A program made the position numbers and the translations under genes. A DNA stretch of 64,000 nucleotides from the IMG/VR virus record IMGVR_UViG_3300023184_004051, positions 32,001 through 96,000 of that record. One strand, given 5' to 3'. The stretch comes from a virus. The notes beneath the pieces are model-generated. The model was not told the origin of the DNA, did no database searches, and saw only the letters and a list, made by a program, of their open reading frames with translations. Below are positions 1 through 64,000 of this stretch, in pieces. Each line of letters begins with the position of its first letter. Within the stretch, counting starts at the first letter, position 1.

Positions 1-4
1 TCTC

Positions 5-2101
5 GTGTCTAGCGATGGCATCGTGATTGACGGTCACCACAACTGGGCGGCGGCAGTTGCCCTGCACGAAGGCTTGGATAGTCACCCCACACTTCCAATC
101 TACCGAGTGGATATGCCCGCTTCCAAACTCATCCCCATTGCCACAGCGTTTGGTGATGCAAAGGGCAATCCCCGTATGGGAATGGTTCGCAAGGCCGAAC
201 TGCGTCGTGTGCTGAAAAAGGCATACGGCAAGAACGCTCACGGGGCTACCAAGTCTATTTTGGAAATGATTTCAGCCCACGCTCGCAAGCGTGTCAAAAA
301 GTCGTTCAACTACACAAACTTCATCCCCAAAAAGGATGAGCAGTCGTGGGGCAACTTAGGTGAAGGCATCTCCGTTCCAAAACAGGAAGCCGCTAGCCCT
401 GCTGATGACTTGGCGCTCCGAGCCTTGAACCTGCGTGAAAAACAGCGTTATGAAAGCGCCGGATTTATGCACGAGCGAGCCGCAGCGGCATATCGAGCGC
501 AGGCTGAAAAAGCAAGTGATGAAGCCGAACGCACATTGCTAGAGAGCAAGGCGAAAGACCAAGACTACGAAGCCAAAGTTGCACATTTCACTGACCAGAT
601 GGGAGAGGGACACTCCCCCTCCGAGGTCAACAAAGGCGACACACCCGGACATCCTTTCCACGGAAACCAATGGACAGGTGGGAAGGGCGGTGGTGAAATG
701 CCTGACAACATTGCCGTTTTCGCCCGCAACCTCAAAGAGTTCTACGACGCTGGTGGAAAAGTAGAGCGCATTGACAACTACGACAAAATGCAGGAAATCC
801 AAAATCAAGTTCAGGACATTATGAGGAAGCCTGAATACAAGCAAATGGATGCTCGTCACCAACAAGGCATCCGCTTCTTAGCCGAAGCCGCCCTTCACGC
901 CAAAGCCGGTGTCAATAACGCAAATAGTGAAAACTATGGCATTACTTCGTCACACTTGTTCGTTGCTCGCGATAAAGACGGCGAGATGGTATCTGCCGTC
1001 AACATCACCACTCACGAAAGTGGCGTTCGTTTGGGCGACCTCAAAGGCCCTGAAGTTCCACACGCCTCTATTGGCTATCTCGGCTCTACGGGAACGATGC
1101 CGGGTGCGGCAACAGCCCTTATGGAGCAGGCGCTCCAACTTGCCGCTGAAAAGGGCTTGACCGTCACCTACGAGACAACCCCTGACAGCCAGCCATACCA
1201 CGACAAGTTGGGTGTCCAAACGCTCAACTACCGAGGTCTACAAGGGTTTTCACCAGAAAGTGCAGCCGAAGTCGCAGCACTTCCAAATCCAAAACCGACC
1301 ATCATCAAGTCCAAAATCACCAAGGGCGATGTGCCGGGTCATCCGTTTCGTGGTAATCAGTGGGAAACAGGGGAAGGCGGTGGTGAAAACCAACGGTTTG
1401 AGCGATTTCCAACGCCTAACGAGGTAGGCGGAGAAGCCCACTTCAACTACATTTGGACCCGTTCACGCAGTTGGTATCCCAACGAAGGTCAAGACCCCAC
1501 AAAAGCCCTTGTTCCAAGAACACCAACTCACGATGATTTGATGAACGCTGCTAGGCAATGGAAGGGCGACCCAAAAGTTCTACGGGCAATGTTGCCAGAG
1601 ATTGTTGGTGGAATAGGCAACCCACCTTGGGTTTCGTCTGTGCAAGAGGATGACCGTGCCGCCTGTGCCGCATTACTCAACGAAGTCACCACGAACGCCC
1701 AAGAAAGCACCGGAACGCTCTGGCGTGGAATGACCCTTGGTAGTTCCAACTCCACGGTAGAGGAAATAATGCAACGCTTCACGGTTGGCGAAAAAACCGA
1801 TGTTCCAATCTCCGGCTTTAGTGAAAACCGCAACCACTCAATGAGGTTTTCTGTCGGCGGGGCGGGGCGTGAACGACAACCGGGGGTTCCGGTAATGTTT
1901 GCCCTTAGTTCGGGCGCACAAGGACTACCGCTAGACGGCAATCTTTATCGTGGGCAGTATGCCTACGAGAAGGAGTGGGTCGTTGGTGGTGAAATGCGAG
2001 TGGACAAGGTTGAGACAATGGGTTCAGGCAACAAGCAATACATCAAGGTTTCTATGACCCAGACACAACCACTAACAGCACCGGAAGGTGGCTTCCGATG
2101 A
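5..2101 (+). CDS. Polyvalent effector-like protein, probably 5'-truncated by the window: ParB/Srx-like N-terminus, GNAT-like domain, C-terminal ARTC-type ADP-ribosyltransferase; two KGDxPGHPFxGNQW tags
   Basis: IDGHHNWAA (ParB/Srx-like). IGYLGSTG..GAATALMEQAL..SQPYHDKLG (GNAT-like). LWRGM / ISGFS / YEKEWVV (R, SxS, ExE ART motifs). Tags at 632-673 and 1322-1363. Confidence 0.7.
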   Translation: MSSDGIVIDGHHNWAAAVALHEGLDSHPTLPIYRVDMPASKLIPIATAFGDAKGNPRMGMVRKAELRRVLKKAYGKNAHGATKSILEMISAHARKRVKKSFNYTNFIPKKDEQSWGNLGEGISVPKQEAASPADDLALRALNLREKQRYESAGFMHERAAAAYRAQAEKASDEAERTLLESKAKDQDYEAKVAHFTDQMGEGHSPSEVNKGDTPGHPFHGNQWTGGKGGGEMPDNIAVFARNLKEFYDAGGKVERIDNYDKMQEIQNQVQDIMRKPEYKQMDARHQQGIRFLAEAALHAKAGVNNANSENYGITSSHLFVARDKDGEMVSAVNITTHESGVRLGDLKGPEVPHASIGYLGSTGTMPGAATALMEQALQLAAEKGLTVTYETTPDSQPYHDKLGVQTLNYRGLQGFSPESAAEVAALPNPKPTIIKSKITKGDVPGHPFRGNQWETGEGGGENQRFERFPTPNEVGGEAHFNYIWTRSRSWYPNEGQDPTKALVPRTPTHDDLMNAARQWKGDPKVLRAMLPEIVGGIGNPPWVSSVQEDDRAACAALLNEVTTNAQESTGTLWRGMTLGSSNSTVEEIMQRFTVGEKTDVPISGFSENRNHSMRFSVGGAGRERQPGVPVMFALSSGAQGLPLDGNLYRGQYAYEKEWVVGGEMRVDKVETMGSGNKQYIKVSMTQTQPLTAPEGGFR

Positions 2102-3465
2102 ACCTCACCAAGTATTACGAATGGGGCTTTGACGAGCCGTTGTTCCCACGAGACGGCTCAATCACCAAGGGCGACCTTCCCGGACACGTATTCCACGGCA
2201 ATCAGTTCGTTGAGGTCGGTGGCGCTGGCACAACCACTTCAGCACGGAAGCCACGAGCCAAATCCCCCACCATCGCTGGTCTACCGAAGGGCTGGAAACT
2301 GAAGTCCAAGGATGGAAGCCGCATTGTCCTGACTTCCAAAAACGGCAACACGGCCATCTTTGCCACCCGCTCACGGGGTTGGAAGCCTGCTGAAAAGTAT
2401 TCGCAGATGGTTTTGGAAACTATCGAGAACCAAACCTCCGGCAAAACTGTCAACTTCGTTGCTGAAGCAAATGTCGGTAGAGATGCACTTGCTTATGTGA
2501 CAAGCGCAGACCCAAATATCGTAAATATGGGGCGCTACTCGGAGGTTGTCCAAACCCTTGACCATCAGCGTGAGCAGTTTGAGAAGCAAGTGACGAATAC
2601 AGCACTTGTTGGCGCAGACTTGTCGCTGGCGCTGATGGAAATGGCAAAGGGAACGCCTGAGCGTGAGGAACTTATCACCAAGATGGCGGAGTTGTATGAC
2701 CAACAGCCACGCACCGAAGCGATGACGAATAACCTCCACAACTCCTGCGCCTCCTTCGTTTCACCACAGAAAATCATTGAGACAATGGTGGCGCACGAAC
2801 TCGGCCACTCGGACTTCTTTTCCGAGGGTCACAAGATTAGTGAAATCTATCCCGCACTCACCGAAGCGGTGCAAGCGGCGGGGGTAGCAAATCGTTGGGC
2901 TATCTCTGGTAGTTATGCTCGTTTCACCGATGCAAGTGCGTGGGAGGCTAGCCAACGGGATGCTTACGCGGAAGTCCTCAGGGGAACACCAAGAAAATAC
3001 ACAGGCTTTGATGTGGGCAACGGGGTCGTTGTTAGCCGTGCTGATTACATTGACTACCGGATGAAGGAGGGGAGCGGAAGTTATCCTGTGAGCGTTTCCA
3101 CCCAAAAAGTATTGCGTGAGATTGGCGTGACGACTTACGGTTCCACCAAACTCCAAGAGGTTGTTGCCGAAGCACGAGCGATGTATTCCGTGCCACAACT
3201 TCCAAAATCAGCCCTGACGATGCGGATTGCCGGAATACTTGGTTGGGATAAGACAAACAAATCTGCTAAACTGTGGTTTATGAAGTCTGAGGATGACCTT
3301 CCACCTGTGAGCGCCAACGAATATTTGGACAAAGACGGCAACTTGATTGCTCGCGTCTTTGACAATGTTGATACCTCGGGCGTTGCCATCACCATCGTCG
3401 GGACAGTCGTGTTCCTGCCTGATGGCACGACGATGAGCCTTGCTGATTACAACGCAACTCACTAA
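2098..3465 (+). CDS. Zincin-like metallopeptidase-domain protein with N-terminal KGDLPGHVFHGNQF tag
   Basis: VAHELGHSDF (HExxH) with distal QEVVAEA. Tag at 2167-2208. ATGA overlap with the upstream ORF. Confidence 0.65.
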   Translation: MNLTKYYEWGFDEPLFPRDGSITKGDLPGHVFHGNQFVEVGGAGTTTSARKPRAKSPTIAGLPKGWKLKSKDGSRIVLTSKNGNTAIFATRSRGWKPAEKYSQMVLETIENQTSGKTVNFVAEANVGRDALAYVTSADPNIVNMGRYSEVVQTLDHQREQFEKQVTNTALVGADLSLALMEMAKGTPEREELITKMAELYDQQPRTEAMTNNLHNSCASFVSPQKIIETMVAHELGHSDFFSEGHKISEIYPALTEAVQAAGVANRWAISGSYARFTDASAWEASQRDAYAEVLRGTPRKYTGFDVGNGVVVSRADYIDYRMKEGSGSYPVSVSTQKVLREIGVTTYGSTKLQEVVAEARAMYSVPQLPKSALTMRIAGILGWDKTNKSAKLWFMKSEDDLPPVSANEYLDKDGNLIARVFDNVDTSGVAITIVGTVVFLPDGTTMSLADYNATH

Positions 3466-3680
3466 CCCCTAAACCGCTACGGGCGTTCACAAAGCCCCCG
3501 CAAGTGCCATTTCACTAGGGAAAACACGCCACCCGTGTTCCAAAGTTGCCATCGAACAATCGTTCGGGTAAAGTATTCCAACCCCCAATGGCTACCCAAA
3601 GGAGGCGTTGTGCTTCACAACACCACTAACAGCAACGGCTACCAAGCCGCCAATGAAGTGAGCAGGGTTGAAATAGAGCC

Positions 3681-4295
3681 TTGTGTGTCCTATCCCTCGT
3701 CAAAGGCAGGCGCGTGGTAGTTGCGGTGCGAGGAATGGCTCTCGCACTCACAGTCTCGCTCTGCATTTTGCTATCGGGAGGAAGTCAGGTTTCACCACCC
3801 GCTTCCGCCACGCCCGAAAACTGCAATCACGGATGTAGTTGGACAATCAACGGTTTGACCTACAAGGTTCCAAACCGAACCTTCAACATCAGGCCGACGA
3901 CGACAACGACAACTCCCCCCATCACCACTACAACGGTTCCACCTGTCACGACAACGACAGTGAAACCGTATGTCGCCCCTCCGGTTGTTCCAAAAGTCAC
4001 TACAACGACTGTCGCCCCAAGCCCCATCAACGGTAATCCCTATGGGGTCACGGCTGCTGATGTGGCTGCGTGGACACGAGTTGCCATTTGTGAGGAAGGT
4101 GGCAACTGGCACATTCGTGGTGGAATGTACTCAGGCGGTCTTGGCATCAGCAACTACAACTGGTCGTATTACTCACGAGGTATGGGCGTTCCTGCCAACG
4201 CTGCTGATGCAACGCCAATCCAACAGATTGCGGTTGCTAAAAAAATCAACGCTGGGTATCAGGTTCCCGACCAATACGGGTGCGCCGCTTGGTGA
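3681..4295 (+). CDS. Secreted Rpf-like (resuscitation-promoting factor) lytic transglycosylase; true start probably 3714-3735
   Basis: Hydrophobic signal-like N-terminus, Thr/Pro linker, WTRVAICEEGGNW..YSGGLGI..W..ADATPIQQIAVA Rpf signature. Confidence 0.8.
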   Translation: MCVLSLVKGRRVVVAVRGMALALTVSLCILLSGGSQVSPPASATPENCNHGCSWTINGLTYKVPNRTFNIRPTTTTTTPPITTTTVPPVTTTTVKPYVAPPVVPKVTTTTVAPSPINGNPYGVTAADVAAWTRVAICEEGGNWHIRGGMYSGGLGISNYNWSYYSRGMGVPANAADATPIQQIAVAKKINAGYQVPDQYGCAAW

Positions 4296-4348
4296 AAAGT
4301 AGACCATAGGCACGGCATCCAAAACCGTGTCTATGGTACTCTTTCGCT

Positions 4349-6493
4349 GTGCTGAAACCGACAACGGATTTGACCGCCGTAAGCCTCTTTGCAGGGGTTG
4401 GCGGGTTTGACTTGGCATTAGAGCGACAAGGCGTAAAAGTCGTCGCTGCGGTGGAAATAGACAAGAACGCCAGAGGGGTTCTTGCACACCGTTTTCCAAA
4501 CAGCACGCTCTTTCCCGATGTCACGGAGGTCACAGGTGAGCAACTTATTTCAGCAGGATTTGTTCCCGAACGAGGCATCCTCACCGGAGGCTTCCCCTGC
4601 CAAGACCTCAGCGTTGCTGGAAAACGGGCCGGTTTGGCTGGCAAGCGTTCTGGCCTCTTTTGGGAAATCGCTCGCCTCATTGACGAACTCACGCCGCAAT
4701 ACTTCATCCTCGAAAATGTCCCCGGTCTTTTGTCATCTAACAGAGGACAAGACTTTGGAGCCGTTCTCGGGGCGCTGGTTGAGCGCGGGTACGGGGTCAC
4801 CTACCGAGTTTTGGATGCTCAATACTTTGGAGTCCCCCAACGCCGCCGTCGAGTGTTCATTGTCGGAAGTTTTGGAGATACCGGGGCCACAACTAGTGAA
4901 ATACTCGCTCTCTCCGAGGGCTTGTCAGGGTATCTTGAACAGAGCATCAAGAAGGAACAAGAAACTTCCACCACTCCTAAACGCCGCACTAGAAGCGGTG
5001 GCGCAGAAGGAAGCGTGACTTCACCACAAACGCTGGCATTTGACACGCAGTTTGGGTCTAACGCAAATGTGTTTGAGGACATTTCACCAACCCTGAAGGC
5101 TTCGCAGGCAGCGCCAAGTTTCACCGAAGTCGGTATGGAGCCGATTTTCTTTGACAGCGCCACTCACGGGGATGGCGCTCGTATTGCTGAAAAGACCATT
5201 CCAACTTTGACTTCCCGTATGGGAACGGGCGGGAATAACACCCCCCTTGTCGCCTACGCCGACCCAATCATCGGCATTGACCAAGAACTCAATGCCCGTG
5301 AGAACATCATTGGCTCGCTCGTCGCCGGTGCAAATAGCGGAACGCAAATACAGGCAGTTGCCTACTCGGTGCGTGAGGATGCACAGAGCAACACTTTCAG
5401 CGCAACCGAACTCTCGGCAGTCAACGCCTTGCAAGCCCACCAACCATCACCACAAAGTCATCACGCTCAAACCTTCATCGTGGAAGTCGAGCCGACGATT
5501 TTTCCAATCCAAGATGGTCGAGAGATGAACCACCAGCAGAACGGCATCGGCGTGGGTAGTGAAAACGACCCCGCCTACACCCTCCTTGCCACAGGCGGTC
5601 AAAGCATCGCAACAGTTTCGCCCGCAATCACCTCAACCGTTCGTCGCCTCACTCCAAAGGAGTGTGAGCGGCTTCAAGGATTTCCCACCGTAGAAAACAT
5701 TGGTATTATTGAGTGGTGTTCAGACCCTCTAAAGAACTATGTGGATGCGGAAAACCAAAATCCCAAGTCGCCATCACCTGCTTTGAGTGTCGCAAACGAA
5801 CAGCCGAGCGAGACTGCGAAATCTGCGGAAAACATTTCACCTACAAACGCTCATCAAACCGCCGAACCTGCTCTGGTCAATGTGGAAGTCAACTGCGAGG
5901 GCGAAATGCTGGAAATACACAGTCAAGGAAAGTTGATATTGTCTGTGAATACTGCGGAGAAGTCAAGCAGGTCAGCCCATCCTCTGCTAAACGCAGATTT
6001 TGTTCCACGGCTTGTGCTTACATTGCAAACTCTGGGTCTAATAACGCTCAATGGCAAGGTGGCATCACCAACGAGCGAGACAAGTTTGACAACAGTAAAG
6101 AGTGGCGTGCCGTTCGTAAGGCTGTCTGGCAACGAGATGACGCTACTTGCCAAAGATGTCGTATCCGATTTGACCATACAACACCCACCTACCACACCCA
6201 CCACATTGTTCCTTTCGGACACGAACCACTTAGAACAGAACTTACAAACCTTGTGTTGCTCTGTAATCCCTGCCATCATTGGGTTCACTCAAACGCCAAC
6301 CAACGGGGTGACTACTTACAGGTTCCACCTACGGGCGAAGCAACCGTGGACAGAGTTCCGCATTGACGAAAAGAAGGGTTTGATTTCACAAGCCGACGCT
6401 CCCCGCTACAAGCAAATGGGAAATGCCGTTGCTGTTCCCTGTGTCGAATGGATTGTGAAGCGGCTCGTTGAGATTGACAGGGCTACGAGGTGA
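4349..6493 (+). CDS. DNA (cytosine-5) methyltransferase with ~220-codon in-frame insertion between motifs IX and X
   Basis: SLFAGVGG, GGFPCQDLS, ENVPG, QRRRRVF, RRLTPKECERLQGFP ... YKQMGNAVAVP. Confidence 0.9.
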   Translation: MLKPTTDLTAVSLFAGVGGFDLALERQGVKVVAAVEIDKNARGVLAHRFPNSTLFPDVTEVTGEQLISAGFVPERGILTGGFPCQDLSVAGKRAGLAGKRSGLFWEIARLIDELTPQYFILENVPGLLSSNRGQDFGAVLGALVERGYGVTYRVLDAQYFGVPQRRRRVFIVGSFGDTGATTSEILALSEGLSGYLEQSIKKEQETSTTPKRRTRSGGAEGSVTSPQTLAFDTQFGSNANVFEDISPTLKASQAAPSFTEVGMEPIFFDSATHGDGARIAEKTIPTLTSRMGTGGNNTPLVAYADPIIGIDQELNARENIIGSLVAGANSGTQIQAVAYSVREDAQSNTFSATELSAVNALQAHQPSPQSHHAQTFIVEVEPTIFPIQDGREMNHQQNGIGVGSENDPAYTLLATGGQSIATVSPAITSTVRRLTPKECERLQGFPTVENIGIIEWCSDPLKNYVDAENQNPKSPSPALSVANEQPSETAKSAENISPTNAHQTAEPALVNVEVNCEGEMLEIHSQGKLILSVNTAEKSSRSAHPLLNADFVPRLVLTLQTLGLITLNGKVASPTSETSLTTVKSGVPFVRLSGNEMTLLAKDVVSDLTIQHPPTTPTTLFLSDTNHLEQNLQTLCCSVIPAIIGFTQTPTNGVTTYRFHLRAKQPWTEFRIDEKKGLISQADAPRYKQMGNAVAVPCVEWIVKRLVEIDRATR
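4482..5018 (+). CDS. Overprinted alternative-frame polypeptide inside the C5 MTase gene (M.EcoHK31I beta-subunit-like)
   Basis: 178-codon open frame fully nested in the MTase gene. C-terminus SLSEVLE..KYSLSPRACQGILNRASRRNKKLPPLL resembles the nested beta polypeptides of this MTase class (recalled, not searched). Confidence 0.65.
   Translation: MHTVFQTARSFPMSRRSQVSNLFQQDLFPNEASSPEASPAKTSALLENGPVWLASVLASFGKSLASLTNSRRNTSSSKMSPVFCHLTEDKTLEPFSGRWLSAGTGSPTEFWMLNTLESPNAAVECSLSEVLEIPGPQLVKYSLSPRACQGILNRASRRNKKLPPLLNAALEAVAQKEA
5713..6366 (+). CDS. HNH homing endonuclease with N-terminal zinc-finger repeats, nested in another frame of the MTase gene
   Basis: Multiple CxxC/CSxxC motifs, NNAQWQGG, WRAVRKAVWQRDDATCQRC..HHIVP..NLVLLCNPCHHWVH. 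Confidence 0.85.
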   Translation: MVFRPSKELCGCGKPKSQVAITCFECRKRTAERDCEICGKHFTYKRSSNRRTCSGQCGSQLRGRNAGNTQSRKVDIVCEYCGEVKQVSPSSAKRRFCSTACAYIANSGSNNAQWQGGITNERDKFDNSKEWRAVRKAVWQRDDATCQRCRIRFDHTTPTYHTHHIVPFGHEPLRTELTNLVLLCNPCHHWVHSNANQRGDYLQVPPTGEATVDRVPH

Positions 6494-7497
6494 AATCAAC
6501 CATCCTTCTAGGCGATGTTCGGAAGCGCCTTTTGGAAATCCCTGACGAGACAATCCAAACCGTAATCACCTCCCCGCCTTACTTTGGCTTACGGGACTAT
6601 GGGGTAGACGGTCAGATAGGTTTGGAAAAATCACCTGAGGACTTCGTGGATGCACTTGTTGAGTTGTTCCGTGAAGTCCGCCGTGTGCTGAAATCTGATG
6701 GAACAGTCTGGCTCAACTTGGGCGACAGTTATTGGGGCGGTAAGGGTCAGTCTGCGAATGGCGGTGCTGAACACCAAGCGGAGAGAGCGAAGCGTGGCGC
6801 AAGCCTCAACCAAGCGCATCAAACGCTCGGTGGTAAAAACCAAACCCGACCAACCGACGGGAAACACCACACCATCAAGCCCAAAGACCTCATCGGCATC
6901 CCGTGGCGTGTCGCTTTTGCCCTACAGGATGACGGCTGGTATTTGCGCTCAGACATCATTTGGTCAAAACCGAACCCAATGCCTGAAGCAATGAAAGACC
7001 GGCCTACAAAGGCTCACGAGTATCTGTTCTTGCTTTCCAAATCACCAAAGTATTACTACGACCACAATGCCATCAGAGAACCGCTTAGTGAGGCCACAAA
7101 AAAGCGTGACCTTGCCCCAAGGGGGCGCTCCCAAAATGGAGGCGGTAGTGAAAAGAGTATGGCTGGATATTCTTACACACCCGAACTTGGAAATATGACG
7201 AGCAACCCACTAGGGCGCAACCGCCGTTCGGTTTGGAGCATCAACACAAAACCATTCAAGGGCGCTCACTTTGCGGTAATGCCCGAAGCCCTTGTAGAGC
7301 CGTGTGTCCTTGCCGGTTCAGCACAGGGGGACACAGTTCTTGACCCCTTTATGGGAAGCGGAACGGTTGCTGTTGTGGCGAACCGTTTTGGAAGGAACTT
7401 CGTGGGAACCGAACTCAACCCTGCATATGCTGAAATCGCCAAGACGAGGATTGTGGATGCAGCCCCCTTACTCAATGAGGTGAACATCGTTGACTAA
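6490..7497 (+). CDS. DNA amino-methyltransferase (N4-C/N6-A, beta class)
   Basis: TSPPY, IIWSKPNPMPE, HFAVMP, VLDPFMGSGT. Confidence 0.9.
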   Translation: MKSTILLGDVRKRLLEIPDETIQTVITSPPYFGLRDYGVDGQIGLEKSPEDFVDALVELFREVRRVLKSDGTVWLNLGDSYWGGKGQSANGGAEHQAERAKRGASLNQAHQTLGGKNQTRPTDGKHHTIKPKDLIGIPWRVAFALQDDGWYLRSDIIWSKPNPMPEAMKDRPTKAHEYLFLLSKSPKYYYDHNAIREPLSEATKKRDLAPRGRSQNGGGSEKSMAGYSYTPELGNMTSNPLGRNRRSVWSINTKPFKGAHFAVMPEALVEPCVLAGSAQGDTVLDPFMGSGTVAVVANRFGRNFVGTELNPAYAEIAKTRIVDAAPLLNEVNIVD

Positions 7498-8593
7498 TGC
7501 CCGTATCCTCATTGGCGATGCCCGCAAGCGTCTTGCTGAAATCCCTGATGGCTCAGTTCGTTGCGCCGTGACTTCACCACCCTATTTTGGATTGCGTGAC
7601 TACGGGACTTCAGATTACGAAGGTGGCGACCCGAACTGCGAACACACGATTTCAGCGACAGATGCGGATGGGAAAGCGGTCTTTGCCGAGCGTGTGACCC
7701 GTGGTGATAGGTCTGCTTGCCTGAAGTGTGGGGCTACCCGTGTTGACAGCCAAATGGGTTTGGAACAAACTCCTGCCGCCTATGTTAGTGAAATGGTTGG
7801 CTTGTTCCGTGAGGTCAAGCGTGTTCTTGCTGATGACGGAACCCTGTGGCTCAACCTCGGAGACTCCTATGCGGGAGGTGGTGGTGGAAACTACAACAAG
7901 ACCGGCATCTCCCAAGCGGGCGGTCAGCACATCGCCAATGTCCGCAATCGCCCAGATTGGTTGCAAAACGCTGGTGTAAAGCCGAAGGACTTGATGGGTG
8001 TTCCTTGGCGAGTGGCTCTCGGATTACAGCAAGACGGTTGGTACCTCCGCAGCGACATCATTTGGCACAAGCCCAATCCGATGCCTGAGAGCGTCACCGA
8101 CAGGCCGACCAAAGCCCACGAGTATGTCTTTCTCCTTTCCAAATCACCTAAATACTTCTACGACTACGAAGCGGTCAAAGAGGATGGCGTGATGCCCGCC
8201 GGATACAAAGCGGCAAAGGGAAGTGCTGAAAGGTATGGGATGGAGGGCGTGAACGCTCGACCACCGGAATACAAGGTCTATGACGGGAAGCGGAACCGCA
8301 GGTCGGTTTGGACAATAAACACCAAGCCGTTCAAGGGAGCGCATTTTGCCGTGATGCCAGAGGCGTTGGTGGAACCGTGCGTCTTGGCAGGCTCGGAAAT
8401 CGGGGATACGGTGCTTGACCCTTTCACCGGAAGTGGGACTGTAGCCGTCGTAGCAATGCGTTTTGGAAGGCACTTCATCGGCACAGAACTGAACCCTGAG
8501 TATGGTGAAATCGCTCGCACACGGATTGAGGGCGACCAACCTCTAATGAACAATGTTGTTTTGGACTTCAGCACAAAGGCGACAAATGACTGA
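7490..8593 (+). CDS. Second DNA amino-methyltransferase (beta class), paralog of the upstream gene
   Basis: TSPPY, IIWHKPNPMPE, VLDPFTGSGT, extra C..CxxC insert after motif IV. Confidence 0.9.
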   Translation: MTNARILIGDARKRLAEIPDGSVRCAVTSPPYFGLRDYGTSDYEGGDPNCEHTISATDADGKAVFAERVTRGDRSACLKCGATRVDSQMGLEQTPAAYVSEMVGLFREVKRVLADDGTLWLNLGDSYAGGGGGNYNKTGISQAGGQHIANVRNRPDWLQNAGVKPKDLMGVPWRVALGLQQDGWYLRSDIIWHKPNPMPESVTDRPTKAHEYVFLLSKSPKYFYDYEAVKEDGVMPAGYKAAKGSAERYGMEGVNARPPEYKVYDGKRNRRSVWTINTKPFKGAHFAVMPEALVEPCVLAGSEIGDTVLDPFTGSGTVAVVAMRFGRHFIGTELNPEYGEIARTRIEGDQPLMNNVVLDFSTKATND

Positions 8594-8771
8594 ACTCAAC
8601 GAAGGCGAGAAGCGGCTGGTTGGTTTGGAAGTAGGCCCACAGTTCAGCGCAAAAATCTATGAGGAAGTTGACTATTCCTTCCACATTGTTTTCACTAGCG
8701 ACGACTTTGCTAGCCTTGCCGAAGCCCAAGGCTTCATTGAGCGTGTGGCGAAAGGATTACGGAATGTCTAA
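8586..8771 (+). CDS. Hypothetical protein
   Basis: ATG overlapping the MTase end; tightly packed with neighbours. Confidence 0.55.
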   Translation: MTELNEGEKRLVGLEVGPQFSAKIYEEVDYSFHIVFTSDDFASLAEAQGFIERVAKGLRNV

Positions 8772-8934
8772 GTGTGCGAACACCAAACACAAATGGATTG
8801 TGATGACGATGGCGGGGAATGGGAACAAGGTCTTTATCACCTGTAGCCTCTGCCCAGAGCGGTTCCCGTTTGGCGTTGAGCAGAATGGCGTTCGTTTCAC
8901 CGGAAAACTCCCACAGAAATACTTGGTTGACTGA
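8764..8934 (+). CDS. Small Cys/His (zinc-ribbon-like) protein
   Basis: MSKCANTKHKW..CSLC; overlaps both neighbours. Confidence 0.55.
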   Translation: MSKCANTKHKWIVMTMAGNGNKVFITCSLCPERFPFGVEQNGVRFTGKLPQKYLVD

Positions 8935-9197
8935 TGCGTAAGAAAGCCCTTCAAGAACAAGTTGCCGAAAATCAGCAGACCATCAAAGCATTGGTTCGTC
9001 AGAATGAAGTCCTCACGATTGCCGGAAGTGAGATGCGGGTCATCATTGGTGAAAAGAATGATGAGTTAGCCGTCTACAAAAAGGCGTTCCAAAACGCGGC
9101 AGGGCGCTTGGCCGCTCACAACGGAGTTTCACCTGACGATGCCTCGGCGTTCGCTGCACAACTCCTTCAAGATGTGGTTCTCAATCCTGAGTTCTAA
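8934..9197 (+). CDS. Hypothetical coiled-coil protein
   Basis: TGATG coupling; heptad-like helical sequence. Confidence 0.6.
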   Translation: MRKKALQEQVAENQQTIKALVRQNEVLTIAGSEMRVIIGEKNDELAVYKKAFQNAAGRLAAHNGVSPDDASAFAAQLLQDVVLNPEF

Positions 9198-9276
9198 GAT
9201 GTTTCAGCAAAGGCCCTGTTTCAGGGGGGATGAAACAAACCTTGCTCTCTTTCACCAACAGGGATAGGATTTGGCT

Positions 9277-9414
9277 ATGAGTGAAACCGTTGAGTTATGT
9301 GGGGCTTGCGGCGCTGCGGTTGAGGAAGTTCTTGGCGAACTTCGTCATCAGCGCACCCGAGCCAAAGCCTGCGACCTTGATGACCCCTCTAGCCTGAGCG
9401 CCCAAAGAAAGTAG
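9277..9414 (+). CDS. Small 45-aa CxxC protein (not in ORF track)
   Basis: MSETVELCGACG...; preceded by TAGGAT-N6-ATG leaderless signal. Confidence 0.5.
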   Translation: MSETVELCGACGAAVEEVLGELRHQRTRAKACDLDDPSSLSAQRK

Positions 9415-9463
9415 TAGATGTCTAGTTTCGTTTGAGTTTTGGAAGTAGCATCAGGCTCATCTA

Positions 9464-9865
9464 GTGAAAAGGATGCCTGTGCTTCTGAACGGAGACAACT
9501 ACACCACACGAACGGGCAACGATGTTGTTCGATACATCTCGTGGCATTGGAAACAGTTGGGCTATCCGCCTTCCATCCGCACCATTGGCAAAGCCGTCGG
9601 TATCAGCAGTACCTCGACAATGCAACAGGTTCTCAAAGATTTGGAACGGCAGGGCAAGATTATCCGTGACCCCTATCACCGGAGCGTGAAAGTGGTGAAC
9701 GGAAAGACCCCCGAAGTCTGCGAGCACGATTGGCGCACCCAAGATACAAGTGCTGGAATAATCCGTGTCATCTGCGTAGCCTGTTTCCGTGAGACTGAGT
9801 TTGAGTTTCAGCCCGACCCTGAGCAACCTTCAACTTGGATGCGTTTCGTGGGTGAAGTGCAGTAA
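9464..9865 (+). CDS. LexA-type winged-helix DNA-binding protein with C-terminal zinc ribbon, no peptidase domain
   Basis: GYPPSIRTIGKAVGISSTSTMQQVLKDLERQGKIIRDP resembles the LexA N-domain; CEHDW..CVAC follows. Confidence 0.75.
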   Translation: MKRMPVLLNGDNYTTRTGNDVVRYISWHWKQLGYPPSIRTIGKAVGISSTSTMQQVLKDLERQGKIIRDPYHRSVKVVNGKTPEVCEHDWRTQDTSAGIIRVICVACFRETEFEFQPDPEQPSTWMRFVGEVQ

Positions 9866-9921
9866 AGCGACAGGGGTGTGATAACATCATTACAGCAACC
9901 CCCCTACAAGGAGTGGCAACT

Positions 9922-10179
9922 ATGTCCGAACCATTAGACGTTCTCGTAGACCGCGTTCACAAGGCACTTGTTCACGATGCCTACGAAACGAACGACATCA
10001 CCAGCCTGCTCAACATCGTGCTTCGTCAGAAAGACACGATTGGCGAGTTGGCCGCCGACAATCAGCGCCTCACCGAGGCTCTTGGCATTGCCGGTCAGCA
10101 CATTGAGAAGTTGGAAGGCAAGTTGGACTCTATTGAGCCAATGACCCACCTCGTTCAGTATGCCGAGGGTAGCAACTGA
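9922..10179 (+). CDS. Hypothetical coiled-coil protein
   Basis: AAGGAG RBS before ATG 9922. Confidence 0.6.
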   Translation: MSEPLDVLVDRVHKALVHDAYETNDITSLLNIVLRQKDTIGELAADNQRLTEALGIAGQHIEKLEGKLDSIEPMTHLVQYAEGSN

Positions 10180-10448
10180 TGTTCAGCAAAAAACTGAAGT
10201 GGTCGGAACTTGACAACTTTGGGCAGCGTGAGGCAAAGGATGACCCTTTCACCTTTATTGCGTGGCAGGGCAAGGAATACGCCGAACTGCGTCTTATCCG
10301 TCGTGACAACGAGGGTGGCATCATCGTCTACCTGCAAGATTTCAGTATCTACTGCCGTGACTTGCAAGCGGCGATGAGGCTTGCTGAAAAGGTCAACAAA
10401 GCCCTCCGCAAATCACGGGAATACAACAAGTTCCAAACCCTGTTCTAA
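10179..10448 (+). CDS. Hypothetical protein
   Basis: TGATG coupling with upstream ORF. Confidence 0.55.
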   Translation: MFSKKLKWSELDNFGQREAKDDPFTFIAWQGKEYAELRLIRRDNEGGIIVYLQDFSIYCRDLQAAMRLAEKVNKALRKSREYNKFQTLF

Positions 10449-10486
10449 TCCTTGCCTTCGAGGTATCACCTTGCTAGGATGGCTTG

Positions 10487-11302
10487 ATGTCATCCACCCC
10501 TCTGTATCTCGGCCCTAAGCCCGACGGTGTTTCACCAAGCCGAGTGAACCAGATTGAGACTTGCCCTCGGCAATACCAATACAGTTCAGTGGAGAGACTT
10601 CCCGAAGCCAAAAAAATGGCGACCTATCGGGGGACTGTGTTCCACGCCATTTTGGAAACAGTGTTCCTCCGAACTGCTGAAAACCCCGAACTGCGAACGA
10701 TTGACTACACGCTGGATGTAATGCGTGAGATGTTGCCCGAACTTGTCAGTGACGAGATTGCTGCTGAAATGGAACTTGATGAGATTGCTCGTCAGGTGTT
10801 CACCCGTGACCTCGCCAAATACATCCGCACCTACTTCACGATGGAGAACCCTGCTGAAATCCAAAGCGAGGGTATCGAAATCAGGTTGGATTTGGATATG
10901 GGTGGGTTTGGACTGCGTGGCATCCTAGACCGCCTAGACCGTGATGCTGATGGCTCCCTCGCCATTGTGGACTACAAGACCGGCAAAGTGCCTCAGGACA
11001 AATACAAGGCTTCAGCACTCCTTCCTGCCAAAATCTACGCCTACCTGTGCGAGCAAGTCTTAGGTGAACGCCCCAAGCAAATCCGCTTGCTCTATGTGCA
11101 GTTTGGAAAAACCCTCACGGTTGATGTCACTGATGCTGATGTTGCCTATGCTGAAAAGCGGGTTCGTGAAGCGTGGGAAAAGATTGACGGCTGGTATGAA
11201 AGCGGTCACTTCCCTGCCATCAGAAACAACCTCTGCGACAAGTGGTGTTCGTTCAGGAACATCTGTCCGCTCTACTCCACAGCCGACGACTACCCGTTCT
11301 AA
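10487..11302 (+). CDS. RecB-family / Cas4-like PD-(D/E)XK exonuclease
   Basis: SPSR..CPRQY, GTVFH, GILDRLD..IVDYKTG, C-terminal CxxxC..CP cluster. Confidence 0.85.
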   Translation: MSSTPLYLGPKPDGVSPSRVNQIETCPRQYQYSSVERLPEAKKMATYRGTVFHAILETVFLRTAENPELRTIDYTLDVMREMLPELVSDEIAAEMELDEIARQVFTRDLAKYIRTYFTMENPAEIQSEGIEIRLDLDMGGFGLRGILDRLDRDADGSLAIVDYKTGKVPQDKYKASALLPAKIYAYLCEQVLGERPKQIRLLYVQFGKTLTVDVTDADVAYAEKRVREAWEKIDGWYESGHFPAIRNNLCDKWCSFRNICPLYSTADDYPF

Positions 11303-11420
11303 AGAGCGGTTGGGTGTGCTGAAAACACTCAACGGTTGACAAATCCAAAACAGCCCCTACTCTTAGAACTGTCAAGACCATTGGGTGTCATACCCGTGGT
11401 AAAGGTCGTAAGGAGTAAGA

Positions 11421-12197
11421 GTGGCACGCAAACTAGTGAAACTCAACATCAAGGAGACATCGGGTGTTGACCACCCGGCGCATCTCACTGAGGGTTGGGT
11501 AGTAATGAAGTCTGCAACTCCCTCCGATGTGACTGCGGTTCTTGACGAACTGCGCTTTGACGATGAGGTGGGTTCGCCTACTGAAATCGTTGAGGCTTCC
11601 AAGTCGGTATCCACCGATGAGGTAATCACAACCCCTGTTTCCAAGGAGGAAACTATGTCTTTCACCCCAGAGGTGTCGGCCCCAGAGGTCGTCATCATTC
11701 CTGAGGCTGCGAGCGAGGCTGAAATCATCAAGGCTATGCCTGCGGCAATCCGCAAGATGCTTGACGACGCTTCAGCAAACGCTGACGCAGCACTCCGTAA
11801 GGCCGCTGCAAGTGAAGCCGCCCTCATTGCCGAGCGTGAGGCTCGCGCCGACGAGGCCGCTGTTATCAAGGCTTCGCAATGGTCGCACCTTACCTTTGAC
11901 CCATCCATCGTCGGCCCTGCGCTTCGTCGCCTTGCTGAGTCCGATGGTGTTCTTGCGAACGAAATCGTGAAGGCACTTGACAGCGCCAACGAACTCGCCG
12001 CAACCAACGCAGTTTTCACTGAGGTCGGTTCAGAAGCCCCTGTTGCTGCTGACGACGCTTTCAGCAAGATGGAGAGCCTTGCCAAGTCACTCGTGGCTGA
12101 CGGCGTTGCCCCTTCGTTTGAGAGCGCCCTTATGTCAGTTGCTCAGAGCAACCCTGACCTCTACACCGCTTACATCAACGAAAAGGCAGGTCGCTAA
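11421..12197 (+). CDS. Capsid scaffolding/maturation protein
   Basis: ETSGVDHPAH..EGWVVMKS N-terminus, acidic Ala-rich coiled coil, C-terminal NPDLY..Y; directly upstream of decoration and capsid genes; AAGGAG RBS. Confidence 0.7.
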   Translation: MARKLVKLNIKETSGVDHPAHLTEGWVVMKSATPSDVTAVLDELRFDDEVGSPTEIVEASKSVSTDEVITTPVSKEETMSFTPEVSAPEVVIIPEAASEAEIIKAMPAAIRKMLDDASANADAALRKAAASEAALIAEREARADEAAVIKASQWSHLTFDPSIVGPALRRLAESDGVLANEIVKALDSANELAATNAVFTEVGSEAPVAADDAFSKMESLAKSLVADGVAPSFESALMSVAQSNPDLYTAYINEKAGR

Positions 12198-12649
12198 TGG
12201 CTTGGGAACAAAATCCATACGCAGTCAAGATTTCACTGGTCGCTAACGGTGACCTTTCGTCATCGCAATACAAGTTCGTGAAGTTGGATGGAAACGTGCT
12301 TACCGGCACTCCTGCCTGCGTTGTCGCTACCGCCGCAACGGACTACTGCATCGGCATCCTTCAGAACCAGCCTAAGAGCATCACCTCAGGTGGTTTCACT
12401 AACTACGGTGAGGCCGAAGTGACCATCTCGGGTATCACGAAGGTTGTTGCAGGTGCAACGAACATCGCCATCGGCGCTCGTTTGTCGGTTGACTCATCGG
12501 GTCGTGCCGTTCCTGTGACTGCCGCTGCCGCAACTACCAACTCCAAGTACATCTTTGGTACCGCACTCACGGCTTCGGGAAGTTCGGGAGCCACTGGAGA
12601 CATCATCACGATGGTCGTTTCCACCACCGCCGCCGTCTTGTCGGCATAG
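12197..12649 (+). CDS. Capsid decoration/cement protein
   Basis: Lies between scaffold and MCP; GILQNQP..GEAEVT..GITKVVAG..G.RL..D..GRAV pattern. Confidence 0.7.
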   Translation: MAWEQNPYAVKISLVANGDLSSSQYKFVKLDGNVLTGTPACVVATAATDYCIGILQNQPKSITSGGFTNYGEAEVTISGITKVVAGATNIAIGARLSVDSSGRAVPVTAAAATTNSKYIFGTALTASGSSGATGDIITMVVSTTAAVLSA

Positions 12650-12667
12650 TCAGGAAAGGACTAGAAA

Positions 12668-13675
12668 ATGCCATCACCTAACGTAAACAACGTTCACATT
12701 GACGCAATCTTGACCAACATCTCGGTTGCGTACTTGCAGAACACCAACAACTTTGTCGCTGACAAGGTTTTCCCAATCGTCCCTGTGGACAAGAAGTCAA
12801 ACATCTACTTCAAGTACACGAAGGATGACTGGTTCCGTGACGAGGCTCAGCGTCGTGCTGATGGAACTGCCTCGGCAGGTTCCGGCTACGGCTTGACCAC
12901 CGACAACTACCTTGCGGATGTCTACGCATTTCACAAGGACATCGGTGACCAGACCCGCGCCAACGCCGACAACCCTCTCAACCCGGATATGGAAGCGACG
13001 CAGTTCGTCACCCAACGCCTCCTTCTCCGTCGTGAGGTTCAGTGGGCCGCCGACTACTTCACCTCCGGTATTTGGGGAACCAACATCACGGGTGTCGCAT
13101 CATCAACCAACTCCGCACCTGCCGCAACGCAGGCTGTGAAGTGGAGCGACTACACCACGGGTGTCACCTACACCTCAAACCCAATCGTGGATGTTGAGTT
13201 GGGCAAGACCACCGTGCTTCAGAACACCGGATTTGAGCCGAACACGCTTGTTCTCTCTTACGCCGTGTTCCAAAAGTTGAAGGCTCACCCAATCCTTGTT
13301 GACCGCTACAAGTACACCCAAGCCGGTGCAATCGTGACCGAGGACTTGCTCGCTGCCCTGTTCGGCATTGACCGTGTTCTCGTCGCAAAGGCTGTTGTCA
13401 ACCCATCCAACGAAGGTCAGACCGCCGCGTCTTACAGTTTCACGGCTGGAAACAACGCCCTGCTCTGCTACGTTGCCCCGAACCCGGGTCTTATGACCCC
13501 ATCAGCCGGATACACCTTTATGTGGACTGGCGTTTCGGGTGGCCTCGGTACGACGGTTGGCGTTAGCCGCTTCCGTATGGAGGAACTGAAGGCAGACCGA
13601 GTTGAAGGTGAAATCGCCTTTGACAACAAGGTTGTCGCCGCAGACCTCGGCTACTTTTGGACTAGTATTATCTAA
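12668..13675 (+). CDS. Major capsid protein
   Basis: HIDAILTNISVAY..FVADKVFPIVPV pattern typical of this MCP family; strong RBS; followed by a terminator. Confidence 0.85.
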   Translation: MPSPNVNNVHIDAILTNISVAYLQNTNNFVADKVFPIVPVDKKSNIYFKYTKDDWFRDEAQRRADGTASAGSGYGLTTDNYLADVYAFHKDIGDQTRANADNPLNPDMEATQFVTQRLLLRREVQWAADYFTSGIWGTNITGVASSTNSAPAATQAVKWSDYTTGVTYTSNPIVDVELGKTTVLQNTGFEPNTLVLSYAVFQKLKAHPILVDRYKYTQAGAIVTEDLLAALFGIDRVLVAKAVVNPSNEGQTAASYSFTAGNNALLCYVAPNPGLMTPSAGYTFMWTGVSGGLGTTVGVSRFRMEELKADRVEGEIAFDNKVVAADLGYFWTSII

Positions 13676-13695
13676 GCCAGAAGTTGCAGTCAGTG

Positions 13696-13733
13696 AAATC
13701 CCCTCGGCCTTCGGGTCGGGGGGATTTTGCTTT
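13696..13733 (+). terminator. Intrinsic terminator after capsid operon
   Basis: 14-bp stem AAATCCCCTCGGCC / GGTCGGGGGGATTT with TTCG loop, then T-rich tail. Confidence 0.85.
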
Positions 13734-13753
13734 GTGGTGATACGATTTCCTTT

Positions 13754-14056
13754 ATGGAAAACGAACCCATTTACCGCATTATGCACCTGTGTCAGTTTGG
13801 TGGAAAGACTTATGCCGAAGGCGACACCATCCGCTTCTCCGAGATGACAAGCCACGAATACAACTGGGGCAACGCTTACGGCCACATCCAAGAGGTTGTT
13901 GCTGAACCTGAAGCCGTTGAGGAAGTTGCTGAAGTCGAGCCAGAGGCAGTTTTGGAAATCAAGTCAGTCGAGAGCGTTGAGGTTGAGAAGCCTGTCGCCG
14001 CCAAATCACCAGCCAAGAAGCCTGCGACTAAGACGGTCAAGCGAGCAACCAAGTAG
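13754..14056 (+). CDS. Small protein with acidic linker and Lys/Ala-rich tail (possibly virion-associated)
   Basis: EPEAVEEVAE region, then AAKSPAKKPATKTVKRATK; TACGAT-N7-ATG start. Confidence 0.6.
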   Translation: MENEPIYRIMHLCQFGGKTYAEGDTIRFSEMTSHEYNWGNAYGHIQEVVAEPEAVEEVAEVEPEAVLEIKSVESVEVEKPVAAKSPAKKPATKTVKRATK

Positions 14057-14094
14057 GAAGTCGTATTGCGCGCATAGCGTGATACGATTTCACT

Positions 14095-14352
14095 ATGTCG
14101 CTAAAGGATGCCGAGCAACGACTAGAGCAGGTATTCACCTGCAAGTTTGTTGACTTCCACGAGGGATTAGACAAAGACGACCAAACGACTTTTGCTCGTT
14201 GGGTTGGTGAAATCAAGCCCGCAGGTTGGATTTCCCGTGTCGTGACTGCCGACGGAAAACACCTCAACGAAAAGACCCTCAAACGGCACTTAGATGGGCA
14301 ATGCAAATGCCCCGAGAACACCATCCACAAGGGGGTTTATCGTGGCGCTTGA
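14095..14352 (+). CDS. Small Cys/His protein preceding the phosphoesterase
   Basis: TCKF..KRHLDGQCKC; TACGAT-N6-ATG start. Confidence 0.6.
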   Translation: MSLKDAEQRLEQVFTCKFVDFHEGLDKDDQTTFARWVGEIKPAGWISRVVTADGKHLNEKTLKRHLDGQCKCPENTIHKGVYRGA

Positions 14353-15562
14353 CGACGCAGCAAAGCCGTTCACCAAGCACAATGTTCCAAAAGGCAACGA
14401 GCCGGGTATCAAGTGGGATGGTGAAAAGGGCTTTATTGACAGTCCGGCCCTCCCCGATGAACCCGACCAAGCCTTATGGGAAACCATCATTGCCGATTGG
14501 GGACTTTCACCTGAAAAGACGGAAATCGTTGACGGGTCAGTTCACATTCGTGCGTGGGATGCCGCTATTGGCGGTGGTGAAACACAAAGGATGCGCTACT
14601 ACCGAGCGTCTATCCGCAAACGACAAGAGGATGGCTTCCTTTCTGATGAGGTGAAGCGTCTATTCGCTCACATCCAAAACCGCAAGCCAACCAAGCGTAG
14701 TGAAAACGATGTGGACTACGGCAATCAAGCCTTACTTCTTTTGGCGAGCGATTGGCAGTTGGGCAAGGGCGAAGGTGGCGGGCCGGAAGCGGCCATTGAG
14801 CGCATCTGTTCAGCACAAGACAAGTTCATCGAAAAGGTGCGGTTCCTCCGCAAGATGGGTCGTGGGCCTTCGGTGATTTATGTCGTCGGAATGGGCGACT
14901 TGGTGGAAAACTGCGACAACCACTACGCAATGCAACGCTTCACCGTTCGTTTGGACAGGCGAGAGCAAAAAGATGCAGTCATCTTTCTCCTTGACCGCCT
15001 CATTGAGTTGTTGGTGAAAAACTTTCCTGATTTGGAAATCGTGATGGCCGCAGTTCCGGGTAATCACGGCGAGAACAGGTCTAACGGCAAAGCGTTCACC
15101 TCTTGGACTGACAATGACGATTTGGATGCGGTGGCAATGACCTACCGTGCTTTCACTAAAAACCCCGAGCGATACGGCAAAGTCTCAATGCCACAGTTTG
15201 ATGGACTCATCCAAGAGGATATGACTATCACACTGAACATCTGTGGTGTAAATGTGGGTTTTGCACACGGACATCAGTTCCGCAACGGCACAAACGCCTC
15301 GGCCAAAGCGGAGGGGTGGTGGAAAGGTCAAGTAATGGGCGAGCAACCTATTGCTGCCGCCAAACTCTTGTTCGCCGGACACCTTCACCACGCAGTCGTT
15401 TCTGAAGCCACAGGTCGCACCTTTTTCCAATGCCCTGCGATGGATGGCGGTTCAGCGTGGTTCACAAGCACTTCGGGCGCATCATCGCCTGCTGGAATGT
15501 TGACCGTTGGCGTTGGAACGGGATACGAACGCAACGGTTGGGGTGATTACGAAATCCTATGA
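14342..15562 (+). CDS. Calcineurin-like metallophosphoesterase
   Basis: SDWQLGK, MGDLVE, PGNHG, AHGH, GHLHH motifs. Confidence 0.85.
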   Translation: MALDDAAKPFTKHNVPKGNEPGIKWDGEKGFIDSPALPDEPDQALWETIIADWGLSPEKTEIVDGSVHIRAWDAAIGGGETQRMRYYRASIRKRQEDGFLSDEVKRLFAHIQNRKPTKRSENDVDYGNQALLLLASDWQLGKGEGGGPEAAIERICSAQDKFIEKVRFLRKMGRGPSVIYVVGMGDLVENCDNHYAMQRFTVRLDRREQKDAVIFLLDRLIELLVKNFPDLEIVMAAVPGNHGENRSNGKAFTSWTDNDDLDAVAMTYRAFTKNPERYGKVSMPQFDGLIQEDMTITLNICGVNVGFAHGHQFRNGTNASAKAEGWWKGQVMGEQPIAAAKLLFAGHLHHAVVSEATGRTFFQCPAMDGGSAWFTSTSGASSPAGMLTVGVGTGYERNGWGDYEIL

Positions 15563-15933
15563 CAAACAAGTTCTACATTGCCGGCCCGATGAGGGGTCTG
15601 CCGCAAAACAACAGCGCAGCATTTGAGGAAGCCACCAAACGGCTCCGAGAGGCTGGCTACGAGGTTTTTTCACCATCTGAGGGAGATGACGCACCCGCAA
15701 CGGATGAAACCTTTACAAACGCAATGAAGGCCCTCCTGCCGGAACTACTGAAATGTGATGCGGTAGCCGTGTTGCCGGGTTGGGGTCGAAGCGAAGGTGC
15801 GAAGTTGGAAGTGTTGGTTGCAGTCAGCACCGGCAAGCCCATCTACTCCTATCATCAGCACCGCCCTCAGTATTTGGAACTGATGCCCACCGTCAAAATC
15901 ATTACCCGTGCCGAGGCATTGGCGAATGGCTAA
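15559..15933 (+). CDS. DUF4406 / nucleoside 2-deoxyribosyltransferase-like protein
   Basis: FYIAGPMRG..CDAVAVLPGWGRSEGAKLE. Confidence 0.8.
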   Translation: MTNKFYIAGPMRGLPQNNSAAFEEATKRLREAGYEVFSPSEGDDAPATDETFTNAMKALLPELLKCDAVAVLPGWGRSEGAKLEVLVAVSTGKPIYSYHQHRPQYLELMPTVKIITRAEALANG

Positions 15934-16381
15934 TCACCATTGGACTGACGGAACTGACACAGGCTGGGATATTTCACCTTGGGAACTACTCCCCGGCGTT
16001 CGCACAGGCGAGGAACTGTCTCGTGGTGAAAGAGCCGCAGACATTGTTCGCAACAAGATGGGTTCGTGGGGCTTTGTTTTCACCTTCACGACCTTTATGT
16101 TCATCTGGGCAAGTGTCAATGTTGTGGTGTTCGCCAATCGGGGCTGGGACCCGTATCCGTTCATCCTGCTGAACCTGATGCTTTCGGCTCTCGCCGGACT
16201 CCAAGGGTCAATCCTTCTCATCGCAGCGAAGCGGGCTGATGCCGTTGCCGCAGAACAAGCCCTCTCGCACCTCACGATTTCCAAAGCAAGTAGCGAAATC
16301 ATCAAGGAACTGCGTAGTGAAATCCGAGCGGTCAAGACATTGGCCGAGCAAATCCAACACCACATCAAGGAGGGCAAATGA
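15926..16381 (+). CDS. DUF1003-like membrane protein
   Basis: GERAAD..MGSWGF..WDPYPFILLNLMLSALAGLQGSILLIA. Confidence 0.8.
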   Translation: MANHHWTDGTDTGWDISPWELLPGVRTGEELSRGERAADIVRNKMGSWGFVFTFTTFMFIWASVNVVVFANRGWDPYPFILLNLMLSALAGLQGSILLIAAKRADAVAAEQALSHLTISKASSEIIKELRSEIRAVKTLAEQIQHHIKEGK

Positions 16382-16872
16382 GCAAGAGTTATGAGGAAAT
16401 CAACGAGTTCCTTGCCGAACAGGAACGGCTTATCACCTCAGCCAATGCCCCCAAGAACCGACTTGTCATAGATGGTCGTCGGATTGTTCGTGCGGGTTCA
16501 GGTCGTCGTGCGGTTTTCACCTTTGCCGAGTTCCCTGAAGGCGGCGACCCCCGTTTCCGTGCCGTTCTTGCTGAAATGTTGCGTATCCACATTTCCAAAT
16601 CAAGCGATTATGGGACTGGCGCTGACCTTTACGCCAACTATCGGTCTGCTGAAGCCATCGGTATTCCGGCGTGGAAGTCGTGTTTCGTTCGTGCTTTGGA
16701 AAAGGTGCAGCGTTTGACGAACGCGGCTGGTGGAAAAAAACTCAACCACGAGGGCATCTCGGACAGTTTCCTTGACCTCGCCAACCACATTGTCATCAGC
16801 AAAGTTCTGTATGACGAAACCCAAGCCAAGAGTGGCGTTTGCGGCAACACTGATTGCGACTGTTCCTGCTGA
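16378..16872 (+). CDS. DUF1599 / nucleotide-modification-associated domain protein
   Basis: KSSDYG..NY..VRALEKVQRL..EGISDSFLDLANH. Confidence 0.65.
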   Translation: MSKSYEEINEFLAEQERLITSANAPKNRLVIDGRRIVRAGSGRRAVFTFAEFPEGGDPRFRAVLAEMLRIHISKSSDYGTGADLYANYRSAEAIGIPAWKSCFVRALEKVQRLTNAAGGKKLNHEGISDSFLDLANHIVISKVLYDETQAKSGVCGNTDCDCSC

Positions 16873-16939
16873 AAAGGCAAGATTTTCCAAACCTTGTGGC
16901 AGACTAGGTGTGTCCGACCAACCCTTCTAGGAGACAAAA

Positions 16940-17614
16940 GTGGCGCAGATTTTCCCCAACGATGGCTTGAACTACCTTTTCACTCAGTTGAGTATGGGTG
17001 GAACGAACGCATCTGCCGTCAGCGCCACCTACTACGCCGGTTTGCTTTCTGGTGGAACCACTACGACTGTTCCCGCCGCTACCGCAGTTCTCGGAACGCT
17101 CGGTGGAACTTTCGTTGAAACGACTGGCTCGGGCTACGCTCGCCAAACGGTGCAGTTCAGCACCATCGCTACCTCTAACACGGCAGTTCTCTCCGGTGCG
17201 ACCATCTCCGCCGGTGGTGGAAACGGCTCTTGGGTCGTGACTGTCGCTTCTAACACTAATGTTCGTGCCGGTATGACCGCAACCCTTACGGGCGGCTCGG
17301 GAACGGAAACCAAAATCGTGACGAACACCATCGGCTCAACGCAAATCGTGTTGTCCTCGGCTATCGCTTCGGGAACGCAGACTGCGATTTCAGTAGGCGA
17401 CCTCTACGCAGGTCGTAAGGTTTATCCGGGTTCAGCAATCTCTTTTGGGCCAGCAACGGGAACTTGGACAGCCGCAACGGGATACTTCATTGCGACCACC
17501 TCAGATAACTCGGGTAAGTTGTTATATGTGAGCAACTTTGCTGATGCCACTTCGCCAACCCTCGGTGCGAACGACACTCTGACGGTCACCCCAACTATCC
17601 TGTTGAGCAACTAG
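16940..17614 (+). CDS. Virion structural protein
   Basis: T/S/G-rich; GSGYARQTV..ISFGPATGTW..GKLLY..DTLTVT pattern. Confidence 0.65.
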   Translation: MAQIFPNDGLNYLFTQLSMGGTNASAVSATYYAGLLSGGTTTTVPAATAVLGTLGGTFVETTGSGYARQTVQFSTIATSNTAVLSGATISAGGGNGSWVVTVASNTNVRAGMTATLTGGSGTETKIVTNTIGSTQIVLSSAIASGTQTAISVGDLYAGRKVYPGSAISFGPATGTWTAATGYFIATTSDNSGKLLYVSNFADATSPTLGANDTLTVTPTILLSN

Positions 17615-17630
17615 TCGGGGAAGCCCGACA

Positions 17631-20600
17631 ATGGCTACCCTTGTCAGCGCCTTTGGGTCCGCTAGTAGTGCGGCACTAACGGCTAGCGCCGCTTTCACTG
17701 TCCCCTATACCAACCTTCTAAGCGTTGCCCCTGCTGCGGGTGATTATGTGTTCGTTGCCCTTTGGCTGACTCGTAATGCCGCCGCCACGCAAGCACAGTC
17801 ATCAAACGGCACTTACGCCTCGGTAGCGTGTGGCTCGGTCTACCTGACCTGTATGGAGAACACCTCGGTTCCGACCAACCTCTCGGCAACCTCAACGACG
17901 CTATTTCACCAATATGGCGTTCCGGGCAACCTTTCCGCCAATGCCGTGAACCTTGCTGTTTTTGGAGCGCCTTACACGGCAGGTATGGCACGAGGCATCA
18001 CCGTCACAGGGTTCAACGCCGGTGCTGCTACCGCAGTCCTTCTCTGCACCGCTATGGCAGTTCAGGGCATCTACACGCCCCCAACAAACCCTCGGACAAC
18101 GTGGTGTAAAACCATTGAGAACGGTGGAGTGGTTGACACGACATCGGGTTCCGGTTTGGCTTGGGCGAGCAATGGCGTGACCCCAAGTATCACCGCATTT
18201 GGAAGCACGAAGGTCAATAACAGCAACTTGACTTCCGCCATCGTTGATGATGTTGTAGCCGGTGCGGTGACGGGCATCTTGAACCTTGGCTCTGCTGGCT
18301 ACCAGACCACAGATTTTTCCACTAGGTATTCCAATCAAGAAGGTCTTTTTATTGGGAACCTAGATGTCATTGGCTTTGGCGGCAATGGTGGCTCAGCAAA
18401 CGTCATCGTCACAAACTCCAACAACCCCGTTCCGCCGGCCCTTTCAGGTGGCCCTAGCACTTGGACTGGCAAATACCTTGGGATTGGACAAGCGATATCG
18501 GGTGCGGATATTCCACAAGACACTTACATCACAGGCTTCAGTTATGACCCGAACTACTTGGGCTTTTTAGGCCCCACTTGGTTCGTCAACACCAATAATC
18601 TCGTCACCCCCTCCGGTCAGTTCTGGGCGGGTGCTGAACAGCCTGTCCTTGTCGTGATGTTCACCAACAACTCAACGACTACGGCTGCTACAACTTCGGT
18701 TGGAAACACCGGAGGAACCGTCAACAACGGTCTGACCTACCTTGACCCCCAAGGGTCAACGATGTATTTCACCTCATTTGGGTCGGCATCGGGAACTGTG
18801 GGAACGGGAACAAACACCTCGTTGCCAACTGCGGGCAGGGTGGTTGTGCCGACTTATGGTGGAAACACCACTCTTTCGTGGACTTCCAAACCGTCTAGCA
18901 CCTCCCTTGCGGGTTGCACCGCTCCATCATCACCACTTGATAAAGACCTCTATCAGTTGTGGATGGACAATGTGCAAACCGGCTCGCAGTTTTGGGACTG
19001 CACCCCCGTCGTGACGAATAGTGGAAACGCAACCTCTCCTGCTAGCGCCCCTCCGGGCATTGAGACAGTCAAGACAGTTCTTGCTACAACCACAACGGGT
19101 TTCCAAACCGGAACTTTGGTGATGGCGTATGGGGCGAACCGTTCAGGAATAAGTCCGGTATCCCTTTTCGGACACCTTCGGCACGGCTCGGTATCATCAA
19201 CCAACTTTGGATTTGGAGCGGCTTTTTCCTTCAAGCCCAACAAGTCATCCATCATTGGCACAGTGGGCGAAGTGGTGGAAACAAGAACAACTCCCGGCTC
19301 TGGCGTGTCTCGTGGGGCTATCCGCTCATCGGAAGTCATTGAGTTGGACACAGGTGAAAGTAGCGGCGCTGCTCGCACTTTGCCAAAAACCTCGGAACCA
19401 TCACTATTGGCAAAAGGTGAAATCCAAAACTCAAAACAGAGCAATGTGGCATCTCAGGTCAATGAAGTGCTTTCAGCACAAGACAAGCGTGGCACAAATA
19501 TTGGCGAGAAGGGCGCTGCAACTTATGGAACATTGTTCCAAGAAGTTGTTAGAGCCGTGTTATTCAGCAAATCTAATACGGTCACGGAACTGCTTGACAC
19601 GCAAAGCGTGAGAGCGCAAACGGCATATCGCCTGAGCGCCGTTAGTGAAATCTTGTCCTCAACCAGCCAGAAAACCCTGCTGCTCAACACCCTCACCAAA
19701 GCCGTCACATTTGCTCGCGGTGGGTATGTTCCAAAACTGAACAGCATCACCGGACTCGGCATCTTGGGTCAAGAAGCATTGGGCTATGGCAACTTCTACC
19801 CGACGAACAACTGGTACAACACCACTCTCGCCAAGAACTTCACGAAAACCTATGTCGAGGCGGGGGCGGTTTATCTGCTTTCCACTACCGAAAACACGAA
19901 GGCTACGATACGAAATGTCATATCAAGCGTTGCTGATGTTCCAACCTCAGCCAGCCAGCGAGCAGTCACAATCCCACGCTCTGCTGCGGTTGCTGAAGCG
20001 CCGACAACCACATCTCAACGGTCTACCATCCGTTCCTTTGTCGCCGCCGTTGCTGAAATCTTGTCAGGAGAGAACACACGCAGCGTCAACAAGGGCAAAG
20101 TAAGCGAGGTCAACCTCACTCCAAGTGGTGAAAACCAACGACAAGTGGCGGGCAATGTCGTCGGCTCGGTTGCTGAAGCCCCCAAGAGCGCAAACGGAAC
20201 TTCCAAAACTCTCGCTCGCATCACCACTGTTGTTGAAGCACTCAACACGGTGGCAACCAAAGTCCTCGTCATAAATCGTGCCTCTGAAGTTGCTGAAAAG
20301 CCATCAGAAAGCAATACGAAGTCATCGGCATTTACTCGGTCAAGCCAAGTCTCGGAACGACCCACAACCACATCGCAGCGTTCAGCAAGTCATTCATTTG
20401 CCACAACTGCCAACCTGTTGCTATCAGCAACCGTCACTCGTTCTGTTGGCGTGGCGAGGGCAAGTTCGGTTTACAAGGCGATTTACACCACCGCCTTTGC
20501 CATTCTCATCAAACTGACAAGCGGGTTCGTTGCGACCTTCACGGAATACCCAAAGACTGAGGGTTTCACCGAATATCCAAAGACGGAAACGATGATGGAT

Positions 20601-20684
20601 GCCACAAATGCCGTTTTCACTACCTCAAATACGGCAATCGGTTTTCAGGATGATGGGGTAGCCTCTTACACGGAAGGACAATAA
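17631..20684 (+). CDS. Large virion structural (fibre-like) protein with C-terminal ~23-aa degenerate repeats
   Basis: 1017 aa, T/S/G-rich; repeated RSxxVxExxxxxSQR units. Confidence 0.6.
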   Translation: MATLVSAFGSASSAALTASAAFTVPYTNLLSVAPAAGDYVFVALWLTRNAAATQAQSSNGTYASVACGSVYLTCMENTSVPTNLSATSTTLFHQYGVPGNLSANAVNLAVFGAPYTAGMARGITVTGFNAGAATAVLLCTAMAVQGIYTPPTNPRTTWCKTIENGGVVDTTSGSGLAWASNGVTPSITAFGSTKVNNSNLTSAIVDDVVAGAVTGILNLGSAGYQTTDFSTRYSNQEGLFIGNLDVIGFGGNGGSANVIVTNSNNPVPPALSGGPSTWTGKYLGIGQAISGADIPQDTYITGFSYDPNYLGFLGPTWFVNTNNLVTPSGQFWAGAEQPVLVVMFTNNSTTTAATTSVGNTGGTVNNGLTYLDPQGSTMYFTSFGSASGTVGTGTNTSLPTAGRVVVPTYGGNTTLSWTSKPSSTSLAGCTAPSSPLDKDLYQLWMDNVQTGSQFWDCTPVVTNSGNATSPASAPPGIETVKTVLATTTTGFQTGTLVMAYGANRSGISPVSLFGHLRHGSVSSTNFGFGAAFSFKPNKSSIIGTVGEVVETRTTPGSGVSRGAIRSSEVIELDTGESSGAARTLPKTSEPSLLAKGEIQNSKQSNVASQVNEVLSAQDKRGTNIGEKGAATYGTLFQEVVRAVLFSKSNTVTELLDTQSVRAQTAYRLSAVSEILSSTSQKTLLLNTLTKAVTFARGGYVPKLNSITGLGILGQEALGYGNFYPTNNWYNTTLAKNFTKTYVEAGAVYLLSTTENTKATIRNVISSVADVPTSASQRAVTIPRSAAVAEAPTTTSQRSTIRSFVAAVAEILSGENTRSVNKGKVSEVNLTPSGENQRQVAGNVVGSVAEAPKSANGTSKTLARITTVVEALNTVATKVLVINRASEVAEKPSESNTKSSAFTRSSQVSERPTTTSQRSASHSFATTANLLLSATVTRSVGVARASSVYKAIYTTAFAILIKLTSGFVATFTEYPKTEGFTEYPKTETMMDATNAVFTTSNTAIGFQDDGVASYTEGQ

Positions 20685-20685
20685 A

Positions 20686-21027
20686 ATGACCACGGTTGCC
20701 ACTTATCCAACACCAGCATCAAGCCTGCCAGACCTGACATTCGTTTGGACTGATGCAACGCAGACCCTCATCAACTTCGGAGTGGCGGGTTGGTCATACA
20801 GTATGAAAATCAGTCAACCTCCAAATGCCCCCACAATCACCAAGACGACGGGCATTTCTGGCGCTTCAACTTCACCAAACATCACGGTTCAGTGGAGCGT
20901 GAACGAACTTGCAACCCTCACACCGGGTCGTTGGTACTTCCAACTGACCGCCACTTACGGCCCTAGTGGTGGAAAACAACGCATTATGACGGGTTCTATC
21001 GTCATTGACCAAGCGATTATGGCGTAG
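20686..21027 (+). CDS. Small beta-sandwich structural protein (BppU-N-like)
   Basis: ITVQW..LATLTPGRWYFQL..GSIVI. Confidence 0.55.
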   Translation: MTTVATYPTPASSLPDLTFVWTDATQTLINFGVAGWSYSMKISQPPNAPTITKTTGISGASTSPNITVQWSVNELATLTPGRWYFQLTATYGPSGGKQRIMTGSIVIDQAIMA

Positions 21028-21031
21028 TGAA

Positions 21032-21526
21032 ATGAGTTGGACTTACTCTGCCGACCCAAGTTCCTCAACGAAAGATGCCGTTCGTTTTCTCATTGGTGAT
21101 ACCGATGAGACAGCCCAGCAGATGACGGATGAGGAAATCTACTTCAACCTCACCGAAGTTGGTGGTGAAATCTATCGTGCCGCTTCCAATACTTGCTACA
21201 ACCTTGCCGCCCGATACACGGGTGAAGCGCAAAGCACGAGCAAGAGCGTTGGTGGGTTGTCTCTAAGCAAGAGCCTTGGCGACAGAGCGCAACGCTATGA
21301 ACGCCTTGCCAAAGACCTGTTGATACGCTCACGCCGTATTTCACCACCCGTTCCAAATGCCGACCCAGATGCCCTCGGTGCGGAACTGTATGTGGGCAAG
21401 TTTGACCGCTACTACGCCACCCCGAACTATTGGCCGTCTAGCAGCGTGACGGGCGTTTCCACCACCTATGGCACAAACTACGAACCCGGTGAGGGAGGCG
21501 TGGCCGGAAGCGGTCAAGAGCCATAA
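21032..21526 (+). CDS. Head-tail adaptor protein
   Basis: MSWTYSADP..DAVRFLIGDT..TDEEI..SVGGLSLS; synteny. Confidence 0.7.
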   Translation: MSWTYSADPSSSTKDAVRFLIGDTDETAQQMTDEEIYFNLTEVGGEIYRAASNTCYNLAARYTGEAQSTSKSVGGLSLSKSLGDRAQRYERLAKDLLIRSRRISPPVPNADPDALGAELYVGKFDRYYATPNYWPSSSVTGVSTTYGTNYEPGEGGVAGSGQEP

Positions 21527-21945
21527 TGCCCATTGAGCCGGAACTCTACGAACTGTTTGGGCAGACCGTCTACTGCGAGAACCCTCTGCCTATCACCACT
21601 TACACAGCGCCCGGTGCAACCAACCCGTCGCCTGTTTTGGATGCGTATGGTCGCCACGTTCTTGCTGATGGAACAACGCCATCAACCTCAGCCGCCGCTT
21701 GGACTTCAGCAATCGCCTACAGATGCCGTTTGGAATACTCCGAGCAAGTCATCACTGATGCTGAAGGCAGAAACCGTGTGAGTAAGGGTCGTGCCTACCT
21801 GATGGGCGTTTTCCCTGAAATCACCACAGAAAGTCGGGTCACGGTTGATGAAGTCCAGCCGGCCCTGCAACATCCTGTCCTCATAAATGTCACCACTGAC
21901 AACGACCAATACGGGCCGCAAAACACGACCCTCCACTTTGAGTAG
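21526..21945 (+). CDS. Head closure / head-tail connector
   Basis: DAYGR..YRCRLEY..; synteny. Confidence 0.6.
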   Translation: MPIEPELYELFGQTVYCENPLPITTYTAPGATNPSPVLDAYGRHVLADGTTPSTSAAAWTSAIAYRCRLEYSEQVITDAEGRNRVSKGRAYLMGVFPEITTESRVTVDEVQPALQHPVLINVTTDNDQYGPQNTTLHFE

Positions 21946-21957
21946 GAGAGTAGTGAA

Positions 21958-22344
21958 ATGGATATCACGGTTCAGGTAGACACGAGCAACCTCGTGCTTC
22001 ACCAAAAGTCACAACAAATCAACGAGATGATTGCTCGCAGCGTAAGCGATGTCATCGAGAAGGTCTTTGCTGAAAGCCAAATCCTTGTTCCCGTCAACAC
22101 GGGTGCATTGAAAGCCTCCGGTCAAGTGGTGAAAGAGTCGCCTGAGGAAAATGGGGCGCTCAGTTCCTCCTACATCACTTATGGTGATGCAACCGTTGAT
22201 TACGCTGTGTCAGTTCACGAGGACTTGTCTATGCCTCACGCTGCCCCAACGCAAGCCAAGTACCTAGAAACCCCGTTAGTGAAAAATGTGCCGCTTTTGG
22301 AAAGTCTCATCCGAGCGCGGCTGAAAGTGATTTTGTATTCGTGA
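21958..22344 (+). CDS. HK97 gp10-like tail completion protein
   Basis: SQILVPVNTGALKAS..YAVSVHE..QAKYLETP. Confidence 0.75.
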   Translation: MDITVQVDTSNLVLHQKSQQINEMIARSVSDVIEKVFAESQILVPVNTGALKASGQVVKESPEENGALSSSYITYGDATVDYAVSVHEDLSMPHAAPTQAKYLETPLVKNVPLLESLIRARLKVILYS

Positions 22345-22772
22345 CTACCCTCCTAGATGCACTTGGAACCTATCTGCCGACCAGAACTGCCACGCTGCCC
22401 GCCGTTCAGCAGTTGCACTTGGGGTCAAACCTATTCTTGGCTCGCATCCCAGCCGAAGCGCCTGATGCTTGTGTCGTCGTTCAGCAGTATGAGGGTCAGA
22501 ACCCGACCTTCACAATGGGGCCTGTCGTCAGCGAGTTGGAACATCCCCGTATCCAAATCACCGTAAGGGGGATGAGAGAGGACTATCCGGGCGCATACGA
22601 CCTCTCCATTGCCATCCGCAACATCTTGGGTGCAATCACCTCTACGACCTCGCTAAGCGGCATCAGCGTCATCCGTATCGAGCCTTTGGGACTTCCAAAC
22701 CCCATCGGCTACGACCAAGTGGAGCGACCCCGTTTCACTACCAACTTCCAAGCGCATTACAAATCATCGTGA
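22341..22772 (+). CDS. Tail terminator (minor capsid 3-like)
   Basis: EHPRIQITVRG..IGYDQVERPRFTTNF; synteny. Confidence 0.75.
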   Translation: MTTLLDALGTYLPTRTATLPAVQQLHLGSNLFLARIPAEAPDACVVVQQYEGQNPTFTMGPVVSELEHPRIQITVRGMREDYPGAYDLSIAIRNILGAITSTTSLSGISVIRIEPLGLPNPIGYDQVERPRFTTNFQAHYKSS

Positions 22773-23005
22773 ACGAACTTGACCTCGTAATCCAAAGCAT
22801 CAAAGCGGCCAAACAAGCCTGCCTTGCATCAGTTCACGCATTGGAGGCAGTCGAGCGGCTTCTCGGTGCTGATGACATTTCCAAAACTCAGCCAGTCGAG
22901 GCTGCCGAGGCATCCGGTTGTCAGCACAAAGATGCGGCTAAAGTCACCACATCGGAAGGTGTGTTTCTTGTCTGCGGATGTGGCGAACAAAAAGAAATCC
23001 AATAA
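22769..23005 (+). CDS. Hypothetical protein with CxH..CxC
   Basis: GTGA overlap with upstream gene. Confidence 0.5.
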   Translation: MNELDLVIQSIKAAKQACLASVHALEAVERLLGADDISKTQPVEAAEASGCQHKDAAKVTTSEGVFLVCGCGEQKEIQ

Positions 23006-23064
23006 ATGACTTGTCGTGAATACTCAACTGTGCTACACTTCCAAAACCGACTAAGGAGTAGCCT

Positions 23065-23349
23065 ATGACCCGCAGAACACCAGTAGCCGAGGTCGTTCCG
23101 AACTACACCCCCACTTGGGTGACAGTATTGGAATGGAACGGCTTGACACCGGGCGACCCCGTGAAAATCACGGGCGAGCGAGGGGACTTCACCTTCGCCT
23201 CTGTCCACGAACGAGATGGCGAGGTCATCTCTGTCAATGTTCACGGCGGGATGAACGGTCACCAAATGTGTAGGTCGTTTTATCCCCAAAAGGTCAGCAA
23301 AAAGGTCGCCAAACGGTCACGCCTTCGCTCGGCTCCGGCTGGCGACTGA
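23065..23349 (+). CDS. Small SH3-like barrel protein
   Basis: PGDPVKITGERGDFTF..RSFYPQKV; AAGGAG RBS; own promoter TTGTCG-N17-TACACT upstream. Confidence 0.6.
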   Translation: MTRRTPVAEVVPNYTPTWVTVLEWNGLTPGDPVKITGERGDFTFASVHERDGEVISVNVHGGMNGHQMCRSFYPQKVSKKVAKRSRLRSAPAGD

Positions 23350-23434
23350 CTGAGATGGGCTAACCCCCATCTACCCACAGGTGATTTTCCAATCGGGTGC
23401 TACGATTTTAGTAGGCATCATACGGGAAGGCACT

Positions 23435-23647
23435 ATGGCTAAGGCTAAATCACAGGCGTATCAAGTCACCGATAAGTCACCTTTGTCCTACAACGGCAAG
23501 GATGTGTCTTGTGGTGAAGTGGTCACTGACATTCCCGGCGAAAGCATCTCTTGGCTTCTTGCTGATGGTTTCATCGTTCCCGTCGAGTCAGTCGAGGAAG
23601 CCACTCCCGCAGTTTTGGATGAGGCTCCTGCGGATGGTGAAAACTAA
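23435..23647 (+). CDS. Small virion-associated protein preceding the tail tube genes
   Basis: GEVVTDIP..SISWLLADGFI; TAATG coupling. Confidence 0.6.
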   Translation: MAKAKSQAYQVTDKSPLSYNGKDVSCGEVVTDIPGESISWLLADGFIVPVESVEEATPAVLDEAPADGEN

Positions 23648-24603
23648 TGCCCACCTTCCTTCACGGCAAGAATACGCGCGTGGTGCTTGTCAACCCGAAC
23701 TTCACCTCGCAGACCTTCACGGCTACCGTCACGAGCGGTACTGCAGTTATCACCATCGTGAGCGCCAACTTGTCTTTGGTGCCCGGTATGGGTATCACCG
23801 CAGCCTCAGGCTTGCCTGCCGGAACCGTCATTCTCTCGGCTTCAGGGCGCTCTCTCACCCTGTCCAACAACTTCACCGGAACCGGAACGATTACTTTCAC
23901 CGCTTCTAGCACGGGTATCGCCTACGACATCTCGCAGTTTTTCAATGATGTTTCGGTTTCCTTCGCGAGCGAAGCCGCTGAAATCACGACTTTCCAAACG
24001 GCAGGCTTCAAGTCTTACATCGCTGGCTTGCGTGAAGGCAACATTTCACTAAACGGGTTCTACGACGGAACCATCACGGGTGTTGACGCAATCCTGTACA
24101 CAGCCATTGCTAATACGGGCGACGAAGGCTGCATCGTGTTTACCGATGGCAATAACTCCGCTACTTCTGCCTCTCGGTGCTACATCACCAGAGGTATTGA
24201 GACAAAGTATGACCTCAAATCGCCTGTTTCTGGCGTTGTTGCGGTTGATACTGAAATCCAAGCAGACGGCGGTGTGTGGCGTGGCATCGGTCAAAACTTC
24301 ACCCAAAGCGGTGCGGCAACGACTTATGCACCGTCAACAAATGGCTACGACGGCGGTAGCGCAACAACGAATGGCGGGTTGCTGATTGTGGGCGTGACGG
24401 CATTGACCGGCACAAGCCCAACTGTGGCCTTGACTTTTCAGCACTCCCCAGACCAATCCACTTGGACTGACCTCGCAACAAGCAACACGGGTGGCGCTGT
24501 CACCATCGTCGGGGGAAGCATTTATCGCTACACAAGGCTCAGAGTTGTTTTGGGTGGCACAAGTCCTTCAGCAAACATCTACTACGGGTTCGCCCGCTTC
24601 TAA
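23647..24603 (+). CDS. Tail tube-like protein 1 with inserted beta module and C-terminal extra domain
   Basis: MPTFLHGKN..EITTF..KSYIAGLREG..KYDLKSPVSGVV. Confidence 0.7.
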   Translation: MPTFLHGKNTRVVLVNPNFTSQTFTATVTSGTAVITIVSANLSLVPGMGITAASGLPAGTVILSASGRSLTLSNNFTGTGTITFTASSTGIAYDISQFFNDVSVSFASEAAEITTFQTAGFKSYIAGLREGNISLNGFYDGTITGVDAILYTAIANTGDEGCIVFTDGNNSATSASRCYITRGIETKYDLKSPVSGVVAVDTEIQADGGVWRGIGQNFTQSGAATTYAPSTNGYDGGSATTNGGLLIVGVTALTGTSPTVALTFQHSPDQSTWTDLATSNTGGAVTIVGGSIYRYTRLRVVLGGTSPSANIYYGFARF

Positions 24604-24612
24604 GGAGTAAAA

Positions 24613-25320
24613 ATGGCAACTTTCCAGCACGGTAAGAACGGATTTCTGGCCCTCGGCTACGAAACCGCAACGACTATCCCGACCCTGACCGCAGGTATCT
24701 CGGCAACGACGGCATTGGGAACCATCGGCGGTTTCACTAACTCGCTGCTTGATGGCAACAAGGCAAACCCCGTTATCACGGGTGGCTCGACCTACGGCGT
24801 GTTCCTCGGTGGTGTTCCAAACTACCTGACCGCTTCGATTGCAGCCTCGGGTGGAACGCTTGCTCAGGCCGCAACTGTCGCCACCAGCGCACAGGTTCTC
24901 TCAATGGTCAACTTTTCACCATACATCAACGACATTTCGTTCCCACAGGCGATTGAAACCAACGAAACCACCACGTTCTCGTCGGCGGGTGTCAAGACCT
25001 ACATCGTCGGTCTGAGGGGTTGGACTATCTCCTTTGGTGGAATGTTGGACTTGACCGTTGGCGCGACGAACGCTCCGGGTGGCGTGGACAAGATTATGTC
25101 TGACATCATCGCTTTCCAAAATGTTTCCAGCGCAAACCTTGTCTCGTTTGTCTACGGCCCAGCATCGCCCGGTGCTTTGGGTGGTGGAACCGCCGACCTG
25201 AAGTATTACGGTCAGAGCGTCTTGACGAAGTACGACCTCAAATCCTCAGTCTCGGGTGTGGTCACTTTTGATGGTGAACTTCAGGTCACTGGTGCTGTTT
25301 ACCGCACGACGACTCTCTAG
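24613..25320 (+). CDS. Major tail tube protein 2
   Basis: MATFQHGKN..ETTTF..KTYIVGLRG..KYDLKSSVSGVVTFDGELQVTG; upstream of the chaperone; strong RBS. Confidence 0.75.
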   Translation: MATFQHGKNGFLALGYETATTIPTLTAGISATTALGTIGGFTNSLLDGNKANPVITGGSTYGVFLGGVPNYLTASIAASGGTLAQAATVATSAQVLSMVNFSPYINDISFPQAIETNETTTFSSAGVKTYIVGLRGWTISFGGMLDLTVGATNAPGGVDKIMSDIIAFQNVSSANLVSFVYGPASPGALGGGTADLKYYGQSVLTKYDLKSSVSGVVTFDGELQVTGAVYRTTTL

Positions 25321-25354
25321 TTGATACGATAAGTAGAAACTAGCCCAAGGAGTA

Positions 25355-25744
25355 TTGGTGTCAAACCTTTCAGCAAAGATTTTCGCAGCATCCGACATTG
25401 AGAGTGAGTTGGTGGATGTCCCGCAATGGGATGTCACGCTGTTAGTGAAATCCATCACGGCGAAAGACCGTGCAGTAATGATTTCGGGTTCTGTCGAGAA
25501 CAATGGTGAGTTTCGGTTGGAGGAAATCCTCCCCGACCTCGTTATTGCCGCTTGTTATGACCCCGAGACTGGCGAGAAGGTTTTTCAGCCCGGTGACCGT
25601 GATGCGCTTATGGCAAAATCAGCCGCACCCATTGAACAGTTGGCGCAAGTCGCTATGCGTTTGTCGGGTATGGAGGAAACTTCGGTGGATAACGCGGGAA
25701 AAGATTTTACGCCAACCCCGAGCGACGCTTCCTCTTTGAGTTAG
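25355..25744 (+). CDS. Tail assembly chaperone (short form)
   Basis: Between tail tube and tape measure; slippery G GGA AAA near the 3' end. Confidence 0.8.
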   Translation: MVSNLSAKIFAASDIESELVDVPQWDVTLLVKSITAKDRAVMISGSVENNGEFRLEEILPDLVIAACYDPETGEKVFQPGDRDALMAKSAAPIEQLAQVAMRLSGMEETSVDNAGKDFTPTPSDASSLS

Positions 25745-25890
25745 CCGAGAAGTTAGGGAGAACGGTTGGCGAACTCCTAGAAGGTTCTCCCGCACATAGG
25801 CCGATGTCCGCTAGTGAAATGGTGGAGTGGCAGGCAGTTTGGAAAATCCGAGCGTATGAGCAAGAGGAAGCAATGAAGGAGAATGGCTAA
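25696..25890 (+). other. -1 programmed frameshift site and extension giving the long tail chaperone
   Basis: GGGAAAA at 25696-25702; the -1 frame reads RFYANPERRFLFELAEKLGRTVGELL..EMVEWQAVWKI..ENG* to 25890. Confidence 0.8.
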
Positions 25891-25914
25891 CTGCTAAGAG
25901 GAAGGTGGTGAAAA

Positions 25915-28900
25915 ATGGAAGAAAGTATGCGTATCCGAATACTCGGAGATGCGTCTAGCGCCCAAACCGCTTTTCAGCAAGCAGAGAAGGCCGCTCAACT
26001 TGCGGCTGACAAAATCAGTCACTCTTTCAATCACCTCGGAAGCCTGTTCAAGCGAACCATTGGCTTCGCTGGCATCGCCGTTGGTCTTGATACCGCGCTG
26101 GAAAGTGCATCGCACCTCATCAACGCTCAGAAGGCACAGGCTCAACTCCTGTCCAACCAAGCGAAACAGCAGGGCAGTATCATCAAGTTGCAGGACTTTG
26201 AGTTGGAAGGCAATGCAAAGGCTTACGCTTGGAAGTCCAAAACGCTTGACCAGATGGCGACGCAGTTATCACTAAACAACGCCATTTCCAAATCAGACAT
26301 CGTTCAGGCGCAGAACCGGCAACTCACGAACACGGACTTGCTGAAGTTCTACTCCAAGGGCAACGCTGCGCTTTCACAACAGAACCAGACTTACAAAGAC
26401 ATCGTGAACGAAGCCCGCCTCCACGGGGTAGCAATGTCAGGTTCTCAGGCAGCAATGGCGACGACGCTGACCACCGCAGCCAACCTTGCTGAAGTCACGG
26501 GTCAAGGCATCAACGGCTCAATGATGATGTTGACTCGTTTGATGGCTGACCCTGCCAAGCGAATGTCGGCAATGTCCCGTATGGGTATCCAAATCGCCAA
26601 GTCTGACCAAGAGCGCATCAAGGCGCTGGAAAAAACCAAGGGTCTGATGGCGGCTCAGGGTGAGTTGCTGAATGTTTTGGATAAGACCTATCACGGGATT
26701 GCCGCAACAGCAGCCTCGCCGGTAGAAATCCTGAAAAACGCCTTGGCAAACGTTTGGACTGCATTGGGCGAAGGTCTTATGCCTGTGCTGGAAAGTTTGT
26801 CTGCCGTTGTTATTGAGGTGGTGACACCACTTCTCCCTGTCCTTCAGAGTATGGGCAGCCTCATTGAGGAAGTAGCAAAACGACTCGGTACATCGCTCGG
26901 TTCGTTGATTTCCGACCTCATCCCCTTCATCGACCTCTTAGTGAAAGGGATGCTGCCCGCATTTTTTGACCTCATCACGCCTCTCGTGCAGATGGCCGAC
27001 AAAGCGATTACACCACTTGCCCAAGCGTTCTCGCAGTTGGTTGGTGAGGGTGAGAAAATGGGCCCCCTTTCCCAAGCGTTTTTGGATATGGGCAAGACCA
27101 TTGGTGAAAACTTGAAGCCTGCGGTGGACTTCATCGCTGATGCCTTCAAGAAAATGTCCAAAGACGGCACTCTGGACAAGATGATGAAAAGCCTTTTGGA
27201 TACCTTCAAGGCTCTTGCTCCCATCCTTCCCGACCTCGCCGTTGCATTGGCGAACTTGGTGATTGCGATTACTCCCGCCTTCATCGCTGCACTTCCCATA
27301 ATGGTTGATGCCTTTGCATTGTTCGTGCAAATCCTGACTGCGATTACACCACTCGTCGTGGATGTGGCAAACGGCATTGCCGACTTGGTGAAAAAGATTA
27401 CGGACAACAAGGGCTTGACCGGCGTTATTGGCACACTCATCGGCCTTTGGTTCACCAAGAGCCTGTTCATCACTCCACTCGTCGCCATTACTTCGGGTAT
27501 TGGAATGATTATCACCAAAATCATTTCGGCTGGCTCGGCTCTGAAGGGCGTTGGCTCAATCGCCAAGGGGCTTTTCACTAAGGGCTTTGGCGGGGCTTCG
27601 GCTGCACGACTCGGTTCATTGGATAGACGAGCCGACATCGCCACGAGCAAGGCAACAGCGGCATTTGGAATGTATGGTGGTGAAAGTGGTCGCTACAAGC
27701 GAGCAGCCGCCAAGCAAAAAGAGGCAGTTGAGCGCGCTGAAGCGTTCCGTGGGCGGGTCAACACAGTTGCCGGTGCTGGCGGTGGTGTAAAAGGACTCCT
27801 GAAGTCGGTATTCGGTTTTGGACTTGGAACAGGTTTCAAGCCCGCAAGTGAAGTTGACGCAGTAAACCAAAACACCCAAGCACTCATTGAGTTGACCGCA
27901 ACCCTCGGTCGAACAGCAGGCGGTCTGTCCGGCGGTTTTGGAAGTGGGGGTAGTGGAAAATCTAAGCCGATGACTGACTTGGAAAAGACTTATGCTGAAC
28001 TTCACGCTAGGCAATATGGCGGAAGTAGCGGAAGGGGAGCCATACCGGGGCTTCAGTCTTTGCAAACCGCTCTTGCTGAAAATGGCTATGCCGGTAAGAA
28101 CGGAAAGCCACCGTCAGGTGGAAAGTTTGGCCGCTTCGGTTCGTTTATGAAAAATGAGTTCTCGGCTATGGGCGAGGATGTCAGGAATGGCGCTGCCCGA
28201 ACCAGTAGGATTGGCTCAAAGATTGCCGGATTTGGCAGACTTGGAAGGTTCAGCGCCGGTTCTGGCATTGTCGGTGGTCTTGCCTCGGCTGGTATTGGAA
28301 TGGCAATGCCTCTCCTTCAGAAGGTGATGCCAAAGAAAGCGGCAAATGTCCTTGGTGGGGTCGCTCAGGGCGCTTCTATGGGAATGATGTTCGGCCCTTG
28401 GGGTGCAGCCATCGGAGCGGCAATCGGCCTAGTGAAATCCTTGTTCCAAAACTGCAAGCCTTTCCACGACTTCGTTATCAAGGTCGGCCACAAACTGATG
28501 GAGTGGGGCAAGATTATTTGGACAAAAGTTCAGCCTGTCCTGAAGGTGGTTTGGGAAATCATCAAAAAAATCGCCACCATCTACATCAAGGCAATGATTT
28601 TCGGGTTCAAGATTGTGTGGGGTGTCATCAAGATGGTTTGGAACGTGCTGAAAACCGTCTGGGATGTTCTGTACGCCATTGGTAAGTGGGTCGTTGGCGT
28701 GCTGATGGCTTACTTCAAGGGTTGGTGGACAATCATCAAAGCGGTTTGGGGCATACTGAGTGGCATTTGGGATGGCCTTGTATCTGGTGGAAAGACCGCT
28801 TGGGGCTGGCTGAAGGGTATGTTTGGGTGGATAAAAGACGCAGGGGGAAACGTGTGGGATGCGCTTTACAACGGTTTTGTTTGGGCGGTAAACAAGATTA

Positions 28901-29265
28901 TTGGTCTTTACAACGGAACCCTTGGCAATCTGTTGAGTTGGATTGGCGTGGATGCCAAAATCGGCACACTGACGTATGTTGACCACCACAGCAAGCCCAA
29001 GAAGCACCACTCCGGCGGTATCGTTCAGGGGCCACGAGGCAAGGAAGTTCCGGCCATCTTGCAGGCGGGTGAGGCTGTCACTTCGCTAGCCCAAATGAAC
29101 GCAGGTCGCAACAGGGGAGCGGGCAACACCCTCAATGTCCAACCAAACGCTGTCACCATCGTGGTCAACGGCAATGCCGACGCTGCGACTACTGCTGAAA
29201 TCAAGAAGCACGTTGATGCTCAGTTCAAGGAACTGCACCGCACCCTGAGGGGTATGGGTCGGTAA
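25915..29265 (+). CDS. Tape measure protein
   Basis: 1116 aa, helical, Trp-periodic repeats (VWxxIK), C-terminal HSGGIVQG..EVPAILQAGE. Confidence 0.9.
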   Translation: MEESMRIRILGDASSAQTAFQQAEKAAQLAADKISHSFNHLGSLFKRTIGFAGIAVGLDTALESASHLINAQKAQAQLLSNQAKQQGSIIKLQDFELEGNAKAYAWKSKTLDQMATQLSLNNAISKSDIVQAQNRQLTNTDLLKFYSKGNAALSQQNQTYKDIVNEARLHGVAMSGSQAAMATTLTTAANLAEVTGQGINGSMMMLTRLMADPAKRMSAMSRMGIQIAKSDQERIKALEKTKGLMAAQGELLNVLDKTYHGIAATAASPVEILKNALANVWTALGEGLMPVLESLSAVVIEVVTPLLPVLQSMGSLIEEVAKRLGTSLGSLISDLIPFIDLLVKGMLPAFFDLITPLVQMADKAITPLAQAFSQLVGEGEKMGPLSQAFLDMGKTIGENLKPAVDFIADAFKKMSKDGTLDKMMKSLLDTFKALAPILPDLAVALANLVIAITPAFIAALPIMVDAFALFVQILTAITPLVVDVANGIADLVKKITDNKGLTGVIGTLIGLWFTKSLFITPLVAITSGIGMIITKIISAGSALKGVGSIAKGLFTKGFGGASAARLGSLDRRADIATSKATAAFGMYGGESGRYKRAAAKQKEAVERAEAFRGRVNTVAGAGGGVKGLLKSVFGFGLGTGFKPASEVDAVNQNTQALIELTATLGRTAGGLSGGFGSGGSGKSKPMTDLEKTYAELHARQYGGSSGRGAIPGLQSLQTALAENGYAGKNGKPPSGGKFGRFGSFMKNEFSAMGEDVRNGAARTSRIGSKIAGFGRLGRFSAGSGIVGGLASAGIGMAMPLLQKVMPKKAANVLGGVAQGASMGMMFGPWGAAIGAAIGLVKSLFQNCKPFHDFVIKVGHKLMEWGKIIWTKVQPVLKVVWEIIKKIATIYIKAMIFGFKIVWGVIKMVWNVLKTVWDVLYAIGKWVVGVLMAYFKGWWTIIKAVWGILSGIWDGLVSGGKTAWGWLKGMFGWIKDAGGNVWDALYNGFVWAVNKIIGLYNGTLGNLLSWIGVDAKIGTLTYVDHHSKPKKHHSGGIVQGPRGKEVPAILQAGEAVTSLAQMNAGRNRGAGNTLNVQPNAVTIVVNGNADAATTAEIKKHVDAQFKELHRTLRGMGR

Positions 29266-29293
29266 ATCCCGACTTCGTGGGGTAGAGTGGTGA

Positions 29294-32200
29294 TTGAGCG
29301 AGATGAAAACTTACTACGCCAATCCAAACTACGCCGAGGCTGGCAACTCCGATAACTGGGTAGTAGTAGGGGCGCAAAGTGCTGATGTTTCCGTCAATGA
29401 CTTGACACAGTTGGCCGTTGGCAACATTTCAGCACCAACAAGTGCCTCAACTACCGGGTATTACTTCGCCCAAGTAGAGGATTTGACCCGCCTGACAAAG
29501 GGATGGTCATACCTCACCAAGACCAATCTCGGCCCTCGCAACCAAGCGAATGACACCTTTCAAGGCAACCGCCCGCAAGCGCCTGTCTCGGAACCCTATG
29601 TCTATGTTGCTGAAATCAACGGCTTCCTCAATGGCGACACTCTGGCAGTTTTGGAAGGTCAGCAAGAGAACCAACCTCCATTTTCCAATGCCGCCACTTC
29701 ATCTGACTATGGGACAAGTCAGTGGTCAGTCGTTCGCAACGCCGGTCTTATCCCGCTCGTCAGCACCGACCCCGGAAACTCCACCACATCGTTCTTGCAA
29801 CCCGAGAACTCGTCATCCCTCGCTTCACGCCTCATCGCCTACAACAACATTGACTATGGCGACACGAACTACGGAAACACCTACACGGATGACGGTGGCA
29901 ACACTCTGCCTGTCCCTGCAACCAAGAACTACGGCTCAAAGTTCACCCCAACTCCCGACAACTTGGGAAATGGAACAACGCAGAACTGGTATCTCGTCGC
30001 TTCAGGTGATGACACGGCTCAGGCAAACCTTCTCACGATGCTGCCGGATTTCACTACCGATGGCGAGCAAGTTGTCAGCGTGCAGGTTGGGCAGACCGCA
30101 ACAACCGTCACTTTGAGTGCGGCAAACTCCGCTTTCACCGTCGGTCAGACCTTGACGATTGTGACGAACAGCACAGGGGTGAGCAGTTCGCTGCCTTACC
30201 TGTCTACAAGCGCCCCGATGGGTTGGTTTGCTGGAAAGATTACAAGCATTGCCGGTGCGACCCTCTACACCGACCTCAACGACACCACTTCCAATACCGG
30301 AACGCTTGACCCCCTGCCCGGAAGCCTCAATAATGCTTTGACATTCACCGGCACAGTTTTGGGAACGAACACGATTACGATTTCAGCAGTTGGCTCAACA
30401 TCCAACTATGGCATCGCCGCCGGTCACACCCTGACTCTGACCAACACGATTTCCACTATCAGTTCAACGGCCTCAACCTTCACGGTCACCACGAGCGCCA
30501 CGCACTACATCGTTGCAGGTCAACAGGTCACCATCGCTGGCGTGACAGGGGCTACTTACACTCCTTACAACGGGACTTGGACTGTCGCTACGGTTGGGGC
30601 AACCACTTTCACCGTGACAAGCACCATCAACCCCGGAACGGTTAGCCCTGCGAGTGCAACGGCTTCGCAACAGGCGTATGTCGGCTCAATCATCGGAAAC
30701 GGCGTGGGTGCTGTAATCACGCTAGATGCCTATGGTGGGCCAATGGGACTCAATACCGCCATCACAAACGGCTCTGGCATCTCGTTTTCAGCAAACTACC
30801 TTGACAACAATGTGCGAGCATACGCAGCGACAATCACCAACTACACGCTCCGTGTCAATGACGACGGCAACAAGTTGGACTGCCAATACTCAACTGCGCC
30901 TTATTACGCCCAAAACTGCAAACTCTCCCTCTCATCGGCACTTTCCACTACCGGCGCTACGACGCAGGTTGTTCTCCGCAACAACGATGTGTATGACTAC
31001 ACCATCTATGGGGCGACGAACGGTGGAGTAGTTGTTGCAGTCATCTCAGGCGACAACTACCAAGAAATCACCGTCACGAGCGACACAACCATCTTGGGTT
31101 TTGGAACAGCAACCGCCACGGCTACAAGTTTCACGCCAAACTTCGCTTACCCCGCTCGCATCACCTCGCTTTACGATGTCACTCAGACAAAAAGTGGTGA
31201 TAATGACCGATACGGCAAAGTTCTTGTCCTCCCTGTCATCCCGCAGATTTACCGCAACGCCCCAATAGCGCAGTTCAAGAGTATGACCGCTTTGAGTGGT
31301 GGAATAACCGAAACGATTTCCGGCTCTACCTATTACTACGGGACAGTTGGAAGCACTTACTTCTCGTCTGACCCCTACACGGTTTCAGTAGATGATGTTT
31401 CCAATATCAACGTTGGCGACACGCTTACTTTCCGCAACGACTACAACCCGTGGTTCAGCAACTACACGACCAAGCCTCCGACATCCTCTGAATGGTCAAC
31501 CTATGGCGACAATGTGCCTTGGAGTTGGACACTCACCGATAGCGGCGCTTCAGGTTTCACCTGCACGAGCGGGGCGACCTTCATCATCCTTCCTGATGCA
31601 AATGGCTACTCCCTCCCCCTAGTGAAAGGGCAAGCAGCGTTCGGTGCGCCAACCTATGTTCCAAATGGGGCAAAAGTCACGGGTTGGAACGCCACGCAGA
31701 TTTTCTTTGACCAAAACACCACAGCAACCGTCGCCACCCCTGCCCAAAACATCCGCTTCTACCCCGGAACTTCAGGCTTCAACTATTGGAAGGTTTACTC
31801 GGTCAACACGGCGGATAACACCTTCGTCATCTACGGTTCGTCGGGGGCATACGAGCAGATTTCAGCATCTTACGGAACCAACGGCGACAGTCAGAACTAC
31901 ATCTTTGACTACAGTAATCACCTCTACGCAGGGAATACTGTAGACATTTCCAGCACGATTGGCGTTGGAGCGGGCGTTGTCGGACTGTCAAGTGCGGTAA
32001 ATGTTGGGCCAGAAGTCAACCTTTCTTGGCACACAACCAACACGGTGATTGCCTCATACGCAGAGGGTGGGCGCTACATCGGTAGTGAAAGCCTTGGCGA
32101 CCAAGAAGTAGCAATCCCTTACCGCCTCGGTTCGCTGATTGGCTCAACCCTTGCAGTTGACATCATCGCTCAGACAAGCACCGCCATCGTGGTGAACGCA

Positions 32201-32638
32201 CTTCCAAATACGGCTGCATCGGGTATCTACAATCCGTCATACACCCTTACGGACTACAACCAATATGGAAACTCGCCAGCGCAACTTGCCAACCTCGGCC
32301 AAAACGCAGGCTTCGCCATTTTGTCAACCGAAAGCGCATATTCCACCAACTACTCAGTGGGCAATGTGTTCCCTCTTGTCGTGGGTGGCGGGGATACGCA
32401 GGAAGTCGTGTTGGTTCAGCGTGGCACATCCAAAGTCCCTAACCCCATTGACGGTGGCACGAGCCTCAACTCTCCGATGGTTTGGAACTTGGCTTCGGGG
32501 CAGTCTTTTCAGTATGACCACGATGCGGGCGACCCAGTTTGCCTTCCAAACTTCATTTACAAATCAGCAGGTACGATTAGTCACGCCGCCAATGCGCCAG
32601 TAGTCGGCCTACCAGATACGGGAACTGTTTATGGCTAA
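29294..32638 (+). CDS. Minor tail protein
   Basis: 1114 aa T/S/G/N/Y-rich, immediately after the TMP. Confidence 0.65.
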   Translation: MSEMKTYYANPNYAEAGNSDNWVVVGAQSADVSVNDLTQLAVGNISAPTSASTTGYYFAQVEDLTRLTKGWSYLTKTNLGPRNQANDTFQGNRPQAPVSEPYVYVAEINGFLNGDTLAVLEGQQENQPPFSNAATSSDYGTSQWSVVRNAGLIPLVSTDPGNSTTSFLQPENSSSLASRLIAYNNIDYGDTNYGNTYTDDGGNTLPVPATKNYGSKFTPTPDNLGNGTTQNWYLVASGDDTAQANLLTMLPDFTTDGEQVVSVQVGQTATTVTLSAANSAFTVGQTLTIVTNSTGVSSSLPYLSTSAPMGWFAGKITSIAGATLYTDLNDTTSNTGTLDPLPGSLNNALTFTGTVLGTNTITISAVGSTSNYGIAAGHTLTLTNTISTISSTASTFTVTTSATHYIVAGQQVTIAGVTGATYTPYNGTWTVATVGATTFTVTSTINPGTVSPASATASQQAYVGSIIGNGVGAVITLDAYGGPMGLNTAITNGSGISFSANYLDNNVRAYAATITNYTLRVNDDGNKLDCQYSTAPYYAQNCKLSLSSALSTTGATTQVVLRNNDVYDYTIYGATNGGVVVAVISGDNYQEITVTSDTTILGFGTATATATSFTPNFAYPARITSLYDVTQTKSGDNDRYGKVLVLPVIPQIYRNAPIAQFKSMTALSGGITETISGSTYYYGTVGSTYFSSDPYTVSVDDVSNINVGDTLTFRNDYNPWFSNYTTKPPTSSEWSTYGDNVPWSWTLTDSGASGFTCTSGATFIILPDANGYSLPLVKGQAAFGAPTYVPNGAKVTGWNATQIFFDQNTTATVATPAQNIRFYPGTSGFNYWKVYSVNTADNTFVIYGSSGAYEQISASYGTNGDSQNYIFDYSNHLYAGNTVDISSTIGVGAGVVGLSSAVNVGPEVNLSWHTTNTVIASYAEGGRYIGSESLGDQEVAIPYRLGSLIGSTLAVDIIAQTSTAIVVNALPNTAASGIYNPSYTLTDYNQYGNSPAQLANLGQNAGFAILSTESAYSTNYSVGNVFPLVVGGGDTQEVVLVQRGTSKVPNPIDGGTSLNSPMVWNLASGQSFQYDHDAGDPVCLPNFIYKSAGTISHAANAPVVGLPDTGTVYG

Positions 32639-35600
32639 TACCTCATACACCGCAGCGCCATCTCTGGTTGCCACGAACACCACCAACAAACCGACTATCA
32701 CGACGAATACAAAACTCAACATCACCTCGCCGTGGCTCGCCTCAGGAAACGCCGGTCAACCGGACATTTCCACCACTTTGTCTGCAACTGCTTTGGAAGG
32801 CGCTTCGACGCTCTCGATTGTCTCAGGTGAAAACTTCCCCACCTCCTATCCGAGCGTGTTCCAAAGTGGCATCACCTACCTCCCACCGAGCATTGGCCGC
32901 TTGGCAGGCTCAGTCATTTCCGGCACGAATGTCATCCCGTTCGTTGCTGATAATGAACTGCCGACCCAAGCCCCTACCTTCGTGCGCTTAGGTAGTGAAA
33001 TCCTCCAAGTGTTGAGTTTTGGCAATGTGACGGTTGGAGCCACAAACTACAGTTGCCTCAACACGGCAACAAACACGGCTTCAGCACACCCGGACTTCAC
33101 GCCCATCCACCTGAACTCGCTGCCGACCAACACGCAATACACGAGCATCACAGTTCCGCATTTTTACCTCGCAGATGTGAGTGCAACCGGAACGATGTCG
33201 GGAACGAGCAATACCATCACCACCGCCGCTTTGCCAGCAACCCTCGGCAAGGGGCAAACGATTACGACGGCAACAGGCGGAACAACCTACCTGCCTTCGG
33301 GAACGACGGTTGTGGACTATTCCACTAACTCGGGTCTCATCACGCTTTCCAATGCGTTCAGCACAGCCGCAGCAGGCATCACTTTCGTCAATGCGGCGAA
33401 CTTTACAGCAAATATGAACCCTGTGATGTTGTCATCTATCGCCTCAGTGACAAGCCCTGCCGGTGGCACACACACCATAATGTCCAGCCTTCCAAACATC
33501 GGTTCGGTGATGACCGGAACGGGTATGGCATCACCTACTTACATTGCCGCCATTGACACGACAAACTTGCGCCTTCAGGTTTCAGCAAACCCGACCTCGT
33601 ATGGAACGACTGTTGCGCTCACTTCGACGCTCACTTTCACCTGTAGCACCGTTTCTGGTAGCAAAATCCTGACCATCAAGAACATCACCGTCAACGGAAC
33701 TTCATATCCAAAAGTCGGCTCGACCAACCCAACTTGGAACGGGAGGTCGCTCGCTTCCTACATCAAGGTTGGCGCTCCTATCACCACTACGACTGGCGGT
33801 GGCATCGCTGCAAAGTATGTGACTGCAATCAACCCAAGCACGGGTCAGGTCACGATTTCAGCAAACGCAACCGCAACTGTGGCTACGGCAACAGTCACCT
33901 CGGCAATCACGATGACTGCCAACACAGGGCGTTCGGTCAATGTCGTCAACAACGCAAGTAGTGAAATCAACAAAATCATCGCTGCGGGAAGTTCATTCTC
34001 GGACACCGCAGGTGTGACTACCTACATCGCTGCTGGCACGACAATCACCAAAACCCTCGCCGTCAGTTCTACCCAAACTGAACTCACGATGTCTGCTCCA
34101 TCTGGCACAACGGGTGCGTGGGCAGGTCGTGTGGCTCAACTTTCCACCACTTTCACGGGGACATCAAGTTTTTCCAACCAAATCACGGGAGTCGTCAACG
34201 CCTCCACCCTGTATCAAGTCGGCTCGGCGGTCTATGGGAACCAATACATCCCTGATAACACCACCATTACGGGTATTTCGGGAACGACGCTTACTCTCTC
34301 CAACGCTTTGACCAACGGTTTCACCACTTACACGGGGCAAACCTTCAAGGTGAGTAGCAGCCTGAGTATTGGAAAAACCTATTCAAGCCTGCCGGTGACA
34401 CCACTTCCTTGTTCAATCCCCGTCGGCACGACGCTCTACCTGTCTTTTGGAAACTATGTCCAAAACTTGACGGTCACCTCACTCGGAAGTGCGGGCGACA
34501 CAACCCTGTCGGTCACGGCGTTCCAACCTCGCTACAACTTTTCCACTACCTCTTACTCCTATGGCGTTGCCGTCGGCTTGACGGGTGGGTATGGCTATGG
34601 AGCAAGCATCACCACCGGCCTGAACGCCGACCTCTACACAGGTCAAGTCATCTTGCTTCAGGCGAACAACAGCACGGATTTGACCACTCCTGTCACAGTC
34701 AAGTCGTACACTCGGATGACTTCACGAACCATTGAGACAATGCCCTTCGTGTCTCCCTACGCCTATGACGGACAAAGTGTGGGCTTTTCCACCACAGCGA
34801 ACTTCACGGGCGGCAGCGACCAAGTGACGAGCGTTGGGTCAACGGGCGGATTGACGATTGGGCAACAGGTTTTCAGCACTTGCCTGCCGACGACGGCTCA
34901 ATGCTTCATCACGGCCATCTCTGGCACGACACTCACCATCAGCACTCCGGCCACTTCGGGTGGAACGGGTGCGACCCTTTCGGTCTACTCAAACACCTTC
35001 CTTGCATCTATCCCATTGACTTTGGATAAGGGCAAAGTGCAAGAGGTTGTCTACCCGATTTCACTACCGACGAGCAATGGTTCGTCGTGGGACATTAGCC
35101 TCGCTAGCCAGACAACTTATCAGCACAACAACAACGCATCGCTCGTCTACTACCACTGGCCTACGCCAATCAAGACTGGTGATGTCACTTACCGACCCGA
35201 CCTTGGCAAGTTGTTGATGTGGGATGGCTTCGGTTGGAGAACAGCACGAGTCAACTCCGTGAGCGGCGTGTATTCCATTCTCGGTGCAGTTGGCGGTGGT
35301 GAAATCTCAGACATCACGCTCTACGACCCGACGACCAACAAGGAAACAGCAGCCGACACATACAAAGGCTCTCCTTCAACCAAGTATTCCACCTATCACG
35401 GTGGCAAGCGGGCGGTTGACCCCAACGGCAATGAGTGGACAGGGGCAACGATGTCCCGTATTCAGTTTCACCTCAAAGTCAAGGTTCCTCAGGGCAAGTC
35501 GGTGGGCTTCCGCAGTCTGGCGCTCCAAAGCGAATACAAGGCAGCGCCGTCGGTCAGCAGCGTCCACTTCACTCCGGGCGACAACTTTGAGATTTCACCT

Positions 35601-38600
35601 TTCTACACGGGCAACTCCGTATTTTGGTACTACTCAGATTTGGAAAAGGAACCCCAGACCGGATGGCAGGTGAACATCTATGACGACTACACCTACAACC
35701 GACCTGACTTTGACCCTGACAATGCGGCGATTGTTCCGTTTTGGAAAGCGTCGGGTGCTGATGACACGACAGATGTAGAAATCACGGGCGCTCACGGGTG
35801 GGTCAATGGTGAACGCTATTGGGCGTTTGTCCGTGTTGCCAAGCAGTTTCACCAAAAGCAATGGTGGGGGGATTGGAACTCTCAGCGTTTCATCGTTTCG
35901 GTTGACCAACCTGCAAGACCGATTATGTCCATCTACACGGATAGTGAAAAATCTGTCAACAAGTTGGCAATCCAAACCACCGACAACCTTCTCGGCTTCA
36001 ACAACGGCACATTCGTTCAGGGCTTGGGTCAATGGTCACGGTCAGTCAACGACACGGTTTCCAGCACCGTCACTGACCTCAATGACGGCATCCCATTGGG
36101 TGCGACATTGGCGGCAGGCAACCACATCACCTCTTTGCCTGTGGGTGCAACCGGCTTCGTCATCGTGCAGGGGGCGTTGAGCGGTACGGGAACTGGTACC
36201 TTCAAGGTTTCAGCAAGCACCGCAGGTGGGCAAGACGCACTCGGCTTCCCGCAATCAGGGCGTTTTTGGGTCACCATCGGAACCGAGAAAATCCTCGTTG
36301 AAAACAAGAACGACGGCAACAAGACCGGCGACACTTTCACTATCATCACTCGTGGCTACAAAGGCACAACTGCCGCATCTCACGCATTGAACAGCGCAGT
36401 CTATTTTGGACTTCAGAACGATGTCTATGTTGGCTCGGTAGCGACAATCAAGTTCACGCAGCACAACACGGTTTCGTGGAACACCAAAAGCACCGCAACG
36501 GTTCGGAACTACAACGGCTACGGCGGGTCTTGGGAGAACCGAACAAGAACACCACTTTCCATCCTTTCGCAGACGCAGGGCGCTCACAAACATTCCACTG
36601 ACCGTGTGATGGTCTACGACGGCGCTGGCTTGATTTCGCACGCTGATGTCGGCTCAACAGTCGTGTTGAGTTTCCGTCACTGGCACGATGCGAACAAAAA
36701 GAATGTCATTGGTCGAGATGCTCAGGGCAACCGCACGGTGAAAACAGTCAGTGTCCCTGACAAAGTTCTCACGGGTGGCGATGTCCGTGAGGTGGAAATG
36801 AAAATCAAGGCTGTCCAAGACATCTGGGATGACACCGCACACAAAGCCATCAAAATCAACATCGGTGCGACGGTCAACCAGATTGCAGGTGGCCCCGGCG
36901 ACCCAACCAACCACATCACCATCTACCCGTGGCTCAACAAGTCGCAACAGTTTGACTTTTCCACTAACCAAGTCTGCATCTCACGGAACTACATCCCTGC
37001 TGGGCAGAAACTCACGATTTCGTCAGTCGGGTTCCGCGACCCCAATGCACCGCACAAGAATATTCCCGCCGCTTCTATGTCGGTTTACCTCACCAAAGAC
37101 TGGCACCCCACCGATAAGACGCTGCACATCCGGGCAATCACCAAAGCACCCGGCTGCCAAGTCGGAAATGGCCAGTGTTTCATCATTCCAAAAAACTCGA
37201 CAATCAGTTGGCAACCGCCTACGATTTTCACCTCACGCAAGGTCATCCACTTTGACGGCTCCTACCGTGACAAGAAGGGTTTTGAGGCTCAGAAACTTCA
37301 GCCCGGAGATGGACTTTATGTTCTAAAGGGTCGCTACTTCCCCGGCAAGGCGAACACCGCAACAGGAACCCACCAAGTCACCACCGTTGTCCCTCACACA
37401 AAGAGGGTTGATGTTGACAGCACCCAAGCCTTCGTCGTGGACTTCCTCGTTCAGCCGACCATCTCAACGGGTGGCGTTCTTGGAACTCTGACGGGAAGCA
37501 GTTTCACTATCGCCACAGGCGCTAGCACCCAATACAACGCCATCGCATTTTCAGCGACACCCGGCTCGATTGCAGGTGCTTTCGCATCCACTCCGGGTCT
37601 TTCACCAAACTCAACGGTTCGTGCGGTCACGACGGTTGTTGGCGGAACCTATGCGGGCTACTACGCAGTCACCTTCAACAACAGTTCGCTAACGCAAACC
37701 ACTGTCAAAGTCCAATACACCAATGTTTCGGGAAATGCGGTTTCATCACCTACCTACACGGGCATCAACGCCACTTTCTCGCCCTCTGACATCCTAAAGA
37801 TTTCAGCAGGCGCACAAAGTTTGCCGGTTCGACCCGCCATTCCAAACTTCGCTTACCAGAAGTATCTCCCCATCAAAATCACCTACCCACCCATCTATGG
37901 CGACAATGTTCTCGCAGTAGACCCGACTACGGGTTCGGGTGGCTCGGGCGACATTAGTGAAATCTCCCTCTACCCCGCAGGCTGGTCGTTCACCGACCAA
38001 AACCCTGTGAGAGTCAATGCCGGACAGACTTATGGACTTTCCGCTTACAGCAAGTTGGTTGTGGGCAATGGAACACCAACCTTTGCGCCACACATTGACT
38101 GGTACGACGAAGTGGGAAGCCTGCTGAAATCCTCGTATGGAACCGAGAGCCTGAACAACCCCGGAACCATCAACTCGGTCACCATCGGTGTCCAAATGAA
38201 CACAAGCGCAAGCCTGTGGGGTCAGGGTTGGCATCCGGTGGCAATGGTCGCAAAAGCACCAACTGTCACTCTTGGAACGGCTACTTTCACCTCAACCTCA
38301 ACCTCAACGGGCAACTTCGTTATTGGGGCGCAGGCAGGTTTTTCAGCAGTCAACCTGAAGGCGGGTGCGTCGCTCGCCGGTAGTAATGGAACCACTTACA
38401 CCTTGACAACGGATGTGACCGCTACAAGTTCTGGCTTCACACTTCCGGTTCGTTTTACTGCTGGAATAACTGTGCCAAGTAGCACCGTCTTGACCATCAA
38501 ATCCACTCGTGCCGTGCCGGTCTTGCGCTGGACAAATGTGAACAGCACCGATGCGTATGGCGTGTCGGGCGTGTTGTTGAAGGCTTTGGAAGCACCATCG

Positions 38601-39758
38601 CTCGGTAGCAACGCAACTTCGTCTACTGAAATGCCAAAACTGACGCAACCCATCACGGTTGCCGATAACAATGTCAACAACGCATTTCCAATCCCCTCAA
38701 CCACGCCGATTGCCGGCCTCAACACCTTGTATGTGTTTGACCCTGTTGGTGATTATGGAACTTATGAACTGCACTCCGGCGGAACGATTGACACGCTTTG
38801 GACTAGCAGCGTCGGTGCGGTGGCGATTGGAACCACCCAAGTCACGTTGAACTCGGTTGAAGGTCTTGCTCCGGGCGTTGCGCTGATTTTCCAATATGGC
38901 GGCGACAATCAAGAAACTGTGTATGTGGACAGTTCGTGGGCGGGCGGTGCGATTGTGCCGATTGCCGCTCCGTATTTCACTAGGACTCATCCGAAGGGAA
39001 GCCGCGTTTACTCCTACACGGCTGGATTGGCAAGCGAAGTCATCACCACCCAAGCAACCAACACGCCGGTTGCCGTGTTCAACTACGGGCCAGATGGCTA
39101 CATCGCCTCAGACAAGAACACCTACTACTACACGGTGCAAAAGTCGGAGGATGAAGGTCTGACTTGGACAACTCTGCGTCACGGAGATGCGGTGAAATCC
39201 AACGACACCGGGGTGGCTTACATCACGGACTACGAGGCAGTTGCAGGAGTCACCACCTACTACAGGGCGAAGGCAACTCACTATGTTCCACCAGACCCCT
39301 CTAATCCTGATTACACGGTCACGGGGCCGCCAAGTGTGCAACTCGCTGCCAATGTCATCACCAATAGCAACTGGTGGCTTACAAGCACGAGCAACACTTC
39401 CTTGCGCTTCCCTCTGCTAGTGAAAACCGGCTACTCAGAAACGCAGCGCCACCCATCCGGCGTGTTCTACCCTCTTGGCTCGTCACGACCAATCACCACG
39501 GCTGGCGTTCCGACAGGTCGAGATGGCAGTATTACTGTGACTTGGATTGACGACAGCACCTTCCAAGACTTCCTTGACTTGCTGAATAAGGGCGAAACGC
39601 TAGTGTTGGTCAACCCAGTAGAGAGTGACCGCAAATACATTTTCATCAACCAAGACATCAGCATCACTCACAATGCCGCCGCAAACCCTTGGCGTGAAAT
39701 CAGCATCAACTATGTCGAGGCAGCGCCGCCCGGTTTTGGATACACCTATGGGAGTTAG
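32631..39758 (+). CDS. Very large minor tail / adhesin-like protein (2375 aa)
   Basis: Repeated beta modules; FnIII-like segments (YITDYEAVAGVTTYYRA); Dit-like C-terminus. Confidence 0.7.
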   Translation: MANTSYTAAPSLVATNTTNKPTITTNTKLNITSPWLASGNAGQPDISTTLSATALEGASTLSIVSGENFPTSYPSVFQSGITYLPPSIGRLAGSVISGTNVIPFVADNELPTQAPTFVRLGSEILQVLSFGNVTVGATNYSCLNTATNTASAHPDFTPIHLNSLPTNTQYTSITVPHFYLADVSATGTMSGTSNTITTAALPATLGKGQTITTATGGTTYLPSGTTVVDYSTNSGLITLSNAFSTAAAGITFVNAANFTANMNPVMLSSIASVTSPAGGTHTIMSSLPNIGSVMTGTGMASPTYIAAIDTTNLRLQVSANPTSYGTTVALTSTLTFTCSTVSGSKILTIKNITVNGTSYPKVGSTNPTWNGRSLASYIKVGAPITTTTGGGIAAKYVTAINPSTGQVTISANATATVATATVTSAITMTANTGRSVNVVNNASSEINKIIAAGSSFSDTAGVTTYIAAGTTITKTLAVSSTQTELTMSAPSGTTGAWAGRVAQLSTTFTGTSSFSNQITGVVNASTLYQVGSAVYGNQYIPDNTTITGISGTTLTLSNALTNGFTTYTGQTFKVSSSLSIGKTYSSLPVTPLPCSIPVGTTLYLSFGNYVQNLTVTSLGSAGDTTLSVTAFQPRYNFSTTSYSYGVAVGLTGGYGYGASITTGLNADLYTGQVILLQANNSTDLTTPVTVKSYTRMTSRTIETMPFVSPYAYDGQSVGFSTTANFTGGSDQVTSVGSTGGLTIGQQVFSTCLPTTAQCFITAISGTTLTISTPATSGGTGATLSVYSNTFLASIPLTLDKGKVQEVVYPISLPTSNGSSWDISLASQTTYQHNNNASLVYYHWPTPIKTGDVTYRPDLGKLLMWDGFGWRTARVNSVSGVYSILGAVGGGEISDITLYDPTTNKETAADTYKGSPSTKYSTYHGGKRAVDPNGNEWTGATMSRIQFHLKVKVPQGKSVGFRSLALQSEYKAAPSVSSVHFTPGDNFEISPFYTGNSVFWYYSDLEKEPQTGWQVNIYDDYTYNRPDFDPDNAAIVPFWKASGADDTTDVEITGAHGWVNGERYWAFVRVAKQFHQKQWWGDWNSQRFIVSVDQPARPIMSIYTDSEKSVNKLAIQTTDNLLGFNNGTFVQGLGQWSRSVNDTVSSTVTDLNDGIPLGATLAAGNHITSLPVGATGFVIVQGALSGTGTGTFKVSASTAGGQDALGFPQSGRFWVTIGTEKILVENKNDGNKTGDTFTIITRGYKGTTAASHALNSAVYFGLQNDVYVGSVATIKFTQHNTVSWNTKSTATVRNYNGYGGSWENRTRTPLSILSQTQGAHKHSTDRVMVYDGAGLISHADVGSTVVLSFRHWHDANKKNVIGRDAQGNRTVKTVSVPDKVLTGGDVREVEMKIKAVQDIWDDTAHKAIKINIGATVNQIAGGPGDPTNHITIYPWLNKSQQFDFSTNQVCISRNYIPAGQKLTISSVGFRDPNAPHKNIPAASMSVYLTKDWHPTDKTLHIRAITKAPGCQVGNGQCFIIPKNSTISWQPPTIFTSRKVIHFDGSYRDKKGFEAQKLQPGDGLYVLKGRYFPGKANTATGTHQVTTVVPHTKRVDVDSTQAFVVDFLVQPTISTGGVLGTLTGSSFTIATGASTQYNAIAFSATPGSIAGAFASTPGLSPNSTVRAVTTVVGGTYAGYYAVTFNNSSLTQTTVKVQYTNVSGNAVSSPTYTGINATFSPSDILKISAGAQSLPVRPAIPNFAYQKYLPIKITYPPIYGDNVLAVDPTTGSGGSGDISEISLYPAGWSFTDQNPVRVNAGQTYGLSAYSKLVVGNGTPTFAPHIDWYDEVGSLLKSSYGTESLNNPGTINSVTIGVQMNTSASLWGQGWHPVAMVAKAPTVTLGTATFTSTSTSTGNFVIGAQAGFSAVNLKAGASLAGSNGTTYTLTTDVTATSSGFTLPVRFTAGITVPSSTVLTIKSTRAVPVLRWTNVNSTDAYGVSGVLLKALEAPSLGSNATSSTEMPKLTQPITVADNNVNNAFPIPSTTPIAGLNTLYVFDPVGDYGTYELHSGGTIDTLWTSSVGAVAIGTTQVTLNSVEGLAPGVALIFQYGGDNQETVYVDSSWAGGAIVPIAAPYFTRTHPKGSRVYSYTAGLASEVITTQATNTPVAVFNYGPDGYIASDKNTYYYTVQKSEDEGLTWTTLRHGDAVKSNDTGVAYITDYEAVAGVTTYYRAKATHYVPPDPSNPDYTVTGPPSVQLAANVITNSNWWLTSTSNTSLRFPLLVKTGYSETQRHPSGVFYPLGSSRPITTAGVPTGRDGSITVTWIDDSTFQDFLDLLNKGETLVLVNPVESDRKYIFINQDISITHNAAANPWREISINYVEAAPPGFGYTYGS

Positions 39759-39760
39759 CC

Positions 39761-41422
39761 TTGTATCCCACTAGTGAAAAGTTTTTGCGCTCGGTAAGCG
39801 GCTCGCACCGCCCGTTCATCGTGGTGAAAGCAAAATCCATTGACGGCTCGTTCGTCAACTTGCCGGTTGTGAGTGGAAGCGTCACCATTGACCGCACCAG
39901 TCAGGACATCCGCCGAACCTGTAGCCTCACGCTGAACAGCGTTGACCTCGTGCCGGTTTTAGCAACCGACCCACTCAACATCTACGGCAACCACATCTAT
40001 GTCTACCGAGGCGTTCTCTGGCACGCTGGTGAAATCCCATCGCAACTGTGGGATGCTCCGCCCCCGCTCAACAAGTACCTAATGCGCTTTGATAACCTCA
40101 CTTCAACAGCGCCGAAGTGGGCTTTGCAATACCAAGATGACCCTCCTTACGAACTCGTGCCGCTTGGTGTTTTTCGCATCAACGAAGCCGACACGAGCGA
40201 GGATACGGATGGAAATGTGACCATCTCCCTCAATGCTTCAGACATTTCAGCAAACATCTCCAAGAACGCTTGGACAGGGCCGGTCACGGTTTGGAATAAG
40301 CCCTACAAGGTTCCGGTGGCAAAAACCAAATCCAAAACTCAGGCCCTTCCTGAAGTCACCTATGTGGCAACGGGTGTGCAGGAAGCCATCAAGTTGCTCA
40401 TCAACGACAGGTGGGGCAACCGCAAGTCAACCTTTGGTGAACCACGCTTTGAGTTTGGAGGCGTTGCCAACAAGCCGCTTACGAAGCCCGTCGTGATGGG
40501 TTCTAATACGGTTTCCACTAGCGGAAGCAACTCCCCGTGGACTGACATCACGGGCCTTGCGGCAGCCATCGGTGCTGAACTCTTTGTGGATAACGAAGGC
40601 GCATTTCGTCTGCAAGCAATCCCTGACCCCAATACGATTTCACCTGTCTGGGACTATTTTGACGGGGAAGGCGGTCTACTGACGAACGCTTCTCGCAAAC
40701 TCAATGACTCCAAAGCGGTCAACTATGTCATCGCAAGTGGTGAAAATACAAGTGCGAAGCAACCCCTAAAGGCCATTGCCTACGATGGCGACCCTGCATC
40801 ACCAACCTATTACAAGGGCGAGTTTGGAAGGGTTGTCGGGCGTGAGAGTGGCAGAAAGAAACTCAATACGCAGGCTGAGGTTCAGCACGCCGCAGACACT
40901 TACCTGAACTGGTTTGTCGGAGGCGATGAGACAGTCAGCATCGAAGGCATCGTGAACCCCGCTTTGGATACAGGTGATGTCATTCGTGTCCGCCGCAAGA
41001 GGATTGGCATTTACAACGCCGCAACCGTAATCACCGAACTCAACGCCGACTTTCCAAACAACGCCGAGAACATCACGCTTAGTGAAATCGTCGTCGCTCC
41101 CCTCAAAAAGGGCTTAGCGAAGGGGCAACAACTTGTGATTTACACCACTTCGGCTTACGACACGGTTGTTCTTACCAACGCAGTCGCCACCGGCGGGACA
41201 ACGCTTGCGGTTTCACCATTCCGCCCGCAGCGCCAATACCGCAAGGGAACGATTATTTTTGACCCCACCGACCTTTCCAATGTCGGCTCGGTTCCGCACT
41301 ACATTGACAGTATGACTATTCCACTAGACATAGATGCGCCAATCCAAATCACGGCTCGCGCCCGTCGAGTGGGAAGCCGCCAAGACGCTATCCGTGTTGC
41401 TGAATACAGTCAGGGCTACTAA
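39761..41422 (+). CDS. Minor tail / baseplate hub protein (DUF5047-like)
   Basis: GSVTIDRTSQDIRRTCSL..LVPLGVFRI..NPALDTGDVIRV. Confidence 0.7.
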   Translation: MYPTSEKFLRSVSGSHRPFIVVKAKSIDGSFVNLPVVSGSVTIDRTSQDIRRTCSLTLNSVDLVPVLATDPLNIYGNHIYVYRGVLWHAGEIPSQLWDAPPPLNKYLMRFDNLTSTAPKWALQYQDDPPYELVPLGVFRINEADTSEDTDGNVTISLNASDISANISKNAWTGPVTVWNKPYKVPVAKTKSKTQALPEVTYVATGVQEAIKLLINDRWGNRKSTFGEPRFEFGGVANKPLTKPVVMGSNTVSTSGSNSPWTDITGLAAAIGAELFVDNEGAFRLQAIPDPNTISPVWDYFDGEGGLLTNASRKLNDSKAVNYVIASGENTSAKQPLKAIAYDGDPASPTYYKGEFGRVVGRESGRKKLNTQAEVQHAADTYLNWFVGGDETVSIEGIVNPALDTGDVIRVRRKRIGIYNAATVITELNADFPNNAENITLSEIVVAPLKKGLAKGQQLVIYTTSAYDTVVLTNAVATGGTTLAVSPFRPQRQYRKGTIIFDPTDLSNVGSVPHYIDSMTIPLDIDAPIQITARARRVGSRQDAIRVAEYSQGY

Positions 41423-42387
41423 TGGTTGATATGCGTGACCTCGCCAACTCTCTCGTGGCGAATGGGCAGTTTCACCTGCCCCCCAACGATGTCATCCGTA
41501 TGGGAGTGGTGATTGGCTACGACCCGAACTGGGACAGCGACACCGGCTCGCACGACCATCCCTACCTCACGGTCACAATGGCTGGCGATGACACGCCGAT
41601 GCACGGAGTCCGGTTTGCTGATAACTACACGCCGAACATTGACGACACGGTTTGGATTGTCGTTTCTGGCACAGACGCTTGGGTGATGTCCAAACTCACC
41701 GATGTTCCAAATGGCAATGGCACAGTCCGTTCACCATCCACACCCGGCGTTGCAGGACACGGTTATTCCACTGACACGACATCCATTACAAGTAGCACGG
41801 CGACTACCTTGACCGGCTCTGGGGTCACCACAGCCCTCCTTCCAAACCGGCTTTACAAGGTGGAGGCTTCATTTGGTTTCACCATCTCCAATGCCGATGC
41901 CACCGATGTTTTCTCGGCAACTTGGGCGAACAACTCCACAACACTTACCATCACTGGTGGCAGCACCACAGGGCTTTACGCCAATATGGGGATTGCTGGT
42001 GATGGCATCCCATCAGGCACAACCATCTTGACAGTTGGCTCGACAACCATCACGATTTCACAACAAACGACCAAGGCGCAAAGCACCGCCACGCCCATCA
42101 CGGTCACCTCGTCGCACTTCTTGTCGGTTGGGATTGTGACCCCATCCGGCTACTACGAAACAAACACCAGAACTGTGACCAACGGGGCCTACACCTCAAA
42201 TGGAATGACGACTTGGGCGAACACTTCCACTAGTGGAACTTATCCCTACAACTGGACAGACACCTACCCCGATACGCAGTTCACTTGGTATCTAGCGGCA
42301 AAGGTTTCAGCAGTTGGCGGCACTCCACCCACCGCAGTTGGGGTTTTCCAAAACATCACCATTCACGACTTGGGCGTACACAGTTAG
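41422..42387 (+). CDS. Minor tail protein (OB-fold N-terminus, spike-like)
   Basis: RMGVV..YTPNIDDTVWI; T-rich C-terminus. Confidence 0.65.
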   Translation: MVDMRDLANSLVANGQFHLPPNDVIRMGVVIGYDPNWDSDTGSHDHPYLTVTMAGDDTPMHGVRFADNYTPNIDDTVWIVVSGTDAWVMSKLTDVPNGNGTVRSPSTPGVAGHGYSTDTTSITSSTATTLTGSGVTTALLPNRLYKVEASFGFTISNADATDVFSATWANNSTTLTITGGSTTGLYANMGIAGDGIPSGTTILTVGSTTITISQQTTKAQSTATPITVTSSHFLSVGIVTPSGYYETNTRTVTNGAYTSNGMTTWANTSTSGTYPYNWTDTYPDTQFTWYLAAKVSAVGGTPPTAVGVFQNITIHDLGVHS

Positions 42388-42424
42388 AGCCTGAGTTTTG
42401 GAAACGCTGGTCTAACATCGTTGT

Positions 42425-42790
42425 ATGACCGTAGCGAGTTCACCATACATTGTCGCTGCGATAATCACCGCTATTCCCGCTACGCTCGCTGCGAGCGCAG
42501 GCTGGTATCAGGCTCACAAAGGGCGCAAAGAAAACACAGGCGACCACGCCAAAGTTGTCGCTCACCTTCAGCAGTTGGACACAAACATCCAAAGGGTAGA
42601 CATCCGTGTAGAGCGGATGGATTTGCGATTTGACTCCATCGAGGATAAGGTTGAGCGCCACCTTGGATGGCATCGCTCCGAAGCAACATCAGCAAACCGC
42701 CTCAACGAGGCACTAACAAAGGAATACAAAGGTGACGAACCCGACTACCGACCCATCAGCCGAGCCGACGACATCAGCACCGAAGGTTGA
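42425..42790 (+). CDS. Membrane-anchored coiled-coil protein (lysis-associated)
   Basis: N-terminal TM helix, coiled coil, KVERHLGWH. Confidence 0.6.
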   Translation: MTVASSPYIVAAIITAIPATLAASAGWYQAHKGRKENTGDHAKVVAHLQQLDTNIQRVDIRVERMDLRFDSIEDKVERHLGWHRSEATSANRLNEALTKEYKGDEPDYRPISRADDISTEG

Positions 42791-43022
42791 CCCAAAGGCA
42801 GTCCAAGCGGCGGTAGTTCGCTACGCGGTTCCCGCTCTGGTCGGCGTTGCCGTAGCCCTCGCTGCAAAGGCTGGCTTCGCCCTATCACCACAGGAAGCGT
42901 TGGGGATTGTAGCACCAATCGTCGGCACAGTCTATTCCACGCTCGCTCACATTTTGGAAGCCAAGTTCCCCGCTCTGAAGCGCGTGTTGGGGTCGCCACG
43001 CCCATCATCATTTATCAAGTAG
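42732..43022 (+). CDS. Putative holin
   Basis: Two TM helices; VRYAVPALVG..LEAKFP..LG; at the end of the tail operon. Confidence 0.6.
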   Translation: MTNPTTDPSAEPTTSAPKVDPKAVQAAVVRYAVPALVGVAVALAAKAGFALSPQEALGIVAPIVGTVYSTLAHILEAKFPALKRVLGSPRPSSFIK

Positions 43023-43050
43023 ACTTCACCACCCATTATTGGGCATAGCG

Positions 43051-43097
43051 AAGCCCCCCGCCTGCCCGAATAACGGGTTGGCGGGGGGTTCCGTTTT
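43051..43097. terminator. Terminator hairpin between convergent genes
   Basis: CCCCCCGCCTGCCCG / CGGGTTGGCGGGGGG stem, followed by TTCCGTTTT. Confidence 0.75.
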
Positions 43098-43102
43098 GGT
43101 GA

Positions 43103-43702
43103 TTACTCAGCGACCTTGACGGTCACGGAGATGCCACCTTCGGTGTGCTGAAGCCCGTCAATCGGGGTTCCGGTTGCGGGGTCGAGAACGGTGTCGCCCG
43201 CAAAGTCAGCAACCTTCTTGATGCTGGCGATGTCGGCTTCACGCTTCACACGCACCCACTCAGAGTGACCGTTGGCATCAGCCCAAGCGAGGAACGCTTC
43301 AGCGTCAGTCACGGCGACCTTAGATGGGGTCACACGGCTCGTGGCAACACCATCGGGGAAGTCAAGCGACTTGCGACCATCCTGCTCGTTCTGGCGAACA
43401 GCAATCAGGTATTCGGAGAGAGCGAGGTCAAAGAAATCAACCTCTCGTCCGTGAGTGACCGTGTTGCTCTCAACCCAATGGTTGATGCGGTCAATCTCAA
43501 TCTTGGCTTGACGCTTCACCTCGTCAATCCGACGCTGAGCCTGAGCCAAACGACGCATTGCCCAAAGAGCCTCGTCGTCGTTGGTGATGACAAAGGTGCG
43601 CTCAGTGAGTTCACCATTTTCATCGGTGTGGTTCTCGGCAAAGCCCTCAGGCTCACCAAGAGTGGACAGGAATGTGGACAAATCCACGATGTCGTTGCTC
43701 AT
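43103..43702 (-). CDS. Host-nuclease inhibitor Gam-like (Mu Gam family) protein
   Basis: ITNDDEALWAMRRL..EIDRINHW..KSLDFPDG..SR..VRVKREAD. Confidence 0.7.
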   Translation of the reverse strand: MSNDIVDLSTFLSTLGEPEGFAENHTDENGELTERTFVITNDDEALWAMRRLAQAQRRIDEVKRQAKIEIDRINHWVESNTVTHGREVDFFDLALSEYLIAVRQNEQDGRKSLDFPDGVATSRVTPSKVAVTDAEAFLAWADANGHSEWVRVKREADIASIKKVADFAGDTVLDPATGTPIDGLQHTEGGISVTVKVAE

Positions 43703-43920
43703 CGCAACTCCCCTTTCGCTTGTGTTTCGGTAGGTTCTGACACTTGGATGGTGACCTTGCCACCCAATCCAAATGCGTCGTAGTGGGCCTCGTATTCAGC
43801 CTCAAAACGCTCGTCATAGATTTTGACTGCATCCTTCAGGATGAAGTAAGCATCATTGCTCTTGTGGGCTTCTAAGGCTTCGAGCGCCTTGTTCACCAGT
43901 TCCAATACTTCCAAGTCCAT
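43699..43920 (-). CDS. Hypothetical protein
   Basis: ATGA overlap with the Gam-like gene; RBS-like AGGGG upstream. Confidence 0.55.
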   Translation of the reverse strand: MDLEVLELVNKALEALEAHKSNDAYFILKDAVKIYDERFEAEYEAHYDAFGLGGKVTIQVSEPTETQAKGELR

Positions 43921-44048
43921 CGTTGGCCCCTGCTTTCTAGTCGGTTTCTACAACAGAAAGAACTGTAGCACCCTCTAGTGGACAATGCAAGCCAATCACC
44001 AACATTTTTTCCAATGTCAAAACACCCTGAAAAATAAAGGGCATTGGC

Positions 44049-44078
44049 TTGACACGGGTTTAGTGACGCATTAGTATT
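44049..44078 (+). promoter_or_regulatory. SigA-like promoter for the replication operon, in a divergent intergenic region
   Basis: TTGACA at 44049, followed ~17-19 nt later by TAGTAT/TATTAC. Confidence 0.5.
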
Positions 44079-44136
44079 ACGCCACCGATACCAGAACCGA
44101 TGCCGTGTGCATTGACAACAGAAAGGCAGGGAACCT

Positions 44137-45054
44137 ATGAGTTCACTGTTCACCAAAGCGACTAAGGCGGAAGCCAAAGCGCGTATTGCCGTGACAGGCC
44201 CATCAGGGTCAGGCAAGACTTACTCATCTCTCCTGTGGGCTACGACGCTCGCTGAGGGTGGCAAGATTGCCGTCATTGACACCGAGCGAGACAGCGCCAA
44301 GTTGTATGCTGACCGCTTTGACTTTGACGCTCTCTCGATGTCTGCCCCCTATCACCCAGACCGCCTCATTGAGGCTCTGAAGGTCGCACAAGACGAAGGC
44401 TATGCCTGTGTGGTGATAGACTCCTTGACCCACTTTTGGAACGGTCAGGGTGGCATCTTGGAAATCGTTGACCAAGCGGGTGCGGCGGCGAAGGGCAACA
44501 ACTTCGCAGGATGGAAAACAGCAACCCCCATCCAACAACGAATGGTGGATGCCATCCTCGCCTTTGATGGTCACATCATCACGACCATCCGCTCCAAGAC
44601 CGAATGGTCGTTGGAGAAAAACGAATACGGCAAGATTGCTCCCAAGAAGGTTGGACTTGCTCCGCAACAGCGTGACGGCATTGAGTACGAATACACGCTC
44701 GTTTTGGAAATGGACACCGAGCATCGCACGCTGATTGGCAAGACCCGTTGCGAGTTGATGGCGGACAAGGTGTATCCCCCAAATGCGGCTACCGAAGGCG
44801 CTACCACTTTCCTCACTTGGCTGAAGTCGGGCGACCCACTCATCACCGACACCGAGCGTGACGCACTTGATGGTCGCATCCGTTCGCTCTCCCCTGAGCA
44901 GCGCCGAGCATTGAAAGACCTTTGGGGTGATGCCGGTCTGCCGAAGGTCGCCTCACTGACCAAGACCCGATACCCCGAAGCGATGTCGCTCGTGGTCACC
45001 GTTAGCCTTGACGGTGCTGATGACGAACTGACCGCCGAGGAAGCCACCTCCTAA
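44137..45054 (+). CDS. AAA_24 ATPase (Sak4-like recombination protein)
   Basis: GPSGSGKT, VIDTE, VVIDSLTHFW, QRDGIEYE. Confidence 0.8.
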   Translation: MSSLFTKATKAEAKARIAVTGPSGSGKTYSSLLWATTLAEGGKIAVIDTERDSAKLYADRFDFDALSMSAPYHPDRLIEALKVAQDEGYACVVIDSLTHFWNGQGGILEIVDQAGAAAKGNNFAGWKTATPIQQRMVDAILAFDGHIITTIRSKTEWSLEKNEYGKIAPKKVGLAPQQRDGIEYEYTLVLEMDTEHRTLIGKTRCELMADKVYPPNAATEGATTFLTWLKSGDPLITDTERDALDGRIRSLSPEQRRALKDLWGDAGLPKVASLTKTRYPEAMSLVVTVSLDGADDELTAEEATS

Positions 45055-45076
45055 TCACCTCACCGCAGTCGAGTTG

Positions 45077-45112
45077 CTAGCCCTGTCATCTCTACGGAGG
45101 TGGCAGGGCTAG
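45077..45112 (+). terminator. Stable hairpin (terminator/attenuator) after the AAA gene
   Basis: CTAGCCCTGTCATCTC-TACG-GAGGTGGCAGGGCTAG; weak U tail. Confidence 0.55.
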
Positions 45113-45186
45113 TCGTCGTTGCAATGTTCCGCACGCTGGCGAGCCGGTTGGTGTAATGTCGGCGCTCTCTCTCGCAACGACAAGGA

Positions 45187-46008
45187 GTGGTCGTGACCAT
45201 CCGCCGCAGCCCATCACCAATCCGCAAGAACTTCACCATCCTGCCTAATGCAACGCTCAACGACAGGCGACTGTCGTGGGAAGCGCGTGGGATGTTGGCC
45301 TACCTACTTTCCAAACCTGACCATTGGAAGGTCGTTCCAAAAGCGTTGGTGAACGAGACATCGGCGGGTAAATCCGTCGTGTATCGAATACTCAAAGAGT
45401 TGGAGGAAGCGGGCTACATCACCTCCGAGCAAAAACACGCCGACGACGGCACATTTAGTGAAATCGAGCGTGTTGTTCACGAGATTTCGTGCGTTTCCCC
45501 TGATGACACCGCATCCCAGTTTTCCGTATCCGGTTTAGCCGGATACGGTTTAGCCGGATACGGAAAATCAGGTCACATAGAAAGAACTGAAGTAGAGAAA
45601 GAACTGACTGGAGAAAGAACGGAAAAAAACATATTGCCCACTTCTGTCGAAGCGGGCAGCGCGGAAAAGGGGGTGGCTAGTGAAAACCTCCCCTACAAAG
45701 CCGAGTTTGAGGAACTGTGGGCGCTCTATCCGCGCAAGGCCGCTCGCAAAAAGGCATACACGCAACTCATCGCTACTCTGCGTCGTGGCGTTTCACTAGA
45801 CGACCTTCGCGTGGCAGTCCAAAACTATGCTGATGCCCGCCGAGGTCAAGATGCGGCCTACACTCTCCACGCCGCTACATTCTGGGGGCCATCAGACAGG
45901 TGGGAGGACTTCCTTCCAAATGGCGATGGGCTGAAATCTGCGAAGCCCGAAAACAAGCCAAAGGGCTTCAACGCCATCCAAGACTTCTTGAACCGAGGAA
46001 ACCAATGA
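45187..46008 (+). CDS. Replication initiator (HTH replisome organiser)
   Basis: NFTILPN..LSWEARGMLAYLLSKP..ELEEAGYI; FEELWALYPRK..; internal DNA repeats. Confidence 0.8.
   Translation: MVVTIRRSPSPIRKNFTILPNATLNDRRLSWEARGMLAYLLSKPDHWKVVPKALVNETSAGKSVVYRILKELEEAGYITSEQKHADDGTFSEIERVVHEISCVSPDDTASQFSVSGLAGYGLAGYGKSGHIERTEVEKELTGERTEKNILPTSVEAGSAEKGVASENLPYKAEFEELWALYPRKAARKKAYTQLIATLRRGVSLDDLRVAVQNYADARRGQDAAYTLHAATFWGPSDRWEDFLPNGDGLKSAKPENKPKGFNAIQDFLNRGNQ
45520..45630. repeat. Iteron-like direct/inverted repeats plus purine-rich tract: probable replication origin
   Basis: TTTAGCCGGATACGG x2 (45534-45563); perfect 14-bp inverted repeat 45520-45533/45554-45567; AGAAAGAAC x3 downstream. Confidence 0.7.
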
Positions 46009-46583
46009 CCCGTGAGGAAACAGCAATCGTCTGCGCCACTTTGTCGGCTGCGTTTCCAAACTGGGTCGTCACTAGTGAAACCATCGAGATGTGGCAAGCG
46101 ATGTTGCAGGACTTGGATGGCTCTGTGGTGTTCCAAGCGGCACAAGAGTGGGTTTTGACCGACGAGCGGTATCCGAGTATTGCTGGCATCCGCAAGAAGT
46201 GTGCTGAAATCACAGGCTCGCTCGCTCCAAGCGCCTCCGAAGCGTGGGCTGAGGTCATTGAGATGGTGGAAAGATACGGGAGCAGTCGAGGTCATCGCCC
46301 CGATTGGACACACCCCCTCGTCAGCAAAACCGTCAAGGCGATTGGCTACCGGCATATCTGTATGAGCGACAACATCATCGCCGTCAGAGCGCATTTCACC
46401 AAAATGTTCAACGAGTTTGCGGTTTCATACAACAACGACATCATCACCTCAAAGCGATTTGAGTTGGGTGGCGAAATGGTTGCGCTGCCATACTCAACTA
46501 TGGTAGGGTTGCCAAGCCAGAAAAACCTTCCGGCATCCGACCAAGGAGTATTGGACTATGAGCCAAGACACACCACCCGTTGA
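46005..46583 (+). CDS. Replicative helicase loader/inhibitor (G39P-like)
   Basis: MTREET..LSAAFPN..W..ML.DL..YPSIAGIR..SASEAW; directly after the initiator. Confidence 0.75.
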   Translation: MTREETAIVCATLSAAFPNWVVTSETIEMWQAMLQDLDGSVVFQAAQEWVLTDERYPSIAGIRKKCAEITGSLAPSASEAWAEVIEMVERYGSSRGHRPDWTHPLVSKTVKAIGYRHICMSDNIIAVRAHFTKMFNEFAVSYNNDIITSKRFELGGEMVALPYSTMVGLPSQKNLPASDQGVLDYEPRHTTR

Positions 46584-47142
46584 GCCAACGCCAACGCCGA
46601 AATCCAATGGCCTTATCACCACTTGGAACTCACTTTCCAAAGGCGTGAAAATCACCATTGCCGTCATTGCTGCCTTCGTCATCATTGTTGCCATCGCAGG
46701 CAATAGCGGTGGTGGAAACCAGACCCCATCAACCGAGCCAACCACGCCTCCTACAACGATTGACACCACGCCGACTACCATCGGCCTGTCTGAGCAATGG
46801 AGCAGTTGGAAGTTGGAACTTGCCCCTGTTATCAGCCAAATGCAGACTGACTACACGCAAACCCAAGCCGACCTGTCAAACACGGATTTCACCGCCTCTA
46901 CGCAAGATTTTGCGACCCTCTCGCAAGATGCAACCGAGATTGCCAAACTTGCAACGAGTCTTGACAGCACCGTGAACAGCGACCTGATTGACCTCGCTTC
47001 GTCGTTGCAGGAAATCGCCTCCACAGGGATTTCAGCAATGAACAGTGGCGACCTGTCACAGTTCACAACTGCGCTGAACCACTACCGCACAGCGAGTGAC
47101 ACCCTCGCAACGGACATCACCACAGGCAACGACTTCTACTAA
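46558..47142 (+). CDS. Membrane-anchored surface protein (possible superinfection exclusion)
   Basis: One TM helix, Pro/Thr linker, acidic helical domain. Confidence 0.55.
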   Translation: MSQDTPPVEPTPTPKSNGLITTWNSLSKGVKITIAVIAAFVIIVAIAGNSGGGNQTPSTEPTTPPTTIDTTPTTIGLSEQWSSWKLELAPVISQMQTDYTQTQADLSNTDFTASTQDFATLSQDATEIAKLATSLDSTVNSDLIDLASSLQEIASTGISAMNSGDLSQFTTALNHYRTASDTLATDITTGNDFY

Positions 47143-47166
47143 ACCGAAGGGTTCTCGGCACTTATC

Positions 47167-47670
47167 GTGAGCGACATCAAAAAATGCGGTAAGTGTCGGG
47201 AAATCCTGCCGGTCAGCGACTTCATTCCCCGAAGGGACAAGCCAGACAAGTATTTGCCCAACTGCAAAGCCTGTCGTGGTGAAATCCAAAAGGAAAAGTC
47301 CCTGAAGCGTGGAACTGCGCTGAAACGCACTCCGATGAAGCGTGGCACTTCGCAACTGAAGCGAACGGCAATGAAGCCCATCTCCGACCATCGCCGTGAG
47401 GTGAACAAGCAACGCAAGATTGTGCTGGAAACGCACTTCGGCCCACGAGAGAAGTGGGTATGCTCGGTATCTCATCTGATACCAACTCCTTGCTGGGGAG
47501 CGGTCAATGGACACGAAATCACCTCACGAGCGAGAGCGGGTCGCACCGACGAGAACTTGCTTGATGTGAGTGGCATCATCCTCGTCTGCAATCACCACAA
47601 CACTTGGATTGAGGACAACCCCGCCGAGGCTCACCGACTTGGCCTGACGAAACACTCTTGGGAAGCCTGA
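47167..47670 (+). CDS. Zinc-finger / HNH-like nuclease
   Basis: CGKC..CKAC, KRT-repeat linker, GHEI..ILVCNHHNTWIE. Confidence 0.65.
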   Translation: MSDIKKCGKCREILPVSDFIPRRDKPDKYLPNCKACRGEIQKEKSLKRGTALKRTPMKRGTSQLKRTAMKPISDHRREVNKQRKIVLETHFGPREKWVCSVSHLIPTPCWGAVNGHEITSRARAGRTDENLLDVSGIILVCNHHNTWIEDNPAEAHRLGLTKHSWEA

Positions 47671-47772
47671 GTTTTCAGCACCTAACGGGTAGTCGCTCAA
47701 CCCCAACTGTCGGGCTGAAAAAAAATCGTCACTTACAGTTGATTGCTCAGACAAACCAAGTGGGGGAAATAA

Positions 47773-48303
47773 GTGCCGGAAACGAAAGTCAACAAGCCTG
47801 CAAACGCAATCCGAGTAGGTGAAATCGGGTTTGCCCGAACCAAAGGTGCGATGGCGAAACTCATTCGTGCGAGCGAATGGCTGAAATGGCGTTCGTGTCA
47901 GTTCAACCACACCTTCGTTGTGGTCACGGCAGGAAACACCTACGAGGAAACTTGGATTGTCCAAGCCGAACTTCGAGGCGTGACGCTGCGCCGTTTGTCC
48001 GAACTCCTGCCGGATGCTAGTGAAATCCACTTTGTCGCCCCGCCGGAAGGCGTTGACCGCAAACGGGTTGCCCTGTTCGCCCTTGCCGAACTTGGTCGCC
48101 CGTATGGGATTTTGAGTATCATCTGCATTGCGCTGGATATCACCACACCGGATTGGTTCCTTGCGTTTCGCCGCAAGAACACTTGGATTTGCTCGGCTCT
48201 TACAGCAGAGGCTTGTCGTTATGCTGGTTGGTTCTATGACTTCCCCGACATCTACCTCGTCACCCCAACCCGACTTTGGCAAGCCCTTCAGGAAGCGAAG
48301 TAG
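47773..48303 (+). CDS. Permuted papain-like amidase (NlpC/P60, YiiX-like)
   Basis: FNHTFVV (His before Cys)..LGRPYG..WICSALTA. Confidence 0.75.
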   Translation: MPETKVNKPANAIRVGEIGFARTKGAMAKLIRASEWLKWRSCQFNHTFVVVTAGNTYEETWIVQAELRGVTLRRLSELLPDASEIHFVAPPEGVDRKRVALFALAELGRPYGILSIICIALDITTPDWFLAFRRKNTWICSALTAEACRYAGWFYDFPDIYLVTPTRLWQALQEAK

Positions 48304-48465
48304 CGTGCTGAAATCCTTTCTGTCAATCATCACGACTTTGGATGTGAACTTGCCACGCACCAAACCATCATCTAGTATGGCAATCACCAATCGAGCCTCC
48401 CTGCGAAAGAAAAACGCAGAACGCACAGAGGCTCATCAAGCAATGAGAAGGGTAGTGAAATAACT

Positions 48466-48732
48466 ATGACGAACAAGATGTTCATTAGCCGCCACGAACA
48501 CAACTTCAAGTCAACTTTCGCCAATGAGGTTGCCAAAAGCCAACCGCTTCGTGGTGCGATGATTTACACCCCACACGACTGTGAGATGCCCGACCCTTGG
48601 GAAACACCACTTGGGTCAATCTGGGCTTGCTACGGCTTCCGCAATGGAAAGATGTGCTACGACCAATGGATTTGTGAGGACAACTCCGGTGCGAAGCGTT
48701 GGGTGCTATTTCAGCGAAACCTGAGCGTCTGA
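48466..48732 (+). CDS. Hypothetical protein
   Basis: ATG-initiated ORF with Cys residues; TGATG coupling to the next gene. Confidence 0.5.
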   Translation: MTNKMFISRHEHNFKSTFANEVAKSQPLRGAMIYTPHDCEMPDPWETPLGSIWACYGFRNGKMCYDQWICEDNSGAKRWVLFQRNLSV

Positions 48733-48929
48733 TGCCCCCCAAGAAAAAGGTGGCGACCCCAAGAGTTGCTACTGACCACGACACTGAAGTGGTGGAATAC
48801 AAGTCAGCGATGATGATGCGAACCTTCTACGAGCCAACTTGCTCGTGCGGGTGGGGAAGCCTGCGGTATTTGACCAAACCACAGGCTTTGGCCGCTGCTG
48901 AAAAGCACGCCAAAAACCCCGTTTTCTAA
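48732..48929 (+). CDS. Small zinc-ribbon protein
   Basis: CSCGW..AEKH. Confidence 0.55.
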   Translation: MPPKKKVATPRVATDHDTEVVEYKSAMMMRTFYEPTCSCGWGSLRYLTKPQALAAAEKHAKNPVF

Positions 48930-48980
48930 AGAGAAACACTCTAAGGCTGTTAGTGAAAAAACGCTAGTAGCCTGTGGGGT

Positions 48981-49463
48981 ATGACCGTCATCGCTGGTTG
49001 GCACGACAAAGAACGAGCGTGGATTGGCGGCGACAGTGGTGCGTTTGACGAGGACAGCGTAAGCCTCACCGAGACAAAGGTTTGGAAAGCCGACGGCTTC
49101 CTTCTTGGCGCTTGTGGGGGGTTCCGCCTTGCTGAAATCGCTTACGATAGCGGTATTGGAGAGCCATATCGCCTCCGTGACCACTTGGAGATGTGGTGGA
49201 AAGACCTCGGCTCAGGGGAGAATGACACGACCTTCCTGTGTCTCAACACACTCGGGATTTGGATTATTGGCTCGGATTTCAGCGTCATTCGTTGCCGTGA
49301 GAACTACGCTGCCATCGGGGGCGGGGGATTGTCTGCGATGTCAGCACTTCGGGCGCTACAAGATGTGTCTATGGGGGGCAAAGACCGCATCACCACCTCC
49401 CTCAAAACTTCCGCTTACCACACGAGCAAGGTTCGCACCCCGTTCCGGGTGATTTCACTATGA
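48981..49463 (+). CDS. HslV/proteasome-beta-like Ntn peptidase
   Basis: M-T-VIAG..GGDSG..TKVWK..YAAIGGG; N-terminal Thr nucleophile. Confidence 0.7.
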   Translation: MTVIAGWHDKERAWIGGDSGAFDEDSVSLTETKVWKADGFLLGACGGFRLAEIAYDSGIGEPYRLRDHLEMWWKDLGSGENDTTFLCLNTLGIWIIGSDFSVIRCRENYAAIGGGGLSAMSALRALQDVSMGGKDRITTSLKTSAYHTSKVRTPFRVISL

Positions 49464-49840
49464 GTAGGAAAATCCAAAAGTCTTACACGCTTCGCTACGA
49501 TGTCCGACCCGACTTCACGCTCAACAAGGAACGAACGGTGCATCACCACGCTCGTGCCAAAGTGGTCAAGGAGTGGCGACAGGCGTTTGCTGATGCCGCC
49601 CAAGCCGAGATGATACCGAGATTGGAACAAATCACGGTTGAAGCGCAGCCCTATGTGCTGAACGCTCGCTATCGCCAAGATGTCGGTGCGTGTTTCCCTG
49701 TGGTGAAAGCGGCGATTGACGGACTTGTGGATGCAGGCGTTCTCGTTGACGACCACGCAGGGATTGTGGTGAAACTGACGATGCTCGCTCCCATTTTTGG
49801 CAGCGACGCTTTGGAAATCACGATTGCTAGCGTAGGATAG
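49460..49840 (+). CDS. RusA-like Holliday junction resolvase
   Basis: TLN..QDVGA..KAAIDGLVDAGVLVDD. Confidence 0.75.
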   Translation: MSRKIQKSYTLRYDVRPDFTLNKERTVHHHARAKVVKEWRQAFADAAQAEMIPRLEQITVEAQPYVLNARYRQDVGACFPVVKAAIDGLVDAGVLVDDHAGIVVKLTMLAPIFGSDALEITIASVG

Positions 49841-49848
49841 GTGCTGAA

Positions 49849-52800
49849 ATGGATTTTCCTACCTATGAAAACCCGACGGCTTACCACGCCCAAGCAGTTT
49901 TGGATAACACCGACCTCAAAGCGGTTTCGGTAGCCCCAAACTTCACGGGTGTCGCTTCCGGCTGTGCGGTTTCAGCAAATGCAACGATGGGTGTTGCCAT
50001 TGCTTCGGGAACCATCCTCATCAACGGTGCGCCCTACACGACTGTTGGTGGAACTTCTGCCGTTTCCTCCGCAAGTGTGGGTGACCGCCGTGACATCGTT
50101 TACGCAACTTGGTCTGGCTCGGCTGTAGTTTTCACCACCGCAGCCGGAACCCCTGCAACTGCCGGATGGACTTTTGGAACGCAGGGAACACCACCCATCA
50201 AGCCAACTCTGCCCGACAACGCAGTTTTGCTTGCGGAAGTGTATGTCGTTGGAACGGGGGCAACCCCAACAACTGTCATTACAAGTGCTGAAATCGTAGA
50301 CAAGCGATGCTTCGTCACGCAGTTCACCAACGATGTGACTGCCACGACGGGTGGCTCAATGACTCTAAAGGCCGTTGGAACCGCAGGAACTTACGGTGGT
50401 GGAAACGCCCTCCCATCCATCACGACGGATAGTGCGGGTCGGATTTCAGCAGCAAACAACATCGCCGCAATCCCCTCGACCTACACGGCTGGAACACCAA
50501 CTTACATTGGCTCTGCCACTACCCCTATTACGGGAGGAACCTTCACCTCAGGGTCGTGGACTTTCAATGCGTCTATTACTCCGACGGCGTGTTCATCAAC
50601 AGCAAACTTGATTACATTCTCTGTGAGCGCCACCACAGGTTTTGTCGTTGGGCAAATGATTACTGCCGCCGGTTTCGCTAACGCTGCCTACAACGGCGTG
50701 TTTTATGTTGGAGCAGTTTCAGCATCGGCAGTCACGGTTTATGCGGGAACTAACCCCGCTTCCATCCCATCAAACACCACAGGCAAGTTGTATCCGACGA
50801 TTGGAGTTGGCTCGCAAGTTGGCGTGGCGGCGGTCAACGGCTCTGCAACCATTCCTATCGGTGGTATCACCACAAACGGAACGACTTGGACAGTCACCAC
50901 TTCGGCTGCACACGGCTTTGTCAACGGTGCTTCGGTCACTATCGCTGGTGTCACACCCTCCGGCTACAACGGTTCATTCACGATTGCCTCTATTGGCTCA
51001 ACGACTTTCACTATCACGAACGCCACTCAGCCCGTTCCAGTCACGGTTGCAGGAACGGCAACGGCCACAATGGGGGCGATTTCTTTTGCCCCTGTTATTG
51101 CTTCATCTCTAGGCTCGTTCACAATCACCACTCAGCCAAACGGTATTACGCCTGTCAACTCGCCTGCGAGCGGAACCCTGACCTATCCTGTGCCGCTTTA
51201 CAGCGCCGCATCGCCCGCAGTTGGGTATTACCAAGCGTGGTCGGGAACTTCGCCTGTCCAAGTCCCAACATTTGGTGGTGGAAAGAACGCCCTCATCAAC
51301 TCGGCAATGGACATTTGGAACCGTGGAACTTCCATCGCCATCAACACGAGCATTGGTGCATCAGCATCGGCGTGGACAGCAGACCGTTGGTATGTGACCG
51401 CTCTCAACGGCAGCGTCACGGCTTCGCAAGACGGCACGGCAACGATGCCGAACAACGCTCCTTACGGCCATCGCATCACCACTGGCTCGGCAGGAAACGC
51501 TGGCTACATTATGCAACAGGCTTTAGATAGCGTCACCTCAAAGGCACTCGCTGGTCAGAACTTGACTGTTTCGTTCAACGCTCGCTTCAATGCCAACAAC
51601 AATAGAACTGCCGTATCTATTTTCACCTCTAGCATCTCCAACTCCATCACGGGCAACACTTGGAACCACCTGTCAACCGCTAGCGCAAATACGCCAACGA
51701 CCTATGCCACGACCCTTCCCCTACAAGCAGTTAGTGGCATTATCCCAACCGGAACACTTGGCGTGATGGTGCAGATTACGCCGGTTGCTGCAATCAACAG
51801 CATTGCAAACTCTGGCACAACGCCCAATATTGTTTGGACAGTTACAACCGGAACGGTTCACGGTCTTACCACAGGCGATACGGTTGTCATTTTTGCGGCT
51901 AACGCTTCATACAACGGAACTTGGACAGTCGCTTCAGTCCCATCAGGAACAACTTTCACCATCGGTAGCCAGACCACAAACCCCGGAACAGCAACCGGAT
52001 ACGCAACTGCCGCCTTTTCTCCGGTTATGTCGGTTTCGGCTTTCCAAATCACAAGTGCCACCGTTTTCACCTACACGGCTGCGCTGCCTGCCGCTTCAGG
52101 TGGCAGTTCGCCCTCTACTTATTTTCAGCCCGGTCAAACAGTCACGATTGCGGGTCTTACAGGTGGAGCCGCAGTAGGCAATGGAACTTTTGTCCTTGCT
52201 TCAGCCAGCGCCTCAGGCTTTACGGTCACCACTTCTGGTCAGACCGCAGGCTCTTTGATTTCTGGTCAGGCAGGAACGGCTACAGCCGTTACCACGCACG
52301 ATGTCACCAAAGTGCAGTTGGAGTTTATGGGCGGCAACAACATTTACTCCATTTACAACCGGCACGGTGGGGCAAATGAAACTGCTGAAATCATTACAAA
52401 TGGGCCTGCCGGAACCAATGGCGTTCTTGTCACGACGGGCGCTCTTGACTCAGGAACGGGTCAAGGAACACCATCTTGGCTCACAGTCGGTGCAACCAAC
52501 ACGGCTTTGATGTCTAGTGGAACCCAATCCGTCTTTGCCTACAGGCAGACACAGGCTCTCGCCTACACAACAAGCGGTGGAGTTATTGGAACCAATGTTG
52601 GTGAAACTATCCCTGTCTGGGGGGCAAATGCCGTCTACACAACCGTCGCTTCCAATATGCGTCTTACCGCCGTTTACCTCACCGCGGGGCAACAGGTCAC
52701 CAACTTGACTTTCTTTGGCATCGGGGCGGGGTCGGGTCTTAGTACCGCTTGGGGTGGGCTTTTCACCCTTGCATCAGGTTCAGGCTCTAGCGGGGTGACA

Positions 52801-53103
52801 ACATTGGTCGCTGCTACTGCCACGCAAAGCATTTCCACTACCTCCGCTACGGCTTTTGCGACTTGGGCATTATCAAGCCCTTACACCGTTCCGTCTACGG
52901 GTCTTTACTATGTGGGTTTTCTGTTTGCAGGAACATCACCTACTTTTCCGACCCTTGCGGGAGCAAGTAGCCAAATCTCGGCGGTTCTCAACACGCCACG
53001 CCCATCGGCACAAATCACCACCGCACCGGCAACTCCGCCCGCTATCGGCGCAACATACAATGTTGGTGGTAGTGCTTGGAGCATCTACGCCGCACTTACC
53101 TAA
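49849..53103 (+). CDS. Orphan tail fibre / receptor-binding protein outside the tail operon
   Basis: GCAVS..RRDIVY..VLLAEVYV..IVDKR N-terminus; KNALINSAMDIWNRG..TADRW carbohydrate-binding-like domain; repeated beta modules. Confidence 0.7.
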   Translation: MDFPTYENPTAYHAQAVLDNTDLKAVSVAPNFTGVASGCAVSANATMGVAIASGTILINGAPYTTVGGTSAVSSASVGDRRDIVYATWSGSAVVFTTAAGTPATAGWTFGTQGTPPIKPTLPDNAVLLAEVYVVGTGATPTTVITSAEIVDKRCFVTQFTNDVTATTGGSMTLKAVGTAGTYGGGNALPSITTDSAGRISAANNIAAIPSTYTAGTPTYIGSATTPITGGTFTSGSWTFNASITPTACSSTANLITFSVSATTGFVVGQMITAAGFANAAYNGVFYVGAVSASAVTVYAGTNPASIPSNTTGKLYPTIGVGSQVGVAAVNGSATIPIGGITTNGTTWTVTTSAAHGFVNGASVTIAGVTPSGYNGSFTIASIGSTTFTITNATQPVPVTVAGTATATMGAISFAPVIASSLGSFTITTQPNGITPVNSPASGTLTYPVPLYSAASPAVGYYQAWSGTSPVQVPTFGGGKNALINSAMDIWNRGTSIAINTSIGASASAWTADRWYVTALNGSVTASQDGTATMPNNAPYGHRITTGSAGNAGYIMQQALDSVTSKALAGQNLTVSFNARFNANNNRTAVSIFTSSISNSITGNTWNHLSTASANTPTTYATTLPLQAVSGIIPTGTLGVMVQITPVAAINSIANSGTTPNIVWTVTTGTVHGLTTGDTVVIFAANASYNGTWTVASVPSGTTFTIGSQTTNPGTATGYATAAFSPVMSVSAFQITSATVFTYTAALPAASGGSSPSTYFQPGQTVTIAGLTGGAAVGNGTFVLASASASGFTVTTSGQTAGSLISGQAGTATAVTTHDVTKVQLEFMGGNNIYSIYNRHGGANETAEIITNGPAGTNGVLVTTGALDSGTGQGTPSWLTVGATNTALMSSGTQSVFAYRQTQALAYTTSGGVIGTNVGETIPVWGANAVYTTVASNMRLTAVYLTAGQQVTNLTFFGIGAGSGLSTAWGGLFTLASGSGSSGVTTLVAATATQSISTTSATAFATWALSSPYTVPSTGLYYVGFLFAGTSPTFPTLAGASSQISAVLNTPRPSAQITTAPATPPAIGATYNVGGSAWSIYAALT

Positions 53104-53191
53104 GCCCTAGTTATTTCACCAAACAACTTGACTTTATGACCCTCACGCAACCGCAGTTGTTGTAGTAGGGTTTCCAAAACACGAAGGGGTT

Positions 53192-53344
53192 GTGATAGTG
53201 AAATCCGACGACGACGGACATTGCCTGATTTGCCGCATCAAGACCTACCTGATTTCGGGGGATTGGTTTCACTACAATCAAGAGGCCAAGCGCGCCGCTT
53301 CCAAACTGTGCCACCCCTCGCACCCCAAGCCTGCTGATAACTAA
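53192..53344 (+). CDS. Small 50-aa Cys/His protein (not in ORF track)
   Basis: GAAGGGG RBS, GTG start, HCLICR..WFHY..CHPSHP. Confidence 0.45.
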   Translation: MIVKSDDDGHCLICRIKTYLISGDWFHYNQEAKRAASKLCHPSHPKPADN

Positions 53345-53367
53345 GTTCTGAGAACAAGGAGAAACCT

Positions 53368-53625
53368 ATGGAACCCGTCACCCCGCTTCCAAAGCGCCAA
53401 GAAGTTGACACAAACTTTTCACCAGAGGTCGCCTCGCTGCTGCAACACATCAAGGATGTCTGCAAGCAGATGCGTGACCACGAACGAGCGGTGATTGACT
53501 TGGGCGTTGAGCGTCGCCAGACCGTCACTCGACTCCGTGACCACGGCATCACTTGGCGCAAGATTGCTGAATGGGCCGGCACGACTGACCAAGCCCTTTA
53601 CAAGCACCACAACCGAGACAAGTAG
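53368..53625 (+). CDS. Small HTH DNA-binding protein
   Basis: LRDHGITWRKIAEWAGTTDQALYK; AAGGAG RBS. Confidence 0.7.
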   Translation: MEPVTPLPKRQEVDTNFSPEVASLLQHIKDVCKQMRDHERAVIDLGVERRQTVTRLRDHGITWRKIAEWAGTTDQALYKHHNRDK

Positions 53626-53654
53626 TTGACATCACCACTCGCACCTACTAAACT
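53626..53654 (+). promoter_or_regulatory. SigA-like promoter of the helicase gene
   Basis: TTGACA-N17-TAAACT. Confidence 0.65.
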
Positions 53655-53657
53655 AGG

Positions 53658-56126
53658 GTGCGTATGCCGACACCTGACCCAACTTTAGTTAGAGCCGTGC
53701 AGACGCTTGCGGGCGTTTGCGATGGAGCCGCCACCCAAGATGGTGTTGGCTTCAATGGGCCTGACAGCAAGTTTGGGAAGTCTCTTGGTGAAGCCCCTGT
53801 AGAGGTTTGGACTGATGCCCTCGCCAGAGATGCGTGGGAACTCATCGCCAAGTATCGGGGGCAACTCAAAAGGGTTGGCATTGACTACGACAGCATCCCA
53901 GAGCCTCCTAAGGCGCACGGTGTCAAGGGCGTAAGAGCCGTAGATGTCCGCTCAGGCAAGGTTTTGGTGTTCCTGCCCTATGGGGACTCAGCCTATCCAA
54001 AACAGGCGTTATCAGCAACTTGGAACCGTGACCTGCGGGGTTGGCAGGTAGCCGTATCCAAGTATGGCTCAGTCTTGTCGTGGGCTGAAAGAAACGACAT
54101 CCCCGTGACCGACAGGGCGAAGGCAATCCTGTCATCAGCACCTCAGCCAGACAAGCCAGACTACGGTGGCACAGCCCTTTTGGAGTTTGGTGAAATCGTG
54201 TTGAAGTTTGACTACAACCCCAAACTCGTAGATGCCGTTCGTGCCATTCCCGGTAGGCATTGGAACGGTCACGAGAAGGTTTGGATTATCCCTGCCAAGT
54301 GCGTGAGCCTCGTTCGTCAGTTGGCGGAGGACTATCACCTCTTTCTAACCGAGGATGTCAAGCGCCTACCTGACCACGAAGTGACCACAGCACCGACTGT
54401 CTCCGTCAAAGGGAAGTCGTTTGCCATCTCGTTCACCTACGATGCCGACCTACTTTCCAGCGTTCGCCAAATGCCCGGTTCTACTTGGTCACCTAAGGAC
54501 AGAGTTTGGCTTGTTCCGATTGAGAGCGTTGAGGAAGTTCAGAAGTTTATCGCCCAATCAAAGGCAAAAACTTCACCAGAAGTCGCCAAGTTGGTCGCTG
54601 AGGCAAGTGTCGTTCAAGCGGTTATTGACGCATCAGCAGCGCACGATGCCGAAATCCAAATCAAGGGATTTGGCTCAGAGAAGTTCCAACTATTCCCATT
54701 CCAAAGAGCCGGTGTCGCCTACGCTATGCGTCAAATGGGCTTCACCTGCGACGATGATGGAGTGTGGATACAAACCGAAATAAACTCCGGTGGTGTTCTT
54801 ATTGGCGACGAAATGGGGCTTGGAAAAACCTCGCAAGGTCTTGGTGTTCTGAAGGCTACGAACTCGTTTCCTGCGGTGATTGTCTGCCCTGCCAGCCTCA
54901 AACTCAACTGGAAGCGTGAAGCCGAACAATGGATACCGGGCGTTCAGGTGAAGGTTCTTTCAGGCACTAAAGGCAACTTGCCTGATGCCGACATTTACAT
55001 CATAAACTACGATATTCTCACGCATTGGACAGATAAGTTCGTGAGTATCAAGGGCTTGGTTTTGGATGAAAGCCACTACATCAAGAACGGTTCAGCACAG
55101 CGTTCCAAAGCCTGTATTCGTATGGCGGATAAGGTTTCCGAAGGTGGCGTTAGAGTCTGTTTGTCAGGAACACCAATCGTCAATCAACCTTTAGAGATTA
55201 TGACGCAACTCCGTGTCATCAACCGTTTGGATGAGTTTGGCGGAGCCACTTCATTCCGAGGAAACTACGGGCGGGCATCAGCAAAGAGCCTCGCAGCACT
55301 CAACCGGAAACTCCGTAGCACTTGCTATGTCCGTAGGCGTAAGGCTGATGTTTTGACCGAACTGCCTCCGAAGCGTTGGGCGCACTTGGTCGTAGAAGGC
55401 GACCCTGTGGTGATGAAGGAATACAAGAAAGCCGAAGCCGACATCGTGAAGTATCTGTCGCAGTTGGCGATGCAACTCGCTTTGGAAGCCGGTGCTGATA
55501 ACGAGGAAGCCCGACGAGAGGCTTGGCAAAAGGCGCTACGAGCCAGAGCCGCCGAGAACCTTGTCGCCATCACCACCTTGAAGCAACTCGCCGCCAAAGC
55601 CAAAATGAAGGTCGCTAAGAGTTGGATAGATGACTTCCTCGCCAACGACAAGAAGTTGGTGGTGTTCGGATGGCATCGTGACATCGTGGATATGGTTGCT
55701 GAAAACTTCAGTAATGGCGTGAAAATCCAAGGCGGATTGACCGCCGAGAAGCGTCAGGAAGCCGTTGACCTTTTCCAAAACTCAGACGAGCAGAAGGTGA
55801 TTGCCTGCAACATCAAGGCAGCCGGAGTGGGTCTAACCCTGACCGCAGCCAGCGATGTGCTGTTCGTTGAGCAGGGATGGACACCGAGCGATATGGAGCA
55901 GGGTGCTGACCGTTGCCACCGCATCGGACAGACCGACAGCGTGACCGCTTGGCTGATGCTGACCGCCGAAACGATTGACGAGGATATCGCCACGCTGATT
56001 GACCACAAGAGAAGCATCGTGGACAGGGCGATTGACGGAAGCGATGACGACGATGACGAGGAAACCTCCATCATTGGTGATTTGCTTGTCGGCCTTGCCG
56101 AGCGTGGGATGCAGGAAGCGTCGTAG
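53658..56126 (+). CDS. SNF2-family helicase with HARP-like domains (SMARCAL1-like)
   Basis: GDEMGLGKT, LDESH, LSGTP, QGADRCHRIGQ; repeated FxY...VRxxPG..W....VW modules. Confidence 0.85.
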   Translation: MRMPTPDPTLVRAVQTLAGVCDGAATQDGVGFNGPDSKFGKSLGEAPVEVWTDALARDAWELIAKYRGQLKRVGIDYDSIPEPPKAHGVKGVRAVDVRSGKVLVFLPYGDSAYPKQALSATWNRDLRGWQVAVSKYGSVLSWAERNDIPVTDRAKAILSSAPQPDKPDYGGTALLEFGEIVLKFDYNPKLVDAVRAIPGRHWNGHEKVWIIPAKCVSLVRQLAEDYHLFLTEDVKRLPDHEVTTAPTVSVKGKSFAISFTYDADLLSSVRQMPGSTWSPKDRVWLVPIESVEEVQKFIAQSKAKTSPEVAKLVAEASVVQAVIDASAAHDAEIQIKGFGSEKFQLFPFQRAGVAYAMRQMGFTCDDDGVWIQTEINSGGVLIGDEMGLGKTSQGLGVLKATNSFPAVIVCPASLKLNWKREAEQWIPGVQVKVLSGTKGNLPDADIYIINYDILTHWTDKFVSIKGLVLDESHYIKNGSAQRSKACIRMADKVSEGGVRVCLSGTPIVNQPLEIMTQLRVINRLDEFGGATSFRGNYGRASAKSLAALNRKLRSTCYVRRRKADVLTELPPKRWAHLVVEGDPVVMKEYKKAEADIVKYLSQLAMQLALEAGADNEEARREAWQKALRARAAENLVAITTLKQLAAKAKMKVAKSWIDDFLANDKKLVVFGWHRDIVDMVAENFSNGVKIQGGLTAEKRQEAVDLFQNSDEQKVIACNIKAAGVGLTLTAASDVLFVEQGWTPSDMEQGADRCHRIGQTDSVTAWLMLTAETIDEDIATLIDHKRSIVDRAIDGSDDDDDEETSIIGDLLVGLAERGMQEAS

Positions 56127-56159
56127 TCGCCTTACCCTTGCTGAAAAGTAAGGAGAGGG

Positions 56160-56519
56160 TTAGAGCGTGTTGCCCGCAGCGTTGTCGGTAAAGCCTGTGT
56201 TCACAGCGGCAGTTGCACTCTCGGCGGCGCTAGAGGCATCAGCAGCCATCTCAATCGCATCTTTGTGCGTGTCGTCATCTTTGCCTGATGTGATTTCAGC
56301 AGCCTTGTTGTGTGCCGTAGCCGCTTGGTTGTGCAGACTTGCGGGGAAAATAAACCCCTTCTTGGTCAGGATTTCAGCAACCTTGCGATGATACTTCGCC
56401 TTTTGCTTGTGATGAGCCGCTTGCTCTCTCGACTTCTCGACGGTTTCACCAGCGATTTTCAACACACCCACTGAAGCCCACGAGGGCAACAGAGCGTCGG
56501 TGGCGAAAGGATTTGTCAT
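56160..56519 (-). CDS. His/Ala-rich helical protein with NPF..LL N-terminus (related to the tagged cargo proteins)
   Basis: MTNPFATDALL; HNQAATAHNKAAE; TAGACT-N6-ATG start on the minus strand. Confidence 0.6.
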   Translation of the reverse strand: MTNPFATDALLPSWASVGVLKIAGETVEKSREQAAHHKQKAKYHRKVAEILTKKGFIFPASLHNQAATAHNKAAEITSGKDDDTHKDAIEMAADASSAAESATAAVNTGFTDNAAGNTL

Positions 56520-56569
56520 AACAAAAGTCTATCCTGCGTTAGTGAAATCCCTGAAGTAGAGTGGCATCT

Positions 56570-57772
56570 ATGAATATCAACGTGAGAGCCGAACTTGTTG
56601 CGATTGACAGCATCAAGGCGCACCCGCAAAACCCCCGACTTGGTGATGTCGCCGCTATTGCCGAGAGTTTGGAAGTCAACGGTCAGTATTCACCAGTCGT
56701 GGTTTGGAACGACACGATTATTGCCGGAACCCACACTTGGAAGGCCGCAAAGAGTCTCGGCTGGACAGAAATCGCCGTCACCTACTTTGAGGGCAGCGAG
56801 GATGAGGCGCTTCGTGTGCTGATAACCGACAACCGCACGAGTGACATTGCCGTTTACAACAACGAACTGCTCCTTGACCTGCTGAAATCCCTGCCGGATT
56901 TGGAAGGAACGGGCTTTGACACCGAGTATTTAGACGAACTTGACGGTCTACACAACGACACCTCCGGTGGCATTTCCAAACCTCTCCTTGACGACGAGCC
57001 AACCGACGACCCAACACCACCTGTTCCAATCGTTCTTGGTGACTTTCGGGGCTACTTGGACTACGGACTGCACGACATCTGGCTCTCATCTATCCAAGAT
57101 GCGGTTGGTGAAAAGAAAGCCAAGATTACTAAGGAAATCCGCAATCGCTTGGACATCCCCAACGACCCAAAGCCGCCAAAGACGGAAAAGGTCAAGACTT
57201 CCAAAACTGCCGACCAAAAGATGACGATGGTGGAAACTACTCTCGTTCCCATCAAAGAACTGAAGCGGTATCCAAACAACCCTCGCGAGGGGGACATCGG
57301 GGCGATTAGTGAAAGCCTGCGGGTTCTTGGGCAATACCGACCCGTCGTGGTGAATAAGCGCAACAACCAAATCCTGAAGGGCAACCACACGGCTGCCGCT
57401 GCATCAGCACTTGGCTGGACTGAAGTTGCCGTCGTATGGGTGGATGTGGATGACGAAGCGGCGGCAAAAATCGTGCTTGCCGACAACCGAACAGCAGACA
57501 AGGCGACCTACGACAACGACCTGCTTCTCTCTGCGATTTCACTACTGGACACTTTGGAAGGTTCCGGGTTTGACAGTGAGGATGTAGCCGACATCGCACA
57601 GGGCAAGAACAGCACCCCCGTCATTGCAAAGGTCAAGTTCCAAATCGGGGATTACTCGTTCTCGACTACACAGGGCGCTTACGACGCTTGGGCTGCTGAA
57701 ACCAATATTCCTGATGAGGCGCTTCACCAACTTGGCTTGCCCCTAACCGCACTTCTAAGGGAAGCAGACTGA
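56570..57772 (+). CDS. Protein with two tandem ParB/Srx N-terminal domains
   Basis: HPQNPRLGDV..IIAGTHTWKAA..DNRT and YPNNPREGDI..ILKGNHTAAAA..DNRT. Confidence 0.8.
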   Translation: MNINVRAELVAIDSIKAHPQNPRLGDVAAIAESLEVNGQYSPVVVWNDTIIAGTHTWKAAKSLGWTEIAVTYFEGSEDEALRVLITDNRTSDIAVYNNELLLDLLKSLPDLEGTGFDTEYLDELDGLHNDTSGGISKPLLDDEPTDDPTPPVPIVLGDFRGYLDYGLHDIWLSSIQDAVGEKKAKITKEIRNRLDIPNDPKPPKTEKVKTSKTADQKMTMVETTLVPIKELKRYPNNPREGDIGAISESLRVLGQYRPVVVNKRNNQILKGNHTAAAASALGWTEVAVVWVDVDDEAAAKIVLADNRTADKATYDNDLLLSAISLLDTLEGSGFDSEDVADIAQGKNSTPVIAKVKFQIGDYSFSTTQGAYDAWAAETNIPDEALHQLGLPLTALLREAD

Positions 57773-57786
57773 TGTAGAATGGTCGT

Positions 57787-58008
57787 ATGGGCAAAGACAA
57801 CCTGACTGTTATTTTAGCAACGCCACTCGCTTATCCAAAACCGAGCAAGGCTCTGTCCGATGTCGTTTTCTCGTTGTCACCCGACAAAATGCGTGACTTC
57901 TACGCATCTTTAGACCAGACTTTCAGCAAGTTCGGGAACAACGCAACCGTTGGAAACTTGCCACCTGCGCTGCAAACAGCAGTCGTCGCCAACTATCCGA
58001 TTGACTAG
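57787..58008 (+). CDS. Hypothetical protein, first gene of the tagged-protein cluster
   Basis: TAGAAT-N6-ATG; LAYPKPSKA resembles the YPxxK segment of its neighbours. Confidence 0.55.
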   Translation: MGKDNLTVILATPLAYPKPSKALSDVVFSLSPDKMRDFYASLDQTFSKFGNNATVGNLPPALQTAVVANYPID

Positions 58009-58010
58009 TT

Positions 58011-58688
58011 GTGTCAGGCTTCACCACTGAGGCATTGCTCTACCCTCTTGCCAAAGGGGACATCAGAGGACACGCCTTCCACGGGAACCAGTACGAAGTG
58101 GTCGCTAGCGAGGGCCAAAGCGAAAGCAGACCGCCGACTGGACAGTTCCAACTCTCAGGTAGTGAAATCCGTGAGTGGGTCAAGTCATTTCGTGAAGAAC
58201 GCCACGTTGCGGGTATTCTCACACAAGAAGCCATCCTTGACTCAGGAGCCGTCGCTCTTTCCAAAATGCTCGGGTTTGACAAGCCGGCCCAGCAACCCAA
58301 AACGCCACCCAGCCGAGAACCAAACCTCTATCGGGGATGCAGTCCTGAAGGTGCTGAAAGCCTGTTGCGACCTTTAGAACACTACGGGAGTGGCGGTGGG
58401 GCGGCTTATGGCAACGGGGTTTATTCCGCAGAGAACCGTTTGGTGGCGGAGCAATACAACGTCGGCGCAATGGTGAAAATCTGGCTTGACCCCGATACAA
58501 CGATTGCAGATGGCGAGGATGTGGAAAAGGCTTACAGGGCATTTGATGTCATCTTGCCTAACGAGTTTTCATCGTTCGCTTATCAGCCCGTCAATGCAGC
58601 ACTTCTCTTTGGCTACCAAGCCATTGAATGGGGTGGAACATTCGTCATTCTTGACCGTTCCAAAATGACTATCAGCACCGAGTCGTGA
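58011..58688 (+). CDS. Tagged protein with putative ADP-ribosyltransferase (PARP/diphtheria-toxin-like) domain
   Basis: KGDIRGHAFHGNQY tag; LYRG..YGNGVYSA..AEQY..GYQAI..FVILDRS. Confidence 0.6.
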   Translation: MSGFTTEALLYPLAKGDIRGHAFHGNQYEVVASEGQSESRPPTGQFQLSGSEIREWVKSFREERHVAGILTQEAILDSGAVALSKMLGFDKPAQQPKTPPSREPNLYRGCSPEGAESLLRPLEHYGSGGGAAYGNGVYSAENRLVAEQYNVGAMVKIWLDPDTTIADGEDVEKAYRAFDVILPNEFSSFAYQPVNAALLFGYQAIEWGGTFVILDRSKMTISTES

Positions 58689-58736
58689 CAGGCGGATTGG
58701 GCAAGTCGTAGTAGCATTAGCGGAAGGAGGTTCCCT

Positions 58737-59231
58737 ATGTCTATCAACCCTTTCCATTACGAAAATCTGCTGAAATCTGCTGGCAACTACCCCATTGCAA
58801 AGGGAGATTTGCCCGGACACCCGTTTCGGGGGAACCAGTACCAAACTCTCAACTCTGCGCTAGACCACATTTCACAAACGGCTTATCGGAGCGGCGGGAG
58901 GATTGAGAGGGACTCGGTTGCCGATGCCCACCGTGCAGCGGCAAAGGAGCATTACAGCAGAGCAGCCGGACTCCTTCAGCACGCCCAAAACCAAGTTGAC
59001 GCTGGATTGTCAAACACGACTGAGCAATACAAGCAAGATGTTCACGATGCGATTGGCGCTCATCTGCTTGCTGGAAAAGCGCACGATGCCGCCGCTGATG
59101 AAAACTCACGAGGGGTGGCTTATGGCCCCGGAGAGGTAAAGCCGTACAACGCTGAACAATCTGCATCCGCCTCAAAGACGGCTTTACGCCGTTCGGGTGA
59201 AGCACGAGCCACTACAGAACTTCTTTCCTAA
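58737..59231 (+). CDS. Tagged His/Ala-rich helical protein
   Basis: MSINPF..LLKS..NYPIAKGDLPGHPFRGNQY; AHRAAAKEH..AHDAAA; AAGGAGG RBS. Confidence 0.7.
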   Translation: MSINPFHYENLLKSAGNYPIAKGDLPGHPFRGNQYQTLNSALDHISQTAYRSGGRIERDSVADAHRAAAKEHYSRAAGLLQHAQNQVDAGLSNTTEQYKQDVHDAIGAHLLAGKAHDAAADENSRGVAYGPGEVKPYNAEQSASASKTALRRSGEARATTELLS

Positions 59232-59243
59232 GTAAGTAGTGGA

Positions 59244-59840
59244 ATGTCTGCCAATCCTTTCCAAACCAGCGAGTTACTGAAATCGCTATCAAACTACCCC
59301 GTTTCCAAAGGTGGAGACTTACCCGGTCACGAGTTTCACGGAAACCAACACACAGGTGGCATTGGTGGTGGTGGTGGGGATGCCCGTCAGTCTGACCCCG
59401 GGCGCAACAGCAATCCGGGTCGGAACCAAGCCAGCACCCAAAGCAACGGACTTGGAAGCAAAATCCGTGCCAAACTCTCCCAAATCAACCATTTCGGTGC
59501 TACGAAAGAGGAATGGGATAAAAAACAGGCAGCCGCCGACAAGATAAGTAGGGCGCACCACGCGGCAGAGGCAGAGAAGGAACGTAGGATAAACAACGAG
59601 TTGGCTTACCACGACCGCCTCGTGCAGGTCGCTGACAAATACAAAGAAGAATGGCGACGGACTGGTGACAAAAGGGCGCTTGACAAACACGACGAACTGA
59701 AAGCGGAGTTCCACGCAGGTAAGCACTTGGCCTTCACCTTGAACACAGACAAAGAGCGCAAATACGGCACGAACATAGACTTCTCGGTGGGTGAAGAAAT
59801 CACACCAGACAAAATGCCCAAGTATGTCCCCTTCTCGTGA
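59244..59840 (+). CDS. Tagged helical protein
   Basis: MSANPF..LLKS..NYPVSKGGDLPGHEFHGNQH. Confidence 0.7.
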   Translation: MSANPFQTSELLKSLSNYPVSKGGDLPGHEFHGNQHTGGIGGGGGDARQSDPGRNSNPGRNQASTQSNGLGSKIRAKLSQINHFGATKEEWDKKQAAADKISRAHHAAEAEKERRINNELAYHDRLVQVADKYKEEWRRTGDKRALDKHDELKAEFHAGKHLAFTLNTDKERKYGTNIDFSVGEEITPDKMPKYVPFS

Positions 59841-60055
59841 CTCAATGGTGGTCGTGGTGCTTAGACGGCCTCGGCTTGACTTGCACCTACCTAGTTGGTA
59901 GAAAGTTCTGGTGGGGTTGGCTCTGCTATCAGGGCTACAACCTCATTTGGATTACTTACGCCATCACCACACGGCAATGGGGCTTCATCCCCGGCTGCAT
60001 CGTCTATGCCACCCTCAACCACAAGAATATGAGGTCTTGGCGCAAGGGCGCTTGA
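59837..60055 (+). CDS. Small 3-TM membrane protein (PnuC-fragment-like)
   Basis: YLVGRKFWWGW..NLIWITYA..QWGFI. Confidence 0.6.
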   Translation: MTQWWSWCLDGLGLTCTYLVGRKFWWGWLCYQGYNLIWITYAITTRQWGFIPGCIVYATLNHKNMRSWRKGA

Positions 60056-60089
60056 CAGATAACACTAAACCCCGATAGTGTGAGGGGCA

Positions 60090-60497
60090 ATGACCTCCCC
60101 CTTCAATGAAGTGCCGAGCGAACCCGAATACCCTGACCCCTCGCTGATTGCCTCGATTGAGCATCAAGCCGAGAAGTTGGGCTACCTAGTGAAAAAGGTA
60201 GAGGACTTGTTCGCCAAGCGTGCGCGTGAAGCACGACACATTGCCCTGTTTCAGCACGGGTTAGAGAACATCTACATCCTTCGCAAGTGGACTAATGGTG
60301 AAATCAACGACGAGGAAGCCGCCGAGTTGCAGGCTCAACTTGCCGAGCGCACCTCTGCGATGCACGATGAGGTCAAAGACCTTTTCACCACGAATATGAA
60401 CCGCCTCAACGAAATAGTGCTTCGCCATCTTGATATCGGCAAGGGTTCAGCGAGCGAGTTGGACAACTTCCTCAACGAGATGTTCCGAGGCGAATAA
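60090..60497 (+). CDS. Hypothetical helical protein
   Basis: Promoter TTGACA-N18-TAGTGT just upstream. Confidence 0.6.
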   Translation: MTSPFNEVPSEPEYPDPSLIASIEHQAEKLGYLVKKVEDLFAKRAREARHIALFQHGLENIYILRKWTNGEINDEEAAELQAQLAERTSAMHDEVKDLFTTNMNRLNEIVLRHLDIGKGSASELDNFLNEMFRGE

Positions 60498-60643
60498 TGA
60501 GTCAGCAAGAGAACACGGACACTTGCCAACTCTGCGGCCATTTGCTTTATCACCACAATCCAAAATGCGGGTTCAATCCGTGGTGGGTCAACAGCAATGG
60601 CGAAAAAGTCAACCCGTGTCAATGTGAAGGAGAACAACAATGA
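60497..60643 (+). CDS. Small 48-aa Cys/His protein (not in ORF track)
   Basis: TAATG and ATGA couplings on either side; CQLCGH..H..C..CQC. Confidence 0.5.
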   Translation: MSQQENTDTCQLCGHLLYHHNPKCGFNPWWVNSNGEKVNPCQCEGEQQ

Positions 60644-60936
60644 GCCTAGAGAACGACATCAGCCGCATCAGGGAACTTTTGGAAGTCGTCACGGAGGTTG
60701 TAGTGGAAAAAGCCGACAACAAGCCTGCTTGCCTGTGCCAGCCACCGGAGAACAACGAGGCAAACATTGAGTATCTGTCGCCATACAACGACGGTGCTGA
60801 AATGATTGAGGAACTTCGGGATTGGCTCGCCAGCCAAATCAACTTCGCCTACCAAGCCCAATCAGACACCCTCGCCTTCCAAACCACTTTGGATATGTTG
60901 AACGAAATCGTGAACAAACGGGCGCTGAGTCACTGA
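60640..60936 (+). CDS. Hypothetical protein
   Basis: AAGGAG RBS. Confidence 0.55.
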   Translation: MSLENDISRIRELLEVVTEVVVEKADNKPACLCQPPENNEANIEYLSPYNDGAEMIEELRDWLASQINFAYQAQSDTLAFQTTLDMLNEIVNKRALSH

Positions 60937-61024
60937 TTTCGGCAAAGAAAACACAACCCCCCTATTGCATAGGAGCGTGGATTTGTGTATGCTTCACCTC
61001 TAGCCGACTGCAAAAGGAGAACCA

Positions 61025-61276
61025 ATGACCATTGCATCACCTTGGAACGACGAGAGCGACTACCACACCCCACAGTCGCAGTTTGGGGAGTTCATCGTCG
61101 TCACCCCCGCAGGTGAAGTGAGTTTCCTCCCCGAAGGAAGCATCATCTTGCCTGTTGCCGAGATGAGCGTTGCCGAAAAGAATGAAGCGGTCACGCTCAT
61201 CAGTAAGCCAACCGAGGCTCGTCACACTTGGGCGCTGAAGGCTCGTACCGACGCTTGGGTGCGGAACGGTCACTGA
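61025..61276 (+). CDS. Hypothetical protein
   Basis: AAGGAG RBS; TTGCAT-N17-TATGCT promoter upstream. Confidence 0.55.
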   Translation: MTIASPWNDESDYHTPQSQFGEFIVVTPAGEVSFLPEGSIILPVAEMSVAEKNEAVTLISKPTEARHTWALKARTDAWVRNGH

Positions 61277-61282
61277 CCCCGA

Positions 61283-61540
61283 ATGGCAATCACCACTTGT
61301 ATCTGTGGCGAGGAAATCGCAACCGTGTATGGCGATGGTGAAAACCTGTCCGTATGGTGGCATACCGCATACGCACGACCTGAGTGCCTGTCCTCCCAAA
61401 TAGCAACACCAGCCGTTCCCGAAACATTGCCAACTGTTGAGTGTGAGTGTGGTGAAAAGTTTGTTGGCTCAACACGAAAGCACGACCTCGCAATGCACCG
61501 AGATGCCTGTAAATGGGGAGATGAATGGCTGACCTCGTAA
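61283..61540 (+). CDS. Small double zinc-finger protein
   Basis: CICG..H..C and CECG..H..C. Confidence 0.55.
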   Translation: MAITTCICGEEIATVYGDGENLSVWWHTAYARPECLSSQIATPAVPETLPTVECECGEKFVGSTRKHDLAMHRDACKWGDEWLTS

Positions 61541-61740
61541 ATCACCCACCGCACTACACGAGCGACCCATCAGGCGTGGAGTGCATCACCATCACCCAAC
61601 ATCGGAACTTCTGCGTCGGCAACGCCATCAAGTATCTGTGGCGAGCAGGACTCAAAGACGACACCAAAACCATTGAGGACTTGCAAAAGGCCGTGTTCTA
61701 CATCAACCAAGAAATCAAGCGGCTAGGAGGCAAACCGTGA
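61525..61740 (+). CDS. DUF3310 protein
   Basis: VNHPPHY..ECI..FCVGNAIKYLWRAGLK..EDLQKAVFYI. Confidence 0.85.
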   Translation: MADLVNHPPHYTSDPSGVECITITQHRNFCVGNAIKYLWRAGLKDDTKTIEDLQKAVFYINQEIKRLGGKP

Positions 61741-61934
61741 ACAGAGAGTGGTGGAAAGTTAGACAAGAAGCCGAGGCAGCAGCCCAAACCAACCAGCCAT
61801 CCGGCATTGACGGACTGAAGGAACACCTCCGCCACAAAGAAGCCGAACTCGCCTATCTCAAAAGGCAGAAGGCAATGGTCAAGTTTGAGGTCAAGGCGCT
61901 TCGCCGGTTGGTGGAAAACTATGACCAGCAATAG
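61737..61934 (+). CDS. Hypothetical coiled-coil protein
   Basis: GGAGG RBS, GTGA overlap. Confidence 0.55.
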   Translation: MNREWWKVRQEAEAAAQTNQPSGIDGLKEHLRHKEAELAYLKRQKAMVKFEVKALRRLVENYDQQ

Positions 61935-62205
61935 TATGCAGCGCAACAGTATGAACCAAGCCGAGCGTAGTGAAATGCGAGCCAAGCACATCTTGGAGAC
62001 ATACGAGGACAGAGTAACTAAGCAAGAAGTTGAAACCTGCGGTCATTGCTGCCTTGATGAGTGGCCCTGCGATGTAATCAAGGTGCTTGACGCTACTGAG
62101 CCACCGTGCGACCACGTTGAAGGTGGCGAAATCCCTCACACCACCGAAGGCATCAACGTTTGGCTCCACTTCACCTACTGCCCCTTGTGTGGAGAGAAAC
62201 TATGA
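61921..62205 (+). CDS. Zinc-finger protein
   Basis: CGHC..WPC and CDH..YCPLCGEKL. Confidence 0.55.
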   Translation: MTSNSMQRNSMNQAERSEMRAKHILETYEDRVTKQEVETCGHCCLDEWPCDVIKVLDATEPPCDHVEGGEIPHTTEGINVWLHFTYCPLCGEKL

Positions 62206-62543
62206 ACCAGCAAGAACAAAATGAAGTTCGGGCGTTGTATTATTTTTGGGAAAACAGCCTGAACAACCGTACACAGGAAGCGTCATCTGTAGACGCTTGG
62301 GAAGCCGTAGCGAACACTAACCCCGATAATGTTAGCCAAGGCGACCTAGTGAAAAAGGCGCGGCGTTTGCTCGCAGAGGTCACGCCAGAGGAATACGGCC
62401 TTGCTTACGCACAGGGATACCAAGTGGCAATCCAAGACCTTTTAGGCGATGTCGTTTTGGAGGAAGCCACTCCTACAGGTGCAACTTTCTCCAAAGGCGA
62501 ACACCAACCCCCTGCAAAATACCCAACTAGGGGGGAGAAGTAA
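62202..62543 (+). CDS. Hypothetical protein
   Basis: ATGA overlap. Confidence 0.5.
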   Translation: MNQQEQNEVRALYYFWENSLNNRTQEASSVDAWEAVANTNPDNVSQGDLVKKARRLLAEVTPEEYGLAYAQGYQVAIQDLLGDVVLEEATPTGATFSKGEHQPPAKYPTRGEK

Positions 62544-62607
62544 TGGATACGCCTTCAATGATTTTCACCATCTGCATTATCTGGCTTCTTGTTATTGCGG
62601 CGATGCG

Positions 62608-62814
62608 ATGACAACGGCACAAAATCGAGCCGAGGAACTCCTTTTGGAACTCATCTATGAGCGAGTGCTGGTTAGTGCGCCAACCAAGATTGAAGAACTG
62701 GATTACCCGGCTAGTGACCATTACAAGGGCTACTACGAAGGTTGGTGGGAAGCGGTAGAGGCGCTACGGAACACCATTGACAACCATAACGAGGGCAACG
62801 GGTATCGCAAATGA
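62608..62814 (+). CDS. Hypothetical protein
   Basis: ATGA couplings; YKGYYEGW motif. Confidence 0.5.
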   Translation: MTTAQNRAEELLLELIYERVLVSAPTKIEELDYPASDHYKGYYEGWWEAVEALRNTIDNHNEGNGYRK

Positions 62815-63284
62815 GCCGCCAACAGGACATCGCCAACGCACAGAACCCTGAAGGTGAAAAGCGCCTTGCCCGCATCCTGAACCGCCACATCGGTTGGTCG
62901 GAGCAGGGTTGGTCATCCATCTCTTGTGAAAAGTTGCCACCCTCCTACTACCTTGACTTCTGCATCGTGCGTGACAACCGCTATGTCGAGGCGTGGTTAG
63001 AGGTGAAAGAGCGTGGAGCGTTCTACGGCGACTGGCTTTTCCCGCTTGCAAAGTGGATACGAGGTTTGGAACTTGCTGAAATGAGTGACAAACCGTTCTA
63101 CATTTGCTTCTCTTACCCTGACAAGATTTCAGCAGACGAGCGCATCTGCTATTTGGAAGTCAACAAAGAGATGAAGCCACCTGTGGTTTGGGCGGGGCGC
63201 AAAGACCGAGGCTACGAGAACGATATGTTCCCTCACATTGAGTTGCCCCACAAGTGGTTCACAGATATCTCAGACTTGGGATAG
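62811..63284 (+). CDS. PD-(D/E)XK restriction-endonuclease-fold protein
   Basis: E..YYLDF..AWLEVKER..KW. Confidence 0.65.
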   Translation: MSRQQDIANAQNPEGEKRLARILNRHIGWSEQGWSSISCEKLPPSYYLDFCIVRDNRYVEAWLEVKERGAFYGDWLFPLAKWIRGLELAEMSDKPFYICFSYPDKISADERICYLEVNKEMKPPVVWAGRKDRGYENDMFPHIELPHKWFTDISDLG

Positions 63285-63309
63285 GGTTTCACCACTGAAC
63301 TAAAGGAGA

Positions 63310-63543
63310 GTGAGGCAACCAATGTTCACCATTTTCTGCCAATCACACGGCAAAGAGGAAGTCTGTCCAAGCGAGCCTTACAAGGTCTGCCCTGAGTGCT
63401 TCCACATCTTTCATACCCCTGAGGCGCTGCTAGCCGACGCAAACATCGAACGCTTGCAGATAACCCCGAGTAGTGAAAATGTCACGCTCATCACGGACAC
63501 GGAAGCCGTGTTGTCCTGTCCGCATTGCGTTCACGACTTCTAA
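63310..63543 (+). CDS. Small zinc-finger protein
   Basis: C..H, CPECFH, CPHCVHDF; AAGGAG RBS. Confidence 0.55.
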   Translation: MRQPMFTIFCQSHGKEEVCPSEPYKVCPECFHIFHTPEALLADANIERLQITPSSENVTLITDTEAVLSCPHCVHDF

Positions 63544-63553
63544 GGAGGGCTTG

Positions 63554-63841
63554 ATGTCTGCTGAAATGTCTTACGAGGACTTGGCGCTTAGGTTTTTGTA
63601 TTTAGCCAACAACAGCGGCGTGAACTACGGGCAAGGAAATCGCTATCTAGCCGAGGCTCAGGTCTGGGCGACCCTTCACCTCGCAAAAGCGATGGGCAAC
63701 ATAGCAGAAACTCACCAAACTGATGAGTTTGCGCTATGTCAGCACCGCACCCTCAATACCCATAAGATTGAGAACGATGTTGCCGACGGGTTTTGGACTG
63801 AACTCAACACTTACTGCCCGCAATGTGGTGAAAAGTTATGA
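63554..63841 (+). CDS. Hypothetical protein with C-terminal zinc ribbon
   Basis: AAGGAGG RBS; CQH..YCPQCGEKL. Confidence 0.55.
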   Translation: MSAEMSYEDLALRFLYLANNSGVNYGQGNRYLAEAQVWATLHLAKAMGNIAETHQTDEFALCQHRTLNTHKIENDVADGFWTELNTYCPQCGEKL

Positions 63842-63996
63842 CAAGCCGCTTGATGAGAAACTTCTACTTCTTTGCGAAGCGCCAAGCCGCACGAGTAGCC
63901 TGCCTGTTCGGTCACCACAATCACAAGATGGGCGTTCCGGCTAAGGGTGGCGGCGGTTTCGGATGCCTGTGGTGTAAAAAGCCCCCAAAAAAGTAG
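63838..63996 (+). CDS. Small 52-aa protein, CLFGH..CLWC (DUF1660-like; not in ORF track)
   Basis: ATGA overlap; open to TAG at 63996. Confidence 0.45.
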   Translation: MTSRLMRNFYFFAKRQAARVACLFGHHNHKMGVPAKGGGGFGCLWCKKPPKK

Positions 63997-64000
63997 TTCC

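Follow-up and report, generated by a model that had tools for sequence, protein, structure and literature searches.

Phages and conjugative elements encode multi-domain effectors known as polyvalent proteins (Iyer, Burroughs, Anand, de Souza and Aravind 2017, PMC5512222; PMC9503650), and MuF fusions have also been described (PMC9503650). The main text of PMC5512222 proposes zincin-like metallopeptidases as processing enzymes; it contains neither 'GNQ' nor 'linker' and appears to describe no repeated junction motif. Short N-terminal signals are known from two phages. In T4, a capsid targeting sequence is carried by the internal proteins IPI-III and Alt and is cut by the prohead protease gp21 (PMC3012670, PMC9026906). 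In the P1 Dar anti-restriction system, DarB has an N-terminal 30-residue packaging signal (PMC9024508), and DarA/DdrB domains are head-internal (PMC5512222, PMC9024508). According to the P1 authors, there is no consensus among the Dar N-termini (PMC9024508).

In a 109-kb uncultured freshwater phage, the same short peptide heads each module of head-associated enzyme proteins. A flexible linker comes after this tag, whose consensus is [VIL]-x-K-G-D-x-x-G-H-x-F-[RH]-G-N-Q-[YWH]. We consider it somewhat probable that such a header joins a head-protease site to a retained 13-residue peptide on enzymes that would be carried in the capsid and injected. The stretch of DNA analysed (the window, 64,000 nucleotides) comprises bases 32001-96000 of one 108,670-bp contig. 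All six tag copies claimed for it in a preliminary description are present in plus-strand frames at the positions claimed, spread over five ORFs, one of which (2..2101) holds two. The tags, the proteins that carry them and their payloads are as follows.

2..2101, plus strand: polyvalent-type ORF, the 3′ 699 of 1248 codons, with a phrog_2859 match
632..673, plus strand: tag copy 1, KGDTPGHPFHGNQW, then a Gly-rich linker
674..1321, plus strand: GNAT-like module (weak), Acetyltransf_1
1322..1363, plus strand: tag copy 2, KGDVPGHPFRGNQW, then a Gly-rich linker
1364..2098, plus strand: ADP-ribosyltransferase (ART) module of the R-S-E (exoenzyme) type, from Atlas features and sequence motifs
2098..3465, plus strand: 455-aa ORF with a 23-residue leader, tag copy 3, a linker and a putative zincin-like module
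2167..2208, plus strand: tag copy 3, KGDLPGHVFHGNQF, in the 455-aa ORF
58011..58688, plus strand: 225-aa ORF with a 14-residue leader, tag copy 4 and an ART-like fold (weak)
58053..58094, plus strand: tag copy 4, KGDIRGHAFHGNQY, in the 225-aa ORF
58737..59231, plus strand: 164-aa ORF with a 21-residue leader, tag copy 5 and a payload
58800..58841, plus strand: tag copy 5, KGDLPGHPFRGNQY, in the 164-aa ORF
59244..59840, plus strand: 198-aa ORF with a 21-residue leader, tag copy 6, a Gly-rich linker and a payload
59307..59351, plus strand: tag copy 6, KGGDLPGHEFHGNQH, with one extra Gly, then a Gly-rich linker, in the 198-aa ORF

No match to GH.F.GNQ arose in 50 shuffles of the window, and none is expected by chance. 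The six DNA copies share 68% nucleotide identity versus 76% residue identity, and 58% of their identical residues use different codons, so conservation acts on the peptide. Both this and the Gly-rich linker, seen after three of the six copies, agree with the preliminary description. Its count of six copies at two loci has correct coordinates but is too low for the phage, since the whole contig has 22, borne by about 17 proteins and grouped into three clusters, at 21.5-34.2 kb, 90-91.3 kb and 97-98.7 kb. Besides the 1248-codon ORF, some ORFs of the contig have two to four tags.

The 1248-codon ORF begins upstream of the window at contig position 30355. Its portion at 2..2101 runs from the end of a ParB-like segment through a helical region, a tag, the GNAT-like module and a second tag to the ART module. 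Over its full length, three tags delimit at least four segments (a weak kinase-like match, phrog_2859 with the ParB-like part, GNAT-like and ART), which is the multi-domain make-up that marks polyvalent proteins. The payload labels proposed earlier fared unequally. For the ART module, a language-model comparison (Atlas features) gives a score of 0.92 to ADPrib_exo_Tox clusters, and candidate residues can be read from the sequence (R at 1718-1729, LWRG; an S-x-S region at 1811-1828; E-x-E at 1964-1978); Pfam and PDB sequence searches returned no match for it. The GNAT label is weak, the module and two homologues giving Acetyltransf_1 E values of 0.046, 0.17 and 0.098. Also weak is the assignment of the 225-aa ORF payload to an ART-like fold of the PARP/diphtheria-toxin clade, while the zincin-like label of the 455-aa ORF derives solely from an HELGH motif at 2794-2808. 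A 119-aa gene (56160..56519, minus strand) has an N-terminus resembling the NPF...LL leader of the cluster-2 genes and is without the GH.F.GNQ core.

Modules have recombined at tags. The GNAT-like module of 674..1321 recurs in other phages fused in different orders, in one relative (L059) the zincin-like module of the 455-aa ORF is fused to the preceding polyprotein, and GNAT, zincin-like and PARP-like modules alike occur in other fusion orders among relatives. The notion of a portable tag on unrelated payloads is borne out.

The contig gene order is portal, an ORF with an XkdF protease, tagged ORFs, scaffold and capsid protein. The window contains the last part of this head module, which is opened by the portal and XkdF protease genes upstream of the window and closed by the scaffold to capsid genes (11421..13675).

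11421..12197, plus strand: probable scaffold
12197..12649, plus strand: small head protein, phrog_673
12668..13675, plus strand: major capsid protein, phrog_1005

One tag cluster is flanked by the portal/XkdF protease on one side and the scaffold/capsid genes on the other, another abuts terS, directly before it, and the third is located in between. This third cluster (window 58-59.8 kb, cluster 2 of the contig) lies among small genes and adjoins ParB and SNF2 genes. Unlike MuF-anchored toxins, no tagged ORF of the window or the contig matches PF04233 (Phage_Mu_F). Domains present in tagged ORFs elsewhere are XkdF, Mu_F, Portal_Mu and S78, with Phage_Mu_F in 4 of 117, and prophage copies are either Portal_Mu-tag-effector fusions or polyvalent proteins with InPase, DarA_N and ddrB-ParB.

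A profile search with the tag retrieved 2,146 protein clusters at E≤1e-3, with up to nine tags per protein. The tag occurs in more than 120 IMG/VR loci, whereas we estimate, by combining the pattern with an assumed size of the collection, that about three would arise by chance. Of 201 ORFs, 89 have it no more than 45 residues from their start; in the others it is internal, at module joints. It is never C-terminal: even at the 5th-10th percentile, 108-117 residues extend beyond the last tag. The tag region is predicted to be disordered (pLDDT 30-37), which fits a linear motif. Small tagged proteins had no match in Pfam (E≤0.1), PHROGs (E≤0.01) or NCBIfam (E≤0.1), and no model in these collections or paper in the searched literature covers the tag. 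It is widespread and apparently undescribed, in keeping with the earlier impression that it belongs to no described family.

An expected link to one head module stood in part. This phage's portal, capsid or protease type is found in 48 of 120 motif-anchored loci, but HK97-type, P22-type and T4-type head genes also adjoin tags. Because of this variety no one capsid or portal family can be matched to the core, and a simple model in which it docks on the capsid protein is doubtful. Nor does the XkdF protease need tags, since most phages with a 56-66% identical XkdF domain are without them.

Across IMG/VR, 13 ORFs start with M-G-D-x-x-G-H and one more has a GTG start there; nearly all of the M-G-D starts are true gene starts, with the stop of the upstream gene abutting the ATG. 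Methionine one codon further upstream occurs in 14 cases, all internal residues, and never replaces the tag G. The residue before G-D is uniform in each phage: within-locus pairs are identical at 0.92 versus 0.62 after shuffling, and the commonest residue has a share of 0.91 in 119 proteins with at least three tags. Among lineages it is K, R, L, F, D, E or A.

This residue tracks the family of the head protease (Fisher p = 1.6e-6, with contigs as non-independent samples). XkdF is present in 14 of 15 K/R contigs, including all seven that are at least 90% complete, and in 0 of 11 non-basic contigs; Mu-like_Pro is present in 0 of 14 K/R contigs and in both L-type contigs. The association could derive in part from shared ancestry of the contigs. 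No protease family could be assigned in the E-F, E/V-L and L-D lineages, although one of their contigs is rated 100% complete. About a tenth of tags in XkdF phages lack K/R, most of them a variant with a GGPGSG insert. In close relatives, conserved hydrophobic-x-K sites precede the protease module itself, and in this phage a tag-plus-module cassette is inserted exactly at such a site before the protease module. Together, the M-G-D starts and the lineage-specific residue fit a cut immediately before G-D that would leave the tag on the module, so that the tag probably marks a head-protease cut site. Comparative evidence thus supports the boundary after K, leaving GDxPGH, that had been proposed for the window.

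On this evidence we propose that the motif is a two-part module header in phages that carry enzymes in the capsid. Its upstream part (hydrophobic-x-K here) would be a cleavage site of the phage's own head-maturation protease, in this phage the XkdF-type (Peptidase_S78_2) serine protease encoded next to the portal. Cutting immediately before G-D would leave 13 residues, G-D-x-x-G-H-x-F-R/H-G-N-Q-Y/W, as a new N-terminus joined by a flexible linker to the payload. Tag-plus-payload cassettes are shuffled among fusions with portal, MuF and protease, long polyproteins and genes that stand alone. The approximately 17 proteins of this phage would probably be synthesised alongside the head proteins and enclosed within the procapsid, then cleaved into individual modules and delivered together with the DNA. 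We infer cleavage, packaging and injection of the tagged modules; only gene context argues for capsid loading. The preliminary description had suggested the tag as a capsid-loading or ejection signal; as a working guess, the retained 13-mer would be the loading address. A bolder suggestion, which we hold tentatively and think rather doubtful, is that a single conserved receptor reads the 13-mer across different phage heads as a universal plug-and-play address. If it were true, any protein bearing the 13-mer would be loaded into, or delivered from, capsids across thousands of unrelated phages, with each phage adding only its own protease site in front.

The near-invariance of the core despite differing portal, capsid and protease families would also suit a universal partner met after injection. 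The 13-mer might then bring the effector to a target shared by hosts or phages, for instance the incoming DNA or a conserved host machine, instead of serving capsid loading, with the upstream site merely separating modules. Modules fused to portal or MuF are already anchored in the head and yet are tagged, and because the core is kept in genes starting directly at M-G-D, it works without a leader or cleavage. However, the analysis turned up no candidate partner, a loading signal would be just as strongly linked to head and packaging genes, and stand-alone tagged proteins would still require a route into the capsid; we judge this explanation unlikely. The covariation of the pre-GD residue with the protease family and the position of tags at module joints could alternatively mean that the whole motif is a recognition element for the head protease and a functionless remnant after the cut. 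The same core, however, is found in phages with XkdF, with Mu-like_Pro and with neither, at least 14 genes of the M-G-D lineage keep it intact with nothing ahead to cut off, and 14 conserved residues are far more than such proteases usually read, making a mere scar distinctly improbable.

Tagged proteins might also never enter the virion, being cytoplasmic polyproteins or small proteins, late or early, that are processed in the cell and use the tag for assembly or regulation. Cluster 2, outside the head module among small genes by the ParB and SNF2 helicase genes, would accord with this. We nonetheless give such a role very little credence, since a tagged module fused to portal, MuF or head protease ends up inside the capsid by virtue of that fusion, the tag is found on homologues of P1 DarA/DdrB domains, and clusters 1 and 3 lie within the head and packaging region. 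The conserved D, H, N and Q are of the kinds found in self-processing motifs, and the boundary falls exactly at the motif edge, as if these residues broke the bond before G-D without a protease. Against this, the amino acid ahead of the cut varies with the protease family, and the core persists in the M-G-D lineage, where there is nothing to cleave. The motif is also predicted to be disordered and resembles no known self-cleaving module in structure or sequence; self-cleavage thus seems extremely unlikely. The two-part header is our preferred reading.

Should this reading be correct, a 14-residue peptide would be a sequence-only marker for capsid-carried, injected phage proteins, and more than 2,100 protein clusters, most of them unannotated, could be flagged as candidate early-acting effectors. 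Those that can be named include ADP-ribosyltransferases, nucleases, kinases, an anti-CBASS enzyme and Dar-type anti-restriction domains. The residue before G-D would provide a rule for where different head-protease families cut. Chosen proteins could be brought into phage capsids with a portable tag, a use to which the T4 and P1 signals are already put, and the shuffling of tag-headed cassettes among portal, MuF and protease fusions and free-standing genes bears on how phage polyproteins evolve.

Polyvalent effector proteins and N-terminal capsid-packaging signals, as in T4 and P1, are already known. New here are a pre-GD residue that is uniform per phage, lineage-specific and tracks the protease family, and, in some lineages, genes that start exactly at M-G-D. 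Encapsulin cargo-loading peptides are likewise short and conserved, have a flexible linker and address diverse enzymes into an HK97-fold shell; they are mostly C-terminal and bind a defined shell pocket, whereas the tag always stands N-terminal to its module. Temperate phages reportedly have polymorphic toxins anchored by MuF (Jamet et al. 2017). Like these toxins, the tagged proteins have variable C-terminal toxin-like domains that a head-protein anchor would bring into the capsid, but the common element here is a 14-residue peptide and not a folded anchor domain.

The T4 signal and the tag are both short peptides ahead of unrelated cargo that includes ADP-ribosyltransferase, and both are combined with a head-protease site, putative in the case of the tag; the tag is close to the N-terminus in a portion of its ORFs and internal in the others. 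T4 cargo is injected with the DNA, and injection of tagged cargo would be a further likeness. Processing removes the T4 signal, which is specific to T4-like phages, whereas the conserved part of the tag is apparently retained, repeated inside polyproteins and common to different head-gene families. A removed signal of the T4 type does not seem to describe the tag, as the predicted cut lies upstream of the core and M-G-D genes keep the core. With P1 Dar the tag would share an N-terminal packaging signal on head-internal anti-restriction proteins. It occurs on prophage DarA_N and ddrB-ParB homologues and on the 'internal head protein' of Xanthomonas phage Rb1; a tblastn search of a phage collection with the tag returned six records, P1 not among them.

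The closest likeness is to polyvalent proteins. These and the tagged proteins have ART, GNAT, ParB, metallopeptidase, nuclease and kinase-like modules, and both lie beside or are fused to portal, MuF or head protease, with packaging, processing and injection predicted for both. The Pfam families ART-PolyVal, PBECR1/2, InPase, DarA_N and ddrB-ParB, which stem from the work of PMC5512222, occur in tagged proteins, and, as is typical of polyvalent proteins, the tagged ORFs of this phage adjoin head genes and tagged ORFs elsewhere are fused to them. In contrast to the processing scheme of PMC5512222, the junction residue here tracks a serine head-protease family, and unlike polyvalent proteins, many small single-module genes are also headed by the tag.

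Six copies of the tag were found at window positions 632-673, 1322-1363, 2167-2208, 58053-58094, 58800-58841 and 59307-59351, as the preliminary description had reported, all on the + strand and within five ORFs. Its claim that conservation is at the peptide level was also borne out, since the copies are 68% identical as DNA and 76% identical as peptide, and 58% of the identical residues are specified by differing codons, which indicates that selection acts on the peptide. The division into two loci holds for the six window copies but not for the whole contig (108,670 bp, a single viral contig rated 87% complete), where 22 copies in about 17 ORFs form three clusters. The window covers bases 32001-96000 of this contig, and its first ORF is the 3' part of an ORF of 1248 codons that carries three tags.

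Genes around the three tag clusters, in contig order
Contig 18578-20221: Mu-type portal
Contig 20382-22463 (L002, a stretch outside the window, 2382-4460): after the portal, a 693-aa ORF with an XkdF-type serine protease in its C-terminal part (PF14550, 58 bits; XkdF domain at L002:3966-4460)
After the protease ORF and into the window up to 3465: eight tagged ORFs
After the tagged ORFs: transglycosylase, three DNA methylases, exonucleases, probable scaffold and small head protein
Window 12668-13675: major capsid protein, closing the series after the scaffold and small head protein
Window 58011-59840: second tag cluster, after a double-ParB gene and an SNF2 helicase
Contig 96.9-99.3 kb: third tag cluster, ending directly before terS, with terL next

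Several neighboring genes have features of their own. Amid the tagged cargo genes lies an untagged Dps/ferritin-like gene (contig 25208-25666, L002:7208-7663; PF00210, E 3.5e-14), which is kept at that place in six related loci at up to 69% identity. Directly after the cargo cluster, window 3681-4295 encodes a transglycosylase-like domain of the Rpf type (PF06737) together with a linker rich in Thr and Pro. This domain is mostly actinobacterial, a bias that hints at the host of the phage. A 714-aa C5 cytosine methylase follows (window 4349-6493), in which PF00145 is matched in two separated stretches, implying a large insertion, and then two more methylases of N6/N4 type (window 6490-8593). 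The large terminase reads as two overlapping ORFs of 321 and 209 aa (contig 101981-103568; 7981-9565 of L003, also outside the window), one matching the N-terminal half of terL families and the other the C-terminal half; an intron, a frameshift or an error in assembly could account for the split.

The tag is widespread among uncultured viruses. A degenerate DNA pattern for GHPFRGNQ matches at least 120 IMG/VR loci, with 302 tags in 223 ORFs among the matches listed, where about three loci are expected by chance (an estimate from the base content of the pattern and an assumed collection size). These yield the consensus [VIL]-x-K-G-D-x-x-G-H-P-F-[RH]-G-N-Q-[YWH]-T-x-G, followed by Gly-rich sequence. 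The profile search that the preliminary description had proposed, with a profile built from 65 tags and run against 1.84 billion representative proteins, recovered 2,146 clusters at E≤1e-3, of which 495 reach E≤1e-10 and 81 reach E≤1e-30. The longest proteins among them have 3,461 residues, and a single protein can carry as many as nine tags.

A search of 185,579 genomes of bacteria and archaea gave only 50 matches to the pattern. Bare chance matches account for 34 of these (about 35 expected by an estimate of the same kind), and the remaining 16 are complete tags located in prophages. Ten of the 16 were scanned for domains: three proteins, from Verrucomicrobia including an Akkermansia muciniphila MAG, are Portal_Mu-tag-effector fusions, while four from Beta- and Gammaproteobacteria carry DarA_N or DarA_C, two of them with InPase and one of these two also with ddrB-ParB. 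When the 39-residue leader plus tag was compared by tblastn with 50,697 phage records, the only convincing match was Xanthomonas phage Rb1 (PQ569993), where the tag lies in an 'internal head protein' whose gene cluster also includes DarA-N, metallopeptidase and giant ATPase genes. Cultured carriers are either rare or were missed by this search; besides Rb1, prophages of Ideonella livida TBM-1 and Hydromonas duriensis DSM 102852 are candidate cultivable carriers. Megablast of window positions 1-4000 against the same records gave no match, and the surroundings of the portal are tag-free in its nearest cultured relatives, Arthrobacter phage Laroye and a faecal phage record.

These data eliminate several simpler accounts of the motif. 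A chance or low-complexity repeat is ruled out by the absence of any GH.F.GNQ match in shuffled windows, and also by the 16 full tags in bacterial genomes, which are clearly distinct from the bare matches. The variation in codons among copies excludes a DNA repeat. Membership in a folded catalytic domain is contradicted by the unrelated payloads, the linker that follows the tag and the predicted disorder of the region. Nor is the tag tied to one portal lineage, because it is missing from relatives whose portal and protease are similar.

The tag always heads a module. In 89 of 201 ORFs no more than 45 residues separate it from the start, and in the rest it is internal; in 90-95% of proteins the last copy still has about 110 residues or more after it. 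Domains in tagged ORFs include those of head proteins (XkdF in six, Mu_F in four, Portal_Mu and S78 in two each) and of effectors, among them zeta toxin, ART-PolyVal, ADPrib_exo_Tox, Arr, PARP, PBECR1, Acb1, GNAT, HipA-like, PI3/4-kinase-like, topoisomerase IB, NUDIX and InPase. Comparison of related loci indicates that modules recombine at tags. In relative L059 a GNAT module is followed directly by a zincin-like module within one 1586-aa ORF, whereas in this phage an ART cassette and a stop/start separate the two. Locus L018 has the GNAT module joined to a homologue of the window's 225-aa protein. The protease ORF of this phage is that of its closest relative (83% identity) plus an inserted cassette comprising a tag and about 130 residues.

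Some sequences depart from this arrangement. Two hydrophobic-x-K-G-G-P-E sites without the GH.F.GNQ core occur in the ORFs at contig 22470-24377 (aa 436) and 25673-27610 (aa 19), and could represent either protease sites on their own or another type of header. There are also two tandem tag pairs with copies 22 residues apart (contig 23940-24026 and 25880-25966), the first copy of each having H-T-V rather than x-K before G-D; the arrangement recurs in IMG/VR ORFs at a spacing of 23. A 119-aa gene (window 56160-56519, - strand) begins with an NPF...LL leader resembling that of the cluster-2 genes and has no tag core, so leader and core may be separable.

Payload assignments vary in firmness. The C-terminal module of the ORF at window 2-2101 resembles ADPrib_exo_Tox-type transferases by language-model features (0.92) and has candidate R, S-x-S and E-x-E elements. 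For the 225-aa protein (window 58011-58688; model pLDDT 68), weak Foldseek matches are almost all to the catalytic domains of PARP, tankyrase or exotoxin A; an anti-CRISPR protein and a cyanophage pre-ejectosome chain are the exceptions high in the ranking. The latter, chain 9k3a_B of cyanophage A4, comes from a capsid-internal ejection protein and is the top match (E 1.1e-3, low TM-score), a lead at most. Of the earlier labels, GNAT is backed by sub-threshold matches in three homologues, and zincin is a candidate label taken from an HELGH motif. The searches yielded no assignment for the 164-aa and 198-aa proteins. PDB sequence searches with four payloads gave nothing significant.

The residue just before G-D, K in this phage, is uniform within a phage and varies between lineages. 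Pairs within a locus are identical at a frequency of 0.92, versus 0.62 when shuffled, and positions further upstream are much less constrained. Where a protein carries at least three tags (119 proteins), the commonest residue accounts for a share of 0.91; by type there are 86 with K, 20 with L, five each with F and A, and two with E. This residue tracks the family of head protease. XkdF is present in 13 of 14 K/R-type contigs picked by motif alone, including all seven that are at least 90% complete, and Mu-like_Pro in none of the 14; one further R-type contig has a weak XkdF match. XkdF is absent from all 11 non-basic contigs, and both L-type contigs carry Mu-like_Pro (106 bits). Fisher's exact test gives p = 1.6e-6, or 2e-4 counting only matches above Pfam's cut-off, both values overstating the case because the contigs are not independent phylogenetically. 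On non-K contigs S78 and S49 gave no matches, and neither did S77 or DUF2213, for which control genomes were equally silent, making the latter two results uninformative. In close relatives, conserved hydrophobic-x-K sites precede the protease module itself.

Start codons mark the same position. In an exhaustive IMG/VR scan, four contigs together yielded 13 occurrences of M-G-D-x-x-G-H-x-F-x-G-N-Q and one variant with a GTG start. Nearly all are true gene starts whose ATG overlaps or adjoins the stop of the preceding gene. When M is placed one codon further upstream there are 14 matches, every one an internal methionine, and M never replaces the G of G-D. An initiator methionine before glycine is normally removed, so M-G-D proteins would begin with G-D, the same end as that left by a cut after K. 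Start codons and the preceding residue are thus two lines of sequence evidence that point to the bond just before G-D as the putative boundary. No head genes were found on contigs of the M-G-D lineage, of which the three with nearly all these genes are only 24-72% complete.

AlphaFold2 was run on the 693-aa protease ORF to see whether the tag docks in cis onto the protease; the model, with a mean pLDDT of 49.9, gave no usable structure for the tag or the inserted cassette and so says nothing about docking. Complex prediction with a 45-residue tag alignment and the XkdF domain scored 0.01, which speaks neither for nor against binding. The N-terminal domain of this ORF (residues 1-60) is modelled at pLDDT above 90, and Cys-rich stretches and a long poly-Ser tract, whose length varies greatly among relatives, precede the protease.

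What follows the boundary is more constant. The core is common to phages with different protease, portal and capsid families, and is kept in the M-G-D lineage, where nothing precedes it for removal, indicating a role beyond protease recognition. The tag is predicted to be disordered in both structure models, those of the protease ORF and the 225-aa protein. Given the head-gene context and the T4 and P1 precedents (PMC9024508), loading into the procapsid would be the most economical role; a serious alternative is that the core serves as an address used after injection.

Pfam, PHROGs and NCBIfam hold no model of the tag, and the literature searched gave nothing relevant on the motif and nothing useful on XkdF cleavage. 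Three aspects appear to be new: a conserved, portable header common to thousands of proteins, its two-part build, in which a lineage-specific site precedes a universal retained core, and the link between the site residue and the head-protease family. The tagged proteins otherwise match the concept of polyvalent proteins (PMC5512222, PMC9503650), and in its logic the tag is akin to the capsid targeting sequence of T4 and to the DarB signal of P1.

Follow-up and report, generated by a model that had tools for sequence, protein, structure and literature searches.

An 8-nt word repeated about once per kilobase in an uncultured lake phage is very probably a selected cis-signal

An uncultured phage from a lake carries the 8-nt word TAGTGAAA about once per kilobase of its 109-kb genome. 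The question is whether this word is a by-product of other constraints on the sequence or a signal selected at the DNA level. In the window, the whole stretch of 64,000 nt that was analysed, exact counting gave 62 copies, in agreement with the 42 plus-strand and 20 minus-strand sites located by an earlier note on this DNA. The whole genome (108,670 bp) contained 100 copies, with a strand ratio of 66:34. The sites and their looser relatives in the window were as follows.

Positions 925..63478, plus strand: 42 exact copies of TAGTGAAA, starting at 925, 1819, 2838, 4894, 5557, 7146, 7786, 9462, 11434, 14698, 16315, 19643, 21025, 21951, 22277, 25443, 25812, 26939, 28430, 31620, 32083, 32993, 33959, 35942, 37955, 39418, 39772, 41080, 45456, 45678, 46073, 48018, 48453, 48951, 53196, 56540, 57307, 58160, 60187, 61968, 62347 and 63471.
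Positions 3510..57544, minus strand: 20 exact copies of TAGTGAAA (read as TTTCACTA on the plus strand), starting at 3510, 8690, 12394, 14088, 15151, 20615, 22733, 24044, 24732, 27573, 30049, 35059, 36335, 37502, 38975, 45791, 49453, 51006, 53267 and 57537.
Positions 1..64000, both strands: looser relatives of TAGTGAAA, with 69 copies of TGCTGAAA, 58 of TGGTGAAA and 37 of TGGTGGAA.

The constant recurrence of related words was likewise borne out, TTCCAAA/TTTGGAA adding 112 copies in the window. Genome-wide, 45 copies of TAGTGAAA were sense and 28 antisense to called genes, 4 lay at gene boundaries and 23 were intergenic, a count that depends on crude gene calls; by ORF span, just 8 of the 100 sites fell outside any ORF of at least 300 nt. 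The main sense frames were NNT-AGT-GAA-ANN (35 copies) and NTA-GTG-AAA (10), and the main antisense frame was NNT-TTC-ACT-ANN (21). The word therefore occurs in several frames and between genes, as had been claimed. Its density was similar in coding and non-coding DNA.

The abundance of TAGTGAAA was compared with several null models. Dinucleotide shuffles of the window gave 1.27 ± 1.13 copies (largest value 5) against the 62 observed, and Markov models of orders 0–3 predicted 2.2–3.7 copies against 100 in the genome. Amino-acid-preserving codon shuffles gave 1.66 ± 1.26 sense copies against 45 observed, and TAGTGAAA ranked first among the 8-mers of the genome in this test. The enrichment is thus not peptide-driven, as the earlier note had argued. 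That note had proposed loss of the enrichment under a codon- or Markov-controlled null as the test, and the excess stayed in all such nulls.

The word was also discrete. With TAGTGAAA masked, Markov models of any order predicted 1–2.6 copies from the remaining genome. TAGTGA and AGTGAA were depleted outside the full word, the base following TAGTGAA was always A, and 35 of 37 AGT-GAA codon pairs lay inside the full word. TAGTGAAA occupied 74 of the 175 positions compatible with the encoded proteins (42%), compared with about 1–2% for composition-matched control words.

The dominant context of the word, missed by the earlier note, is extreme site avoidance, which had to be excluded as a cause. 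The phage genome avoids each of the sixteen 4-bp palindromes as well as dozens of longer sites, and AGCT, CATG and TTAA had zero copies. This restriction-site avoidance is among the strongest patterns we have seen, and it shapes which variants of the word family are usable. TAGTGAAA could accordingly be read as a composite by-product of avoiding restriction sites and internal Shine-Dalgarno-like strings while the proteins are kept, with no reader. When avoidance was added to the protein and codon null, word expectations rose 2–3-fold. Word-family density tracked avoidance depth across relatives, and it dropped in places that retain avoided words (rho −0.34, p = 0.04). Avoidance depletes words, however, and the 2–3-fold rise that it accounts for falls short of the 10–33-fold excess of TAGTGAAA that every avoidance-aware null left. 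Maximum-entropy models with 119–475 avoided words forbidden predicted 3.0–4.0 copies against 100. The combined null of protein, codon usage and avoidance gave 7.0 copies in coding sequence against 73 observed, and 3.6 antisense copies against 28. The depletion of sub-words outside TAGTGAAA also speaks against a by-product. Among the related phages, G764 and G761 tolerate AATT and ACGT yet are rich in TAGTGAAA, and G769 avoids CATG, CCWGG and ACGT and has zero copies. Since TAGTGAAA goes beyond codon usage, protein sequence and site avoidance, it has the look of a signal under selection at the DNA level.

The related words, which the earlier note had placed in a single class with TAGTGAAA, behaved differently. 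The looser relatives (TGCTGAAA, TGGTGAAA, TGGTGGAA and T-R-S-T-G-R-A-A, the last with 381 sites genome-wide, 246 plus and 135 minus) were 5–14-fold above the nulls, with Poisson spacing and graded sub-word bias. The enrichment of TGCTGAAA, TGGTGAAA and TGGTGGAA is real, but it lies on top of a graded, partly sense-strand codon-context bias that is also seen in TGSTGRAA. Avoidance explained more of the TTTGGAA-type words than of TAGTGAAA, although these words still stood about 3-fold above expectation. TTTTGGAA and TTTGGAAA likewise exceeded the protein, codon and avoidance null by just about 3-fold, as a by-product would predict. Because the sense-strand excess of the word family is partly a codon-context effect, the signal is composite. 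In relative G767, the entire word family was on the sense strand and frame-specific, the pattern expected of a codon-context effect. Against this, three relatives showed equal enrichment of antisense and sense copies of TAGTGAAA.

The spacing of TAGTGAAA was evener than random (CV 0.74 vs 0.98, P = 0.002), also for each strand alone, and close pairs were fewer than expected. Such non-random spacing argues against a by-product. No gradient along the genome, no clustering at an end and no strand switch were seen; the orientation bias was 2:1, and the contig had zero copies in its final 6.6 kb.

Conservation was investigated in two close relatives. TAGTGAAA sites were kept exactly at 11 of 15 and 6 of 11 positions, compared with about 24% for control 8-mers. 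At the level of the word family, 72% and 64% of the sites were conserved, whereas control words reached 24–31% (p about 1e-12 and 6e-7). Altered sites mostly became TGGTGAAA or TGCTGAAA despite an amino acid change, which shows that these two words are able to replace TAGTGAAA at homologous positions. Retention or exchange within the family at amino-acid cost also counts against a by-product, a reading that is by now largely refuted for TAGTGAAA and that we regard as highly improbable. TAGTGAAA is very probably a selected cis-signal. The data show it being maintained at about one copy per kilobase by positive and purifying selection on the DNA, in either orientation, throughout the long-resident part of the genome. 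It is inferred to act in cis as a 'coverage' signal, whose benefit would be that every point of the genome has a copy no farther than roughly 1 kb away. Even spacing, short-range repulsion and similar coding and non-coding density would follow from such a benefit.

The dispersed cis-signal of the earlier note therefore stood, the word being a discrete one that approaches saturation, has even spacing and is conserved; its stoperator and parS versions did not, on grounds of location, orientation, symmetry and copy number. Stoperators are asymmetric 13-nt sites that occupy promoters and the short gaps between genes; a genome has just over 20 of them, and their orientation strictly follows transcription (PMC9283540). 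Those of Cluster A mycobacteriophages, which are read by a phage protein, the immunity repressor, resemble the present sites in being many, asymmetric and dispersed over an actinophage-like genome, with a consensus that varies between related phages. TAGTGAAA differs in being an 8-mer with about 100 copies, mostly in genes (73 of 100 inside called genes) and in both orientations, the sense:antisense ratio being near 1:1 in relatives G761, G762 and G764. parS is palindromic, about 16 bp long and present in a few clustered copies near parAB; TAGTGAAA is an asymmetric 8-mer in 100 dispersed copies, and the ParB-like gene also occurs in word-free relatives. The uptake sequences (USS/DUS) of Pasteurellaceae and Neisseriaceae occur about once per kilobase in both orientations, more evenly than random and in compatible codons, and form lineage dialects. 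TAGTGAAA shares the density, the two orientations, the even spacing, the placement in coding sequence by way of fitting codons, and the dialects. However, USS/DUS belong to the chromosomes of competent bacteria and are driven by uptake bias, whereas here it is a phage that bears the word, which was enriched in none of the bacterial genomes sampled.

The phage proteins named earlier as candidate readers were the following, together with the site at the start of one of them.

Positions 9464-9865, plus strand: LexA_DNA_bind winged-helix protein of 133 aa (PF01726, E 4e-12).
Positions 9462..9469, plus strand: copy of TAGTGAAA supplying the GTG start codon of the LexA-DBD protein, kept there only in L001 and L010.
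Positions 53368..53625, plus strand: HTH DNA-binding protein of 85 aa, with 72–80% identity in all relatives, word-rich or word-poor.
Positions 56561..57772, plus strand: protein of 403 aa with two ParB_N domains, present in word-rich G764 and in word-poor G765 and G766.

None of the three could be tied to TAGTGAAA, as their genes occur in word-rich and word-free relatives alike. The LexA-like protein did not co-vary with the word: its similarity was 51% to word-free G765 and 37–44% to word-rich G761 and G762. L001 and L010, the sole relatives with TAGTGAAA at its start, are the two closest, and no conserved autoregulatory site was seen at this gene across relatives. No phage gene was present in word-rich relatives and absent from all word-poor ones. 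DNA-binding proteins are conserved across this phage family. The mechanism that we favour, though only as a guess, is that TAGTGAAA may be where a sequence-specific DNA-binding factor, particular to the lineage, binds or is loaded, and from where it acts locally along the duplex to coat, organise or shield the genome. This factor would be the product of a conserved phage gene, and drift of the factor's specificity between lineages would have given rise to the dialects. We know of no phage DNA-binding protein documented as needing about 100 sites in coding sequence, which counts against a factor-binding site.

The main rival, which we consider rather unlikely, is a Chi-like site. TAGTGAAA would be read by host RecBCD, AddAB or an analogue, which would turn from degradation to recombination and rescue phage DNA after breaks from restriction, replication or packaging; with copies on both strands, either end of a double-ended break would be covered. 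Documented phages accumulate the Chi of their host (23 sites in LLS, 32 in MD8), the 8-nt word occurring in genes at one per ~1.9 kb, about 27-fold over chance and independently of codon usage (PMC12315714). The Chi-rich phages (P1, the lambdoid LLS class and Pseudomonas MD8) resemble the present phage in having tens of copies of an asymmetric 8-nt word, one per 1–2 kb, inside coding sequence and unexplained by codon usage. They differ in that the word is the host's known Chi, 7:1 to 32:0 polar and end-clustered, and the Chi-rich lambdoids have no recombination module of their own (PMC12315714). Here the polarity was merely 2:1 (1:1 to 21:0 in relatives), copies were not end-clustered, the last 6.6 kb being empty, and a recombination module was present (exonuclease, Sak4-like and SSB genes). 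In G767, however, the word was fully polar (0:21, with 21 of 21 copies on the sense strand), as in LLS and MD8, which fits a polar process linked to transcription, replication or a nuclease better than simple duplex binding. Other observations suit a Chi-like site. Depletion of all sixteen 4-bp palindromes indicates extreme DNA-cutter pressure, so that the chief danger is plausibly breakage. Each strand taken alone has evenly spaced copies, which suits the protection of both break ends. One-mismatch Chi variants are partly active, which would suit the interchange of TAGTGAAA and TGGTGAAA. Dialects differ among lineages whose avoided sites differ too, and these lineages therefore probably differ in hosts.

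Bacterial genomes were searched for the word, since a Chi site should be over-represented and strand-polarised on the chromosome of the host. TAGTGAAA was not above its reversed control in 201 genomes of the Actinomycetales order, to which the capsid and an Rpf-type domain point, nor in 401 Gammaproteobacteria, 151 Cyanobacteriota and 10 other genomes; these ~760 bacterial genomes represent sampled clades. A pair-pattern scan of a genome collection gave no TAGTGAAA-dense genome among the matches listed. Canonical Chi octamers were not enriched in the phage genome, and Actinobacteria, which are the likeliest hosts, are not known to have Chi. The Chi-like option was thus left standing without host enrichment in this sample, a result that suits the factor-binding reading.

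Another local DNA function is unlikely, be it a self-mark set by a phage or host DNA-modifying enzyme, a packaging or terminase word from which packaging starts anywhere, or a site for replication priming or helicase loading. The specificities of Type I/IIG/III methyltransferases resemble an asymmetric 8-mer with two two-fold degenerate positions, the form of the present word, and the phage encodes at least 4 DNA methyltransferases and one glycosyltransferase. However, we see no known reason for a modification target to be enriched, and TAGTGAAA-rich G764 lacks both the phrog_67 methyltransferases and the C5 enzyme. A packaging word would be in keeping with the finding of no terminase among the phage genes. 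Copies lie about 1 kb apart, a distance similar to the length of an Okazaki fragment, which would suit a replication site. Bidirectional replication would give a strand switch, which was not observed. The replication initiator gene carries its own iterons (three copies of AGAAAGAAC(T/G)GA and a CCGGATACGG palindrome); these origin-like repeats, at window positions 45509-45623, differ in sequence from TAGTGAAA.

Among the related uncultured phages, TAGTGAAA was frequent in five and near-absent in four, and other 8-mers dominated elsewhere. These lineage-specific dialects of 8–9-nt words, such as TAGTGAAA(T), TGSTGRAA, TGSTAAAA, AATTGGAA and CCTTGGTA, were seen in phages with capsid proteins 75–87% identical. 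It is possible, if doubtful, that this freshwater phage family tags its genomes with near-saturating dialect words as a self-identity tag, read by an as yet unrecognised phage or host system. Such a tag might load a coating or nuclease-blocking protein once per kilobase, or might serve kin-specific recombination or packaging. In phages it would be the equivalent of the dialects of uptake sequences, having arisen beside restriction-site avoidance of the most extreme kind.

Selected dispersed short words are rare windows onto genome-reading machines, the known ones being Chi, uptake sequences, KOPS and stoperators. The combination seen here is striking: near-half saturation, even spacing, dialects in sister phages and a genome purged of nearly all short palindromes. 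Should a host nuclease be the reader, TAGTGAAA would disclose what serves as the Chi-like word in a freshwater host not yet cultured, and phages could be linked to hosts from sequence alone. Should the reader be encoded by the phage, the word would represent a novel means by which phages organise or shield DNA.

The main dispersed 8-mer, TAGTGAAA (paired form, TTTCACTA), occurred 62 times in the window, 42 times on the + strand and 20 times on the − strand, against 1.27 expected. This was exactly the tally of the earlier note. The whole genome contained 100 copies (66 +/34 −). The looser TRSTGRAA-type words TGCTGAAA and TGGTGAAA had 103 and 77 copies, and TTTGGAA-type words were abundant too. 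When coding sequences were shuffled synonymously with amino acids preserved, 1.66 sense-strand copies of TAGTGAAA were expected and 45 were observed; TAGTGAAA was the top-ranked 8-mer of the genome in this analysis. The earlier proposal that the enrichment is not driven by peptides thus held. TAGTGAAA occupied 74 of the 175 positions permitted by the proteins, compared with about 1–2% for composition-matched control words; frame by frame, occupancy reached 64% for NNT-AGT-GAA-ANN and 38% for NNT-TTC-ACT-ANN (antisense). A peptide or codon-usage artefact was ruled out by the codon shuffles and these position counts. The enrichment itself is real.

Short-word avoidance in this genome is extreme, a context overlooked by the earlier note. 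AGCT, CATG, TTAA, and CCWGG did not occur genome-wide, AATT occurred once, and GATC twice. All 16 4-bp palindromes were below expectation (0–0.77), and dozens of 6-bp palindromes and Type IIS-like words (GAAGA, GGACC, GAATC, CTCAAG, GAGGAG, CGTCTC, and GGTCTC) were near zero. The least depleted palindromes were CCGG, GCGC, TGCA, and GGCC, which may be modified by the C5 and N6/N4 methyltransferases that the phage encodes. Given this avoidance, the chief alternative to a signal was a restricted vocabulary. An exact maximum-entropy null was calculated with a transfer matrix over 6-mers, with dinucleotides fitted and avoided words forbidden. It predicted 3.0 copies of TAGTGAAA with 119 forbidden words and 4.0 with 475, against 100 observed; the 475-word set came from iterative addition of all words up to 7 nt long that were significantly depleted. 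In a combined null, all synonymous encodings at each protein-compatible position were enumerated, those creating avoided words were dropped, and the rest were weighted by codon usage. The expected and observed numbers in coding sequences were 7.0 and 73 for TAGTGAAA, 13.4 and 88 for TGCTGAAA, 12.9 and 59 for TGGTGAAA, and 20.5 and 58 for TTTTGGAA, another looser word. From these expectations, avoidance adds a factor of 2–3 and not the bulk of the enrichment, and the avoidance-aware nulls excluded a restriction-avoidance vocabulary as the main cause of TAGTGAAA. The same vocabulary partly explains the TTTGGAA-type words.

Apart from TGGTGAAA, TACTGAAA, and TAGTGGAA, words one mismatch away from TAGTGAAA had counts at or close to zero. 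All 100 occurrences of TAGTGAA continued with an A, TAGTGA and AGTGAA were depleted outside TAGTGAAA, and, among 37 Ser-Glu codon pairs written AGT-GAA, 35 lay within the full word. With TAGTGAAA masked, Markov models of order 0–5 trained on the remaining genome predicted 1–2.6 copies, which ruled out graded k-mer bias as its origin. For TGCTGAAA, TGGTGAAA, and TTTTGGAA, 12–31 copies were predicted after masking, so a graded sub-word bias remains and accounts for these words in part. A composite by-product is a very improbable origin of the enrichment.

The window covers bases 32001–96000 of one 108,670-bp virus record from a lake-water metagenome assembly. Parts of it were also found in other freshwater metagenomes (run metadata: lake or freshwater only). 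The genome is that of a tailed phage.

Features of the phage (window coordinates unless marked genome)
3681–4295, ORF with Rpf-type transglycosylase domain (PF06737, E 5e-10)
4349–6493, C5 methyltransferase, 714 aa
6490–7497, 7490–8593, and genome 2311–3489, three phrog_67-type methyltransferases
9464–9865, protein with a LexA DNA-binding domain (LexA-DBD; LexA-like)
12668–13675, major head protein
25915–29265, tape measure
45187–46008, DnaD-like replication initiator
53368–53625, 85-aa HTH protein
56561–57772, tandem ParB_N protein (ParB-like)

Portal, protease domain, endolysin, and SNF2 helicase genes were also identified, as were those of a recombination module (PD-(D/E)XK exonuclease, Sak4-like protein, SSB). 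A glycosyltransferase and a metallophosphoesterase adjoin the methyltransferase at genome 2311–3489. Among about 57 ORFs scanned (Pfam or PHROGs), none was recognisable as a large terminase subunit. The ORF at 2098–3465 (455 aa) had no significant family match, and the 1084-aa ORF at 49849–53103 had sub-threshold matches only. No tRNAs were found in the window, and cultured phages gave no blastn match. The best cultured matches of the capsid were Arthrobacter and Microbacterium phage capsids (50–52% identity), which, with the Rpf-type domain, hint at an actinobacterial host. The two contig ends (genome 1–80 and 108591–108670) carry a direct repeat of about 63 nt that is imperfect, with a few mismatches, and is not an exact circular overlap; it may represent either a terminal repeat or some repeated element. 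Relative G763 is assigned to the class with direct terminal repeats.

Copies of TAGTGAAA occurred throughout the gene array of the + strand, about twice as often on + as on −, and this bias held steady without gradient or switch. In this array they were spaced more evenly than random placement would give (CV 0.74 vs. 0.98, P=0.002; 0.73 for each strand), and close pairs were rarer than expected. The broader TRSTGAAA and TRSTGRAA sets were Poisson-spaced. The spacing analysis revealed no helical phasing or paired inverted sites. Density dropped toward both ends of the genome, in the regions of minus-strand accessory genes, and the last 6.6 kb contained no TAGTGAAA, though this module is conserved in relatives. 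The right-end module (genome 102001–108670, window coordinates 70001–76670) contains an amidoligase, a glutamine amidotransferase, and minus-strand genes at a GC of 0.56–0.60. Family words are missing from this long-resident module and TGRAA cores are scarce, yet it is 47–70% identical in the related genomes G764, G765, and G769. In the few minus-strand genes (genome 1208–11214 and 103714–106571), the + strand bore all three TAGTGAAA copies, making them antisense to these genes, and all five TGSTGAAA copies were sense. These small numbers suggest that the two word classes obey different polarity rules.

The four-copy TAGTGAAA cluster at 45456–46073 was rejected as initiator iterons, since about two such clusters were estimated to occur by chance. 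An origin-like structure lies inside the DnaD-like initiator gene (45509–45630), with a palindromic tandem of CCGGATACGG (45509–45567), three AGAAAGAAC(T/G)GA iterons at 16–17 bp spacing on its 3' side (45579–45623), and then an A-rich run. Its repeats differ in sequence from TAGTGAAA and are not an array of it.

The capsid was found in 80 related viral contigs, at 61–87% identity. In the two closest relatives (about 77% DNA identity), 11 of 15 and 6 of 11 exact TAGTGAAA sites were kept, against 24–25% of control 8-mers. Changed sites mostly became TGGTGAAA or TGCTGAAA, by which the encoded residue was altered and the family word kept. Family-level retention was 72% and 64%, against 29–31% for controls (p ~2e-12 and 6e-7). 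In more distant relatives, word positions turned over.

Copies of TAGTGAAA in related viral genomes (forward/reverse)
G761, 61 kb record: 20/31
G762, 62 kb record: 26/21
G764, 114 kb record: 25/23
G763, 121 kb record: 6/16
G767, 95 kb record: 0/21, all sense to the gene array (loci L236–L240)
G765, G766, G769, and G770, 68–93 kb records: 0–1

The dominant words in word-poor genomes were GGTAAAAA/GCTAAAAA, AACAATTG/AATTGGAA, TGCTGAAA (76 copies), and GGTGGTGA/CAATCACC; G767 had a further pair, CCTTGGTA/ACCAAGGT, with 63 and 45 copies. AGCT and GATC were essentially missing from all relatives' genomes (one AGCT in G770), and the remaining avoided words varied by lineage; in G767, AATT was absent and CCWGG had one copy. 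Counted as sense:antisense, TAGTGAAA was strand-symmetric in G761 (23:23), G762 (16:25), and G764 (19:21). In G767, the whole word family was strongly sense-biased and frame-specific (e.g., TGGTGAAA, 59:8). Two components therefore coexist, a codon-context effect on the sense strand and the strand-symmetric TAGTGAAA enrichment.

The LexA-like, ParB-like, and HTH proteins had been proposed as factors recognising the word. None followed its distribution: the LexA-like gene was present in all closer relatives whatever the word density, its similarity did not track the lineage's dominant word set, and the ParB-like and 85-aa HTH genes, like the SNF2 gene, occurred in both word-rich and word-poor genomes. 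LexA-like autoregulation was rejected, as the start-codon copy of TAGTGAAA was conserved only in the two closest relatives, L001 and L010. Extended −10-like strings (TGCTACACT, TGCTATACT, and TGCTACGCT), kept 10–20 nt upstream of that start in relatives (e.g., G761, G765, L054, and L033), suggest a promoter of its own for this gene. Profiling of three rich, one intermediate, and four poor relatives gave no rich-only gene, defined as a phage gene in at least two rich genomes and missing from all four poor ones. Another DNA-level use of TAGTGAAA, as a modification mark or in packaging or priming, is unlikely; the genome has at least four DNA methyltransferase genes, and those of phrog_67 were absent from word-rich G764.

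No capsid relatives were found in bacterial genomes. TAGTGAAA was not above its reversed control in a sample of about 760 genomes: 201 of one actinobacterial order, 401 Gammaproteobacteria, 151 Cyanobacteria, and 10 others. Four of the sampled genomes (G249, G351, G506, and G518) are flagged unpublished, and individually they support no claim made here. Among the matches listed, a pair-pattern scan of the genome collection gave scattered single matches only. Nothing relevant on these words was found in the literature.

Documented Chi-rich phages have sites that are strongly polar, clustered at one end, and unaccompanied by recombination genes (PMC12315714). Their site density is similar to that of TAGTGAAA, which favours a Chi-like nuclease-attenuation signal. 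Unlike them, this phage shows a bias of about 2:1 without gradient and carries exonuclease, Sak4-like, and SSB genes; such a signal is somewhat unlikely. Canonical Chi octamers were not enriched in the genome. Stoperators are 13-mers that lie between genes and strictly follow the direction of transcription (PMC9283540), whereas the word here is an 8-mer on both strands with 73 of 100 copies in coding sequences. The favoured but tentative reading is that TAGTGAAA may be a site, specific to the lineage, for DNA binding or loading.

Three contributions are mixed in the looser words: the signal carried by TAGTGAAA, codon context on the sense strand, and vocabulary driven by avoidance. Selection on a discrete DNA word very probably underlies the enrichment of TAGTGAAA, with a need for coverage of about one copy per kb.

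Follow-up and report, generated by a model that had tools for sequence, protein, structure and literature searches.

An HNH endonuclease gene hidden out of frame within a stop-free insertion of a viral C5 cytosine DNA methyltransferase gene

A gene for a C5 cytosine DNA methyltransferase, present in a 64,000-nucleotide stretch of DNA from a lake phage (the window; positions 32,001 to 96,000 of the IMG/VR record IMGVR_UViG_3300023184_004051), carries between its conserved motifs IX and X an insertion of 660 nt that has no stop codon in the frame of the host gene, and that encodes a zinc-finger HNH endonuclease in another frame. On comparative grounds, this insertion is probably a mobile and free-standing HNH homing-endonuclease cassette that is not spliced, that is read through in the host frame, and whose nuclease has a separate expression in the host +2 frame. 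The openness of the host frame in the window is more than chance, given that the third frame of the same stretch contains 15 stops versus none in the host frame, and that 54 non-redundant relatives also have no host-frame stops. An insertion of this kind had been recognized in the original prediction, made from the letters of the window, and its description of the open host frame and of the nested gene is borne out by the results presented here.

The host gene is one continuous open reading frame that runs through the insert (4349–6493, plus strand, as are all the features described below), and its product of 714 residues matches the C5 methylase family PF00145 of Pfam with an E value of 1.2e-63. 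Motif IX (RRLTPKECERLQGFP; 5642–5686) forms the 5' flank of the insertion site; it is followed by the insert (5687–6346), which contributes 220 host-frame codons, and the methyltransferase sequence is then resumed with the residues WT from 6347 and extends to 6493, including motif X (RYKQMGNAV, with GNAV at 6419–6430). In the AlphaFold model of the host protein the pLDDT is above 90 for residues 1–190 and 667–714, with values of 84–96 for motifs IX and X and of 89–96 for the resumed C-terminus. An alignment of 50 relatives, which includes insert-bearing and insert-free proteins, revealed that the catalytic motifs PC, ENV, QxRxR, IX and X are kept throughout. All the insert-bearing hosts keep a nearly invariant motif X in the host frame, with G691 and N692 invariant, and R686 and Y687 conserved in more than 90%.

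As had been suggested, the boundaries of the insert were established by comparison with homologues that lack it. In a blastn comparison with insert-free syntenic viral contigs (L109 and L110), the match stops at 5683 and starts again exactly at 6347, with flanks of 86–88% nucleotide identity; at the sequence level, these relatives set the junctions with single-base precision. The insert replaces two codons (DG or DN) of the empty site GFxD-G/N-WT, and the close protein homologues without it (P0002–P0007) show the stretch RLQGF[PD]D[GN]WT uninterrupted. The 3' junction is bridged by two independent metagenome runs (X2 and X3), and for this reason an assembly artefact is excluded. None of the DNA contigs of four runs skipped the insert; the three joints listed in those runs belong to diverged relatives, and fall in the N-terminal or variable region of the gene. 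The peptide encoded by the insert in the host frame matched no Pfam or PHROG family, and no relative of it was found when it was used as a query against viral contigs, which fits an unconstrained peptide. AlphaFold assigned it a pLDDT mostly between 30 and 64; this is weak evidence, because the target-recognition region of the methyltransferase also shows low values.

The HNH endonuclease gene occupies the host +2 frame (5716–6366). Its start is the GTG at 5716, which gives the sequence MFRPSKE as in its relatives, or alternatively the GTG at 5713, with a TGA in the same frame just ahead of it at 5710–5712. The nested ORF, counted from 5713, matches the HNH family of Pfam (E value of 1.2e-7, residues 146–192) and the HNH families of PHROG (3e-19), and an alignment of 54 HNH sequences displays invariant Cys pairs together with the pattern HH..N..C..CH..H. 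The AlphaFold model of this protein has a pLDDT of 89.7; a Foldseek search with this model against the PDB gave no match at an E value of 0.001 or lower, the best rows being the HNH cores of 5h0m, Cap5 and McrA at about 0.01, which does not establish a resemblance to homing enzymes of the I-HmuI type. The stop codon (TGA, 6364–6366) was said to lie inside the resumed methyltransferase sequence, and in fact it lies 20 nt into it, the usual stop of the family having been lost. Given this loss and the extension of the ORF into the host sequence, the copy in the window may be past its active phase. A methyltransferase-HNH fusion produced by frameshifting is ruled out, since 41 of 52 loci have a stop in the HNH frame no more than 10 codons upstream of the conserved ATG or GTG. 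The window contains further nested ORFs of at least 120 codons on the same strand; two of these, at 50886–51527 and 29496–30113, have no Pfam family, and were taken as the product of chance.

Relatives of this element were collected through the HNH frame, i.e., blind to the host frame, and about 90 loci were obtained by a six-frame search, versus only two HNH relatives among 5.8 billion called proteins; no cultured phage record carries a relative above 35% identity. For 88 of 89 rows, the HNH+1 frame has no stop over the whole HNH ORF and continues into a C5 methyltransferase at the same site, motif IX being found upstream and G[WY]T..RYKxxGN downstream. All 54 non-redundant elements, whose GC content ranges from 25 to 58%, have a length that is a multiple of three and no host-frame stop, in agreement with the proposed action of selection on this frame, as compared with 8–39 stops in the third frame. 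When synonymous codons of the HNH gene were permuted, a mean of 2.6 host-frame stops was obtained, with a probability of about 0.05 per locus of finding none, bearing in mind that these loci are kin by descent and hence not independent. The mean pairwise identity is 0.533 for the HNH protein, 0.340 for the host-frame peptide, and 0.332 for the closed third frame, and within the HNH gene the least conserved codon position is the third. Since the host-frame peptide, already described as non-conserved in the original prediction, is no more conserved than a closed frame and has a low-confidence fold, these comparisons indicate a passive read-through linker and not a domain, an intein or an intron. 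In two loci (L017 and L068) the HNH frame has decayed and the host frame is still open. Regarding the distribution of the element, the same HNH clade (40–59% identity) is present in methyltransferases with target-recognition regions that are unalignable (1865 columns with a mean identity of 15% in alignment A5). The mean pairwise identity of the HNH protein is also higher than that of the host catalytic core (0.63 versus 0.50, for the only 14 loci caught by the motif pattern), which suggests horizontal movement.

From these results, the following sequence of events can be proposed. The cassette would have entered the conserved sequence GFPD-GWT in phase, with the D codon on one side and the G codon on the other, and it would not be spliced at the RNA or the protein level. 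Ribosomes on the methyltransferase message would translate it in the host frame, giving rise to a probably floppy and unconstrained surface linker of approximately 220 residues before motif X, and this would explain why selection, as seen from the comparisons, forbids nothing but host-frame stops. The endonuclease would be made separately from the host +2 frame, a possibility supported by its own conserved start codon, the stops just upstream in its frame, and the purifying selection on its protein. We infer that the HNH protein cuts methyltransferase alleles lacking the insert at the conserved sequence coding for motifs IX and X, and that the cassette is then copied in by repair. The presence or absence of the element in syntenic relatives, its occurrence at the same site in very different methyltransferases, and the decayed copies are compatible with homing, to which they lend indirect support.

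With regard to the expression of the nuclease, a promoter scan detected an extended -10-like box (TGgTATTAT, 5701–5709) as a candidate promoter, 6 nt upstream of the GTG at 5716. Most copies have a TATAAT-like box at -12 to -7 relative to the HNH start, and a match of at least five of the six positions to TATAAT, at -14 to -6, was found in 34 of 52 relatives versus 3.9% in the background. The Ile codon that coincides with the box is ATA in 23 out of 27 cases, versus 31% elsewhere, and the -10 hexamer precedes the start codon by about 7 nt, as counted to its first base, which is the spacing of a sigma-70-type promoter for a leaderless mRNA. A Shine-Dalgarno (SD) sequence ahead of the HNH start is mostly absent in the family. 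The conservation of the -10 box suggests a leaderless HNH transcript, which is possibly new; the mRNA would begin at the start codon itself. There is roughly an even chance that the cassette is a self-contained expression unit, with its own and often extended -10 promoter, transcribed from the first base of the HNH start codon, and producing a leaderless nuclease mRNA that would not compete with the ribosomes in the methyltransferase frame.

Several other explanations were considered for these observations. Overprinting had been envisaged as the means that spares the host gene, by way of a tolerated loop, ribosomal bypass or unusual splicing; the loop stands, since the host frame is open in every intact copy and its peptide is not constrained, whereas bypass and splicing are disfavoured because either would remove the need for an open frame. 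Furthermore, the insert contains no stop to be bypassed, and to our knowledge 660 nt is far beyond any known ribosomal hop. Alternatively, the HNH ORF could belong to a self-splicing intron, whether group I-like or of another type, that has gone unrecognized and is excised from the mRNA. The insertion site would be in keeping with this, since a conserved coding stretch is typical of intron homing, and phage group I introns often contain HNH ORFs, as in the case of I-HmuI. Nevertheless, the intron scan called for by the original prediction gave no Rfam match at an E value of 10 or lower over positions 5000–7000 of the window, and no intron model at the gathering score in 20 related loci. In nearly all related loci motif IX is found 25–45 nt ahead of the HNH start; the flanks of the ORF amount to 26–45 nt on the upstream side and at most about 25 nt on the downstream side, in line with the earlier remark that they seem too short for a group I core, so that a ribozyme core would have to be inside the ORF; no core with room outside the ORF was detected for group I or group II introns. 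This possibility is very unlikely, and it gives no reason for 54 out of 54 elements with stop-free frames and lengths always a multiple of three. An atypical intein, in which the translated host-frame peptide would excise itself, is still less probable, to the point of being negligible. It would account for an in-frame and stop-free insertion in a conserved motif, and for a Cys residue that recurs near the N-terminal end of the insert; however, this residue is no more than a reading of the last two bases (TG) of the HNH ATG together with the T that follows, the first residue of the insert is V, I, T or D in the related loci and not C or S, the +1 residue is G or W and not C, S or T, and there is no terminal His-Asn, as previously pointed out. 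In addition, a peptide no more conserved than a non-coding frame could not maintain Hint blocks, and none were found; the absence of a Pfam match and the low pLDDT of this peptide also speak against an intein.

It could also be argued that the element is a compact restriction-modification module, in which the HNH protein is a restriction enzyme nested in the gene of its cognate methyltransferase, or that the HNH protein has been recruited to some other function of the phage. Restriction enzymes that are small zinc HNH proteins do exist, and nesting would link both activities absolutely; this explanation is nonetheless improbable, in view of the association of one HNH clade with methyltransferases that have unalignable target-recognition regions, the higher average conservation of the HNH protein relative to the host core in those 14 loci, the close syntenic relatives without the HNH gene, and the decayed copies that persist in intact hosts. 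A methyltransferase that is split or dead is likewise unlikely, either with motif X supplied in trans by re-initiation, or with the frame kept open only for translational coupling with the downstream methyltransferase genes or for avoiding polarity on them. Split and permuted C5 methyltransferases are known, and the host stop codon overlaps the start of the next methyltransferase gene (GTGA at 6490–6493, with the GTG at 6490). Against this idea, motif X is in the host frame and nearly invariant in the insert-bearing hosts, the upstream catalytic motifs are kept as well, and re-initiation would not need 220 open codons.

The cassette read through in the host frame can be compared with other homing endonucleases that reside inside genes. 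The phage T4 gene 60/mobA cassette, reportedly described by Bonocora and colleagues in 2011, combines a homing endonuclease with a translational bypass of 50 nt. As in the present case, a free-standing endonuclease gene lies within a coding gene and comes with a device that preserves a working host protein, with no splicing of RNA or protein; in T4, however, the host gene is split and ribosomes jump across a 50-nt segment with a stop in it, whereas here the 660 nt would be translated in the host frame and nothing would be skipped. Host genes may also be split by homing endonuclease genes of the free-standing type, as in nrdA/mobE of the Aeromonas phage Aeh1, where an endonuclease gene without intron or intein is also located inside a conserved phage gene; there, two host polypeptides reassemble, while here a single continuous host ORF is kept by overprinting. 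The HNH proteins of I-HmuI-type introns and of HNH-bearing inteins resemble the one described here in being HNH/His-Me finger nucleases with DNA-binding zinc modules and a conserved coding target; the element presented here differs in that it has neither a ribozyme nor a Hint domain.

A hidden out-of-frame HNH gene in a phage methylase is a kind of element already published, first in 2025 (PMC11855218), under the name of ShiLan domain in DNA methylases of mycobacteriophages (Arsenault, Gosselin and Gogarten 2025, PMC11855218; Gosselin et al. 2023, PMC9957025). As described in PMC11855218, the ShiLan domain is a stop-free and in-phase insertion, about 200 codons long, which some close relatives have and others lack; a zinc-finger HNH is encoded in another frame, intron or intein signatures are not found, and the host-frame product is predicted to be a poorly structured loop. 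The RefSeq annotation of Violet gp57 reads 'HNH endonuclease domain out of frame'. The features of this published kind are all found here, i.e., insert-free relatives, no host-frame stop, a complete zinc-finger HNH in another frame, and no detectable intron or intein machinery. The element is nevertheless not the ShiLan domain proper (ShiLan gp65/Violet gp57), which would imply the same N6/N4 methylase family and the same site. The host of Violet gp57 is an N6/N4 amino-methyltransferase (PF01555) and not a C5 enzyme (PF00145), and its HNH is only 27% identical to the one reported here over 135 residues; its nested ORF lies in the host +1 frame with an SD-like GAGGAA (as counted in this work), in contrast with the host +2 frame and the mostly absent SD of the present family. 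Judging from the sequences, the C5-methyltransferase element belongs to the same kind as the ShiLan-domain HNH, but differs from it in both the methyltransferase class and the HNH clade. The published study includes about ten phages and no selection test, and mentions no promoter (PMC11855218), whereas here 54 non-redundant copies indicate avoidance of stops without peptide constraint. Pacc40 gp60 (PMC11855218) has a second and unrelated hidden ORF, also in a stop-free insertion of a phage methylase; it differs in its host, a helicase-methylase fusion, in its position, and in its ORF of 160 residues, for which the HNH assignment is less certain according to the authors.

Given that this kind of element is already published, the value of the present work lies in its breadth, its quantification and the promoter lead; the C5-methyltransferase elements appear to constitute a large and well-supported new family of hidden HNH insertions. 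The overprinting was created by insertion and not by de novo gene birth. Gene callers miss nested HNH nucleases, and methyltransferases with an unexplained 'domain' of approximately 200 residues between motifs IX and X deserve a look in their other frames. The loop between these motifs seems to tolerate about 220 arbitrary residues, a property that may be useful for the engineering of C5 methyltransferases. In the prevailing view, a homing endonuclease gene persists within another gene only when it is hidden in a self-splicing intron or an intein, or when it splits its host gene. The family described here would have found a cheaper solution, that is, an in-phase insertion at a permissive surface loop, a nuclease encoded in another frame, and selection that purges the host-frame stops. 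If it is true, leaderless expression would answer a question left open by the 2025 paper, namely how the hidden HNH genes are translated, and it would add to introns and inteins a third route, of general scope, by which homing endonucleases can reside inside sequences that code for essential motifs, in phages with a GC content of 25 to 58%.

The host gene encodes a C5 cytosine methyltransferase of 714 amino acids (4349..6493, + strand; Pfam PF00145, E 1.2e-63). On this strand, motif IX (RRLTPKECERLQGFP) has its 3' end at 5686 and the methyltransferase sequence is picked up again from 6347 as WTEF..RYKQMGNAV; the 220 codons between motif IX and WT are free of host-frame stops, and the peptide that they encode matched no family in Pfam or PHROG. 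The close protein homologs P0002-P0007 show an uninterrupted RLQGF[PD]D[GN]WT. Likewise, two insert-free viral contigs (L109 and L110), with 86-88% nucleotide identity to the window upstream of the insert, give an alignment that stops at 5683, restarts exactly at 6347 and extends into the same downstream methyltransferase gene. Since these homologs and contigs lack exactly that stretch, the insert was delimited to 5687-6346; at the empty site two codons stand in its place, and its presence varies between syntenic relatives. The 3' junction is bridged by contigs from independent freshwater runs with few or no differences, therefore the arrangement is real DNA. The source record is a lake-water virus of 108,670 nt in which the HNH is present once.

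The nested HNH endonuclease ORF occupies 5713..6366 (+ strand, host +2 frame) and was recognised both by the Pfam HNH model (E 1.2e-7) and by several HNH families of PHROG (best E 3e-19). The coordinates and description of an HNH gene within the methyltransferase in the original prediction were correct, and the alignment with insertion-free homologs that it proposed has fixed the junctions. The ORF's frame carries a TGA at 5710-5712, and GTG 5716 is the likely start, given that relatives open with MFRPSKE. AlphaFold with the family alignment gave this protein a pLDDT of 89.7. The C-terminal tail of 12-14 residues (..PPTGEATVDRVPH, 6328-6366) is absent from the relatives and shows pLDDT <50; the stop lies 20 nt into the resumed host sequence, and this copy seems to have lost the stop that the family usually has within the insert.

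Only two called relatives of the HNH protein were found among 5.8 billion proteins, probably because nested ORFs are skipped by gene callers. Six-frame scans with the HNH alignment, blind to the host frame, of IMG/VR, JGI metagenomes and one Actinomycetota MAG recovered approx. 90 HNH loci. The frame +1 from the HNH is open over the entire HNH ORF in 88 of 89 rows and runs on into a C5 methyltransferase; RRLTPxECERLQGFP lies 25-45 nt 5' of where the HNH begins, and G[WYH]T..RYKxxGN follows its stop after a few codons. Once copies with >95% nucleotide identity were dropped, 54 elements remained (25-58% GC). Stops in the host frame of homologous inserts, which the original prediction had named as refuting, number zero in all 54, versus 8-39 in the third frame; when synonymous codons were permuted within each HNH gene, the host frame contained 2.6 stops on average and was free of them in about 5% of the trials per locus. 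In two loci (L017 and L068) the HNH frame is interrupted by stops but the host frame is not. These results bear out the proposal that the stop-free second frame reflects selection, and argue that this selection is independent of the nuclease. Two other loci reflect either decay of the copy or errors in sequencing: owing to a one-base frame change (~2865-2872), L074 has the C-terminal HNH half in the host frame and motif X cut off, and L070 carries a single stop per frame, at 353 and 499.

Openness is not accompanied by conservation of the host-frame peptide. When the 54 elements were aligned by codon, pairwise amino-acid identity averaged 0.533 for the HNH, 0.340 for the host frame and 0.332 for the closed third frame, and the least conserved nucleotide was the third of the HNH codon, equivalent to the second of the host codon (0.50 versus 0.64 and 0.69); therefore, from these alignments, apparent shared host-frame motifs are read as shadows of HNH conservation. 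The recurrent host-frame Cys consists of the TG of the HNH ATG and the following T. Insert-bearing hosts keep their catalytic motifs, including motif X located 3' of the insert, and AlphaFold models with family alignments gave pLDDT >90 for motifs I-VIII and 84-96 for motifs IX and X. Residues 447-666, the insert, mostly scored 30-64, a weak indication alone, since the variable target-recognition region scores low too. The simplest reading is that the insert peptide is a passive linker translated together with the methyltransferase.

As originally stated, the element is neither an intein, given that junction residues and conserved blocks are absent, nor an obvious intron: scans of the window (E<=10) and of 20 related loci detected no intron family, and a ribozyme would not fit into the short non-ORF flanks. 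A frameshift that fuses host and HNH is unlikely because HNH-frame stops lie just 5' of a conserved start (ATG in 49/52, or GTG). A nested restriction-modification pair is also unlikely, since a single HNH clade resides in methyltransferases with unalignable recognition regions, the HNH tends to exceed the host core in conservation (14 loci only), and it is missing from close relatives.

Regarding HNH expression, a 4-mer Shine-Dalgarno core at -18 to -7 occurs in only 9 of 52 loci. TATAAT at -12 to -7 is matched at 6/6 positions in 14 loci and at >=5/6 in 34 of the 52, against a background of 3.9% in equivalent windows taken from other parts of these loci, although relatedness of the copies inflates these statistics; 16 loci carry a TGn extension. 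Of 27 Ile host codons at -11 to -9, 23 are ATA (again related copies), as compared with 31% of host Ile codons elsewhere, and thus the constraint at the box acts on nucleotides and not on the peptide. In the window, an independent promoter scan returned the candidate TTCCCA-16-TATTAT with TG (+ strand), whose box ends at 5709, 6 nt before GTG 5716. Because the spacing fits that from a -10 box to the transcription start, the HNH may be expressed as a leaderless mRNA from a box of the element itself; alternatively, the conserved stretch could be an A/U-rich translation signal.

The region between motifs VIII and IX (4920-5640, residues ~190-430) is variable in comparison with P0002-P0007, L109 and L110. 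Relatives differ there by whole blocks, e.g., approx. 240 extra nt in L110 between window positions 5014 and 5019, and there are recurring short blocks (PTLTSRMGTGGNN.. and QDGREM..QNG.GVG.ENDPAYTL); these features suggest a modular, multispecific C5 methyltransferase with shuffled target-recognition modules. Directly 3' of the C5 methyltransferase gene are two more DNA methyltransferase genes (6490-7497 and 7490-8593; PF01555 N6/N4, E 8e-55 and 1e-48), neither with an insert, and the stop and start codons of the three tandem genes overlap. On the 5' side of the C5 gene, the protein encoded at 3681-4295 looks secreted and combines a T/P-rich linker with a transglycosylase-like (Rpf-type) domain (PF06737, E 5e-10), which hints at an actinobacterial host. 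In the related viral contig L005, two tRNA genes (3238-3383) directly follow the insert-bearing methyltransferase.

A hidden HNH of this kind is already published: the ShiLan domain (2025, PMC11855218; described earlier in PMC9957025) consists of a stop-free insertion into DNA methylases of mycobacteriophages, conceals an out-of-frame HNH, lacks intron or intein signatures and forms a predicted loop in the host frame; its authors speculated on leaderless translation (PMC11855218). The RefSeq note on Mycobacterium phage Violet gp57 reads 'HNH endonuclease domain out of frame'. However, the Violet/ShiLan host is an N6/N4 methyltransferase (PF01555) and not a C5 enzyme (PF00145), and the Violet and window HNH proteins share only 27% identity over 135 residues. 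In this GC-rich phage a strikingly AT-rich stretch (L107, 1795-1838) lies just 5' of the hidden ATG, with TATCTATAAG, ACTATAAAA and an SD-like GAGGAA; ShiLan-type cassettes may also carry their own expression signals. Among cultured-phage records, no relative of the window HNH clade exceeded ~35% identity. The top match (29%) lies in Bacillus phage vB_BanS_Sophrita (OK499991.1, 162609-163181), in a CDS called 'histone-lysine N-methyltransferase' in GenBank and 'HNH endonuclease' in RefSeq, which may be another nested or mis-annotated case. The window element is thus a member of a large metagenomic clade, and to the published kind it adds figures that demonstrate 'stop avoidance only', together with a promoter lead that can be tested.
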